Below are positions 1 through 64,000 of a stretch of 64,000 nt of DNA, piece after piece. A model generated the notes under the pieces. It had not been told where the DNA came from and made no database searches. It saw only the letters and a program-made list of their open reading frames with translations. Each line of letters begins with the position of its first letter. Positions within the stretch are counted from its first letter, which is position 1. The DNA is from Mytilus trossulus (Eukaryota), in assembly GCF_036588685.1 (NCBI RefSeq), contig NC_086380.1, forward strand, positions 50,220,001-50,284,000, in the 5' to 3' direction. Both the position numbers and the translations under genes were made by a program.

Positions 1-1285
1 TGCACAATACTGTGCAATTGAAAAGACTTGCTATTGCACAATACTTAATATAATAATTTTAGATCCTGATTTGGACCAACTTGAAAACTGGGCCCATAAT
101 CAAAAATCTAAGTACATGTTTAGATTCAGCATATCAAAGAGGCTAAGAATTTAATTTTTGTTTAAATCAAACTTAGTTTAATTATGGACCCTTTGGACCT
201 TAATGTAGGCCAATTTAAAAACGAGACCAAAAATGAAGAATGTACATACACAGTTAGATTTGGCATATCAACGAACCCCATTTATTCAATTTTTGATGAA
301 ATCAAATAATGTATAATTTTGGACCCAGATTTGGACCAACTTGAAAACTGGGCCAATAATCAGGACTCTAAGTACATTTTTAGATTCAACATATCAAAGA
401 ACCCAACCGATTCATTTTTTGTCAAAATCAAACTAAGTTTAATTTTGGACCCTTTGGACCTTAATGTAGACCAATTTGAAAACATAACTAAAAGTTAAGA
501 ATCTACATACACAGTTAGATTCGGCTAATCAAAGAACCCCAATTATTCAATTTTGATGAAATCAAACAAAGTTTAATTTTGGACCCTTTGGGCCCCTTTT
601 TCATAAACTGTTGGGACCAAAACTCCCAAAATCAATACCAACCTTCCTTTTATGGTCATAAACCTTGTGTTTAAATTTCATAGATTTCTATTTACTTATA
701 CTAACGTTATGGTGCGAAAACCAAGAAAAATGCTTATTTGGGTCCCTTTTTGGCCCCTAATTCCTAAACTGTTGGGACCTAAACTCCCAAAATCAATACC
801 AACCTTCCTTTTGTGGTCATAAACATTGTGTTTAAATTTCATTGATTTCAATTTACTTAAACCAAAGTTATTGTGCGAAAACCAAGAATAATGCTTTTTT
901 GGGCCCTTTTTTCGCCCCTAATTCCTAAACTGTTGAAACCAAAACTCCCAAAATCAATCCCAACCTTTCTTTTGTGGTCATAAACCTTGTTTCAAAATTT
1001 CATAGATTTCTATTAACTTAAACTAAAGTTATAGTGCGAAAACCAAGAAAATGCTTATTTGGTCCCTTTTTGGCCCCTAATTCCTAAAATGTTGGGACCA
1101 AAACTCCCAAAATCAATACCAACCTTCCTTTTATGGTCATATACCTTGTATTAAAATTTCATAGATTTCTATTCACTTTTACTAAAGTTAGAGTGCGAAA
1201 ACTAAAAGTATACGGACGCCGACGACGCCAACGTGATAGCAATATACGACGAAATTTTTTTCAAAATTTGCGGTCGTATAAAAAT
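1..1285 (-). mobile_element. Helentron-associated (HINE/pearl-like) non-autonomous element, cut by window edge
   Basis: About 130-bp and 158-bp internal tandem arrays, (GAC)n microsatellite, terminal TATACGAC...GTCGTATA hairpin next to an A run; second copy at 6081-7706. Confidence 0.75.
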
Positions 1286-3171
1286 TAATTTATTTCATGA
1301 AGTTTCTTAACATTTTTCAAAAGTTCCAAGAAATAAGTATGAAAAGCAACAGTTAAAAATTTAAATGATTAATGTTACTTTAAATTCATTATTATCCCTT
1401 GGATAACAATTTTCATGTGTTTCATGGTTACAGGTATGCCACAAATTCAAATATTCTACGAATTACAAATTGTGTAATAGCTTTGTATGCAGAGATTGGA
1501 AAAAAAAACATGAAATCAAATCTCCAGGAAATTGCAAATCTTTTCTAAATCTATGAAAATTGGTACCCACAAAAATAAATTAATACTTAAAACAGTATTA
1601 ACTAGTATTCTGTGAGTATTGCATGGCAATACATATTTCCCTTACAGTTATAAAAATTCATTGTATTGGAACGAAATTCTAACTTGATCTATAACTTGTC
1701 ATGGTGAAAAAAAATAACAAAAATCAAGTCAATATCTTCAAGCATCATGACAAATAAAATTGTGGTAAACTGATTATATGAGTGAATTTTTTAAGTCCAA
1801 GGATCATATTAAACTTTGCATGAAATCATCAGACCAGAACAAAATTCAAACTTGAACTGTAACATATCATGATAAAACTTTATCCCTATTATCAAATTAA
1901 GTATTCAAAAACGACAAAAAAAGTTTTCGTATGCATTATTTCAAGTGATATATCTATGAATAAACAGGGATTGACTTTGCTGTGAGGAATAAAAGGGTCT
2001 CTTGACTCATCATAATTCTATTGTTGGCCTCCATGCTTGATATTTGATCAATGTTTAGGTGTACCAGGTTCCACACTATCAAATGGCTCCTGGTAATATT
2101 TGTAAAGATCTAGGCTCGAAAGGAACCTGTTATTACCCATTAAATATTCTGATAAGTATTAGTTTTTAAAAGTCTTGATAGCATTAGCAGCTATCAAACT
2201 CAAGACATTTTTGCTGGGGTTTGTATTATTACTTTGTGTTGAGCTTTCCATCATTCTTTAAATGCTAAATGTTTACAATTCACGAAAAATATATCTCTTT
2301 TATATAAAACTCTATAAATAATTTGTTCCATTTTGTCTCAATGAAATACCATTTACAATCTCATTAGTGATTACAACACAAATATGCCTAAGATTTTAAA
2401 GTAAAACAAATATGTCACAGATTTTTAAGTAAAACAAATATGTCACAGATTTTAAAGTAAAACAAACCAAAACAGCAATAATTTATTTTGCGTTAAAGTA
2501 CATTGCCTGAAGATGATGATTTTAATGAGAATCAGTGCAATCTATCTACAGCTGTAGGATGTATCTATCAAATAACAAATCATTTTCTTTATTACTCCAT
2601 GTAAAGACAAACATCTGCTATTCCACTAGATTATTATTGAACATTGCAGTAAAACCCAAATGTGGTCATTTAACTCTTAGTTCTGAGTTCTTCACTCAAC
2701 ATTGAAAGCTTTGTTTGTACACTTGTATATAGGATTGGCTATCAGGGGCGGATCCAGGATTTCAAGTTAGGGGGGGCGCAAAGTTTTTATATTCGCGGAG
2801 CGAGGCGAGGCGAAAAATTTTTGGAGGTAAAATTATTCAAAAACTTTCTCAAGAGGGTGCAATGTAGATATCTCAAATTATTGTTTGGTAAAACAAGGGA
2901 GAAATTAAAGTTTCAAGCTGAAACCGCATAAATCCTCCCCTAACAACAACTTACAATCGCCATATTTAACACGAAATCTTTTAGGTTCCATTCATTGAGA
3001 CTATCCCATATATTTCCCAGTAAACCGGACTGAAGACAATAAGGATAGAGACAGAACTCAGTCCGGAATTCACAAGCTGATCCTCCATATAAAAAATATA
3101 GCGATGTTATGTCAACGTTTGCTGGGAAAACTTGTGTTGCATTCATATTAATCAATCGAATATCTTCAGGG

Positions 3172-3460
3172 GGGAAACAATAACGATTTTATTAGATTTG
3201 TATGTGTCCTATTGGTTTCTCCGTACCAAATATCAAGTGACTGACTGGCGGATTGACGGACAGAGCGGAAACAATAACGATTTTATTAGATTTGTATGTG
3301 TCCTATTGGTTTCTCCGTACCAAATATCAAGTGACTGACTGGCGGATTGACGGACAGAGGGGAAACAATAACGATTTTATTAGATTTGTTTGCATCCTAT
3401 TGGTTTCTCCGTACCAAATATCAAGTGACTGACTGGCGGATTGACGGACAGAGGTAAAAC
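3172..3460. repeat. 94-bp tandem repeat, three copies, inside the hAT-like element
   Basis: AAACAATAACGATTTT at 3175, 3269 and 3363; GACTGACT/GACGGACAG tract resembles HINE microsatellite ends. Confidence 0.85.
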
Positions 3461-3832
3461 AATATGTCCCTGGTCCATGAAGAACCTCCGAGTAGTGATG
3501 GCAAGGTCTCCTACAAATTGGAAAAATCTGCAACCATCTCCTAAAACCCACTAAGGAATTCATATTGCATATATGAGTTTATTAAGCTACAGTTATAAAG
3601 CTGCAGCCCTAAAACAGAAGCTGAAGATCATCATGTGAACATTTGATTTTTTATTTTGTGTTCCTATGCAAACCAATCTACAACCAAGACACCCGCACTT
3701 CTTGTGAAATTATCTATATAGCAATATCGGGTAATATCTTAACTAAACCTTGAAAGACAATGTGCGAGTAGTTGTAACATAAAGAAATACAGGAACACCA
3801 CAAAAAAGACTTGTTTTGCACATCGTCAATGT

Positions 3833-3888
3833 GTCTACATAAGACTCATCAGTGACGCTCAGATCAAAATAGTTATATTAGCCAAACA
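3833..3888 (-). mobile_element. Truncated retrozyme-like copy with only the 5' half of the hammerhead
   Basis: GAGCGTCA CTGATGA GTCTTATGTAGAC present; GAAA missing. Confidence 0.7.
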
Positions 3889-5280
3889 TTTTATTTGTCA
3901 AAAAACGCAACTCCGCATTTGACACCTTCCATTGAAGTATACAATATTCATAGAACTTAGAATTAAATAAATCTTAGGTAAGTTGATTCGTAATCACGCT
4001 TATCTAGTTAAACTGACTGTTTTATATACTTTGTTGGAATGGTCTCGTGTGATACTAAAAAAAGAGGAAGACAACCCATGCTTTGCAAATTTTAGGGGGG
4101 GGGGGGGGCGCACGCCCGCCACGCCCCCGCCTAAATCCGCCCCTGGCTATTTTAAAACTTGAATAACTATTCAGATTACATAATTACATTTTACAAGTAT
4201 TTAACATGTGCAGTTGAATTATTTTTGAAAATAATACTAATACATATTATCAATGAAAACAATGGCAATTGTATCCCTCAGAGCAATCTGCTTTTTGATT
4301 AAAACAATATTCTTTGAAAGTTGGGTACATGTATACTATTCAGTGTTCCAGCTAGGCCGTTTTCAGAGGGCGTGGCGCCCTCCCTTTTCCGAGTGGCACC
4401 CTGTGCCCTTTTTACAGTTTCCAGGGCGCCCTGTCTTTTTTGAAGATCGATTGCACATAAAAATTTTCGTATATAATTGATATGATACTAAATTTTACCT
4501 GGGGAAAAGTTTGACTTTGTTTACGACCCCAAGCTAATCAACGGTTACAACTGGTGTCATAATCTGTTGTTATAGGTAATCCGTTTATCGGATGGGTCAT
4601 TAGTGATTATCAACATTAATATTCATTCAAATAGAATCGGTCAGTCGGCAATTATCTTTGAAGAAAATGGGCGTACAACAACTTGGGCACCATTTGGGCT
4701 CACGCTACCAGGTGACTTGGGCGAAGAAGTCGCTTTCCCGACCGTCACTTCGCTTTCCCCGACCCCCAAAAGCGAAGACAAGTTGCCCTGTTGTTTACGA
4801 TACTCGCTTTCAGTCGCTTCCGTCATCGGACATTTTCAATTTTTACCAAGTTGATGAAACATCAACTTTTTATAGGTAATTACAGCTAATACATTAATGC
4901 TAGCAAGACAAATCTTTGTTTGGCTTGCTTGCTTTGCTTGTATCAATGTTTGCCCAAGCATGACAATTAAGATAGGCGGGGCTTCAGCATGTATACATCA
5001 TACTTAAATTTTATTGGACGTTATGTTTGAAGTTAAGGACACTAAATTTTAAAACATCACAGTCAAGTTAACAAATATAAAGCGCAATAGTAGAAATGGA
5101 AGCCAATAAATTGTATTTGTTTTTTCTCGAAGATATGCATTTTCATCATCCAACTGAAAGACTGTCGTCAAGTACTTTTAGAAAAATAAAATAACTATTC
5201 GAACACACCTACTCTGATTTAGTGATTCATTACATAGGTATTTAATTTGACCCATATATGTCATCTTTTAGTACTGTTAT

Positions 5281-6077
5281 TTTTTTATGTTATAAAGTCG
5301 ACCTGTAGCTATGCTATATAAAAATGATAGAATCTGAAGCGAGATGATGTATCAAATGTTCTTTCTTTGTACGTTTTCAACACAAAATATTAATCTCAAA
5401 CACACCCTAACATAAGAAGGTGCACTTGATTTTCTAATTAAAGGGATAACTTAAGTAGGGGGTTGACTTAATGTATCCCTTTTATTTATTATGTCTATTG
5501 TTATGGAATATTGCGCACTTTTGATTAATTTTGCTTGTAAACCTTCAAACTGATTATTCTTTGTTTATAGAGAAGGCGATAAGTGCTTTCTGTTATGTTT
5601 ACTTTAGTAAGAATTTTTTTAAAAGTGAATAGAAACAAATAAAATAACAATTTTCTTCTCAAATACGAGTGTTTTATTGTAAAAAACAACCATTTGCATA
5701 AGTTTTTAATTAATCTATTACATAGTTAAGTAGAACAGTTAGATATCAAGTCGACGACATGGTTATCTATCAAGTTGGATGAAGAAAATTCTTCCCTTTT
5801 TTTTTTAATTAATACAGACGGAGAACATATCAATCTATAAGTTTACTTATTTCCGTGTCTTTCCTTCCAATACGTGACTCAAGAAAAAAAATCAAAAAAT
5901 TGGAAACAATTGTATCAAAAAGAGAAAATCGAGCAAACCTCCTTATGTTAGGGTGTGTTTGAGATGAATAATTTGTCCTAAAAACGCACAAAGGAAGAAC
6001 ATTTGATACATCATCTCGCTTCAGATTCTATCATTTTTATATAGCAAAGCTACAGGTTGACTTTATAACATAAAAAA
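5281..6077. mobile_element. Foldback/MITE-like element with about 140-bp inverted arms
   Basis: 5281-5420 is the reverse complement of 5940-6077 with scattered mismatches. Confidence 0.75.
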
Positions 6078-6080
6078 CAA

Positions 6081-7614
6081 AACTAATCTCAATTAAAATT
6101 TCTAATGGAGTTTGCAACAATTACTACTCATTTAAATACATCATAAAATGTTAAGATGTAAAAAAACTGCTTGTTATCACTGAATGGTAAAGATTATTTT
6201 CATTTATCAGTTGGTAGTAAAAAGTGAATGTATATAAAACAAAGATTTAAGTTGATTCTGGACAAAGAAAGATAACTCCAAATAAAAAAATTCTTACAAT
6301 TAGATATTTCTTACTAACTATTCTGGACAAAGAAAGATAACTCTAATTAAAAAAAAAATTGCTATTTCACAATATTTTGCAATAAGATATTTCTTGCCAT
6401 TGCGCAATACTGTGCAATTGAAAAGACTTGCTATTGCACAAAACTTAATATAATAATTTTAGATCCTGATTTGGACCAACTTGAAAACTGGGCCCATAAT
6501 CAAAAATCTAAGTACATGTTTGGATTCAGCATGTCAAAGAACCCCAAGATTTCAATTTTTGTTAAAATCAAACTAAGTTTAATTTTGGACCCTTTGGACT
6601 TTAATGTAGACCAATTTGAAAATAAGACCAAAAATGAGGAATCTACATACACAGTTAGATTTGGCATATCAAAGAACCCCATTTATTCAATTTTTGATGA
6701 AATCAAACAAAGTTTAATTTTGGCCCCCGATTTGGACCAACTTGAAAACTGGGCCGATAATCAAGAATCTAAGTACATTTTTAGATTCAGCATATCAAAG
6801 AACCCAACCGATTATTTTTTTGTCAAAATCAAACGAAGTTTAATTTTGGACCCTTTGGACCTTAATGTAGACCAATTTGAAAACGGGACCAAAAGTTAAA
6901 AATCTACATACACAGTTAGATTCGGCATATCAAAGAACCCCAATTATTCAATTTTGATGAAATCAAACAAAGTTTAATTTTGGACCCTTTGGGCCCCTTA
7001 TTCCTAAACTGTTGGGACCAAAACTCCCAAAATCATTACCAACCTTCCTTTTATGGTCGTAAACCTTGTGTTTAAATTTCATAGATTTCTATTTACTTAT
7101 ACTAAAGTTATGGTGCGAAAACCAAGAAAAATGCTTATTTGGGTCCCTTTTTGGCCCCTAATTCCTAAACTGTTGGGACCTCAACTCCCAAAATCAATAC
7201 CAACCTTCCTTTTGTGGTCATAAACATTGTGTTTAAATTTCATTATTTTCTTTTTACTTAAACTAAAGTTATTGTGCGAAAACCAAGAATAATGCTTATT
7301 TGGGCCCTTTTTTGGCCCCTAATTCCTACACTGTTGAAACCAAAACTCCTAAAAACAATCCCAACCTTTCTTTTGTGGTCATAAACATTGTTTCAAAATT
7401 TCATAGATTTCTATTAACTTAAACATAAGTTATAGTGCGAAAACCAAGAAAATGCTTATTTTGGCCCTTTTTGGCCCCTAATTCCTAAACTGTTGGGACC
7501 AAAACTTCCAAAATCAATACCAACCTTCCTTATGTGGTCATAAACCTTGTGATAAAATTTTATAGATTTATATTCACTTTTACTAAAGTTAGAGTGCGAA
7601 AACTAAAAGTATTC

Positions 7615-7645
<31 letters not shown>

Positions 7646-7706
7646 AACGCCAACGTGATAGCAATATACGACGAAAATTTTTTCAAAATTTGCGGTCGTA
7701 TAAAAA
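6081..7706 (-). mobile_element. Second copy of the HINE/pearl-like element
   Basis: 6401-7706 is collinear with 1-1285; longer (GAC)n tract at 7615-7645. Confidence 0.75.
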
Positions 7707-8583
7707 TTAATGCGTAGTCGTTTCATTTTTTTGGTTGTCTGTCTGGCGGAGAAAACCTACACAGATTTAAAGATTTGTATTTTTTTATAAGAATTCTAAT
7801 AAAATTGACATTTTTGTGTGTGCTTTTTTTGTAGGCGTAATCTTTTCCTAAGGAGGCGGAGCTTACTCGTGCAATATTGGTTAAAGTGTTGTTGGTTATT
7901 TCATGGCAGTTTTCCCATTGAGTTATATAGGCCCATGTGACCTTTCATGCAATATTATTTGGTTGCTTCAATTTAGAGCATACATTTTGGTACGTGCTTG
8001 TCGTCTCTGTGTTATTCCATAAAAAGATCAAAGGAAAAAAGATGATTCATGTTACAAATTTACTTATTGTATGTTATTTTTCGTTTCAATAGTTTTAATA
8101 TGTACCACCTTTGATAAGAATTTAGTATGACGATAAATTTTCACGACTGTTTTTACATACTATGAACAACAAATTTATATATTTGTAAAATTTATATTTC
8201 TATTCCCGTCAACAAACTTATTATATTCAGACTTGTGGACGTTATTATATGTAATGCCATTTTTTCGAAGGTTATAGTTCACATGTATTCGTTCATTGTA
8301 TGTTTACTTGTTTTTCTGAATATATTTTGTTTTAAAGTGAAGCTAGGTTACGGTGATGGTTAGCGCCGGTTTAAAACGTGGAAACCCGCTGAATTTATTT
8401 TTGCATCTATCCGAAGTCAGGAACCTGTGTCAGTGATTGTTGTTTGATGACGGGGTTCTTACGTGTATCTCATTCTCATTTTCCTTCTTAAATTGTTTTA
8501 CACTAGTCAGTTTCGGGCACTTCGTAGCTGGCTGTACGGTATGAGGCATGGCTTAATGATGAAGGTCGTACTTTGACCTATAA

Positions 8584-9565
8584 TTGTTTTCTTTTTACAT
8601 ATTCTGATTTTGATAGAAAGGTGTCTCGTTTGCACTCATACCATTTCTTCATATTTCTAATGAATCATTTTGCTAGAAAAGTAGTTAATATAAGTTTAAA
8701 TATTTAGCCAAACAATGAAAGCACCAAGCAATTAATAAGTAAAAAGGGGTGCACAGTCATGGTATGTAATCTTGATTTTCTTGTTTTCTTTTTACATATT
8801 CTGATTTTGATAGAAAGGTGTCTCGTTTGCACTCATACCATTTCTTCATATTTCTAATGAATCATTTTGCTAGAAAAGTAGTTAATACAAGTTAAAATAT
8901 TTAGCCAAACAATGAAAGCACCAAGCAATTAATAAGTAAAAAGGGGTGCACGGTCATGGTATGTAATCTTGATTTTCTTGTTTTCTTTTTACATATTCTG
9001 ATTTTGATAGAAAGGTGTCTCGTTTGCACTCATACCATTTCTACATATTTCTAATGAATCATTTTGCTAGAAAAGTAGTTAATATATAAGTTAAAATATT
9101 AAGCCAAACAATGAAAGCACCAAGCAATTAATAAGTAAAAAGGGGTGCACGGTCATGGTATGTAATCTTGATTTTCTTGTTTTCTTTTTACATATTCTGA
9201 TTTTGATAGAAAGGTGTCTCGTTTGCACTCATACCATTTCTTCATATTTCTAATGAATCATTTTGCTAGAAAAGTAGTTAAAATATTTAGCCAAACAATG
9301 AAAGCACCAAGCAATTAATAAGTAAAAAGGGGTGCACGGTCATGGTATGTAATCTTGATTTTCTTGTTTTCTTTTTACATATTCTGATTTTGATAGAAAG
9401 GTGTCTCGTTTGCACTCATACCATTTCTTCATATTTCTAATGAATCATTTTGCTAGAAAAGTAGTTAATATAAGTTAAAATATTTAGTCAAACAATGAAA
9501 GCACCAAGCAATTAATAAGTAAAAAGGGGTGCACGGTCATGGTATGAAATCTTGATTTTTCTTGT
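8584..9565. repeat. About 197-bp tandem repeat, five copies
   Basis: Unit starts at 8584, 8781, 8978, 9177 and 9364; near-identical. Confidence 0.95.
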
Positions 9566-10390
9566 TAACCGATTAATGAGATTTGAACATCTAGTATTGT
9601 ATTTTTTTTCTAACCAAAGTTTTGTAAACATTGTGTGTCGTTTGTTATAGTTTCTTTAACGTTACAGAAGTAGAAATAAATGCATCGTTTTATCAGGTGT
9701 TTACTGACCCTGTTTGAACTGTCAAAAATTTAACCAAACTTATTACACGGGAAAAAAGCTTCTGTAGAAAATGTTTTAGACAGGTTTGTACTATCAAACT
9801 TCCGGGAACCAGTATGCTCTTATATGCAATTAAAGGTTTGTTTATTTTTTCAGCACAAGTCAGGATAAGGTACAGTTTTGACATGAAATAACTGCCACTT
9901 AATTTAAATTTAAGACTAGTAGCCATTAATGCTTGACATTGCAGAATTTAACATAGAAGGCAAAGGGCTATGAATTAGTTGTTTTATACCTTCTGTCTGT
10001 CACAGTTATACAAAAAGAGACCACAGCTCCTACCTTTCCTATGATTCAAATGTGAACGGATACTGGTTGTATTGAAAATGGGGATGGTGCATGCTGTACA
10101 TGTAGTGGAATATGAAATACGTGTAATGAAAGATGGAAAACCGTGCATCGAGTGAGTGGGAAGTTTAAACTTTTTAGTATCTAAAATATATTGCTTATTT
10201 AATAATTGGTACATTCTTTACACATCGCTTGGTTTACGTGTATGATCTCTCTAATTGTTCGTTGATCTCAAGGCATTTCAGAGGATTTTACATATTTTAA
10301 TAAATGCAATACATATTAGGGTGTATGTTTTTGATTATTGTATGTTATGGTAAATTTAAATATTTTACATTGCCATAATGTTATACTTAC

Positions 10391-10912
10391 ATTCATTAGA
10401 AATTTCTCCCGTAGGATATTCCTTCAGTGGTTCATGAAAATCTCTACTACCGTCAAACATAATGACAAATGTCCCACCGTGCTGAACAAATAACTGATGC
10501 GTCATATCATACGATCGTTGACCACCAAAGTCAACCAGATCTGAAGGGGCAATCTTGATTTTGTATTGACCACTCTTAACTTCTTTCAAAATGTCTTCAT
10601 GTACAGCGTATGCTTCAATTTTCTTTGTTTTTGGCAGACTAATTGAAGGCGTGTTTTTTGTTTTAGATTTGACGGTTTTTGTACTCGGTAAATCTTTAGA
10701 TTTTGTTAAACAAGCATCGGATAGTTGAGAAACTTTGGAACTGTAGCTGGCTTCGTTCCTTATAGCCACTAAATTTAATTCCAGATTATCAGTTCCAATT
10801 GGTGATGGCGCAATGTGCTGGTCCAGGTGGGTATCAGAACTTTGACATGTGCTAGTTTCACGAGTTGGCTTTCCGATTATAACTTTCGTCAGTACATTTT
10901 GACCTCTGTCTT
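10391..10912 (-). CDS. ANK-Roc gene, Roc GTPase exon with long insert and G3 (...SDLVDFGGQRSYDMTHQLFVQHGGTFVIMFD...)
   Basis: 522 nt, TTTTTAG acceptor, GTAAGT donor, phase 1/1; overlaps ORF 10365-10769; DFGGQxxYxxTHQLF at about 10488-10532 is the ROCO-type G3 signature. Confidence 0.93.
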
Positions 10913-12280
10913 CTAAAAAACAGTTACTTTTTTATATAGAAAATTAGTAAACACGTTTGAACATTTATCTGAGAGAACCACATGTATAACGAGTAAAAAA
11001 CAAAAATAAATCGAGGCAGACTAAATACAAAGGACATGTTAAGGACATCGACAGATGGATGTAGGCAAGCAACACAATCAATCCTTTTATGTATCATATG
11101 TTTTAAGTTTTAAAAGTCTTTAACTCACATAGACCAATTAGTAAATTGTTTTAAATAGAGATCCGTTTTCAGCATTCATTAAGTCTTGGAGAAGACAACT
11201 GTCATAGTAAAAAAAGTAGTAAATAAATTGAATGAACCTTAATCGTTTCCTTGAAAAAGTTCTTTACCGCAAGATTTTGTTTTACATATGGACCATCACC
11301 TAGACAGGAAATCATCATGCGAGGCAAAATCACATCTCATCATATAATGTTATTGGACACCTTTTCATTTGATTTTTATAGACATAGGAAGATGTGGTGT
11401 GAGAGTGCCAATGAGACAAATCTCCATCCAAATAACAATTTAAAAATGTAAACCATTACATCTGTTTGGGTGGTTTCATTTACCAAAGCATGGATTTCGC
11501 CATTGCTTTATTTAAGTATACCAAGTGTATTACCAACTCCTTCTTAAACCCTTTTTAAATTGATTGAATCTCTCTTAAAATCTTAACCATAGTATGCAAT
11601 TGTGTACGTCCTTTTATTTTCAGTATAATTATATTCGAGGTTTCCTTTCGCATATCATATGCTTGTTTATATTTACATTTATATCTGCCTCATTAGCACC
11701 TAATTAGAATGTGATGAAATGTCCTCAGAATCTTCATACAAAGCCAAAGTGCACGTTTGAGTTTGTCCTTTTGTAGTTTTCCGTACCAAAACTTGAATTT
11801 TGCGAAGTGTAAGTTTCAAAAGTCACAGTTCCTCTTGTTATAGACGTGGTCGTTTATAAAATACGATTAGTTTATTAATTTTTCGACTCAGTTCTGATTA
11901 TTTGAATGATGAGTGCAGCATGATAAGTAGGAACTGCTTCACCCCTCGAAACCATAGAATTAAACCCGGTTTTAAGTCTTTACTTTCTTATGCAATGTTT
12001 TTCTATCATTTGTCGTTTTTTCAATTTCTTTTGCCCACATTGTGGTCGACTTCATTACTTAAACTGCTTGATTGCCTTTTTGGTACATAGTATATTCATT
12101 CAATCACTATCAGTTTGATAAATTGTACAACTATTTTTTTAATCGACAATAATAATACAGTTATTAAATTAATGTTTGACAACACAGTTTAAATACAGTC
12201 CGACTACTTAATGTTTTCTTTAAGTATGACACATGCGTATGCATCGTCAATCATTACGGTTTACAATTTTCAAACTTTAC

Positions 12281-12535
12281 CTCCTTGTAAGGGAACCATC
12301 TCAAACGTTTCCAAGTTGATACCGTTACGCCCAAAGTGTATGACTAATCCATCTGTTGATTGCCATGTACGCGGTATTGGGCTACCAATAAGAACACTTG
12401 CTAGGGTGGACTTTCCACATGCACAACTTCCACAAAGGAATACTCTATTTTCAAACGACTCATATGTGCCAGTGGATAGCAGTTTGAGAAATTCTTCAGA
12501 GGTGCCAGCAAAGGGAAATGCGTTATCAGGGTTTA
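12281..12535 (-). CDS. ANK-Roc gene, Roc GTPase exon with G1 and G2 (...YESFENRVFLCGSCACGKSTLASVLIG...TWQSTDGLVIHFG...)
   Basis: 255 nt, CTTTTAG acceptor, GTAAAG donor, phase 1/1; beta-strand plus GxxxxGKST at 12405-12440; STxG switch I. Confidence 0.92.
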
Positions 12536-14642
12536 CTAAAAGGATAAATTTAGAGTCAAAATAAGTTCAATGTTTTTTTATTTAGCTGTATGCTGCATGA
12601 TATGTGAATATTGAATTCAGTAATCTTAGGCATTATATTCGTCATTTATTACAATATTTTGATTTTAAAACGAAGGAATTGACTGCAGTTTTCGATGTCA
12701 TAAAGCAAGATCATTGTTTACCAGTGACAATAGATTAATTGTGATTATGTTATCTTATGATGCGAGATGGATGTTGGTGAAAAACTACGTCAAAAATATA
12801 TTGGTTGAATACTTCAGCCCTTATCGTTTAATATAACAACGACTACTCAGACTGTGCCCAACAAATCAGCTTATTTCAAGTTTAGATAATATCATATTCG
12901 TCTTATCTTTAATTTTTTCGGATGTGTCCTATTCCCAATTGAGTAATTTCAACTGAATGTGGATTCGCATGATGAGTGATAACAGCTTAATATAAGACAC
13001 CAACCCTGTCTGGGTTTCAAGTCTCGCTCCCCGGCAATTCATTCAATCCCCTAAGATTTAGTTTGTCAACTTGTTTGAACATTTATTTGGGCGGGGTCAA
13101 TTTACCTTATTTACACATTAGACTGTACTGTTTATCGAAACTTCGGAAACACTAAACCCTGTAATTTATATCGGAGAAGAGGGCAATATATCCCTCAAGG
13201 TCTCACTTTGACTTTAAGATGAAGAACAGCAATTAATAGAGCTGTTCTGTTATTTTCAGTATTTTCATTATTGCAATGCGCATACTGATTGTGAGCCATA
13301 GATGGATACTCGATATTCTTTTTTTCCTTTAACACATCAACATTTAAATGTCCATTCGTGTCAATTTTCCTTTAAAACATTGTACAAAAGGAATATACCA
13401 TACTGTATGGGCAGAAGGATATTTGCAATTTTATCTAATGAAAGACGCTGAATATGGGAGAACTTAAAAAACATACATGTCTGAATAGTGGTAACTATAA
13501 CAACTAATTGATGATAGTACAAAAAATAAGAACTGAAATTTCCGAAGAAAAATGGAAACGATAATAAATTGATTCTATTGTTTTTCAAACATGACCCAAC
13601 ATTTCAGAAATTATTTAACTGCATGCGTTGAATTGTCCAATTAACCAATCATAGTGACAAAATAAAAACATATAGTATTCACTCGAATGAATCAGACAAA
13701 TCAAAAGACACACTTGACAAGGGTCACATTTGTTTCAAATGAAGATTGATGATGCTGATTTTTAGTGAAAAGATGCTTTGACACTAGATGAAATGTATGT
13801 TCAAACGAATACAGTTTTTTTTTTCAGAAAGAAACTGTATAAAACAATTCCAAAAAGGGACATATTTATAAAAACAAAGGGTATCTGTACATTGTAAAGA
13901 AACATGTTGTAAGGTATTTACTTTAATAAACAACATTACTTCTCTGAATTGCCAAAACAGTATATAGGTTAGATATATAACACTATTTGTGAACGGGTGT
14001 GTGTCAAAAAAATCCACAATATCGTAAAATTCCACCAAGGTTTAGAAAGATACATAGAAATATTAAATGATACCGTATTCTTGTATTTTTTGCGATTCTA
14101 TTTTACATATGACGTGGCTTTGTGCTAAGCCATCCCGTTATTGTGTAGTTGTGCTACGGTAGTTTTTTTTATTGTTGTATTTCGTGTTTGCTAGTGTGTT
14201 TTGTCTACAGACATGTCTGTGCTTCTTTATTACATGTTTGTTTGTTTTGGGGTGATAAGGATTGTGGCACAATGTTGACTGATGTGCCCTATTTTTGACA
14301 TGTTTACCTATTATATCTGTTTGTTTTGTTCACACATCGATGTTATTATCATGGTATTTGATACGACTGTCATACATGTTTTTAAACTGGATGTAATCCA
14401 CCATTTTCTACACAGGAAAATGCCTTTATCAAGTCAGAAATATGACAGTTGTTATCAATTCTTTCAATGTGTTTGAGCTTTTGATTATGCCATTTGATTA
14501 GGGACTTTCCGTTTTGAATTTTTGTTTTATTTCCCTTTTTAAATGAAAAAGAGAGAGCAGTGCAAACCTGTGTGAAATTGATCACTACTTTAAATAAGAA
14601 TTTATCCCGATGAGCAATGCCTTCCTCAAGAATAACATAATC

Positions 14643-14944
14643 AACAAGTGGAACTGCGAGCTACTGCTCACTGATGATACCCCCGCCGCAAGTGGATAAT
14701 ATTAATAGTGTAAAAAAATGCAAGTGTTCGGTAAACAGGAAGTTGTCGAGTGATAAATCTGAAAACGCATCACACGGTATAGCTGACTTATATAAATCAT
14801 TAAACCAAATTTCAGAAATTCTTGTATTGTAGTTCCTGAGAAAAATGTGACGAAAGTTTCATGGGACGGACTGACTGACGGACAGACGGACTGACAGAAA
14901 GAGGTAAAACAGTATACCCCACTTTTTTGAAAGCGGGGGTATAA
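14643..14944 (-). mobile_element. Short complete HINE/DINE-1-like (pearl-type) element
   Basis: AACAAG...GGGGGTATAA ends, sub-TIR ATACCCCCGC, terminal hairpin, (GACW)n microsatellite. Confidence 0.75.
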
Positions 14945-16369
14945 TTACATAACGTAATCAAACACATCAACAGCGTTCCAAAAATAGCCTAGTAACAGCT
15001 TTGACACGTCCTTTCGGTTGTATAAAAGTGCTATACACTAAATCACAGTTTCGCAAATTTACCTTTTTGTCATAAATGTTATTCCCGTGAAAGCTCTAAC
15101 TTTAACAGAAGTATCTGCCAGTGCAGGCATATAAAGGCAGTAATGACCATAATGCAAATGAACAATTCAGATAAGTTAATTTCTGGAAAGTCGAAAATAT
15201 GATCACGCAAAAAACGGGAGTATTGCCTTAACTACACTGCGCGATTGATTGGTTGATTGTCCAACGACCAGTGGAAAATATTTCATGCATATCAAGGATG
15301 AGATCGAATTACTTTTCATACGCTAGGTGGTCAACCCGGATAGCGGACGCACAATTTGGAATTTATTACAGCTCGATCACAACGAACATACCATAAAGTA
15401 GACCATAGTAAAGAAAAGATAGTTCCTACGCACAAGTGAAACTTTCAAAACATGTAGAATATATTAGTTATATGGATACGAAATTACTTTTGAAGCACTT
15501 GGAATCACTGCCACATGAGCAATCGATACCTGTTTCACTATTTATTTTAAATTGAATATGAGGGATTATCTGACCTGTGTTGTTTGGTACTTCTTACGTT
15601 TTCGGAACCAGTTCGTTCTTTAATACAGTAGATGCAATAAGGTGTTGTTAGGACAAGACTTGACTTTCACTTATCTGAACTTCCGAAAAGCCGGTTTGAT
15701 TTCTAATATTAATAACTTAGAAAGTGGTTTCCCCCCCTAATACATGTATAATATATAATGAAGAAAAAATTCAAATATCAGAAGTTATACATATTCCCGC
15801 CAGAGTTTATCATAGTTAATGTTTGGTATCAGGTTACATTTAATTGTTGCCGCAATTTTCCGTTAGTGTCAAATTGCATTCATCTAACTTGTAAAAATAA
15901 TACTTCGGTCTGTTTTGATCATACAGTAAAAACAGAAGTTTCTATGTTGGCATTATTGTTGATTTTAATCAATAACAACATGAATTTTTGATTTGTCAAT
16001 AGTTAAATGATAGCTTTGGTCCAAATTAAAATTAGGATTCTTACTTGTTTTTTCCAGTGTAACAATGTATTACTTCACAATGTATTACATCATAAGCCAC
16101 AATAAGGTCTTGCTATTAATACTTCAAATTGAAAAATTTTCAGAAAGAAAGCCAGCAGGTCATGCACTAGTTGAATTTTTCCTTTAAAGCATATGCTTTT
16201 CCGAAACCCAAATGTATTCTTTGTTTTAAACTTACATATCTCAACTGGATACCTGACTTTTAATAATATGATTAGATTATTATACCAAATGACAGTATTT
16301 TGAAAACTGCACATATCTCAATGTTTTTACATTATTGACCAAATATGTTGTTCACTTACGAGAAGCATA

Positions 16370-16757
16370 GACAAATAAAATTGAGAATGGAAATGGGGAA
16401 TGTGTCAAAGAGACAACAACCCGACCAAATAAAACAAAACCAGCAGAAGGTCACCAACAGGTCTTCAATGTAGCGAGAAATTCCCGCACCCGAAGGCGTC
16501 CTTCAGCTGGCCCCTAAACAAATATTTACTAGTTCAGTGATAATGAACGCCATACTAATTTCCAAATTGTACACAAGAAACTTAAATTAAAATAATACAA
16601 GACTAACAAAGGCCAGAGGCTCCTGACTTGGGACAGGCGCAAAAATGCGGCGGGGTTAAACATGTTTGTGAGATCTCAACCCTCCCCCTATACCTCTAAC
16701 CAATGTAAAAAAGTAAACGCATAACAATACGCATATTAAAATTCAGTTCAAGAGAAG
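16370..16757. mobile_element. SINE-like dispersed repeat
   Basis: GC-richer block sharing the CCTGACTTGG-ACAGG...GGGTTAAAC module with 8370-8425, 14390-14440, 25340-25392 and 32765-32825. Confidence 0.55.
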
Positions 16758-16925
16758 TAACATTTCTTTGCAGATTAATACATTCCGACATGGTTATTTC
16801 AAACAAAACCTACTTTTTGAAACTCAAAGTCGAAAATAATTCAACGTACAAATAGCTTAAATATTTATCAAATAATACGATGCACAAATCAACTTTGAAA
16901 AGGTTAATGTGGAAACACATTTTAC

Positions 16926-17019
16926 CTCCATCATTTTCTGACGTCTCTTGTAGTGTTTCTTCTTGTTGCATAACTGTAGCAGTGTCTTTGTGGTCACTTT
17001 TGTCTTTGGCCATAGAAGA
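16926..17019 (-). CDS. ANK-Roc gene, acidic linker exon (SSMAKDKSDHKDTATVMQQEETLQETSENDG)
   Basis: Inside ORF 16810-17067; TTTCAG acceptor, GTAAAA donor; 94 nt phase 0/1, which bridges the phase-0 cap exon to the phase-1 Roc exon. Confidence 0.75.
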
Positions 17020-18092
17020 CTGAAATGTAATAATAATACGTATACATATCAAAATAACCTTAAACAAGTATGATTAAATTGTAGAAAAAGTAATCCATTG
17101 GATTGAACATGTTTAAAAAAAATGATTGGAGGTATTACAGACGTTTTTGGTACCTTTTATAAGCAATAGCTTAAGCAAAATACGCCCATATTCTTGGTAT
17201 ACGTCTCTTTTGATATTTCCTTTTAATTACGTTATTATTTTATTACTATTGGTTTTCCTCTAAATGGTCCAAACACCATTAAAGACACATTAATTTTCAG
17301 AATATGCAAATATTATTTCGAATTAAATCAAAACTTTATGTTCATTTCAAGTCCACTATTAGATGAAGGTCTAGAGAAAAAATATAACCAGTACAGAAAA
17401 AGAAATTTATAACGGCTTGATGTCATTTTCGAAATGGACACTCAAATACATTTTTAATCAGACGATAGAAAACGAATGTGTATATTCTAAGGTTTTCTTT
17501 TATGTTGGTCTGTAGTTGGGTTTTCTGTCAATTTTCGACAAAATTGTTCCTTCAACTTCTAAGGGAAAACATCCATAGTATACAACACAGACAAGGTCAC
17601 GCTTGTGTTATACATTAATTAGTTATTCCTCTACAGTCTCAATAGATTAGTTAAATTGAATTCAAGATATGATCAGGAGACTGCATAAATAAACATAGTT
17701 CGCCAAGGTAAAACAGAAAGATAAAAATAATACACAAGAAAAACACATAAAATGGTTCTTAACAAGTAACAGACACCTGCACATTCCAAATTGCATGTCA
17801 TGAGCTGCTGCCTCAATTTTTTTTTGCCGTTGTTATATACACAATACCTCAATGTTTGTTGTCTAGAATGTCGCGTTAAAATTTAATTTGTAATTTAGAT
17901 TGTATCTTTATGATGTTACCCGTTCTAGTTCATGCATTTATAAATGAAATAAATAAAAAAAGAAATAAGTCTTTGTCTTTTTTTTGCTGATCTCCTTAAC
18001 TACGAAAATGTTATTGACTTGACTTTTTCAATACAACGATTAACGTAATATTGAGGATAGATCTCTCCCCTTAAGTAGTATTATGGTTCCTT

Positions 18093-18155
18093 AATAGTTA
18101 TCAAAAGTACCAGGATTATAATTTTATACGCCAGACGCGCGTTTCGTCTACATAA
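18093..18155 (-). mobile_element. Truncated retrozyme-like copy with only the 3' half of the hammerhead
   Basis: Nearly identical to 61889-61952; lacks CUGAUGA. Confidence 0.75.
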
Positions 18156-21046
18156 ACCATTCCTTATATTGATACAAACCCATCTGGCAACAATGCAAGG
18201 ATTGTTTAGCTTGGTATGCTAGGGGTAACAGAAAAACGAATGTTAATCTGTAGTTAAAATCTGTGCAAATATATCCGCTTAAGTTATTAGTTTATTTCGA
18301 AAATACCAATTCGGTTGTGCTTATGGTAATTGGGACTATTATTGAAATGATTGATGAGTCAAGAAACATTATTAATGCCGTAATTGTTTTATTTTAGATT
18401 ATAAAACAGTCATATGGGAATGGTTTCAACTTATTTATGTATGTATATTGATTCTTATTAGTTACTTTGCGAATGTTAGCGAAACCGTTATCAAAATTGC
18501 CAGCAAAATCCTGTATGAAACATGAGTAAACAGTTAGAATTCGAAAAAAAGTTTCGCAATGCAGCTGAATAGATGAAAGACAATTGAATAACAGAAGTGT
18601 CCATTACAGAAGACAAATCCAAGTTAAGTGTTTGAGAGAGTAAAAATGGTCGTTCACCTTTGCGAACAATTATATAAATACAGGATCATTAAAGCAGGCA
18701 AACTACGGTTAATACATGGATGATAAGAAAACGAAAGGCAGACGAACTATGTATATTACATTTTCAACTCAAAAGTCCAGCATGTTAAAGGAATCTTTGA
18801 ATGTGAAACAAAGTATAAATAAAGTCGTCTGAATATATATTATCTAAACATTGCTATCCAAAGATGAAAATAAACTGTCTTATTGATTATTGAAAATGTA
18901 GTGTATTGCTAGATAAAGGTAACCTTTGCTTTAATTTTACATTCTCGAAAACTTGTTGGTAAGACACTAAAATAAATGCTAATGCTTTTTGTCTAACAGC
19001 AACGTGATATTTGAGGCATGAACTAATAACACTTTCATTATTTACACCTCTGTTTTAAAGTGACCTTCGGGTCTTGTGTTGTACGAACTAAATCAAATTA
19101 TGACCAGAACTGTTTTGCAGAGATTAACAACATATTTTGAAGAAAAAAAAGTTCTTGTTTTTTCCATTTTAATAAGTACGCCTAATCCTTTGATTGGGTT
19201 GGAAGTATCTACTGATTTGTTTTTAAAACTCGAATTAGATATTGGTAACACTGTTAAACGACAAAGACAGATATTGCGTACATTGCATGTTTAAATTGAG
19301 ATTAAATGATTTAACAGAGAGGCAAAAGATACCAAAGGAATATATAAACTCATCAGTCGGAACCGACAACGCACGGGCCACAAAAGACCGAAAAAAATTC
19401 AGACAAACAGCAGTAAACACCAAACAACACAGAAAACTGAGGTCTGAGCAACACGTATAACACTATGAATAATTGCTGTATAAAATAAAATTATAGTACT
19501 TTTACATAAAAAAAATAGCAGTCCGTGTACATTTCTAAGTTTACAATGTTGGTAATCATATAATTGATTAAGAGTCTTCATAAGTGTACTTTTTTTTTAC
19601 TATACATCACGATGGTATCATAAACTTGGTACTTTATAATAGAGTATTTGATATAAACACATTGAATCACAGTAATATTGAAATGCAATTTCTAAAATGT
19701 TTTGTCGGTTTTATTTTTAGTGTGTAAATCTGGATGGCTTTTCCAATATAAATGACAGCAGCACTATAAGTGTAAAACGACTACAAAATAGCCAATAGCT
19801 TAAATTTACGGTGGCACCATTCTTTCTTTGTTTTCAAAATACTAAATATCTTAAGTGTTGATCTATTATGATGGTGTGTATAACACGCATGTTTGACAGT
19901 TATCACTTGTCCTATTTGTATTTAATAAAACAAATATTCAAAAAAATATGCCGTTATCATCAATCAGCTTATCTGATGACTCAGGTTAATTAAAAAAACA
20001 AACAGATAATATAAAAGAAAGCAGTATCGGACACAATGACTACTTTAGTTCATGACTACAATGGTTTTACTGCTCTAGTTTACAGTGCAAAGATTTCCTA
20101 TGCATATTCAAAATACTGAACCGTCAATGGAATTCGGTAGCCTTGAACTCTCAGTATTCTGTGTGTAGCAAACAGTTGTGCCCGGACGAAATAATACTGT
20201 CAACATTTGTTCTTAAAATAAAATTATATGCTGGTATCATATATCAGTAATTTTGGTAACTCCGATTTGATTTTTCAAATAAATTACAGTATTAAACAGG
20301 TCAGGACCACTACCTTATATGGAAATGCATAAATTAGCATACTTATGTTCTTGCACATGTAATTGTTTATTTACATGTGACGTAATTTATTTTTACCTAG
20401 GTTTTTGACCAATCAACTAAATGAGTCACAATGCATGATGGACTACTACGTGTTTACAATCAAGCAAGAACACGTGTTATTAACTGAAATACAACACATT
20501 TTTTCGTGCAATGCGGGATTCACAATTTCGCTTAGTATTTCATTTTGTGTATCCTCATTTATAGTTCATGATATAAAGTATTACTTCCATGCTCAGATTA
20601 ACGAAGACTTGTTTCTATGCGAAGAAAAAACGGTTTGAATTACCCGATGTATAGCCATTAACATGTTTGATGATGGCACAGAGATTTCATGTATTTGTCC
20701 ACCAGACAGCAACGAAACAACAGCAAAAAAACATAATTACCAATGAGACAAACTTACTAGTGTAAAGTCATCCGTCGATAAACGTCGCTGCTGATATTCA
20801 CGAGTACAGCAATGTTCGTATAGATATTTAAAGCTAAAGGTGGGTCCTTGAATTTTGTGTTTGTAAAAAAGGCGAAGAAATATTTACATAAATGGCAGTG
20901 TAAACAAAATCTATAAGTATTTTGTTTTGTCACATTTCATTATATGGAACTTCCGAACTGTTCCCTTTGTTTTGAAGGTAGTGAATTCAGGAACTGTAGT
21001 TTCAGTTTGTTCGTTTTTTAACGGGCTCAAACATTTGTCAAACTGA

Positions 21047-21285
21047 ATAAAATCATTACAGCTGATTTCTTTTACCTGCAAAGTAAAACTTTGGTTGGCT
21101 TGCTTGCTTTGTATAGTTGTTTATATACAAGCTTTGAAAATAAGATTGACATCTTTAAACAATATATATATATAGGCATAGTTTAACTTGCATATTTTAT
21201 ATTTTGTACAATATACAAATAAAGCAAGCAAGCTAACCAAAGTTTTGCTCTACATGCATTAGGAAATAAGCTGTAATGATTTTAT
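21047..21285. mobile_element. Palindromic MITE-like element
   Basis: ATAAAATCATTACAGC...GCTGTAATGATTTTAT ends and internal TTGCTTGCTTT/AAAGCAAGCAA arms; related fragment at about 4878-4975. Confidence 0.65.
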
Positions 21286-21348
21286 CCATATGTATGTGCG
21301 ACAAGGTGGAACAGTTGATGTTTTGTGAAAATTGCAGCGTTAGATCTA

Positions 21349-21622
21349 TAATAAAAAAAAAGAAGATGTGGTATGATTGCCAATGAGACAGCTGTCCACA
21401 AGAGACCAAACTGACACAGAAATTAACATTTTAGACCACCGTACGGCCTTAAACAATGAGCACAGCCTATATAGCATAGTCTGCTATAAAAGGCCCCGAT
21501 ATGACAATGTAAAACATTTCAAACGAGAAAACTAACGGCCTTAATTATATATATAAAAAAAATGAACGAAAAACAAATATGTAACACATAAACAAACGAC
21601 TACCACTGAAATACAGGTTCCT
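21349..21622. mobile_element. SINE-like dispersed repeat (AGAAGATGTGGTATGATTGCCAATGAG family)
   Basis: Other copies or fragments at about 8500-8660, 11383-11455, 21740-21830, 27664-27765, 57050-57146 and 62759-62900, in both orientations. Confidence 0.7.
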
Positions 21623-22052
21623 ATACAATATTTTTTTTATGGGATAGATTTCTTCTCCTTTAAATATTTAATTGTGCCGTTTTTTTTGTTTGGATTGTTT
21701 TACACAAGTAATTTTTGGGTCATTTATCGCTTACTTTTCAGCATTGAACCTATGATGCTTACTTTACTAAATTATGTCTTTGTTGGAAAGATGTCTCATT
21801 TGGCACTCATGCCTCATCTTTTCATTTCTATATACAAAGCACGTTTTAAAAGAAAAAAAAATAATAGACAATATGGCACCCACTATGATCCAGAGACTTT
21901 TAATATTGGAGATATTTTACATATGTCAACAGGACAGCAGCCGAACGATAAGAAACCTCTGAGGTATATTTTGTTATAAAAATTAGCAACAAACGGATAT
22001 TATCGATGGATGAAACAATAAAAAATGTATTGAGCTATATACCGTACCCGCT

Positions 22053-22201
22053 CAGTGGCGGATCCAGGGGCGGGGGTTCCGGGGTATGGGCCCCCTTTTT
22101 TGGACGATAAGTGTATTTGGATAGGGACATGTAGTTGGAACCCCCTCCTCTTTTGTCCAGGGTTAGGACCCCCCTTTTTAAAATGACTGGATCCGCCCCG
22201 G
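22053..22201. mobile_element. Small hAT-like MITE related to 2743-4145
   Basis: CAGTGGCGGATCCAG / CTGGATCCGCCCCGG ends; imperfect 5-bp flanks CCGCT/CCACT. Confidence 0.65.
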
Positions 22202-23595
22202 CCACTTTCATAACACTGATTTTTAGCATACTGAATATCATGATGTTTTTACTATAAGTTCAGGTTCTGATAAAAAAAAAATACACATTCAGTACAGAAA
22301 GAAGTGTTTCAATGAAAGTTTTCGTGTTTTCAGTCTAAGCAGAAATGATTTTGGAATGACATTATACAGGTTGAAAAGAGCTCAAATGAGTTTACTGGAC
22401 AGTGGTCACTTTATTGAATATTTCACTGTGTCATGTCGTGAAATTAATGCAGGTTCAATTTATAACACTGCACAAAACCGGTTCAACTCCTTTTGCAAGG
22501 CGAAAAAGAAAGACGAATTGTGAAGCCAATAAACAATATTTTTTTAATCTGAGCATGCAAATTGAAGATTACACTATATATTTTACATTAAATATATTTG
22601 CAGAATAAAAACTTTGGTAATGACAGTCCCCGACAATATATAAGTTGACTGTTTTCCCACTAATTCCACGTGTTTTACGTAGTAGGTTACTCGTAGTAGA
22701 CCACAATGCATTGTAGTTCATTGAGTCGATTGGTCAGTTTTTCAAGGCCATATTGGCCTTGTGTTTTGGAAATTACTATGCAAATATATTCTGACGTCAG
22801 AAAATCGACCTGTTAAAGATACACAATGAATACCAAGTGTTGCCCACTTTGATTAAATTACCAACATTTCCCTAAGTTAATCAAAATACTGAACCAAAAT
22901 TAAACCACTAATATCGATTTCATGAAATAACGAAAGACCGGTAGGGACATTCTGCATTGCTGTTGTTAAAATCTCTCTGTTCATTCTTGATATTTGTTTT
23001 ATCCAAGTCGAAATTTCGCTTTTTCAGGATTACATTTCTTTTTGCCCAGTTGATATTTCCCAATCCAAGGTGACATTTCTAACTTCCATATTGGAACTGC
23101 CAAATTATTCCTGAATGCAAACATTGAAGAGCTGGTATAACAAAAATTGGCGAAAAAGTTCTAAAGTCCTTCAGCTACTCATATTGAACTTTACAGCTAT
23201 CAGAGCTATAATCTTGTACTTGAACATTCCGTTGAAAATATGTCTACAAATCAAAAGTGACGACTCATGTCACCTATACTTTCACTTTCAATATTTACAA
23301 CCCAAAAAAGATACAATTTATGTAGTGAAATAAAACAAAGAAAATAAGTATAGCACTTAAAAACCTAAAAGAAACTAAAGATACATTTGGGTAAACAGTC
23401 TGAATGCGCATCTGATGCAACAAAAAGGGTTTTTGTTAATGCTAGTATTGATGATTACGTTACCTTCAGTAAATACGTAAATTTATCTGTCCCTGGTATC
23501 ACCGATTTCTCCGTTCGTCGACGCATTCAGCATTTTTTTTGTATTTTAATTGATCTTATCTACAAATGGACTTATACACCAACATGAAGCCTTAC

Positions 23596-23679
23596 CTTCA
23601 GAAGTTCTCGTAATTCTTCTTTTTCCTTTTCCGAATGCCAGTAACGTCTATTGACAATCTCAATCGGTGTTTTGTTGGC
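23596..23679 (-). CDS. ANK-Roc gene, C-terminal capping ankyrin-like exon (ANKTPIEIVNRRYWHSEKEKEELRELLK)
   Basis: Inside ORF 23572-23766; TTTCAG acceptor, GTAAGG donor, 84 nt, phase 0/0; KTP...ELL cap-like pattern. Confidence 0.8.
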
Positions 23680-24099
23680 CTGAAATACAAGACAAATAGT
23701 TAGCAAAAAGATGTGTAAACGATATGCATTGATCAGTTGGAAATACAGGAAAATAAAAATCATCAAACAAATCAGATTATTACACCAGACGCGTGTTTAG
23801 TCTTCAAAAGACTAACCAGTCACGATTGAATAAAAATAAGTCAAACCAAGAAACCAAATTGAAGAACATAAGGGACCTTAAAATGGAAACTAAATTGTAT
23901 CACTGTAAAACTAGCTCGATAGATACATTCATATAATAAAGTACTGGGGAGGTTCAATTTTATCATATTAAACACGATGAAATACATGACAACTGATAAC
24001 ACATACTACTTAACAACTGCCGATTAGTAAGACAAGTGTCGCAAGTGTGATATCCGATGAGAAACAATGCCGGAGCTTTAACAGAGTAAAGTGACACAA

Positions 24100-24730
24100 T
24101 GCGGAATCATATATTATAAGACAGAGTTCAAAATATACATTGAACATAAGACACAGCACAGAATGAGGAAAAAAACATAAAACACATTGCCGAACTATAA
24201 TTTGAATATAAGACATACTGCCAAACCATGAAGCAAAAATAACGCATACCGTCAAATCATCAATAAAAACATAAGACACACAGCCAAATAAACAACAACA
24301 GCATAAGTCACACAGACAAATCATGAATAAAACATAAGACACCCAGCCAAATCATTAACATGATTAATATAATAATAATACACATAGCCAAATATCAATA
24401 AAATCATAAAAGACACACAGCCAAATCATAAATAAAAACATAAGCCACACAGCCAAATCATAATTGAAAACATAAATAAAAACATAAGATTCATAGCCAA
24501 GTCACCAATAACAGCATAAACCACAAAACCAAGTCATGAATTAAACATAACACAATTAGCCAAATCATCAATGAAAAAATGAGACACAAGCAAAATCACA
24601 AATAAAAACATAAGACACAAAGCCAAATTATCAATGAAAGTATAAGACATACAGTCAGAGTATTAATAAAACATAAGACACACAGACAAATCATCAATGA
24701 AAACATAAGACATACAGCTAAATCATTGAT
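24100..24730. repeat. Degenerate minisatellite of about 32 bp
   Basis: Repeated AAAACATAAGACACACAGCCAAATCAT-like unit; explains ORF 24010-24342. Confidence 0.85.
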
Positions 24731-27700
24731 AGAATGAATGAACAGTGCAATATCGTGTATAACCGATAAGCTAGAGTTTCAACTCAAAGGTAATACATGT
24801 AGGTAAGAGACATATTCAAATAAGAGATAATTGTTACGAAATAAAAGAAATTCACGACCTCTGTGCACAGAACGTGTGGTTTTGATTTTTTTTTATATGC
24901 TAAGTTTTTCAATTTATATTCATAACACATACTAGCTCAACTTTAATTCAATGAGTTATTAGTTAGTTGAACAAACGATGCATAATTGTCTTCTATTTCA
25001 TTTTTAAATAAACTGCTTGAATCCTCCCCATTTTTCGCTTACTGCATTAAAACATGATGATGTCATTTGATTACGACCTTTTTAGTGAAAGGCACCCAGT
25101 AATACAAAAGAAATAAAAAGCTATTACTAGGCTGATCAACTTTAACGCTTTTTAATGTTATGTTCATTCTTTGTTCTGAATACATTTTAATATGACTTCG
25201 CAGTGAAATGGTATCTGTTTTGTTCTATGTCAGTTGTATATACATAATATAATACGAAATAAAAAGTAAAATAACTGAGCCTTATCAAATGGCAAAATCA
25301 AAAGCTTAAACACATCAAACGAATGAGAAACAACTGTCATATTCCTGACTTGGTATTAACATTTCCTTGTGAAGAAAATGGCGGATTAAACTTGAATTTA
25401 CAGCTAGCTAACCTATGACGGGTAGCAGCTGTAAGCTCTTAGAAACCGAATGAGTTGGGAAATGTATTTCCAATATTCAGGTAAAGATGGTATATTGCTA
25501 CTAAAGTGAAGGGAATTTTGATTTCAAAATTAAATCGTCTCGTTTGCAATAGATTATGTTACTATGATGACTGCGTATGTCAAATTCGAGGTATAAGTTT
25601 TAAAAAATAAGTTTCAATATCTTTCTCTTTATATCGTTTAAATTTTAATTTTAAATAATAAAAACATTTACTGAGTGGCATTTAAAATAACTTATTGCGC
25701 AAACAATAAGGCAATTTTTTTTTATAAAAAGGAAAAATTTATCAATTTTAAACAATCTGAACAACAGTTTAGTATCTTATATCGGATATACATTATATTT
25801 TGTAAAAACAACCTTTTCTGCTGTCGATAACTACATGTATGTAAATCAAATTTCGGTTCATGATTTCTATTAAAATAAATATTTTTTATACCAAACTGGG
25901 AATTGAACTAATGAACGCCAACTCTCGCAGTGAATTTGTACTATCGATAAATAAATAAAAACAGATTGAACAGGTAACTCTAAACACTTGAAAAGAAAAT
26001 TAATATACATGTAGCAAAAAATCATAGGAAGAAAATAGCAAAAAGGAATTTAAAAATAATGGAACGATAATGATAAATGTTTCTTTAGGTTTTTATTCGT
26101 TTTTTTTATTTATTTATTTGTTTCGTTACGAGTAGATTATTTTCATCAGTTTTGTTTTAGATTGAAGTAAGTATTTTTAGTTTTTTCGCTACACTGACAA
26201 TTATTTCATCAAATATTATGAATTAATCGTCGTCTAGGGATATATATATATCACTTCCAACTTTAAAAAAAGGTCGATCTGTAAATATAAGACTTGTAGC
26301 AATCTATCTAATCAATATGTATTGCGGATTTCTCCATGTTTAATTTGTGAAGGTAGCTAATGAAAGAAAATAAATGTGGGATCTACATCAATGATAGTAA
26401 GATAACTACATACACTATTCACAAAGACATACTTTGAATAAATGGAAATCAATGATTACACTCTTAGACAGAGATATTTTGAAAAATGAATAAATGAACA
26501 GTTGGGACAAACATTTATGTGATATGATTTATGAAACAATCACTTTTAAATATATAACAGAGCAAAACTTAGAAATATAATTGTTGGAATGTTTTGATAA
26601 ATATAGATGTTGTGTGGTTCCAAATTCCAACACGATGATTTTTTTACTGCTGTTTTGAAGAAATATGTTCCGTTAACTGTTATTGACTAATTAGCTGTAA
26701 CTAAATTCATAAAATTGACATTGTTGTGAACTGTTATTATTAAGAAATTCTTTGACCCCTGTTTATTTTTTTTTTTTTTTTTTTTTTTTTAAAATCACTT
26801 TTTTCTGTTTTATAATATTTATGACCCCTTTTGTAGACATGTGCATTACTAAATTTGCAAACTGCAATAGTATCAAAATAGCAAAGATAATGAATAATAG
26901 AGATTGTCCATTTTTGTACGTATACTAAGGAAAACTTCATGCAAAGCATTATTAATTATAATGTCATTGCATTTTTAAATAGAAAAGTTTTTTTTTGTGG
27001 CAAATAAAACATAGATTTTTGTAGAAAGTCCACAAGATTTTGGTTATGAAATTTAAAACATATATAACTCACCTGATTTTCTATGATAAGAACAGTTTTA
27101 TTTAAGATATGATGTGATAGTGTTTATTGTTTTAAAAAATCCTAAACAATATTTAAGTTAAAAAAAAAACCTCGTGATGAGTCAGTAAGGTCAAGAGCAT
27201 CGTGTAATTGAATTGGTCCATATTTATATTTGTTTTAACCAATATCTAGCTTTTAGTGTTGTCAAATCGTACACTTTTGCCTAAACGGTTACTCGGATAA
27301 TCGTTCGACCGATTAACCGGTTAACCGGTATAGTTTAAATTCGGGTTTAAAAGCCTTATCATAAGTAACCTACACATAGATATAACATGTGGTATGAGTG
27401 TCAATTTGACAACCTTTCATCCAAGTATTAATTTACGCTTTTAGAATTGACTATTGTCCTTTGGCATTATAAGGCTTGTCTTTGAGGATTTTAATTATCA
27501 AATAGACCGTATCAACTATAGCGTCCGTACCAACTTCAGATTGAAAAATAAAAAAACAACCTTCTTGATCCCGTTGAATTGAATATGTTTGAAACCGATT
27601 CTTTCCTTTTCTCTTGTTGTCTCCGAAAATAATCTGAAGTGTTTCAATTTGAAATGATTAATTATATAAAAAAAGAAGATGTGGTATGATTGCCAATGAG

Positions 27701-30700
27701 GCAATTCTCCACAAGAGATCAAAATGACACAAAAATTAATAAATTTTGGTCGTTGTATGACTTTCTCTTTGGTCTGTTTCCTTGTTTCTTTAAGCATGTT
27801 ACTCGAAATATCACGTATCACGTTTATGTATATGGCTCTGATCTGGCTGTAGATTAACATCTAAGAAATAGTTAAATTCATTTTTATGATTTATGTCATC
27901 ATTATTTATAACAATTATAAAAATCATTGAAATAAATTACTTTGCTCTTTAAAGGCCCTTTAATTTGGAATAAAAATATCTTATCTTATCTTATCTTATA
28001 CATTGAGTACATTCCCATTGGTTTGCATTTCACAATTTCTGAGTTAGCATTTCGTTTAAAGTAAGACCAAGCCTTTAACATTTAGATGTAGGTCTGCAAA
28101 TGAGTTACTTTTTGGCGCAAAAAGATATCGCCCACTGATTAAAAGTTACTGTTAAAAAATATGTATACTAAATATGATCCTGCCCCGAGCTGAGAGACAA
28201 CTTGAAGTTCTAATTAATTGTATGTTTTTAGGATTAACAATAGCAATCAATTTACTGGACAATTGATCTGTCTAATTTAATACCACGACGACAACTTTTA
28301 AATAAAAAATAACTCTTTAACATATTTAATGCAATTCAAAATTTATATCAAATCTACCAAAATTGATAAAAAAAGTCCGGTTAACCGGTTAGCGATTTTT
28401 TGTTTTAATTATTTTTGTGTGTTTTACGTTCAGAGACACATTGATGTAAAATGCACGATCTCGTAGTGCTAAATGTGGTTAATTATAAATAATTAGAAAT
28501 ACATAAGAAATGAGGAAAACTCAACATTACCTTTTGTGCATTTTGTGGGTAACTCCATTTTGATACAACGAAAACACTGAGTGGGAAAATATTTTATCGA
28601 TTACTTCTCTTTGTTTTTCACTCATCATGTTATTTATAACTTTCTTTTTACGCATCATAGATTGATTGTTGTTTGATTTACGTCCAGATGCAAATTAATC
28701 ATAAACATTTTTTTGAAAGAGTAAATACTGTCTATCAGTAAAATATCAGAAAAGTGGAAAAAGAAACGAAACAGTTCGCGCATTGCGTGTTTTAAGACTC
28801 TTTTTAAACAATAAAACAAACGTTAAAAAAGTTTTTTTTTCGATTATTTATATGCATATATATGATCAAATATCATGATGAGCTGTAAGTACAATATATA
28901 TAAAATGAGAAAAGTAAAAAAATAATAATTTGTATGATAATTTGTTGAATCATGAAGAAAATATTGGTATATAGATGTTAGATTCTACTTGTTAATATTA
29001 ATTTAGTTGTGTCGGTATTTCCTTAGATTTTACTCATGAAGCCGTAATTCTAAGTCTGTCTTATGCATATAGAAAATATTCAAAAATGAGGTGTTTCAAT
29101 CATCAACATGTGCAAGTTCAGTGTATATAGAGTGCGAATCCTGACATATAATTTTTACTGTAACTGTCATATATTTTAATGTAGATTGATAAACAAACAG
29201 ACGATAAATTCTGTTTTGGATTATCGCGACTACATACATCCATATGTCAAACTGAACACACATCTGTAAATGTAACGAAAAGTTCGCAAACAGAGCGTGT
29301 GGAAGATTTAAAAACAGGCCTTAAGTTTTATTTTCAGAAAAAAAGTACCTTTTAACATAGTTATTAATGTTGTATAACTTAAAATGTTTTGTCATTCAGT
29401 TTTGGATTTAATTCTATTATACTGATAACGTTATGAGGGTGGTTCATGTTTACTGTCAAGTAATGATACTAAACTTTCATTGTCACTGTAGGGGCGATTC
29501 ATTTCTAATGTATATGCGATGCATTTTCATAGAAAGAAATTTATTGATTTTCTTCAGATAAAACCTTTATTCAGACGACTCACTAACAAACTTAATAAAT
29601 TCAGGATTTTATTACATATGGTTACTTTATGATTACAAAAATGAGGTGGTGATACATCAATGAATTCAGTAAAAATAGCATTTATTGCTTAAAAAAATCA
29701 ATTTTGTGTCCCTAATAGTTTGTCTGGATCTATATGTATTGTCAAATTTATCCAGTTTTTCAGTTTGGGTTTATATCTAAGGTGCATTACATCTCATACC
29801 GATGCAACGTTATCTGTGCGTATATCTTTGGCAGAATAGATTACACTGGACCTACATATCACGCTTGGATGAACAAATATTCATGTATTTTATACTACAG
29901 TATATTTTTGAATCATTTACACGTTAATAGCCACCTCACCGAAAATCTTTGAATATGCAATATATAAACACCTTAATACGGTCATATGATCTTCATGTGA
30001 CTCTGATGTCGCAAACCTATCTGACCTTAATGTGACACTGACCTTTTCCCTCAAGATAACAGTACTGGAATTCTCAGAAATTGGATTGCAATAAGGCTCT
30101 CCCGATTTGTGGGCTTCTCTTACTCCAGTAATTCATGTTTCACGTGAGACACATACGAAATTTAGTTGTTTTTAATTTTCATCATGAAGTGTTAGGAATG
30201 TCAAATGTTAAGTATTAATGCTTTCTTACTAAAAAAAAAACACCAAAAGATTGGTAGAAACAGTATATTATTTTCTGATCGATTTTTATACCAACAAACG
30301 GTATGTAACTACATGTATGGTGGATAAACAAAACGAACGTACATAAAAAAAATCGAAGAACGGTGTCGAACTCACACCCGGAATCAACAGTTACTGTACA
30401 CTGTGTATACGCAAGTAAGCATCTACGATTAGTTTGCATAGTAAATTGTACATATCATCAATATCAAAATCATTTAATGACTATTTTCTGTTTATGCATT
30501 TCAAATTATCATATAAAACAACATTGAAAATGAATCGCAACTCCAAAACTCCCACGTCAGAAATGATAGCACTTACACTGATAATACGTCGCACTTATAA
30601 TTAAAATGAATCGCATTCAATAATTGATATAATAAAAATCGGCTGCTTCAATAGCACATTTGGTAACTATTATCTTGTTATTGCATATTAAAAAGTCATA

Positions 30701-31168
30701 TTTAAATGAAATTGTGTAAAAATAAAAATTGAAATAGATTATTTTGTTTTTTCAAAAAGGAAACAAACGCATTTTCCCCCGTCATCCTTCAATCTACAAT
30801 AGTAATACTCGCGAATGACAGTGAAAATGAACTATCTGAAATCGCACTGTGTATACACTGTAAGTTTATTCATTCTAATTGTTTTAAGAAGAATAAAACG
30901 AAGGCAATTAAACTAGACAAGTAAGGTCATCCAAGTATAAACAACTATCTGGAAGAAACAGACAAGTTGAACGATATGCATACGTTATCATTCTTCTTGT
31001 TTTTAATACAATGCTTATGCTTGATTCTCGATATTTTTAAGTATATTCGGTATTCTGATTATATAAGCAATACTTTGTGGACATTCAATTTGAATTTACT
31101 TTCCTATGATAAAGTACTATTACCGACTGCAAACTGTTGACTATTTTAGCAAATATAACACTTCATAC

Positions 31169-31270
31169 CTTATTTTTTTCCGCTGGATCTATGGTTGTTC
31201 TTTCTAATAACAGTTTGAATAATTCTGTATTTCCTCTTTGAACAGCTAAATGTAAAAGAGTGTCACCGTC
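31169..31270 (-). CDS. ANK-Roc gene, ankyrin exon 10, variant A
   Basis: Identical to 51639-51740, intact AG/GT. Confidence 0.88.
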
Positions 31271-32433
31271 CTGAAACAGAAAAGTTGAATAGTTCACAGT
31301 ACTTACACGTATCTTACAATGTTTGCATATAAGTCACTCCTTTGATAACTCTGCAACTTGATACAATCTAAGTTTATTATACACGCAGACTTATGAACAC
31401 AAGTTTTACACCAGCAATTGTGGATTCATAAGTCGACCTGAAACCGGCAACACAATTGAAAAGAGAATAAAACGACAAAAAGACAGACAACTACCTACGA
31501 CAAACTACAAAGAGAACAGAAAAAATAAACAACACGAACCTCAAAATCTTTTCATTTGCAACATTAAATAACATTTTGAAAAAAAACCAATATGAAATGA
31601 ACGAAAGGCTATTTATTATGAATGCATATACACATTTATGTTAAACTGTTTGCAAACGAATAAAAAAGACACGCTATATTTTTTGACAAAACATACATCT
31701 TGAATAGAAATTTTGGTAAACAAAATGTTGGGTTCAAAATACCAACACATTTACTATGGCATAAGATTTTTTTCTGATTTTTGATATTTATAAACATTGC
31801 TATGTTTGGATTCTCTTCTGTACTCCTTATTTTTTTACTTATCAGGTTATTTATATTTGTCATGGCAGATACAAAGGAAAAGAAAGCAACTAAGCTACAT
31901 CCTGTACAAGATTGTCAAAATAAAAAATAAATGGCATATGAAAAATATATAGAGGTATGTCGATATCAATACGTTAACAATCTTTTGATTTGTCTGCATA
32001 TCTTCTGTTTTTTCCTTGACAACCTTATGTATATTGGGAAGGTTGGAAAAGAAAGTACCGGGAACATTATCTGTACATCAGATATGATATTTCTCATGAA
32101 TGTATAACTTATAATAATTTACTTCAAGCTTAAACTTATGAATGTACGCACAGAAGTTACCTTTTAATTTAGATAATGAATTGAACATCATACATAAATC
32201 TTTACTGCTGAAATTTCAAATAACCTCAGTTGCTACATACGGTTAATAATCAATGTTTGTAATACATGAGCATCAGGAATATTTGAGATAAAAATCTTTT
32301 TACAGACATTGCCCCCCGATGTCTTGAGAAATACCAAAACTTAAGAAAATCAGAAACCAAAGGTTTGGAGAATATTTGAAAGTCTTTCTCATAATTTGAT
32401 AGGAAAATATTCACTTTTGGTTTAATATGGTAA

Positions 32434-33398
32434 ATAAAGGCAACAGTAGTATACCGCTGTTCAAAACTCATAAATCCATGGACAAAAAACAAAATCGGGG
32501 CAACAAACCAAAACCGAGGGAAACGCATTAAATATAAGAGGAGAACAACGACACAACACCGAAACGCAACAGCACACAGAAACGGACCAAGCAACAGACA
32601 ATACACCACGAGAATAACAAATATAACATCAAAACCAAATACATGAATATGGGATAGACAAGTACCGTGCCACGTCTTATCTCAAAAATAAGAGAAAACA
32701 GAAACGACTCAACGTTAAAATGCAACACACACACAGAAACGAACAATATTATAACAATGGCCATCTTCCTGACTTGGTACAGGACACTTTTAAAGGGAAA
32801 TAAAAGTGGTGGGTTAAACCTGGTTTTAAGGCATGCCAAACCTCGCACTTTAATGGCACAGTTAAATATAACATTAAAATGAAAACAAAAAATTACAGGA
32901 CTACAATACAAATAAAAAGCAGAACATATTAGACAAAGAAAAGTATGATCAATAGATAACAAAAAGCATCAGGTTTAAAATTCAATACGCCAAAAACGCG
33001 TCTAGTCCACACGAGACTCACACCAGTGACGAAAAAAATACAAAATTGTACAGCACTGAAGATCAAAAGTTGAAAAGGTTTTGCCAAATACGGCATTGTT
33101 TGTATGCCCAGGATAAGAACATTCATATTATATAAAACAATTCACACTATTGCAAACAGTTAATTTTAACAAATGAATATGAAAGAGATATACATAATGA
33201 AACTGAAGTAAAAACGAATTACAGAAAACTAAACCCGAATACATAACGCCCAGATATACAAGATCGAAAGTGAAAAAAGTTCAAAGTTGTACAGCACTGA
33301 AGATCAAAAGTTGAAAAGGTTTTACTAAATACGGCATTGTATTATGCCCGGGATAAGAACCCTATTATATAGAACGATTCATGCTATTGTAATGCTAT
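32434..33398. mobile_element. About 965-bp composite retro-type insertion with degenerate hammerhead, unique to the first long repeat unit
   Basis: Empty site ATATG(G/A)TAATTCAGAT at about 39921-39936 and 52896-52911; same left end at 37078, 43606 and 59126; degenerate hammerhead at about 32986-33031. Confidence 0.75.
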
Positions 33399-34597
33399 GT
33401 AATTCAGATAATAAAAAAAAAGTGCTGTTTTCCAAATAAAAATGATTTATTTTTCCTTCGGATGAAATAAAGGTAGAAAGGTACTCCTTGTTTACAGAAT
33501 GTCACTTCTGGTTTCATTTGAATCTGATTACACAATGACTCTGACAAATAATTCAAAGTGCTTAAACATAAAAAAAAAATCAAAAATGGTTACTTTCGGT
33601 TTACTAAAGTTATTTTCTTGTTGACTTTCTCCAAGGTCATATTTCTGCAACCTGATGTAAAAGACCCTATGACTTTATAATGTACCAAACAGTAACAAAA
33701 ATACCAAACTCATAGAAATTTAAAAGCGGAAAGTCCAAAAGTTCAACCACACCAAACTCTGTAATAAGAAGTTACAGCGAATGTGTAAATCTAAAAAGTC
33801 AAACTAAACTTTGACCTTGACTTCAATTTCCAGGTTATATGACAATGACTATAAATTAAAAGAGACCCTTGCTCCTATATATTGTTAATGAGTTATATCA
33901 CCATACTCGTAATGTTTAACCTAAGGGAGGACTAAACTCTCATATGGAGTCTCCGGACAGCTTCAGTCCAATGATATTCCTAATCCTAAATATATAACGA
34001 GCAATTTGGTAACCCAAATTTGTCTTTTACGGTTTCGAAGGAGTAGTAGACACAAGAACAAACAGTGTTTGGGGAGATAACTCTTACAAACAAAATTGCT
34101 CGGTTAAACATTGACATTTTAAAAAGCGCATAAACTGTTCGATATCATATAAGAAAAAAAAATAACAATCAGAACAAAAGCAATAGGACTTTCTATGGAA
34201 AAGTAGAAATATCTAATAATCAGAACAAAAGCAAAAGGTCTTTCCACGGAAAAGTTCAAATACGGTAACTATGTTAATCGTACCCAACTTATTAAAATTT
34301 CAACAGAGAAACCCATGGATCTGGTTATGTATGGTACATGTTTAGACTTTCGACTAGCAGACTATCTTCTATTAAGATTGTTATCATCAGAATCACGATT
34401 CAAAACTTAAATTCTACTAATTAGCTTTCATTCGAAATATTTAACATCGAGTGTACCAATGTTTTTATATCCAATTGTTTTCCATTTAACCACCTACAAC
34501 AACTATATATCGCTTCTTGAAACAAATAAATACAAGAGTCTATTCTATTTGCCCAGTTTTAAGAACAAACGTCTCACCAGATGTCAAAATTAATTGA

Positions 34598-37546
34598 TGA
34601 AATGCAAATGACTGAATATGTGGTTCAGACATAACAAACGGTTTTACAACCTTATACCTATTTCTATTTAAATGTGTAGTTGTTTCCATATATAATGCAC
34701 TATTTTGCCCTAAGAAAACTATCACAGGGGTAAAAAACTAATTTATAACTTACGACTCAATCCCCAATATATATCAAATGAATACAAACAAAATGTTATA
34801 TAATTGCATTTTGCTATCAAATGCTACAAAATGTAGCGTCCCATTCGCCTAGGGTAGGATATTCTACCTCAAATAACAATGTACGTGTAAGACATGAAAA
34901 GCCAACCGATACTATAAATGATCAATAAAAGCAGCTTTATTAAAAGCTAATATTATTAGTAACGGTTATTAACTAGTAAAAAAAAATTGAATGTGTGTTA
35001 AATAAATTTCAGTTTGCGCAAAATAATCAAATAACAAAAACTGTCAAAATCAGCTTCTCAATCAAGTCTGTACTCTGAAATGAATCAAGTCAATCGATAC
35101 ACTCGATATATAGAACGTATGAACACAAATGTGAAAGTAAAAAACCCAAATGGCATTATAGTTGACAAGTCGGATTTTAGATAATTCTTACAAGTTAAAA
35201 GGCTAAATATGGATTGAATAAGATGCAGTAATGGCATCTGAATTATGTAATTATGTTGTAGATAGGAAGGATCAAACCGCAAAATAAGCAATTATGCCAA
35301 AGTGGATATAAGTGTGACCAGTTTCGCTGTAAAATATACGCCGATAATGAATGACTGAAGGCTAATGTAAAAGTATTACTATAAATAATCGTGTAACCAC
35401 ACTGTCTATCTTTAAGAAAAAAACTATTTATGTTCCAAGATATGATATCAAATAGAATTGCATTCTCCAATTGCAACATCTAACAGAATAAATGCGAAAA
35501 AAAAATCACAATAAATGTCTATCATTCATTTAACAATCCAATATATATAAATTCCTTTTTTTTGCAAATAGAATTAAACTACACACACAAAAATTATAAA
35601 TTTTTTTTGTAAATGAGTCCAATTTCTGTTTCCTTATTTATTAATTTACTTTGGGATCTTCTCCCTTTCCTCTGTTTTTAAATAGATGATTTTTTTTTAT
35701 CTAATATCATGGTTCTCTGAAGTCCTATAGTATGCATTTTTGTAAATATTGACAATGTATTTTCCCATAGGAGTTCCCTTTTTGGCTTAAACTGTAACAC
35801 TTTTACTATGAAGTTTTGAAAAAAATCATATCCTAGAATGGAAAGTTCATATACACTTCTATTTTTGCAAAGATAAAATAATAGGACTGTGCGGTATATT
35901 TTCAACGTGTATATGCCCCGAACTTCTAAGAATTCAAACTTACACTAAATTTCTTAACTACCCCTAACTCGACTGTAGTGTTACAACAGATTTAAATATA
36001 AACAATATTCACATGTAAATATACTGGTAAACAAAATTTATTATCTATTAATAAATAAATTTGGTGTATTTACTGTCTTCCGATTGGTTAAAAGTATGAC
36101 TTTTATTTTCAATGTTGTCAATTTTTATGGCGAAACGCCCACTCTGACGTTGCGTATTCATACGCAAACATGTGTGTACGTTGTTATTGTTAATATGAAT
36201 AATATAAAAAGTTCTTTGAGTCTTATGTTTGAAAGAAATTTATTTTTAAAGAATTTTATGGTTCAATAAATTCAAAAAAAAAAAATATTGCAATTCATTA
36301 AATATTCCAAATCTCCTAAAAAAAGGCGTGGTTTGATAAACATCTGTATTTACAAAAGGCAACCTCTACAAACATTTATACAAATAGAAAACTCTCTAAA
36401 AACACTTTTTCTCACATAAATACTCACTTACAAAAATTATTGCCTTAAGGAAATCACTACATAGAATCTGAGTTTTCTTTGACTGTACATTTAATGTCTC
36501 CTCCAATGTTTTGATTTTTTAGAGAATTTGAAAGAAAATTTTAATTATTGCCAGCCTACCCTATTTGCATGTTTTCTGACATAAAACATGTAAAATGGCT
36601 AGAACCGGTTTACAACTGTTCTAATAACATATTGAAAATATTTTAGAATATTGTAAATGTAATGTTTAGAAGTAAATCATTCCAACATTCAATATTATAT
36701 AAATTATCCAATCTTGTCCTAGTTCCCTGTCCACATCTTACTGTATGCCTATTTGTCAATAAAAAATCACATTTTCTGGCTCAAATGGTCAGTTAAGAAT
36801 TCTTGTCACAACAGTATTATCTGTAACCATATATCTGACACAGTTTTAACTAATATATGAACTAGAAGGGTTAAAACAAAGTCATATTTGCAATAGTTGT
36901 ATGTATGCAAAGACCAGTCTGATGTATAAATTCATGAAATGTTATAGAGATGACTTCTAACATCTGATTTTTGCATAACTTCCAAGCACAATTATTGGTT
37001 TCTATAGAGAACCCTTTAAAATCATAAAATCATTGCATTTACAAGCTAAATTATTTGTTTTATGACCCAGGGGGTAGATAAAGGCAACAGTAGTATACCG
37101 CTGTTCAAAACTCATGAATCCATGGAAAAAAACAAAATCGGGTTAACAAACTAAAACCGAGGGAATTTTACGGCAATTTTCTCTGTCCCCCCCCCCCTTT
37201 TTAGGGCCTCAAATTCCCTAAATTGTTTTGCTGTTTCTAGCAATATGGAAAATTTAGTACATATTCAGGATAGAACACACTATTGTCAGTTTTGCCGATA
37301 TATTTTTTTATATTTCCAGCTTGTATTTTTGTATGCCACGGTGACAAAAAAGCTGATTTAGGTGTTCATGATATTTATTGGGATCGAGTCTTAAGTTATA
37401 AATTAGTTTCTTACCCCTGTGGTAGTTTTCCTAGGGCAAAACAGTGCATTATATATGGAAACAACTACACATTTAAATAGAAATAAATATAAGGCTGTAA
37501 AACCGTTTGTTATGTCTGAACCACATATTCAGTCATGTGCATTTCA
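34598..37546. repeat. About 185-bp inverted repeat pair (34598-34785 and 37362-37546), duplicated at 41125-44073
   Basis: TGACTGAATATGTGGTTCAGACATAACAAACGGTTTTACA is matched by its reverse complement at about 37496-37535. Confidence 0.8.
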
Positions 37547-37689
37547 AGCAGTCGAATGTACCTAATGTATAGTTGATTGGAAATCATAGTTATTTATGGC
37601 CACACAATGTGTTTAAATATTTTGCAAATTTTGTACACATGAATTAATTGTGAAATAAACATGAATTTTACGTTTATCGAGCTTATACA

Positions 37690-37768
37690 CGTAATTCACG
37701 TGAATTTCACGTGAAAAACTGATTCACGTGAATTTCACGTTAAATTTTTCATGTGAAATTCACATGAA
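37690..37768. repeat. Palindromic TTCACGTGAA cluster (copy at about 44217-44295)
   Basis: Three exact TTCACGTGAA plus degenerate units. Confidence 0.75.
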
Positions 37769-38661
37769 TCGAGATATTTTTGTTTTAAAGAAATTAAAGT
37801 GAATTCAGCCTCAATCACACAAATTTCACAGGATTGAGCTTATTAAAGTAAGTCAGTTCTAAGGTAATTCAAATTCTGTTTTGATATATATAAGCATGAA
37901 TACTATTCTTATTGGTCTTGATCATGTGTTCATACTTGCATTCTATTTTACTTTCTTGTATCCAAAATGTTTTGGTCTTAAACAAAGTCAAAAAACTGCA
38001 TCAGAGGCTATAAATAATAACCAGGGCTTTTTAGTTCACTCCGAGAACTTTTTGGGTTGTATGCGAGTATCAATCATTTTGTTGTGAATGATTTATGGAC
38101 TGTGATCATTCATAGAAGATATTTGCACTGATGTATTATTGATTTGAGTTGATTTTCATAATGTATGTACAAGTCATATTGTGTGGTCATCAGTTTTGGC
38201 AGAAACCAATCAAAAACGATTGAAATAAATTATTTTGTATTTTCAAAAAGGAAAAAAAACGCATTTTTTTCCAATCATACTTTTTTCTACAATAGTAATA
38301 CTGGCGAATAACAGTGAAAATGAAATATCTGATTTCGCACTTTGTATACACTGTAAGTTTATTCATTCTAATTGTTTTAAGAATAATAACACGAAGGGAA
38401 TTTAACTAGACAAATAAGGTCTTCCAAGTAAAACAACTGTCTGGAAGAATCAGACAAGTTGACCCGATATGCAAACGTTATAATTCTTCTTGTTTTAATA
38501 CATAGCTTATGCTTTACCCATTGGTATTTTTAAGTATATTCGAGATTCTGATTACATTGGCAATACTCTGTGGACATTCAGTTTGAATTGTCTTTCAAAT
38601 AATAAAGTACTATTACCGACTGCAAACTGTTGACTATTTTAGCAAATATAACACTTCATAC

Positions 38662-38763
38662 CTTATTTTTTTCCGCTGGATCTATGGTTGTTCTTTCTAA
38701 TAACAGTTTGAATAATTCTGTATTTCCTCTTTGAACAGCTAAATGTAAAAGAGTGTCACCGTC
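38662..38763 (-). CDS. ANK-Roc gene, ankyrin exon 9, variant A
   Basis: Identical to 51639-51740, intact AG/GT; 6530 nt from exon 8. Confidence 0.85.
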
Positions 38764-41700
38764 CTGAAACAGAAAAGTTGAATAATTCACAGTACTGACA
38801 TGTATCTTACAATGTTCGCATAGAAGTCACTCCTTTGATAACTCGCTCTGCAACTTGATACAATTTAAGTTTATTATACAAGCACACTTATAAATACAAG
38901 GTTTACACCAGCAATTGTAGATTCATAAGTCGACCTGAAACCGACAACACAATTGAAAAGAGAATACAACGACAAAAAGACAGACAACTACCTACGACAA
39001 ACTACAAAGAGAACAGAAAAAATAAACAACACGAACCTCAAAATCTTTTCATTTGCAACATTAAATAACATTTTGAAAAAAAAACAATATGAAATGAACG
39101 AAAGGCTATTTATTATGAATGCATATACACATTTATGTTAAACTGTTTGCAAACGAATAAAAAAGACACGCTATATTTTTTGACAAAACATACATCTTGA
39201 ATAGAAATTTTGGTAAACAAAATGTTGGGTTCAAAATACCAACACATTTACTATGGCATAAGATTTTTTCTGATTTTTGATATTTATAAACATTGCTATG
39301 TTTGGATTCTCTTCTGTACTCCTTATTTTTTTACTTATCAGGTTATTTATATTTGTCATGGCAGATACAAAGGAAAAGAAAGCAACTAAGCTACATCCTG
39401 TACAAGATTGTCAAAATAAAAAATAAATGGCATATGAAAAATATATAGAGGTATGTCGATATCAATACGTTAACAATCTTTTGATTTGTCTGCATATCTT
39501 CTGTTTTTTCCTTGACAACCTTATGTATATTGGGAAGGTTGGAAAAGAAAGTACCGGGAACATTATCTGTACATCAGATATGCTATTTCTCATGAATGTA
39601 TAACTTATAATAATTTACTTCAAGCTTAAACTTATGAATGTACGCACAGAAGTTACCTTTTAATTTAGATAATGAATTGAACATCATACATAAATCTTTA
39701 CTGCTGAAATTTCAAATAACCTCAGTTGCTACATACGGTTAATAATCAATGTTTGTAATACATGAGCATCAGGAATATTTGAGATAAAAATCTTTTTACA
39801 GACATTGCCCCCCGATGTCTTGAGAAATACCAAAACTTAAGAAAATCAGAAACCAAAGGTTTGGAGAATATTTGAAAGTCTTTCTCATAATTTGATAGGA
39901 AAATATTCACTTTTGGTTTAATATGGTAATTCAGATAATAAAAAAAAAGTGCTGTTTTCCAAATAAAAATGATTTATTTTTCCTTCGGATGAAATAAAGG
40001 TAGAAAGGTACTCCTTGTTTACAGAATGTCACTTCTGGTTTCATTTGAATCTGATTACACAATGACTCTGACAAATAATTCAAAGTGCTTAAACATAAAA
40101 AAAAAATCAAAAATGGTTACTTTCGGTTTACTAAAGTTATTTTCTTGTTGACTTTCTCCAAGGTCATATTTCTGCAACCTGATGTAAAAGACCCTATGAC
40201 TTTATAATGTACCAAACAGTAACAAAAATACCAAACTCATAGAAATTTCAAAGCGGAAAGTCCAAAAGTTCAACCACACCAAACTCTGTAATAAGAAGTT
40301 ACAGCGAATGTGTAAATCTAAAAAGTCAAACTAAACTTTGACCTTGACTTCAATTTCCAGGTTATATGACAATGACTATAAATTAAAAGAGACCCTTGCT
40401 CCTATATATTGTTAATGAGTTATATCACCATACTCGTAATGTTTAACCTAAGGGAGGACTAAACTCTCATATGGAGTCTCCGGACAGCTTCAGTCCAATG
40501 ATATTCATAATCCTAAATATATAACGAGCAATTTGGTAACCCAAATTTGTCTTTTACGGTTTCGAAGGAGTAGTAGACACAAGAACAAACAGTGTTTGGG
40601 GAGATAACTCTTACAAACAAAATTGCTCGGTTAAACATTGACATTTTAAAAAGCGCATAAACTGTTCGATATCATATAAGAAAAAAAAATAACAATCAGA
40701 ACAAAAGCAATAGGACTTTCTATGGAAAAGTAGAAATATCTAATAATCAGAACAAAAGCAAAAGGTCTTTCCACGGAAAAGTTCAAATACGGTAACTATG
40801 TTAATCGTACCCAACTTATTAAAATTTCAACAGAGAAACCCATGGATCTGGTTATGTATGGTACATGTTTAGACTTTCGACTAGCAGACTATCTTCTATT
40901 AAGATTGTTATCATCAGAATCACGATTCAAAACTTAAATTCTACTAATTAGCTTTCATTCGAAATATTTAACATCGAGTGTACCAATGTTTTTATATCCA
41001 ATTGTTTTCCATTTAACCACCTACAACAACTATATATCGCTTCTTGAAACAAATAAATACAAGAGTCTATTCTATTTGCCCAGTTTTAAGAACAAACGTC
41101 TCACCAGATGTCAAAATTAATTGATGAAATGCAAATGACTGAATATGTGGTTCAGACATAACAAACGGTTTTACAACCTTATACCTATTTCTATTTAAAT
41201 GTGTAGTTGTTTCCATATATAATGCACTATTTTGCCCTAAGAAAACTATCACAGGGGTAAAAAACTAATTTATAACTTACGACTCAATCCCCAATATATA
41301 TCAAATGAATACAAACAAAATGTTATATAATTGCATTTTGCTATCAAATGCTACAAAATGTAGCGTCCCATTCGCCTAGGGTAGGATATTCTACCTCAAA
41401 TAACAATGTACGTGTAAGACATGAAAAGCCAACCGATACTATAAATGATCAATAAAAAGCAGCTTTATTAAAAGCTAATATTATTAGTAACGGTTATTAA
41501 CTAGTAAAAAAAATTTGAATGTGTGTTAAATAAATTTCAGTTTGCGCAAAATAATCAAATAACAAAAACTGTCAAAATCAGCTTCTCAATCAAGTCTGTA
41601 CTCTGAAATGAATCAAGTCAATCGATACACTCGATATATAGAACGTATGAACACAAATGTGAAAGTAAAAAACCCAAATGGCATTATAGTTGACAAGTCG

Positions 41701-44700
41701 GATTTTAGATAATTCTTACAAGTTAAAAGGCTAAATATGGATTGAATAAGATGCAGTAATGGCATCTGAATTATGTAATTATGTTGTAGATAGGAAGGAT
41801 CAAACCGCAAAATAAGCAATTATGCCAAAGTGGATATAAGTGTGACCAGTTTCGCTGTAAAATATACGCCGATAATGAATGACTGAAGGCTAATGTAAAA
41901 GTATTACTATAAATAATCGTGTAACCACACTGTCTATCTTTAAGAAAAAAACTATTTATGTTCCAAGATATGATATCAAATAGAATTGCATTCTCCAATT
42001 GCAACATCTAACAGAATAAATGCGAAAAAAAAATCACAATAAATGTCTATCATTCATTTAACAATCCAATATATATAAATTCCTTTTTTTTGCAAATAGA
42101 ATTAAACTACACACACGAAAATTATAAAATTTTTTTGTAAATGAGTCCAATTTCTGTTTCCTTATTTATTAATTTACTTTGGGATCTTCTCCCTTTCCTC
42201 TGTTTTTAAATAGATGATTTTTTTTTATCTAATATCATGGTTCTCTGAAGTCCTATAGTATGCATTTTTGTAAATATTGACAATGTATTTTCCCATAGGA
42301 ACTCCCTTTTTGGCTTAAACTGTAACACTTTTACTATGAAGTTTTGAAAAAAATCATATCCTAGAATGGAAAGTTCATATACACTTCTATTTTTGCAAAG
42401 ATCAAATAATAGGACTGTGCGGTATATTTTCAACGTTTATATGCCCCGAACTTCTAAGAATTCAAACTTACACTAAATTTCTTAACTACCCCTAACTCGA
42501 CTGTAGTGTTACAACAGATTTAAATATAAACAATATTCACATGTAAATATACTGGTAAACAAAATTTATTATCTATTAATAAATAAATTTGGTGTATTTA
42601 CTGTCTTCCGATTGGTTAAAAGTATGACTTTTATTTTCAATGTTGTCAATTTTTATGGCGAAACGCCCACTCTGACGTTGCGTATTCATACGCAAACATG
42701 TGTGTACGTTGTTATTGTTAATATGAATAATATAAAAAGTTCTTTGAGTCTTATGTTTGAAAGAAATTTATTTTTAAAGAATTTTATGGTTCAATAAATT
42801 CAAAAAAAAAAAATATTGCAATTCATTAAATATTCCAAATCTCCTAAAAAAAGGCGTGGTTTGATAAACATCTGTATTTACAAAAGGCAACCTCTACAAA
42901 CATTTATACAAATAGAAAACTCTCTAAAAACACTTTTTCTCACATAAATACTCACTTACAAAAATTATTGCCTTAAGGAAATCACTACATAGAATCTGAG
43001 TTTTCTTTGACTGTACATTTAATGTCTCCTCCAATGTTTTGATTTTTTAGAGAATTTGAAAGAAAATTTTAATTATTGCCAGCCTACCCTATTTGCATGT
43101 TTTCTGACAGAAAACATGTAAAATGGCTAGAACCGGTTTACAACTGTTCTAATAACATATTGAAAATATTTTAGAATATTGTAAATGTAATGTTTAGAAG
43201 TAAATCATTCCAACATTCAATATTATATAAATTATCCAATCTTGTCCTAGTTCCCTGTCCACATCTTACTGTATGCCTATTTGTCAATAAAAAATCACAT
43301 TTTCTGGCTCAAATGGTCAGTTAAGAATTCTTGTCACAACAGTATTATCTGTAACCATATATCTGACACAGTTTTAACTAATATATGAACTAGAAGGGTT
43401 AAAACAAAGTCATATTTGCAATAGTTGTATGTATGCAAAGACCAGTCTGATGTATAAATTCATGAAATGTTATAGAGATGACTTCTAACATCTGATTTTT
43501 GCATAACTTCCAAGCACAATTATTGGTTTCTATAGAGAACCCTTTAAAATCATAAAATCATTGCATTTACAAGCTAAATTATTTGTTTTATGACCCAGGG
43601 GGTAGATAAAGGCAACAGTAGTATACCGCTGTTCAAAACTCATGAATCCATGGAAAAAAAACAAAATCGGGTTAACAAACTAAAACCGAGGGAATTTTAC
43701 GGCAATTTTCTCTGTCCCCCCCCCTTTTTAGGGCCTCAAATTCCCTAAATTGTTTTGCTGTTTCTAGCAATATGGAAAATTTAGTACATATTCAGGATAG
43801 AACACACTATTGTCAGTTTTGCCGATATATTTTTTTATATTTCCAGCTTGTATTTTTGTATGCCACGGTGACAAAAAAGCTGATTTAGGTGTTCATGATA
43901 TTTATTGGGATCGAGTCTTAAGTTATGAATTAGTTTCTTACCCCTGTGGTAGTTTTCCTAGGGCAAAACAGTGCATTATATATGGAAACAACTACACATT
44001 TAAATAGAAATAAATATAAGGCTGTAAAACCGTTTGTTATGTCTGAACCACATATTCAGTCATTTGCATTTCAAGCAGTCGAATGTACCTAATGTATAGT
44101 TGATTGGAAATCATAGTTATTTATGGCCACACAATGTGTTTAAATATTTTGCAAATTTTGTACACATGAATTAATTGTGAAATAAACATGAATTTTACGT
44201 TTATCGAGCTTATACACGTAATTCACGTGAATTTCACGTGAAAAACTGATTCACGTGAATTTCACGTTAAATTTTTCATGTGAAATTCACATGAATCGAG
44301 ATATTTTTGTTTTAAAGAAATTAAAGTGAATTCAGCCTCAATCACACAAATTTCACAGGATTGAGCTTATTAAAGTAAGTCAGTTCTAAGGTAATTCAAA
44401 TTCTGTTTTGATATATATAAGCATGAATACTATTCTTATTGGTCTTGATCATGTGTTCATACTTGCATTCTATTTTACTTTCTTGTATCCAAAATGTTTT
44501 GGTCTTAAACAAAGAAGTCAAAAAACTGCATCAGAGGCTATAAATAATAACCAGGGCTTTTTAGTTCACTCCGAGAACTTTTTGGGTTGTGTGCGAGTAT
44601 CAATCATTTTGTTGTGAATGATTTATGGACTGTGATCATTCATAGAAGATATTTGCACTGATGTATTATTGATTTGAGTTGATTTTCATAATGTATGTAC

Positions 44701-45191
44701 AAGTCATATTGTGTGGTCATCAGTTTTGGCAGAAACCAATCAAAAACGATTGAAATAAATTATTTTGTATTTTCAAAAAGGAAAAAAAACGCATTTTTTT
44801 CCAATCATACTTTTTTCTACAATAGTAATACTGGCGAATAACAGTGAAAATGAAATATCTGATTTCGCACTTTGTATACACTGTAAGTTTATTCATTCTA
44901 ATTGTTTTAAGAATAATAACACGAAGGGAATTTAACTAGACAAATAAGGTCTTCCAAGTAAAACAACTGTCTGGAAGAATCAGACAAGTTGACCCGATAT
45001 GCAAACGTTATAATTCTTCTTGTTTTAATACATAGCTTATGCTTTACCCATTGGTATTTTTAAGTATATTCGAGATTCTGATTACATTGGCAATACTCTG
45101 TGGACATTCAGTTTGAATTGTCTTTCAAATAATAAAGTACTATTACCGATTGCAAACTGTTGACTATTTTAGCAAATATAACACTTCATAC

Positions 45192-45293
45192 CTTATTTTT
45201 TTCCGCTGGATCTATGGTTGTTCTTTCTAATAACAGTTTGAATAATTCTGTATTTCCTCTTTGAACAGCTAAATGTAAAAGAGTGTCACCGTC
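45192..45293 (-). CDS. ANK-Roc gene, ankyrin exon 8, variant A
   Basis: Identical to 51639-51740, intact AG/GT. Confidence 0.87.
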
Positions 45294-47656
45294 CTGAAAC
45301 AGAAAAGTTGAATAATTCACAGTACTGACATGTATCTTACAATGTTCGAATAGAAGTCACTCCTTTGATAACTCGCTCTGCAACTTGATACAATTTAAGT
45401 TTATTATACAAGCACACTTATAAATACAAGGTTTACACCAGCAATTGTAGATTCATAAGTCGACCTGAAACCGACAACACAATTGAAAAGAGAATAAAAC
45501 GACAAAAAGACAGACAACTACCTACGACAAACTACAAAGAGAACAGAAAAAATAAACAACACGAACCTCAAAATCTTTTCATTTGCAACATTAAATAACA
45601 TTTTGAAAAAAAAACAATATGAAATGAACGAAAGGCTATTTATTATGAATGCATATACACATTTATGTTAAACTGTTTGCAAACGAATAAAAAAGACACG
45701 CTATATTTTTTGACAAAACATACATCTTGAATAGAAATTTTGGTAAACAAAATGTTGGGTTCAAAATACCAACACATTTACTATGGCATAAGATTTTTTT
45801 CTGATTTTTGATATTTATAAACATTGCTATGTTTGGATTCTCTTCTGTACTCTTTATTTTTTTACTTATCAGGTTATTTATATTTGTCATGGCAGATACA
45901 AAGGAAAAGAAAGCAACTAAGCTACATCCTGTACAAGATTGTCAAAATAAAAAATAAATGGCATATGAAAAATATATAGAGGTATGTCGATATCAATAAC
46001 ACAATAGAAAAGAGAATAAAACGACAAAAAGACAGACAACTACCTACGACATACTACAAAAAGAACTGAAAAAATAAACAACACGAACCTCAAAAACTTT
46101 CAATTTGTAACATTAAATAACACCTAATTTACTGAAGACAGAAAACAATGAATATACACAATAAATCAGCAGTATGGCAATTTACATTTCAATAAATGCT
46201 GTTAGTGCTATTTCAGAAACTTCATCTTGAAAACAAAAAATCAATATGAAATGAATGAAAGGCTATTTATTACGAATGCATATACAAATTTATGTTAAAC
46301 TGTTTGCAAACGAATAAAAAAGACAGGCTATATTTTTTGACAAAACATACATCTAAAATAGAAATATTAATATTGGTAAACAAACTGTTGGGTTCAAAAT
46401 ACCAAAACATTTACTAAGGCATTTAATTTCTTCTGAATTTTGATATTTCTAAACATTGCAATGTTTGGAGTCTCGTCTATACTCCTGATTTTTACTCATC
46501 AGGTTATTTATATGTTTCATGGCAGATACAAAGAAAAAGAAAGCAACTAAGCTACATGATTGTGTTTATTCAAAATAAAATAAAAATAAATGGCATATGA
46601 AAGATATATATAGAATACGTCAATATCCATATGTTAACAATATTTTCATTTAGCTGCATAGCTTCAGTTTTTCCTTAACAAACTTATGTATATTAGGAAG
46701 GTTGGAACAGAAATTACCGGGAACTTTATCTGGATATCAGAAATGATATTTCTTCTGGATGTAAAACTTATAATTATTTTACTTCTCAATGTACGCACAG
46801 AAGATACCTTAAGTGAATTCAGCCTCAATCACACACATTTCACAGGTTTGCGCTTTTTATAGTAAGTCAATTCTAAGCTAGCACAAATTCTGTTTTGATA
46901 TATATAAGCATGAATACTATTCTTCTTGGTCTTATCATGTGTTCATACTTGCATTCTATTTTACTTTCTTGTATCAAACATTTTTTGGTCAAAGAAGGCA
47001 AACAACTGCATCACAGGCTATAAATAATTACCAGGGCATTTTAATTCACTCCCAGAACTTTTTTGGTTGTGTGCGAGTCTCAATCCTTTTTTTGTGAATG
47101 ATTTATTGAAGATGTTTGCACTGATGTATATTTCATTTGAGTTGAATTTTATCATGTATGTAAAAGTCATGATGTGTGGTCATCATTTTATGACACAAAC
47201 AAATCATAAACGATTGAAATAAATTATTTGTATTTTCAAAAAGGAAAAAAAAACCCAATTTTTTCCAATCATCCTTTATTCTGCAGTAGCAATACTGGCG
47301 AATGCAGTGAAAATGAAATCTGATTTTGCACTTTGTATAAACTGTAAGTTTATTCATTCTTATTGTTTTACGAATAATAATACAAAATGAATTTAACCAA
47401 ACAAATAAGGTCATCCAAGTAAACACAACTATCTGGAAAAAACAGACAAGTTGACCCGATATTTATACGTTATAATTCTTCTTGTTTTAATACATGATAG
47501 CTTATGCTTTACCCATTGGTATTTTTAAGTATATTCGAGATTCTGATTATATTGGCAATTCTCTGTGGACATTCAGTTTGAATTGTCTTTCCTATGATAA
47601 AGTACTATTACCCACTGCAAACTGTTGGCTATTTTAGCAAATACAACACTTCATAC

Positions 47657-47758
47657 CTTATTTTTTTCCGCTGGATCTATGGTTGTTCTTTCTAATAACA
47701 ATTTGAATAATTCTGTATTTTTTCTTTGAGCAGCTAAATGTAAAAGAGTGTTTCCGTA
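47657..47758 (-). CDS. ANK-Roc gene, ankyrin exon 7, variant C (YGNTLLHLAAQRKNTELFKLLLERTTIDPAEKNK)
   Basis: 102 nt, intact splice sites, 7 nt differences from variant A. Confidence 0.88.
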
Positions 47759-49600
47759 CTGAAACAGAAAAGTTGAATAGTTCACAGTACTTACATGTAT
47801 CTTACAATGTTCGCATATAAGTCACTCCTTTGATAACTTCTTCTGCAACTTGATACAATCTAAGTTTATTATACACGCACAGTGATGAATACAAGTTTTA
47901 CACCAGCAATTGTGGATTCAGAAGTCGATCTGAAACCGGCAACACAATAGAAAATAGAATAAAACGAAAAAAAGACAAACAACTACCTACGACAAACTAC
48001 AAAAAGAACTGAAAAAATAAACAACACGAACCTCAAAAATTCTCCATTTGCCACATTAAATAACACCTAATTCACTGAAGACAGAAAACAAAGAATATAC
48101 ACAATAAATCAGCAGTATGGCAATTTACTTTTCAATAAATGCTGTTAGTGCTGTTACAGATACTTTATGTAAAAAAAACCAAACAATATGAAATGAACGA
48201 AAGGCTATTTATTACAAATGCATACACAAATTTATGTCAAACTGTTTGCTAAAGAATAAAAAAAAAACACGCGTTATATATTGACAAAACATACATCTAA
48301 AATAGAAATATTAATATTGGTAAACAAACTGTTGGGTTCAAAATACCAAAACATTTACTAAGGCATTCAATTTCTTCTGAATTTTGATATTTCTAAACAT
48401 TGCAATGTTTGGAGTCTCGTCTATACTCTTGATTTTTACTCATCAGGTTATTTATATTTTTCATGGCAGATACAAAGAAAAGAAAGCAACTAAGCTACAT
48501 GATTGTGTTTATTCAAAATAAAATAAAAATAAATGGCATATGAAAGATATATATAGATTACGTAGATATCAGTATGTTAACAATATTTTGATTTAGCTGC
48601 ATAACTTCAGTTTTTCCTTAACACGTTTATGTATATTAGGAAGGTTGGAACAGAAATTACCGGGAACTTTATCTGGACATCAGAAATGATATTTCTTCTG
48701 GATGTAAAACTTATAATTATTTTACTTCTCAATGTACGCATAGAAGATACCTTAAGTGAATTCAGCCTCAATCACACACATTTCACAGGTCTGCGCTTAT
48801 TATAGTAAGTCAATTCTAAGCTAACACAAATTCTGTTTTGATATATATAAGCATGAATACTATTCTTCTTGGTCTTATCATGTGTTCATACTTGCATTCT
48901 ATTTTACCTTCTTGTATCCAACATTTTTTGGTCAAAGAAGGCAAACAACTGCATCACAGGCTATAAATAATTACCAGGGCATTTTAATTCACTCCCAGAA
49001 CTTTTTTGGTTGTGTGCGAGTCTCAATCCTTTTTTTGTGAATGATTTATTGAAGATGTTTGCACTGATGTATATTTCATTTGAGTTGAATTTTATCATGT
49101 ATGTAAAAGTCATGATGTGTGGTCATCATTTTATGACACAAACAAATCATAAACGATTGAAATAAATTATTTGTATTTTCAAAGAGGAAAAAAAACACAT
49201 TTTTTTTCCAATCATCCTTTATTCTTCAGTAGCAATACTGGCGAATGCAGTGAAAATGAAATCTGATTTTGCACTTTGTTTACACTGTAAGTTTATTCAT
49301 TCTAATTGTTTTACGAATAATAATACAAAGGGAATTTAACTAGACAAATAAGGTCATCCAAGTAAACACAACTATCTGGAAAAAACAGACAAGTTGACCC
49401 GATATTTATACGTTATAATTCTTCTTGTTTTAATACATAGCTTAATATGCTTTACCCATTGGTATTTTTTAGGTATATTCGAGATTCTGATTATATTGGC
49501 AATTCTCTGTGGACATTCAGTTTGAATTGTCTTTCCTATGATAAAGTACTATTACCCACTGCAAACTGTTGGCTATTTTAGCAAATATAACACTTCATAC

Positions 49601-49702
49601 CTTATTTTTTTCCGCTGGATCTATGGTTGTTCTTTCTAATAACAATTTGACTAATTCTATATTTTGTCTTTGAACAGCTAAATGTAAAAGAGTGTCACCG
49701 TC
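49601..49702 (-). CDS. ANK-Roc gene, ankyrin exon 6, variant B (DGDTLLHLAVQRQNIELVKLLLERTTIDPAEKNK)
   Basis: 102 nt, intact splice sites, 5 nt differences from variant A. Confidence 0.88.
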
Positions 49703-49811
49703 CTGAAACAGAAAAGTTGAATAGTTCACAGTACTTACATGTATCTTAAAATGTGCGCATAGAAGTCACTCCTTTGATAACTTCTTCTGCAACTTGATAC
49801 AATCTAAGTTT

Positions 49812-49957
49812 AGTGGATCTCAATGCTCGTCAACTTCGTACTTTATTTAGCTTTTTCTAAACTTTTTTGGATTCGAGCGTCACTGATAAGTCTTTTGTAA
49901 ACGAAACGCCCGTTTCGCGTATATATAAAATGTAGTCCTGGTATCTATGACGAGATT
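49812..49957 (+). mobile_element. Retrozyme-like insertion with mutated hammerhead, present in one 2-kb unit only
   Basis: GAGCGTCA CTGATAA GTCTTTTGTAAAC GAAA CGCCCG TT; interrupts TAAGTTTA|TTATACAC, which is intact in sister units. Confidence 0.75.
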
Positions 49958-51595
49958 GTTATTATACACTCACACTTATGAAAACAAGTTTTACACCAGC
50001 AATTGTGACTTCATAAGTCGACCTAAAACCGACAACACCATAGAAAAAAAACTACAAAAAGAATGAACAACACTAACCACAAAAACTTTCAATTTGTAAC
50101 ATTAAATAACAACAATTTACTGAAGACAGAAAACCATTAATATGCACAATACATCAGCAGTATGGCAATTTACTTTTCAATAAATGCTGCTAGTGCTATT
50201 TCAGATACTTCATTTTGAAAAAAAAACCAATATGAAATGAACGAAAGGCTATTTATTTTAAATGCATATACAAATTTATGCTAAACTGTTTGCAAATGAA
50301 TAAAAAGACACGCTTTATTTATTGACAAAACATACATCTAAAATAGAAATATTAATATTGGTAAACAAACTGTTGGGTTCAAAATACCAAAACATTTACT
50401 AAGGCATTTAATTTCTTCTGAATTTTGATATTTCTAAACATTGCAATGTTTGGAGTCTCGTCTATACTCCTGATTTTTACTCATCAGGTTATTTATATTT
50501 TTCATGACAGATACAAAGAAAAAGAAAACAACTAAGCTACATGATTGTGTTTCTTCAAAATAAAATAAAAATAAATGGCATATGAAAGATATATATAGAA
50601 TACGTCGATATCCATATGTTAACAATATTTTGATTTAGCTGCATAGCTTCAGTTTTTCCTTAACAAACTTATGTATATTAGGAAGGTTGGAACAGAAATT
50701 ACCGGGAACTTTATCTGGACATCAGAAATGATATTTCTTCTGGATGTAAAACTTATAATTATTTTACTTCTCAATGTACGCATAGAAGATACCTTAAGTG
50801 AATTCAGCCTCAATCACACACATTTCACAGGTCTGCGCTTATTATAGTAAGTCAATTCTAAGCTAGCACAAATTCTGTTTTGATATATATAAGCATGAAT
50901 ACTATTCTTCTTGGTCTTATCATGTGTTCATACTTGCATTCTATTTTACCTTCTTGTATCCAACATTTTTTGGTCAAAGAAGGCAAACAACTGCATCACA
51001 GGCTATAAATAATTACCAGGGCATTTTAATTCACTCTCAGAACTTTTTTGGTTGTGTGCGAGTCTCAATCCTTTTTTTGTGAATGATTTATTGAAGATGT
51101 TTGCACTGATGTATATTTCATTTGAGTTGAATTTTATCATGTATGTAAAAGTCATGATGTGTTGTCATCATTTTATGACACAAACAAATCATAAACGATT
51201 GAAATAAATTATTTGTATTTTCAAAAAGGAAATAAAAAACATTTTTTTCCAACCATCCTTTATTCTTCAGTAGCAATACTGGCGAATGCATTGAAAATGA
51301 AATCTGATTTTGCACTTTGTATACACTGTAGGTTTATTCATTCTTATTGTTTTACGAATAATAATACGAAGGGAATTTAACTAGACAAATAAGGTCATCC
51401 AAGTAAAGACAACTATCTGTAAAAAACAGACAAGTTGATTCCGATATTTATACGTTATAATTCTTCTTGTTTTAATACATAGCTTATGCTTTACCCATTG
51501 GTATTTATAAGTATATTCGAGATTCTGATTATATTGGCAATTCTCTGTGGACATTCAGTTTGAATTGTCTTTCCTATGATAAAGTACTATTACCC

Positions 51596-54247
51596 ACTGC
51601 AAACTGTTGACTATTTTAGCAAATATAACACTTCATACCTTATTTTTTTCCGCTGGATCTATGGTTGTTCTTTCTAATAACAGTTTGAATAATTCTGTAT
51701 TTCCTCTTTGAACAGCTAAATGTAAAAGAGTGTCACCGTCCTGAAACAGAAAAGTTGAATAATTCACAGTACTGACATGTATCTTACAATGTTCGCATAG
51801 AAGTCACTCCTTTGATAACTCTGCAACTTGATACAATCTAAGTTTATTATACACGCACACTTATGAATACAAGTTTTACACCAGCAATTGTAGATTCATA
51901 AGTCGACCTGAAACCGACAACACAATTGAAAAGAGAATAAAACGACAAAAAGACAGACAACTACCTACGACAAACTACAAAGAGAACAGAAAAAATAAAC
52001 AACACGAACCTCAAAAACTTTCTATTTGCAACATTAAATAACATTTTGAAAAAAAAAACAATATGAAATGAACGAAAGGCTATTTATTATGAATGCATAT
52101 ACACATTTATGTTAAACTGTTTGCAAACGAATAAAAAAGACACGCTGTATTTTTTGACAAAACATACATCTTGAATAGAAATTTTGGTAAACAAAATGTT
52201 GGGTTCAAAATACCAACACATTTACTATGGCATAAGATTTTTTCTGATTTTTGATATTTATAAACATTGCAATGTTTGGATTCTCTTCTGTACTCCTTAT
52301 TTTTTTACTTATCAGGTTATTTATATTTGTCATGGCAGATACAAAGGAAAAGAAAGCAACTAAGCTACATCATGTACAAGATTGTCAAAATAAAAAATAA
52401 ATGGCATATGAAAAATATATAGAGGATATGTCGATATCAATACGTTAACAATCTTTTGATTTGTCTGCATATCTTCTGTTTTTCCTTGACAACCTTATGT
52501 ATATTGGGAAGGTTGGAAAAAAAAGTACCGGGAACATTATCTGTACATCAGATATGATATTTCTCATGAATGTATAACTTATAATAATTTACTTCAAGCT
52601 TAAACTTATGAATGTACGCACAGAAGTTATCTTTTAATTTTGATAATGAATTGAACATCATACATAAATCTTTACTGCTGAAATTTCAAATAACCTCAGT
52701 TGCTACATACGGTTAATAATCAATGTTTGTAATACATGAGCATCAGGAATATTTGAGATAAAAATCTTTTTACAGACATTGACACATGATGTCTTGAGAA
52801 ATACCAAAACTTAAGAAAATCTGAAACCAAAGGTTTGGAGAATATTTGAAAGTCTTTCTCATAATTTGATAGGAAAATATTCACTTTTGGTTTAATATGA
52901 TAATTCAGATAATAAAAAAAAAGTGCTGTTTTCCAAATAAAAATGATTTATTTTTCCTTCGGATGAAATAAAGGTAGAAAGGTACTCCTTGTTTACAGAA
53001 TGTCACTTCTGGTTTCATTTGAATCTGATTACACAATGACTCCGACAAATAATTCAAAGTGCTTAAACATAAAAAAAAATAAAAAATTGTTACTTTCGGT
53101 TTATTAAAGTTATTTTCTTGTTGACTTTCTCCAAGGTCATATTTCTGCAACCTGATGTAAAAGACCCTATGACTTTATAATGTACCAAACAGTAACAAAA
53201 ATACCAAACTCATAGAAATTTCAAAGCGGAAAGTCCAAAAGTTCAACCACACCAAACTCTGTAATAAGAAGTTACAGCGAATGTGTAAATCTAAAAAGTC
53301 AAACTAAACTTTGACCTTGACTTCAATTTCCAGGTTATATGACAATGACTATAAATTAAATCAAGACACCCTTGCTCCTATATATTGTTAATGAGTTATA
53401 TCACCATACTCGTAATGTTTAACCTAAGGGAGGACTAAACTCTCATATGGAGTCTCCGGACAGCTTCAGTCCAATGATATTCCTAATCCTAAATATATAA
53501 CGAGCAATTTGGTAACCCAAATTTGTCTTTTACGGCTTCGAAGGAGTAGTAGACACAAGAAAAACAGTGTTTGGGGAGATAACTCTTACAAACAAAATTG
53601 CTCGGTTAAACATTGACATTTTAAAAAGCGCATAAACTGTTCGATATCATATAAGAAAAATAAAATAACAATCAGAACAAAAGCAATAGGACTTTCTATG
53701 GAAAAGTAGAAATATCTAATAATCAGAACAAAAGCAAAAGGTCTTTCCACGGAATAGTTCAAATACGGTAACTATGTTAATCGTACCCAACTTATTAAAA
53801 TTTCAACAGAGAAACCCATGGATCTGGTTATGTATGGTACATGTTTAGACTTTCGACTAGCAGACTATCTTCTATTAAGATTGTTATCATCAGAATCACG
53901 ATTCAAAACTTAAATTCTACTAATTAGCTTTCATTCGAAATATTAAACATCGAGTGTACCAATGTTTTTATATCCAATTGTTTTCCATTTAACCACTTAC
54001 AACAACTATATATCGCTTCTTGAAACAAACAAATACAAGAGTCTATTTTATTTGCACAGTTTTTAGAACAAACGTCTCACCAGATGTCAAAATGAATTGA
54101 TGAAATGCAAATGACTGAATATGTGGTTCAGACATAACAAACGGGTTTACAACCTTATACCTATTTCTATTTAAATGTGTAGTTGTTTCCATATATAATG
54201 CACTATTTTGCCCTAAGAAAACTATCACAGGGGTAAGAAACTAATTT
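51596..54247. repeat. Further partial copy of the first 2.6 kb of the 6.5-kb unit
   Basis: Collinear with 38620-41272; ORF 54043-54228 matches 41067-41252; diverges after 54247. Confidence 0.9.
51639..51740 (-). CDS. ANK-Roc gene, ankyrin exon 5, variant A (DGDTLLHLAVQRGNTELFKLLLERTTIDPAEKNK)
   Basis: 102 nt, TTTCAG acceptor, GTATGA donor, phase 0/0. Confidence 0.9.
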
Positions 54248-55099
54248 AAATTCTCAAACCCAACAATTTTTTTCTAATAAGATACCGTTAAATCCAAAGA
54301 TTACATTTCGTAACGAATTAAGGAGTCACCATGTTGACTTGCTGAAATCAGTAAATATGCGAATAATACAATAGAAAATAAAATAAGATAAAACAACCCC
54401 AAACTAAAAAAATCATTTTCATGTAATATTAAACGAATTTCGATGGTTCACGTCACGGAAAACCATTCAGATTTAGCGTTTTCTTTTGTATGCCGTCATG
54501 TTTGGAATGAATAAATACACCCAATGCATGAATAGACTTTTGCGGAATTTTATTTTATTTCGATTTTGTAGATTTTTCCGAGCTCTTGTGCATTATTTTT
54601 TTTTGTTATGCAACCGAATAAGAATAAAAGTGATGTATTCTTTTTTTCAATTGCAATTTTTAAAACAATAAAATCGGCATAACTCTTCGGATAGGTTCCG
54701 ATACATGTGGAGTTACATGGAAGGTAAATTGTAACAACCATAATTATATATATTTCTGAGTCTGCGCTACGTATAGATATATTGATAATCTTATCACGGT
54801 GCTATTTACAAAGCAAAAGAAGCACATCATATAAGAATGACACATAGGTAACGGATAACATACATTTATTATTTTAAACAAAATATTGTATTATATAAGT
54901 GAGGTGTATAAGATATGCTGGTAAATACTTGTTGACATTCAGTTTGATTGATGTTGATTGCAGATAATTCAAACCTGTTTCTTATTTTTAATTCGGCTTT
55001 TTTTTTTTTATATAAAACCAACAATGCTAATCAGCAACTGAGTTTTTGAAAGGGTCCGGCAATGTGTCTGACAATATCTTGTGTGTAAGTGCATTTATT

Positions 55100-56400
55100 T
55101 TTCTGAAATTGTATCACAAGGTTCCATACCAAAAAGGAAGGTTGGGATTGATTTTGGTGGTTAAGGAATTATGTACCAAAAACAATATTTTTATAACCTC
55201 CTTATTTGTTGACCAATTCTAATGGGGTTTAATTTTTGATTGGTTGCGGTTCTTTGATACGCCGAATCTATCCGTGTATTTATTTTTTTAATTTTTGGTC
55301 CCGTTTTCGAATTGGTCTACATTACAGTTCAAATGGTTTAAAATAAACTTAGTTTGATTTACCAAAAAATAAATTCTTTGAGTTCTTTGATATGCTGATT
55401 CTAAACATGTATTTTGATTTTTTAACTCGCCGTAGCGGAGGGGGCAATACGTTTTCCCTTGTCCGTCTGTCCGTCTGTCCGTCTGTACGTCCCAAATGTT
55501 GTTTCAGTTCTATTACGTTAGTTTGCCTCAACCAAATGTTTCGAAACGTATACACGATGCCTATGAATAATAGAGATCAGGTTTGAATTTTGGTGGCGTC
55601 ACTTTTACCGTTATAGAGTAATGCCCGTTTCCAAATGAAAAATTTGCAATTTTTTTTGTTTCCGTGCTTTCCTTAAGTTTGCCTCAACTAAATGTTATGA
55701 AACTGACACACTATACTTAATACTTCAATTTTTAGATCAAGCTTGAATTTTGGTGCCGTCACTTTTATTTTTCTAGAGAAATGCCCTTTTACATGGAAAA
55801 ATTGCTAAAAAATTTCAAAAATCAATCAAGTATTTTTTTCACAAATTGGAGTTATCTTTGCTTTGTCCGTGATTATATTTGAATCAACAACAATTAATGC
55901 TAAAAAATTTTAATATTGGAGTTATCTTTCTTTGTCCAGAATTGTAATTGAATCAACTAAAATCAATTCTTTATACCATGCAATATTAAATTTTACTACT
56001 AACGAATAAATAAAAGCAATCTTTACCATTCAGTGCTTACAAGCTCTTACATTACCATTCTAGGGTTATGCCGCTTTACAAACGGAAAAAAATGCTGATT
56101 TTGTTACTTTCTGTTCTCTTTGCCTAAGTTTGTCTCAACTAAATTTAATGAAATGTGTAAATAATGCTTATTACCTCTAAACTTATTTTAATTTGAATTT
56201 CACTTTTACAGTTTATCAGTTATGTCCCGTTAGGCTTTGTAATGCTATAAACTAGCGGGGGAATCATCTGTGTCTATGGACACATTCCCCATTTATTTAT
56301 TATGGGACCAGTTTTCAAGTTGGTCCAAATCGGGGTCTAAAATTAAAATTTGTTTGAATCAAACAAAAATTGAATTAAGGGGGGTTCCTTGATATGTTTT
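55100..56400 (+). mobile_element. Diverged HINE-like element (opposite orientation to 1-1285) with a second HINE nested at about 55419-56297
   Basis: Flanks match the reverse complement of the 1-1285 family; insert has (GTCC/GTCT)n, about 170-bp core repeats and a terminal hairpin, and sits in a T run. Confidence 0.65.
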
Positions 56401-56899
56401 TACCAAAATCTGAGACATTCATGTTTTGATCACTACCTGATCCCTAAACAAAAGAGGGGCGAAAGATACCAAAGGGTCATTCGAACTTATGGATCAAAAA
56501 TAAACAATGCCATGGCCAAATAAGAGAAGGACAAGCAGACAAATAATAGTACAAACTACACAATATATAACAACAAAGACTCAGCAACACAATCTCCACC
56601 AAAAGCTGTGCGTGTTCTTATCTGCTCCAAACGAGTAAGCAGATTGTGCTTCACATGTGGCACCCTAAGTAAACTGACACTTAACAGCAAAGTATAAATG
56701 AACGAACGATTTGTATCTTTTAGCATTTGACTTGTTTTGCTTCATAGCATTTTTTTGACGTTTCAATATTAAAGTATATTGCAAAGTTGTGTACATGTAT
56801 TACTAGCTACATGTACATCATCTGCGAGTTTTGGATTTAATGGTTGTCTGGGCTGTATTAACAAAGAATGCCAACACTGACTAAAACTACATTTCGTAC

Positions 56900-57001
56900 C
56901 TTATTTACTTTGTTTGGATCTATAGCTGTTTGTTCTAATAGCAATTTGACTATGTCGAGATATCCACATTGAACAGATAAGTGTAAGAGAGTACCATCAT
57001 C
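56900..57001 (-). CDS. ANK-Roc gene, ankyrin exon 4 (DDGTLLHLSVQCGYLDIVKLLLEQTAIDPNKVNK)
   Basis: 102 nt, TTTTCAG acceptor, GTACGA donor, phase 0/0. Confidence 0.88.
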
Positions 57002-57709
57002 CTGAAAACAGTTGCAACAATCACAGTAGTATACAAAGGTATAAAAATTACAGACCGTACTTTAACCTATAATGGTTTAATTTTTAAATTGTTATTTGGA
57101 TGGAGAGTTGTCTCATTGGCACTCACACCACATCTTCCTATATCTATTTACATAAGTACATTGATGATTTAAACGTATGCATATAGTGACCATTTGAATA
57201 AATTACAATTTCTCTGAGACTGTTAAGTTGCATTACGTTCATTGCATGTGTAAATAAAACAGAGTCATGTCGATTTGTATTTTTAGGCCTTGTTTTTGTG
57301 AGCAGCCATATGCAAAACAAATCTCACGTCATCAAAATTAAATGTTTAAATGATCATAGTTCCCACCCAAAAACGTCAAAATTAAAGATTTCCTAAGATC
57401 AATTGTCGTTAGCCAAAAATAGATTAACGGGTGATCACATATAGAGTAATGTAGATACGATTTTAAAATAAACCCAATTCGTATTTAAAGATTAGGTGTT
57501 ATAGGTAAAGCTATATATGCAGTGAACCGTCCAATATTGCAAGCACAAATTTCCAAATATTTATTTGAAAACCAATTTGATATGCAACATGATGAAAATT
57601 CATTACAAAAAACTAATTAATGTAAAGTTAGTGATAATAAAGAGGCATATTAGATTTGGAATTTCATTACATTTAAACAGTGGTACATGTATAACTGTAT
57701 AATTTAGAA

Positions 57710-58133
57710 AAGAGGGTCGAAAGATACCAGAAGGACAGTCAAACTCATAGATCGATAATAAAAACTAACGATATGCCATTGCTAAAAAATAAAAAAGACA
57801 AAACAGACAAATAATAGAACAACATAGAAAACTAAAGACTAAGCAACACGAACCCAACCAAAACTGGGAGTGATCGCAGGTGCTCCGGAAAGGAAAGTAG
57901 ATCCTGCTCCACATATGGCACCCGTTGTGTTGCACATGTTATTAAAAACCCGGTAAATAGTCTTTTTCGGTAGGTCACATTTGTGAAAAGGGAACGGGAT
58001 GTTAGTTACAACATAAGGAACAGATCCGATATCATTTTTGAAACGGATATTCCATAATGGGCAACAAAGGAATGATTTCAACCACCATTCGGAACTCTTG
58101 GTTAAATAGCTTCCTTGTGAGAATCAACCCTCT
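57710..58133 (-). mobile_element. 3' remnant of a Penelope-like reverse-transcriptase element
   Basis: Frameshifted RGLILTRKLFNQEFRMV peptide resembles the C-terminal RT region of mollusc PLE-type elements (recognition from memory, no search run); related ends at about 19318-19455, 56455-56665 and 60000-60105. Confidence 0.55.
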
Positions 58134-58519
58134 TACATGGAAAGCAGATTCTAATGCAATTAGTTTGTGACGATAATTGTCATTAGACGTTGACAAATAT
58201 TTTGAGGGGTTAGATTCCACGTTCTACCAGTCCGTAACTAAGAAAGCAACCATTTTGCATTTCAATTTTTTTGGGGTATGTTATTCCTCAAAAAAGTTAA
58301 CAAGATAGTCACATTTTAAGCCTCAAAACCTTCTGTGTGTCCATATTTTAACCATTCTGAAGCGTACGAAAAGTAAAAATACGGTCAGTGTTCATGTTTG
58401 ACATCAAGATATACATATGACCAGACGACACATTGTTTAGATGCTAAAGACGATGCAACAGTTTTGCGGACTTTTTCATTTATGCCATTTTTCACCAAAA
58501 TATTTATTAAATTTATTAA

Positions 58520-58730
58520 ATCAAGCTTATGTGTATGACATCTCATTTAAGACACTAAAATGTAATAAGGAAACGCTGTAGTTTGTCAAATCTCACTCTT
58601 TATGAAAAGCATATAATCAGGACAAGCTTTTGTTTATTAAATCTCATTCTAGAGAATAGAAAACAGTAAGGAAAAGCTGTAGTTTATCAGATTTCATTCA
58701 GGATACTCTGGAAAGCTGTAGCTGTAGTGA
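58520..58730. repeat. Degenerate tandem repeat of about 50 bp
   Basis: AGGAAA(C/A)GCTGTAGTTT-TCA-AT-TCA-TC-like unit at about 58568, 58619 and 58668. Confidence 0.55.
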
Positions 58731-58791
58731 GATTATCAAACTGTGGAAATGTTCAAGTGTGTACAGTCCTGGTACGAAAAACATTACATAC

Positions 58792-58893
58792 CTTATTTAC
58801 ACAGTTTACATCTATATCTGTTCTTTCTAATAAAAGTTTGACTGTGTCAACATATCCCCGTTTAACAGCTGAGTGTAAGGGAGAGTCGCCTCT
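58792..58893 (-). CDS. ANK-Roc gene, ankyrin exon 3 (RGDSPLHSAVKRGYVDTVKLLLERTDIDVNCVNK)
   Basis: 102 nt, TTTTCAG acceptor, GTATGT donor, phase 0/0, consensus ankyrin repeat. Confidence 0.93.
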
Positions 58894-59337
58894 CTGAAAA
58901 CAAAAGTGCATTAATCACAGAGATAGTCGAAGGTATAGATATGAACAACTTTTTAGAAAAAAGTGTAATACAAAAATAAGAAATACTAGCCAACAATACG
59001 CGAAATCAACTTATTTGGGTACCGTGTTTGCAGAAAAGTCTCATGATGTTTTCTGAGACATCCTTTTTTACTGTTTTACTTAACTAAAACAAAAGGATGA
59101 ACACTCACGGATCTAAAAAAAAAGACGACAGTAGTATACCGCTGTTCAATAACCATAATTCGATTAAGCAAAGTAAAATAAATCCGAGGAAAACACATCA
59201 ACTATTAGAGGTAAAGAACAGAAAAACAAAGGAACACTGAACTCAACCAAGGGAAACGCCAACAAATATAGAAACGGACGGTTTGATAACAACTACCATA
59301 TTCCTGATTTAGTAAGGAACATTTTAAGAAAAAATGG

Positions 59338-59438
59338 TTGATTTTCTTGATTTGCATCTATAATTCTTATTTCTAATAACATTTGGATTATGTTTAGGTG
59401 TCCATGATAACAGCTGTGTTAAAAGGAGTGTAACCATA
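59338..59438 (-). pseudogene. Dead ankyrin pseudo-exon (YGYTPFNTAVI-[1-nt deletion]-GHLNIIQMLLEIRIIDANQEN)
   Basis: Ankyrin-like translation after restoring one base; acceptor AG lost (TTTAA); donor replaced by adjacent repeat at about 59126-59337. Confidence 0.7.
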
Positions 59439-61181
59439 TTAAAATAAAAAGGTTGTAACATGTGTAATGTTCACACATTTTTTGTAGTAGCATATGGACG
59501 TAGAAAATTATCAACTGTATAAGAATAATTCGATTAAAAAGTTACTATGAAATAACAATACTCGCGATAAACTAATGAATTTAGAGACAATAAACAAACG
59601 CAACTGAAACTACATTTTCAGCAAGTTTATAAATTTGTAAAGAATAGGAAAGTGTTTTCGATTCCAATCTTTATATACAAATGAAATGTGTGTTCAATTG
59701 ACAATCGGAAGTTCAATGAAGTCAAGTTCAACAAAGCCGGTAATATGGATAAACAGCATTGGAAAACCAATTACAATTTAAATATAACTGCAAAAAACAC
59801 TACCAGCCAGAGTTAAATACTTGTGGTTTAGTTTTCAATACTCACAACCACCTACTACCTTGGTTTGCTCACAATACAATTCGTTGGTAAGTGTACATTA
59901 TTTAATCAACTGTAAATGTACAGTGTATTGCGGTACTTATTTTGTAAGTATTTTTGGTGAGGTTATTGTTGCTTTTACTTCAGTTTTCTATGATGTGTCT
60001 TTTATACTAATATTTGTCTGTTTTCCTTTATTTTTTTAACCATGGTGTTTTCAGTTTATTTTAGATTTATGAGTTTTACTGTAGCTCTGGTATATTGTCC
60101 CTCTTTTGTAACAGTTCCAACTCTGAAAGAATTTGTTTTTAACATAAATCGACAACAAAAACGCACCGAGAAGGTTGCCACAGTTATAATATGACTGATG
60201 AACTGCTCAAAAATTGGTACAGTCGTTAATTCATGTTGTAATGCAAAGAAACGTCGAAACAGTAACAAATAAATTATTAAAATGCCGAATATGTTGATAC
60301 ATGTATAATTTGTAACCTTTCAACTATTAGAAAATGCTAACAGTTAAATTATTATATTTTCAATTCCAATCGTTATCAGTTTAAAATTAATGACACCTTA
60401 AGCAACATTAAAGAATTGTTAAAAAACGACACAACCACCTACTACATTTTACATTGGTTTGAAACTGCTTGAAAAAAGCATGCTATATTATGATATATGC
60501 CACTGGACGTTTTTCATTCCGTTGTTAATGTGTTGAGTGATTTTTTTTTTTTTTTTATGTATTTCATTGTTCTCTACCTAACATCTCTTCGGGAGAAACA
60601 AAAAGATTCAGCACTTGATGCACTATTGAACAACAATTTCAAATGGGTGTCATAATTTTCCAGATTTATTCTTAGTATTTATTTCCTTTGTTTTTTCTAA
60701 CATAATTGTTGATTTCAGCTGCTCGCACCTGAAAAACTAGATAAAGTACCCTCAATTTCTGCTTTTTCTGTGTATATATACACGCATATATGCAGAGTAG
60801 TTCATTCAGACAAGTTGTCTTATTTGAATACCTATATAAATGATTGTGTATAGTCGGTTGTTTCGATAATAGATAGTACATCAAATAAAGAAAGTACTTA
60901 TAACGTTCGATTACGATGAACCCTAGGTTGTTTTCGTCGGCAACATAGGGTTATTTAACAGATGGGTATGCATAAAAATTGTAAATGTTAAAACAAATTC
61001 TCGAAAATCTCATAGTTACAAAACTTAAATTTAAGCTGGGAAATCGGAAGTAGTAAGAGAATAGTGGTACAGCTTTAATAAATAAAAAAAACATGTCTGT
61101 GTGTTAATGGTTGTGCAAGATGAATAATAGCAATTCAAACAGTTTAAATTGACACCCATACAAATTAGAAGTACCCCATAC

Positions 61182-61283
61182 CTTATTCTGTTGATTTGGG
61201 TCTATACGTGAGATTTTTAATAGCAATTGGACAATTTCAAGTTGTCCTCTTCTAGCAGCTATGTGTAAAACACTGTCCCCATC
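61182..61283 (-). CDS. ANK-Roc gene, ankyrin exon 2 (DGDSVLHIAARRGQLEIVQLLLKISRIDPNQQNK)
   Basis: Inside ORF 61104-61340; TTTCAG acceptor, GTATGG donor, 102 nt, near-consensus ankyrin repeat. Confidence 0.93.
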
Positions 61284-61748
61284 CTGAAACATAAAGATTG
61301 AATGATATTCAGTATTTACGCAAAAATGTAAACAATACATGAGCCTGCTTGATATTCAGTTTAATACCAACATTATATTACTGGTAGGTTAAAGATACAA
61401 CTAATGTTGTCGGTTTTAACAAACTATGTCATTAAATAAGTAATATGTAAGAGTTATGTTGAAAACTCTTTGTGGAAGTTAAATTTGATGGTTGTTGATG
61501 AGATATTATTCCACCTGACTCGATTTGTCAATTAAATCCGTGTTTGTCTCTATAAAACAACCATTACCAAAAGCAAACGGATTCGAAAAAAAACAGACGA
61601 TTGGAAAGCCGTAGAATAACTTTACTTCTTCCTTTTTCTCTGAGTAGTAAGTTTATTGTAGGATGGGTACATACAATACAATGTAAAAATGTGTTTGATA
61701 GTTTTCTAAGCCGATTGTTCCACAACTGAGAAGTAGTACATTCCATAC

Positions 61749-61850
61749 CTTATATGTTCTTGATGGATCTATAGTTGTTCTTGCTATTAATAATTTGGCT
61801 ATTTCGAATAGTTCTGTTTTTACAGCCAAGTCAAATGGAGTGTTCCCATC
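61749..61850 (-). CDS. ANK-Roc gene, ankyrin exon 1 in window (DGNTPFDLAVKTELFEIAKLLIARTTIDPSRTYK)
   Basis: 102 nt, CTTTAG acceptor and GTATGG donor, phase 0/0, open frame, G-x-T-P ankyrin motif. Confidence 0.85.
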
Positions 61851-61887
61851 CTAAAGTAGAATGTACGAGTATATATAAATAATGTTG

Positions 61888-62103
61888 TAATTAGTTATCA
61901 AAGGTACCAGGATTATAATTTAGTACGCCAGACGCGCGTTTCGTCTACATAAGACTCATCAGTGACGCTCATATCAAAATATTTATAAAGCCAAACAAGT
62001 ACGAAGTTGAGGAGCATTGAGAATCCAAAATTCCAACCAGTAAATTTATAAAAATGACCACATAATTGATATTCATGTCAACACCGAAGTGCTGACTACT
62101 GGG
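61888..62103 (-). mobile_element. Hammerhead-bearing retrozyme/Penelope-derived short repeat
   Basis: Carries the hammerhead; homologous pieces at 3833-3888, 18093-18155, 23770-23870, 32950-33390, 49812-49957. Confidence 0.75.
61925..61968 (-). ncRNA. Intact minimal type I hammerhead ribozyme
   Basis: Minus strand reads GCGUCA CUGAUGA GUCU-UAUGU-AGAC GAAA CGCGCG UC UGGCGU: stem I, full core, stem II, palindromic short stem III, GUC cleavage triplet. Confidence 0.88.
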
Positions 62104-64000
62104 TAAACCGTTTTAAAGACAAAAGGTAAATCACAGAATAATTTAATTCAGAAAAACAAAGAAAATCTGAAATGATATCTCTTTCGTTAATGAAGTCTTG
62201 TTCGAACAGACATGTGTAATGCATTCATAACCGACATGAGTGTCTGGAGATAATCATTAACTCTAGACAGGAATATTTGTCCAATAGGATTGATATCAAG
62301 CGCACAACCTCGGTGTTGATTGGCTAGTCATTCAGTGGATGATTTGTCTAAACTATCGCCCACCGAGGCCATAGAAAAAACTCATATAAGTACGTTGTGT
62401 ATGTATATATGTGTATTACAGTTTTACTTGTTGAATTGTTTTACTATTTTTTTATATTCAATACTTGTAAAATAGACACAAAATTGGAAATTGCATTTAC
62501 TCCTTTGTTTTGCTATTAACCTTAGTTTGTAATCTTAAATGCCACACTATTGTTTTTTTTTTGTGAATTCTAGTAAGTACTAAATATGTATGCATTGTGG
62601 TTTTATTTGTAGGATTGTGTACGTATTTTTGTTAGAAATATTTGAAGTAAACATGAACAATACGTGGATTAGATAACTTCATTATGCCCAATTTTGGTTT
62701 TTGAGACTTTTACATGAATGATTTTCAAACATCCCTTTCCGTATTTGAAATGACGACTAATATAAAAAGAAGATTTGGTATGATTGCCAATGAGCCACTA
62801 TTCACAAAAGACCAACATGACAAAAACATTAACAACTATAGGTCACCATACGGCCTTCAACAATGAGCAAACCCCATACTGCATAGTCAGCTATAAAAGG
62901 TTACTTTTCACATAAGATTACATGTGAAAATAAGTATATATATCATTACACGTGTTGTCCGTTTTATTTGTTCTTCCTCAAAGATGAGTGTAATACTAGT
63001 TTATGAATATTCATAAAGATCAGCATCAGCAAACTATATATTGGTTTCTTTGACAACAAGAATCATAGCAAGAGAAAAGAATAGTTTTGAATATCAATTG
63101 AACATAAATTTACATACAACATTTGGTCAAAATCTGGTCAGTAACTATTACCATTTATTGCTGTATCTATCAAATACAGGTTCAAGAGTTTTAGACTCGT
63201 ATTGTTTGATCTTTAAAAACATGATTTTTTTCATTCCCGCCCAAAATAAAACGCAAAAATGAAAAACGTTTACAGTATTAAAAACAATCTACCAGTGATT
63301 TCTTCATGAAAATTTTAAGAAAGAAATTGCCATGTGTACTCTTCAAAATAAAGCAAAAAAAGGTGTATGTCACCGACCTTTCAAAAAAGTTATGAGCAAT
63401 TTTCATGTTTTTTTCTTGTTCGTTTTGAAGAAAAGAGTTGTCTTTCTTTAAAACATTGCATCTGACGTCATAGCACAAACTTGCTGGTGCAATATTTGAA
63501 ACAAAATCTCATATTGCATTGGACGTTTGAATCCAACACGTATAACAACTATATTCACCTACTGTATTATCCGGTAATACAATAGATTACATACATGTAT
63601 CAGAATGTTGTTGCCGCACAATATATTATTAACCTTCAAAAACACCATCCGTTTGAATGGTAAATTGTTTGAAATAACCTTTCACGCTGCTTTTGTTAGG
63701 AAAGTCTTTTTTTGTCCTCTGTACCTCATTAGCAAAATTATTGAAAAAAAAAATGAAAGATGGCACTGGCTAACTTACAGAGTATTTGACTATATCAGAC
63801 TAGATGTGTCTTTTTTCCCCCGTCAATTTCAGAAGTATGCCGTAACAAACTCATTCGCGACTGTTGACAGACGGACATACAAAAGTATGGACTTATTTAT
63901 ACCATTCTTTTCCCGACTAAGACGAACGCATAGAAGTTATTCCAGCTAGTTTGTGAATTCATTATTTCTGACTATTTCAGATTTAACTTTAAGGAAATTA

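Follow-up and report, generated by a model that had tools for sequence, protein, structure and literature searches.

ROCO proteins such as LRRK2 and DAPK1 are medically important, and their sensor ends are poorly understood. Among metazoan members, DAPK1 carries ankyrin repeats, Roc, COR and a C-terminal death domain, in addition to an N-terminal kinase and Ca/calmodulin segment, while LRRK1, LRRK2 and the bacterial C. tepidum Roco have the Roc-COR tandem. In the vertebrate ankyrins ANK1-3, a long array is encoded largely by single-repeat exons, which are 99 nt long. Bivalves possess very large and variable innate-immune gene sets, and mussel genomes show extensive gene presence/absence variation. 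In Ectocarpus and other brown algae, LRR-ROCO genes encode one LRR per equal-length, phase-0 exon; they form an expanded family and were proposed to be immune receptors (PMC3341825, PMC11378527).

We analyzed a stretch of 64,000 nucleotides of Mytilus trossulus DNA (C8:50220001-50284000), hereafter the window. Judged by splice signals, exon phases and homologous proteins predicted in other Mytilus species, on which our exon chain is based, the window is the middle section of one very large gene on the minus strand that crosses both window edges. The predicted protein consists, in order, of an ankyrin array, a cap, a linker, a Roc GTPase, a COR domain and two death domains. Taken as a whole, we consider it likely that this is a large ankyrin/Roc-COR/double-death-domain gene, that its array was remodelled by duplication of exons together with introns, and that it belongs to a Mytilus family. 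No large transposon ORFs were found in the window. Its features are listed below in the direction of transcription (positions are those of the window).

61749..61850, minus strand: ankyrin exon of unique type, 102 nt, phase 0-0; a copy with 100% amino acid identity lies 49.4 kb upstream, outside the window
61182..61283, minus strand: ankyrin exon of unique type, 102 nt, phase 0-0
59341..59430, minus strand: decayed ankyrin pseudo-exon, with a recognisable repeat, a frameshift and stops, and without a clean AG..GT frame
58792..58893, minus strand: ankyrin exon of unique type, 102 nt, phase 0-0
56900..57001, minus strand: ankyrin exon of unique type, 102 nt, phase 0-0
30728..54248, no strand: zone of nested tandem exon-plus-intron duplications, with units of about 2 kb and 6.5-7.5 kb and identities from 77% to 99.6%
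51639..51740, minus strand: ankyrin exon of amplified type A, identical to the copies at 45293, 38763 and 31270
49601..49702, minus strand: ankyrin exon of amplified type B, matching type A at 97/102 nt, with 3 amino acid changes
47657..47758, minus strand: ankyrin exon of amplified type C, matching type A at 95/102 nt, with 4 amino acid changes
45192..45293, minus strand: ankyrin exon of amplified type A
38662..38763, minus strand: ankyrin exon of amplified type A
31169..31270, minus strand: ankyrin exon of amplified type A, the last full repeat ahead of the cap
23578..23679, minus strand: exon of the C-terminal capping half-repeat, 102 nt, phase 0-0
16926..17019, minus strand: linker exon, 94 nt, phase 0 to 1, with an ...ENDG end as in the M. 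edulis relative P0157
12281..12535, minus strand: Roc exon 1, 255 nt, phase 1 to 1, with the P-loop GxxxxGKS and switch I
10391..10912, minus strand: Roc exon 2, 522 nt, phase 1 to 1, with a low-complexity insert of about 110 aa followed by DFGGQ (G3)

A mechanical scan for AG, a 102-nt open frame and GT returned 27 candidates on the plus strand of the window and 42 on the minus strand, ten of which are ankyrin repeats. Each of these ten exons is 102 nt long, in phase 0-0, and encodes one 34-aa repeat; all ten are preceded by a pyrimidine tract and (c/t)ag and end in AAG with gta directly after it. Pfam Ank matched the seven exons tested (E 2e-9 to 9e-4), six of them above the gathering score. 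The scan and the Pfam matches confirm the ten one-repeat, phase-0 exons described in the sequence-only reading. With one repeat per equal-length, frame-neutral exon, eleven 102-nt phase 0-0 exons are counted for this gene. Because all array exons have the same length and a symmetric phase 0-0, any subset of them remains in frame, and the modular design claimed in that reading, in which exons can be added or removed without loss of frame, stands. At least one further ankyrin exon, and probably about 19, lie upstream of the window; 18 upstream ankyrin exons (C8:50318420-50410513) may be part of the same gene or of a separate ankyrin gene. The first coding exon, that is the true 5' end, was sought and not found.

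The cap, linker, Roc-G1 and Roc-G3 exons have consistent phases and are colinear with the Mytilus proteins P0157, P0058 and P0322, and tblastn of Mytilus proteins was colinear across the ankyrin repeats, cap, linker, Roc, COR and both death domains (DD1 and DD2). Phases and colinearity therefore support the in-frame junction of the ankyrin exons to Roc through cap and linker, without an intervening LRR, that had been proposed; LRRs are absent from the window gene and from these three relatives. Paralogues C, D and E share a conserved cap exon 7-13 kb ahead of their Roc exon. A direct splice from the cap to Roc G1 through an alternative phase-1 donor was also considered and was dropped, the 94-nt linker exon being matched to relatives. 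The spliced 658-aa product of the sequence-only reading is only a fragment, because the gene leaves the window at both ends. We delimited 21 exons, all open and with canonical splice sites, which amount to 1354 codons in frame; this total is the sum of exon lengths and phases, and searches were run exon by exon.

Downstream, outside the window, lie a third Roc exon (20.2 kb beyond Roc exon 2), a COR exon and two death-domain exons. Each death-domain exon is preceded by a micro-exon (31 and 28 nt), exactly where relatives require one. The Roc motifs G1, G3 and G4 are present as GxxxxGKS (12535-12281), DFGGQ (10912-10391) and THSD (third Roc exon). A single Roc exon scored 19.7 bits with Pfam Roc, below the cut-off of 27, while a family profile searched against the PDB matched the Roc-COR of LRRK2 (E 1e-9). 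The COR domain is encoded directly C-terminal of Roc by a 1245-nt exon (415 aa). Pfam COR-A matched this exon at E 1.5e-5, its 25.4 bits falling short of the 35.3-bit cut-off, and a single-sequence PDB search with it gave no match. Its AlphaFold model (pLDDT 84.7) had as best Foldseek match 3dpt, the COR of C. tepidum Roco (E 3.7e-12, TM 0.70), with LRRK1 and LRRK2 next. In the model, this exon takes up the COR fold of these three proteins. The ROCO identity of the gene rests on the family profile and the COR fold, the single-exon Pfam Roc scores falling below threshold; COR after Roc, together with the fold match, bears out the ROCO-like membership suggested earlier.

The protein ends in two death-fold domains. 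The model of the DD1 exon (pLDDT 87) had death domains as all of its 14 best matches (RAIDD, TM 0.78, rmsd 1.6 A), and the family profile matched the death domains of CRADD, FADD and ankyrin in the PDB (E 5e-8 and weaker). Pfam Death gave 15.1 bits on the last exon, below the cut-off of 22.6, and 34-44 bits on relatives. Run exon by exon, Pfam was thus positive for Ank, while Roc, COR-A and Death stayed below their gathering cut-offs.

Compared with the systems described above, the mussel gene has its ankyrin repeats, Roc, COR and C-terminal death domain in the same order as DAPK1, and both lack LRRs. As COR and tandem death domains are present, the mussel protein resembles DAPK1 minus the kinase. 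The window, the 30 kb upstream of it and the close relatives P0157, P0322, P0003 and P0149 yielded neither a kinase nor a calmodulin-binding region; a kinase exon much farther upstream is conceivable, as the 5' end was not located. The mussel gene also differs from DAPK1 in having two death domains instead of one, an insert of about 110 aa inside Roc, 34-aa repeats with a separate exon for each, and a family that counts at least 100 genes, whereas DAPK1 is a single gene. LRRK1, LRRK2 and C. tepidum Roco share with it the Roc-COR tandem and a G4 of the T-H-x-D type, and they provided the best profile and fold matches. Unlike them, the mussel gene is without LRR, kinase or WD40, and its output is a pair of death domains. 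ANK1-3 likewise combine a long array, largely of single-repeat exons, with a C-terminal death domain, and ankyrin death domains are among the profile matches. However, they carry ZU5-UPA and spectrin-binding modules where the mussel gene has Roc-COR, and they are few and conserved, in contrast to the lineage-specific expansion in mussels. The Ectocarpus LRR-ROCO genes share several features with it: a ROCO protein, one N-terminal repeat per frame-neutral exon, local exon duplication, exon numbers that differ among recent paralogues, and an expanded family. The mussel gene differs from them by its ankyrin repeats, animal host, C-terminal death domains and independent origin, and its exon order can be traced between Mytilus species, whereas it is scrambled in Ectocarpus.

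Six of the ten ankyrin exons in the window are recent tandem exon-plus-intron duplicates, and four of these are identical over 102/102 nt. The youngest tandem pair, with a unit of 6.5 kb, aligns over 6075 bp at 99.59% (33399-39467 versus 39926-45998). As read from these alignments, the array is remodelled by repeated unequal recombination between introns. Flanks of the identical type-A exons diverge by 5-9% (exon identity versus flank divergence, P 1e-4 to 7e-3), and the exons have therefore been selected or homogenised. Amino acid changes among young exon copies fall at positions 1, 3, 10, 13, 15 and 18; they are few in number, with no clear clustering on the canonical ankyrin binding face. 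The decayed pseudo-exon within the array indicates that exon loss also occurs.

Such a young pair raises the question of an assembly artefact, in which the youngest units, above all the 6.5-kb 99.6% pair, would be two haplotypes placed in series and the true number of type-A exons would be lower. The two members differ at only about 0.4% over the 6075 bp, this species is highly heterozygous, and mussel alleles can diverge by this much. We nevertheless find a partly artefactual exon count improbable: the window and 60 kb of flanks are free of N gaps, the other duplication units, at 77-96% identity, cannot be alleles, and paralogues and proteins of other species show amplification of the same type. 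The identity of the copies also bears on how the amplified exons would be used. Mutually exclusive splicing classically acts on tandem duplicates that match in length and phase (PMC9013439, PMC9741552), and the six exons could be alternatives of which each transcript takes one. Choosing among four identical copies would be pointless, however, added repeats are tolerated by ankyrin solenoids, and the predicted relatives P0322 and P0157 carry runs of near-identical repeats in series, which makes exclusive use very improbable. We retain the reading of a serial array that grows and shrinks through duplication and decay.

This genome contains at least 100 Roc-COR-death genes and, genome-wide, at least 150 Roc-exon matches and at least 150 death-exon matches. 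Among the best 101 of 558 COR candidates, which were the ones scored, 94 exons are without stops and 7 have stops. Similarly, the best 150 of 2103 ankyrin candidates were scored, all with E < 2e-8, and they are isolated 34-aa matches in short open frames. The family expansion foreseen from the single locus was thus found, and the survey of paralogues extends the one-repeat-exon rule to at least 150 such ankyrin matches. In a comparison of paralogues limited to match coordinates and identities, neighbouring paralogues have about 0, 4, 26 and 30 ankyrin exons, these counts being lower bounds. Mosaic in composition, the gene has Roc exons nearest to those of neighbour C, and COR and death exons nearest to those of neighbour B. 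Relatives in M. coruscus and M. edulis have different ankyrin exons amplified, and the same process appears active on different exons in sister species. Duplications and exon decay in the gene, together with the differing arrays of paralogues and Mytilus species, support dynamics of exon number over evolution, as the proposed gain and loss of ankyrin exons had implied. The locus is a clean, datable case of a repeat sensor growing and shrinking exon by exon in an animal ROCO gene, and it displays nested duplications (77% to 99.6%), exon death and mosaic recombination between neighbours.

In a birth-and-death family of this size, which includes broken members (the 7/101 COR exons with stops), the locus could itself be a non-functional or unexpressed copy whose open exons merely reflect youth. 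The dead ankyrin exon within the array would fit this, as would the protein searches, which gave no protein encoded by the window and no annotated product of the locus (the P0322 query returned mostly generic ankyrin proteins). We judge it quite improbable that the copy is dead, since 21/21 exons are open with canonical splice sites and an in-frame sum, the micro-exons are preserved, identical exons sit within diverged flanks, and the COR and death exons are 6% and 1%, respectively, off the nearest paralogue without disruption.

The protein would act in the cytosol as a STAND/ROCO-type switch. Its ankyrin solenoid would bind a ligand or partner, the Roc-COR GTPase would respond to binding by changing conformation or oligomeric state, and the pair of death domains would nucleate a death-domain assembly leading to signalling of the cell-death or NF-kB type. 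Evolutionary gain and loss of exons might adjust how long the sensor is and which surface it presents. Architecture and family expansion make a role in immunity plausible. It is possible, though unlikely, that ankyrin exons are used combinatorially, through skipping, alternative inclusion or copy-number differences between individuals, and yield many sensor variants per locus, as in a diversifying immune receptor of the type proposed for Ectocarpus. Symmetric, equal-length exons would permit this in frame, copy number varies among paralogues and species, and exon shuffling of this sort is documented for brown-algal ROCOs (PMC3341825; PMC11378527). RefSeq relatives in other Mytilus species have many predicted isoforms, e.g. 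X1-X12 of one M. californianus gene, whose length differences may not correspond to whole repeats. On the other hand, because 4/6 of the amplified exons are identical, skipping among them yields length variants only.

A broader version of this idea is decidedly doubtful. It holds that the one-repeat ankyrin exons of at least 100 Roc-COR-death genes are interchangeable and generate diversity through unequal crossing-over, mosaic recombination of tandem paralogues and exon skipping, so that the set of intracellular sensors coupled to death-domain signalling would differ from one individual to the next and perhaps from cell to cell. Mussels would then have an animal parallel to the brown-algal LRR-ROCO idea. 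If expression and variability were confirmed, the family would offer a tractable test of ROCO GTPases as NLR-like immune switches in animals, and would allow one to ask whether receptors in general can diversify by way of frame-neutral exon arrays.

Death-domain/STAND (NLR-like, nSTAND) expansions of sessile marine invertebrates (PMC8195603) and the ROCO-TIR/death proteins of Aplysia (PMC9334734) resemble the mussel genes in joining a repeat sensor, an NTPase switch and a death-fold adaptor, in their large lineage-specific expansion and in the variable N-terminal modules of relatives. The mussel switch is a Roc-COR GTPase, unlike the STAND ATPase of those expansions. The literature that was searched contained no description of this Mytilus family or of its exon dynamics. 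The family is Mytilus-wide and lineage-specific, with varied N-terminal modules: the N-terminal domains of relatives include nSTAND3, HEPN-type, kinase, Ig and CARD domains, and related genes in other Mytilus genomes are already annotated as uncharacterized proteins.

We scanned the whole window, on both strands, for open 102-nt stretches preceded by AG and followed by GT. The plus strand yielded 27 candidates and the minus strand 42; of these 42, ten are plainly ankyrin repeats. All ten open with the repeat's D-G-x-T hairpin, with a pyrimidine tract and (c/t)ag on the acceptor side and AAG|gta on the donor side. Pfam Ank was tested on seven exons and matches every one, with six exceeding the gathering score. 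Because these signals agree, the ten-exon observation of the sequence-only reading, one ankyrin repeat per 102-nt exon, is correct and far beyond chance.

Ankyrin exons of gene A, the minus-strand ankyrin-Roc-COR-death gene of the window (exons are named by their first, higher coordinate)
67015-66914, minus: eleventh ankyrin exon, upstream of the window
61850-61749, minus: ankyrin exon, 102-nt scan
61283-61182, minus: ankyrin exon, 102-nt scan
59341-59430, minus: decayed ankyrin exon with frameshift and stops, between live exons 61283 and 58893
58893-58792, minus: ankyrin exon, 102-nt scan
57001-56900, minus: ankyrin exon, 102-nt scan
51740-51639, minus: ankyrin exon (type A), 102-nt scan
49702-49601, minus: ankyrin exon (type B), 102-nt scan
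47758-47657, minus: ankyrin exon (type C), 102-nt scan
45293-45192, minus: ankyrin exon (type A), 102-nt scan
38763-38662, minus: ankyrin exon (type A), 102-nt scan
31270-31169, minus: ankyrin exon (type A), 102-nt scan

The window also holds a single type I hammerhead ribozyme motif (61925-61968, minus strand), a full-length model match that scores 33.0 bits where the gathering score is 34 (E 4e-6 in a local scan, 2.4e-4 over the whole window). It is intronic and in sense orientation, and the acceptor of exon 61850 follows about 75 nt further on.

The window spans C8:50220001-50284000, and 30 kb of flank on each side of it was examined. Relatives were collected by a phmmer search (all against the library) and used as tblastn queries on the flanks. 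The matches continue gene A colinearly downstream, and the gene extends past both window ends.

Remaining exons of gene A (negative coordinates lie left of the window, downstream for this gene)
23679-23578, minus: capping half-repeat exon
17019-16926, minus: linker exon, 94 nt, phase 0 to 1, ending ...ENDG like the linker of the M. edulis relative
12535-12281, minus: Roc exon 1, with P-loop GxxxxGKS and switch I
10912-10391, minus: Roc exon 2, with a low-complexity insert of ~110 residues, then DFGGQ
-9784..-9890, minus: Roc exon 3, 107 nt, G4 motif THSD, after a 20.2-kb intron
-10935..-12179, minus: COR exon, 1245 nt, a single exon
-14060..-14090, minus: micro-exon before DD1, 31 nt
-14602..-14864, minus: DD1, first death-fold exon, 263 nt
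-16857..-16884, minus: micro-exon before DD2, 28 nt
-20705..-20997, minus: DD2, last death-domain exon, 293 nt, then TAA

Both micro-exons (31 and 28 nt) were predicted from phase mismatches and the residues of relatives, and then found: the expected peptide is present with good splice sites, conserved and matching the Mytilus relatives. The 21 delimited exons, which do not include the first coding exon, have mutually consistent phases and sum to 4062 nt, or 1354 codons. The in-frame chain of ankyrin exons, cap, linker and Roc proposed earlier stands as to its phases, but the delimited exons amount to 1354 codons and extend beyond the window. No LRR exon was found in the window's gene, in line with the sequence-only reading, or in its relatives. 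The Roc insert (10590-10880, minus strand; ~110 residues, rich in Ser, Thr and Lys) lies between switch I/beta2 and the G3 motif, a position conserved in Mytilus relatives and unusual among Roc domains.

Domain searches were run exon by exon. Of the Ank, Roc and COR profiles that the sequence-only reading proposed for a HMMER check, Ank was borne out; single exons of gene A scored below the Pfam cut-offs for Roc and COR-A, as for Death, and relatives scored higher. A profile built from 20 family members matched the Roc-COR of LRRK2 (E 1e-9), the Roco proteins of C. tepidum and M. barkeri, and the death domains of CRADD, FADD, ankyrins, RIPK1 and PIDD. For the COR exon, the AlphaFold model (pLDDT 84.7) has as its best PDB match 3dpt, the COR of C. 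tepidum Roco (E 3.7e-12, TM 0.70), followed by LRRK1 and LRRK2. DD1 was modelled as a six-helix bundle (pLDDT 87) whose best structure matches were all death domains (14 of 14; RAIDD with TM 0.78, rmsd 1.6 A). From the family profile and these model matches, therefore, gene A encodes a ROCO protein of architecture ANK(n)-Roc-COR-DD-DD. It resembles DAPK1, minus the kinase and plus a second death domain.

Six of the ten window ankyrin exons lie within nested tandem duplications of exon plus intron, with units of ~2 kb and 6.5-7.5 kb that are 77-96% identical. One duplicated pair of 6075 bp reaches 99.59% identity; the youngest duplication in gene A may be an assembly artefact. Four amplified exons are identical at 102/102 positions, and the other two differ at 5 and 7. 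Since the 500-nt flanks of the identical exons differ by 5-9%, the lack of exon differences is improbable (Poisson P 1e-4 to 7e-3), and the comparison points to either purifying selection or homogenisation by conversion. Most changes in the two divergent copies alter the amino acid (positions 1, 3, 10, 13, 15 and 18), and they are too few for a test of positive selection. Exons also die, as the recognisable repeat at 59341-59430 is broken by a frameshift and stops. Together with the differing counts in paralogues and species, these duplications and the decayed exon support the evolutionary gain and loss of ankyrin exons that had been suggested. The finding is real and well structured, and both the gene structure and these exon dynamics are solid.

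Every close relative came from a Mytilus species; the annotations read uncharacterized, death-domain or 'pats1'-like protein. The M. coruscus predicted protein P0322 contains 25 of these 34-residue repeats, with the types ordered as in gene A; its equivalent of the 61850/61283 pair is repeated about five times, and that of type A occurs once. In the M. edulis predicted protein P0157, another two-repeat unit is doubled. From these repeat patterns, therefore, the amplified exons are seen to differ between lineages.

Gene A is followed by four tandem paralogues in its own orientation; their Roc exons are at 50.48 (B), 50.62 (C), 50.80 (D) and 51.03 Mb (E). Ankyrin-exon matches upstream of Roc, lower bounds taken from match coordinates only, number ~29 in A, ~0 in B, ~4 in C, ~30 in D and ~26 in E. 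A, C, D and E each retain the cap exon, 7-13 kb upstream of Roc; our search did not find it in B. Paralogue B (C8:50448496-50482625, minus strand) has Roc, COR and death exons, with no cap or ankyrin exons of gene-A type detectable upstream of Roc, and may carry a different N-terminal module. Elsewhere on the contig, very regular ankyrin-exon arrays (C8:50922042-50931705, minus, and C8:52420876-52431875, plus; spacing ~760-1030 nt and 2724 nt) suggest that exons are being amplified even more actively in paralogues.

Upstream of the window lie 18 more ankyrin-exon matches (C8:50318420-50410513, minus strand), among which the four-exon block 58893-67015 recurs, 49.4 kb upstream of the first. Either they form a separate ankyrin gene between ROCO genes, or they belong to gene A, which would then span ~210 kb with ~29 repeats. 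One such very long gene is plausible because D and E have their equivalent exons ~100-160 kb upstream of Roc and a single M. coruscus predicted protein holds 25 such repeats.

Exon-by-exon comparison gave gene A a mosaic appearance.

Identity of exons of gene A to paralogues C and B
Roc exon 1: 100% to C, 92% to B
Roc exon 2: 97% to C, 88% to B
COR: 81% to C, 94% to B
Last death exon: 71% to C, 99% to B

Because the Roc exons are closest to C and the COR and death exons to B, these identities are most simply read as recombination or conversion among the tandem paralogues, the switch lying within or near the 20.2-kb intron 3' of 10391. The type-A ankyrin exon shares 100% protein identity with one exon in D.

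Within the same genome, the Roc-G3 exon and the last death exon each have at least 150 matches (significant for Roc-G3). Among the best 101 of 558 COR-exon candidates scored, 94 lack stops and almost all cover the full length. The best 150 of 2103 ankyrin-profile candidates scored all have E < 2e-8 and are isolated matches of 33-34 residues in short open frames, consistent with a rule of one repeat per exon in paralogues. Other relatives join the same Roc-COR-death core to nSTAND3, HEPN-type, kinase, Ig or CARD modules at the N-terminus. The literature searched contained no paper on this Mytilus family, which does not prove that none exists.

If the protein works as ROCO and STAND proteins do, its ankyrin solenoid would bind a partner, the Roc-COR GTPase would act as a switch and the tandem death domains would seed a death-domain assembly. 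A possible role in innate immunity or cell death is favoured, because the family combines large lineage-specific expansion and N-terminal module swapping with tandem clusters, mosaic recombination and rapid sensor turnover. This combination of features is known from the death-fold expansions in sessile marine animals (PMC8195603) and from ROCO-TIR/death proteins in Aplysia (PMC9334734). The immune-receptor and splicing-diversity claims are hypotheses. The Ectocarpus precedent cited in the sequence-only reading is real: there, each repeat is reported to sit on a frame-neutral exon of its own, exons have duplicated locally, and recent paralogues differ in exon number (PMC3341825; PMC11378527).
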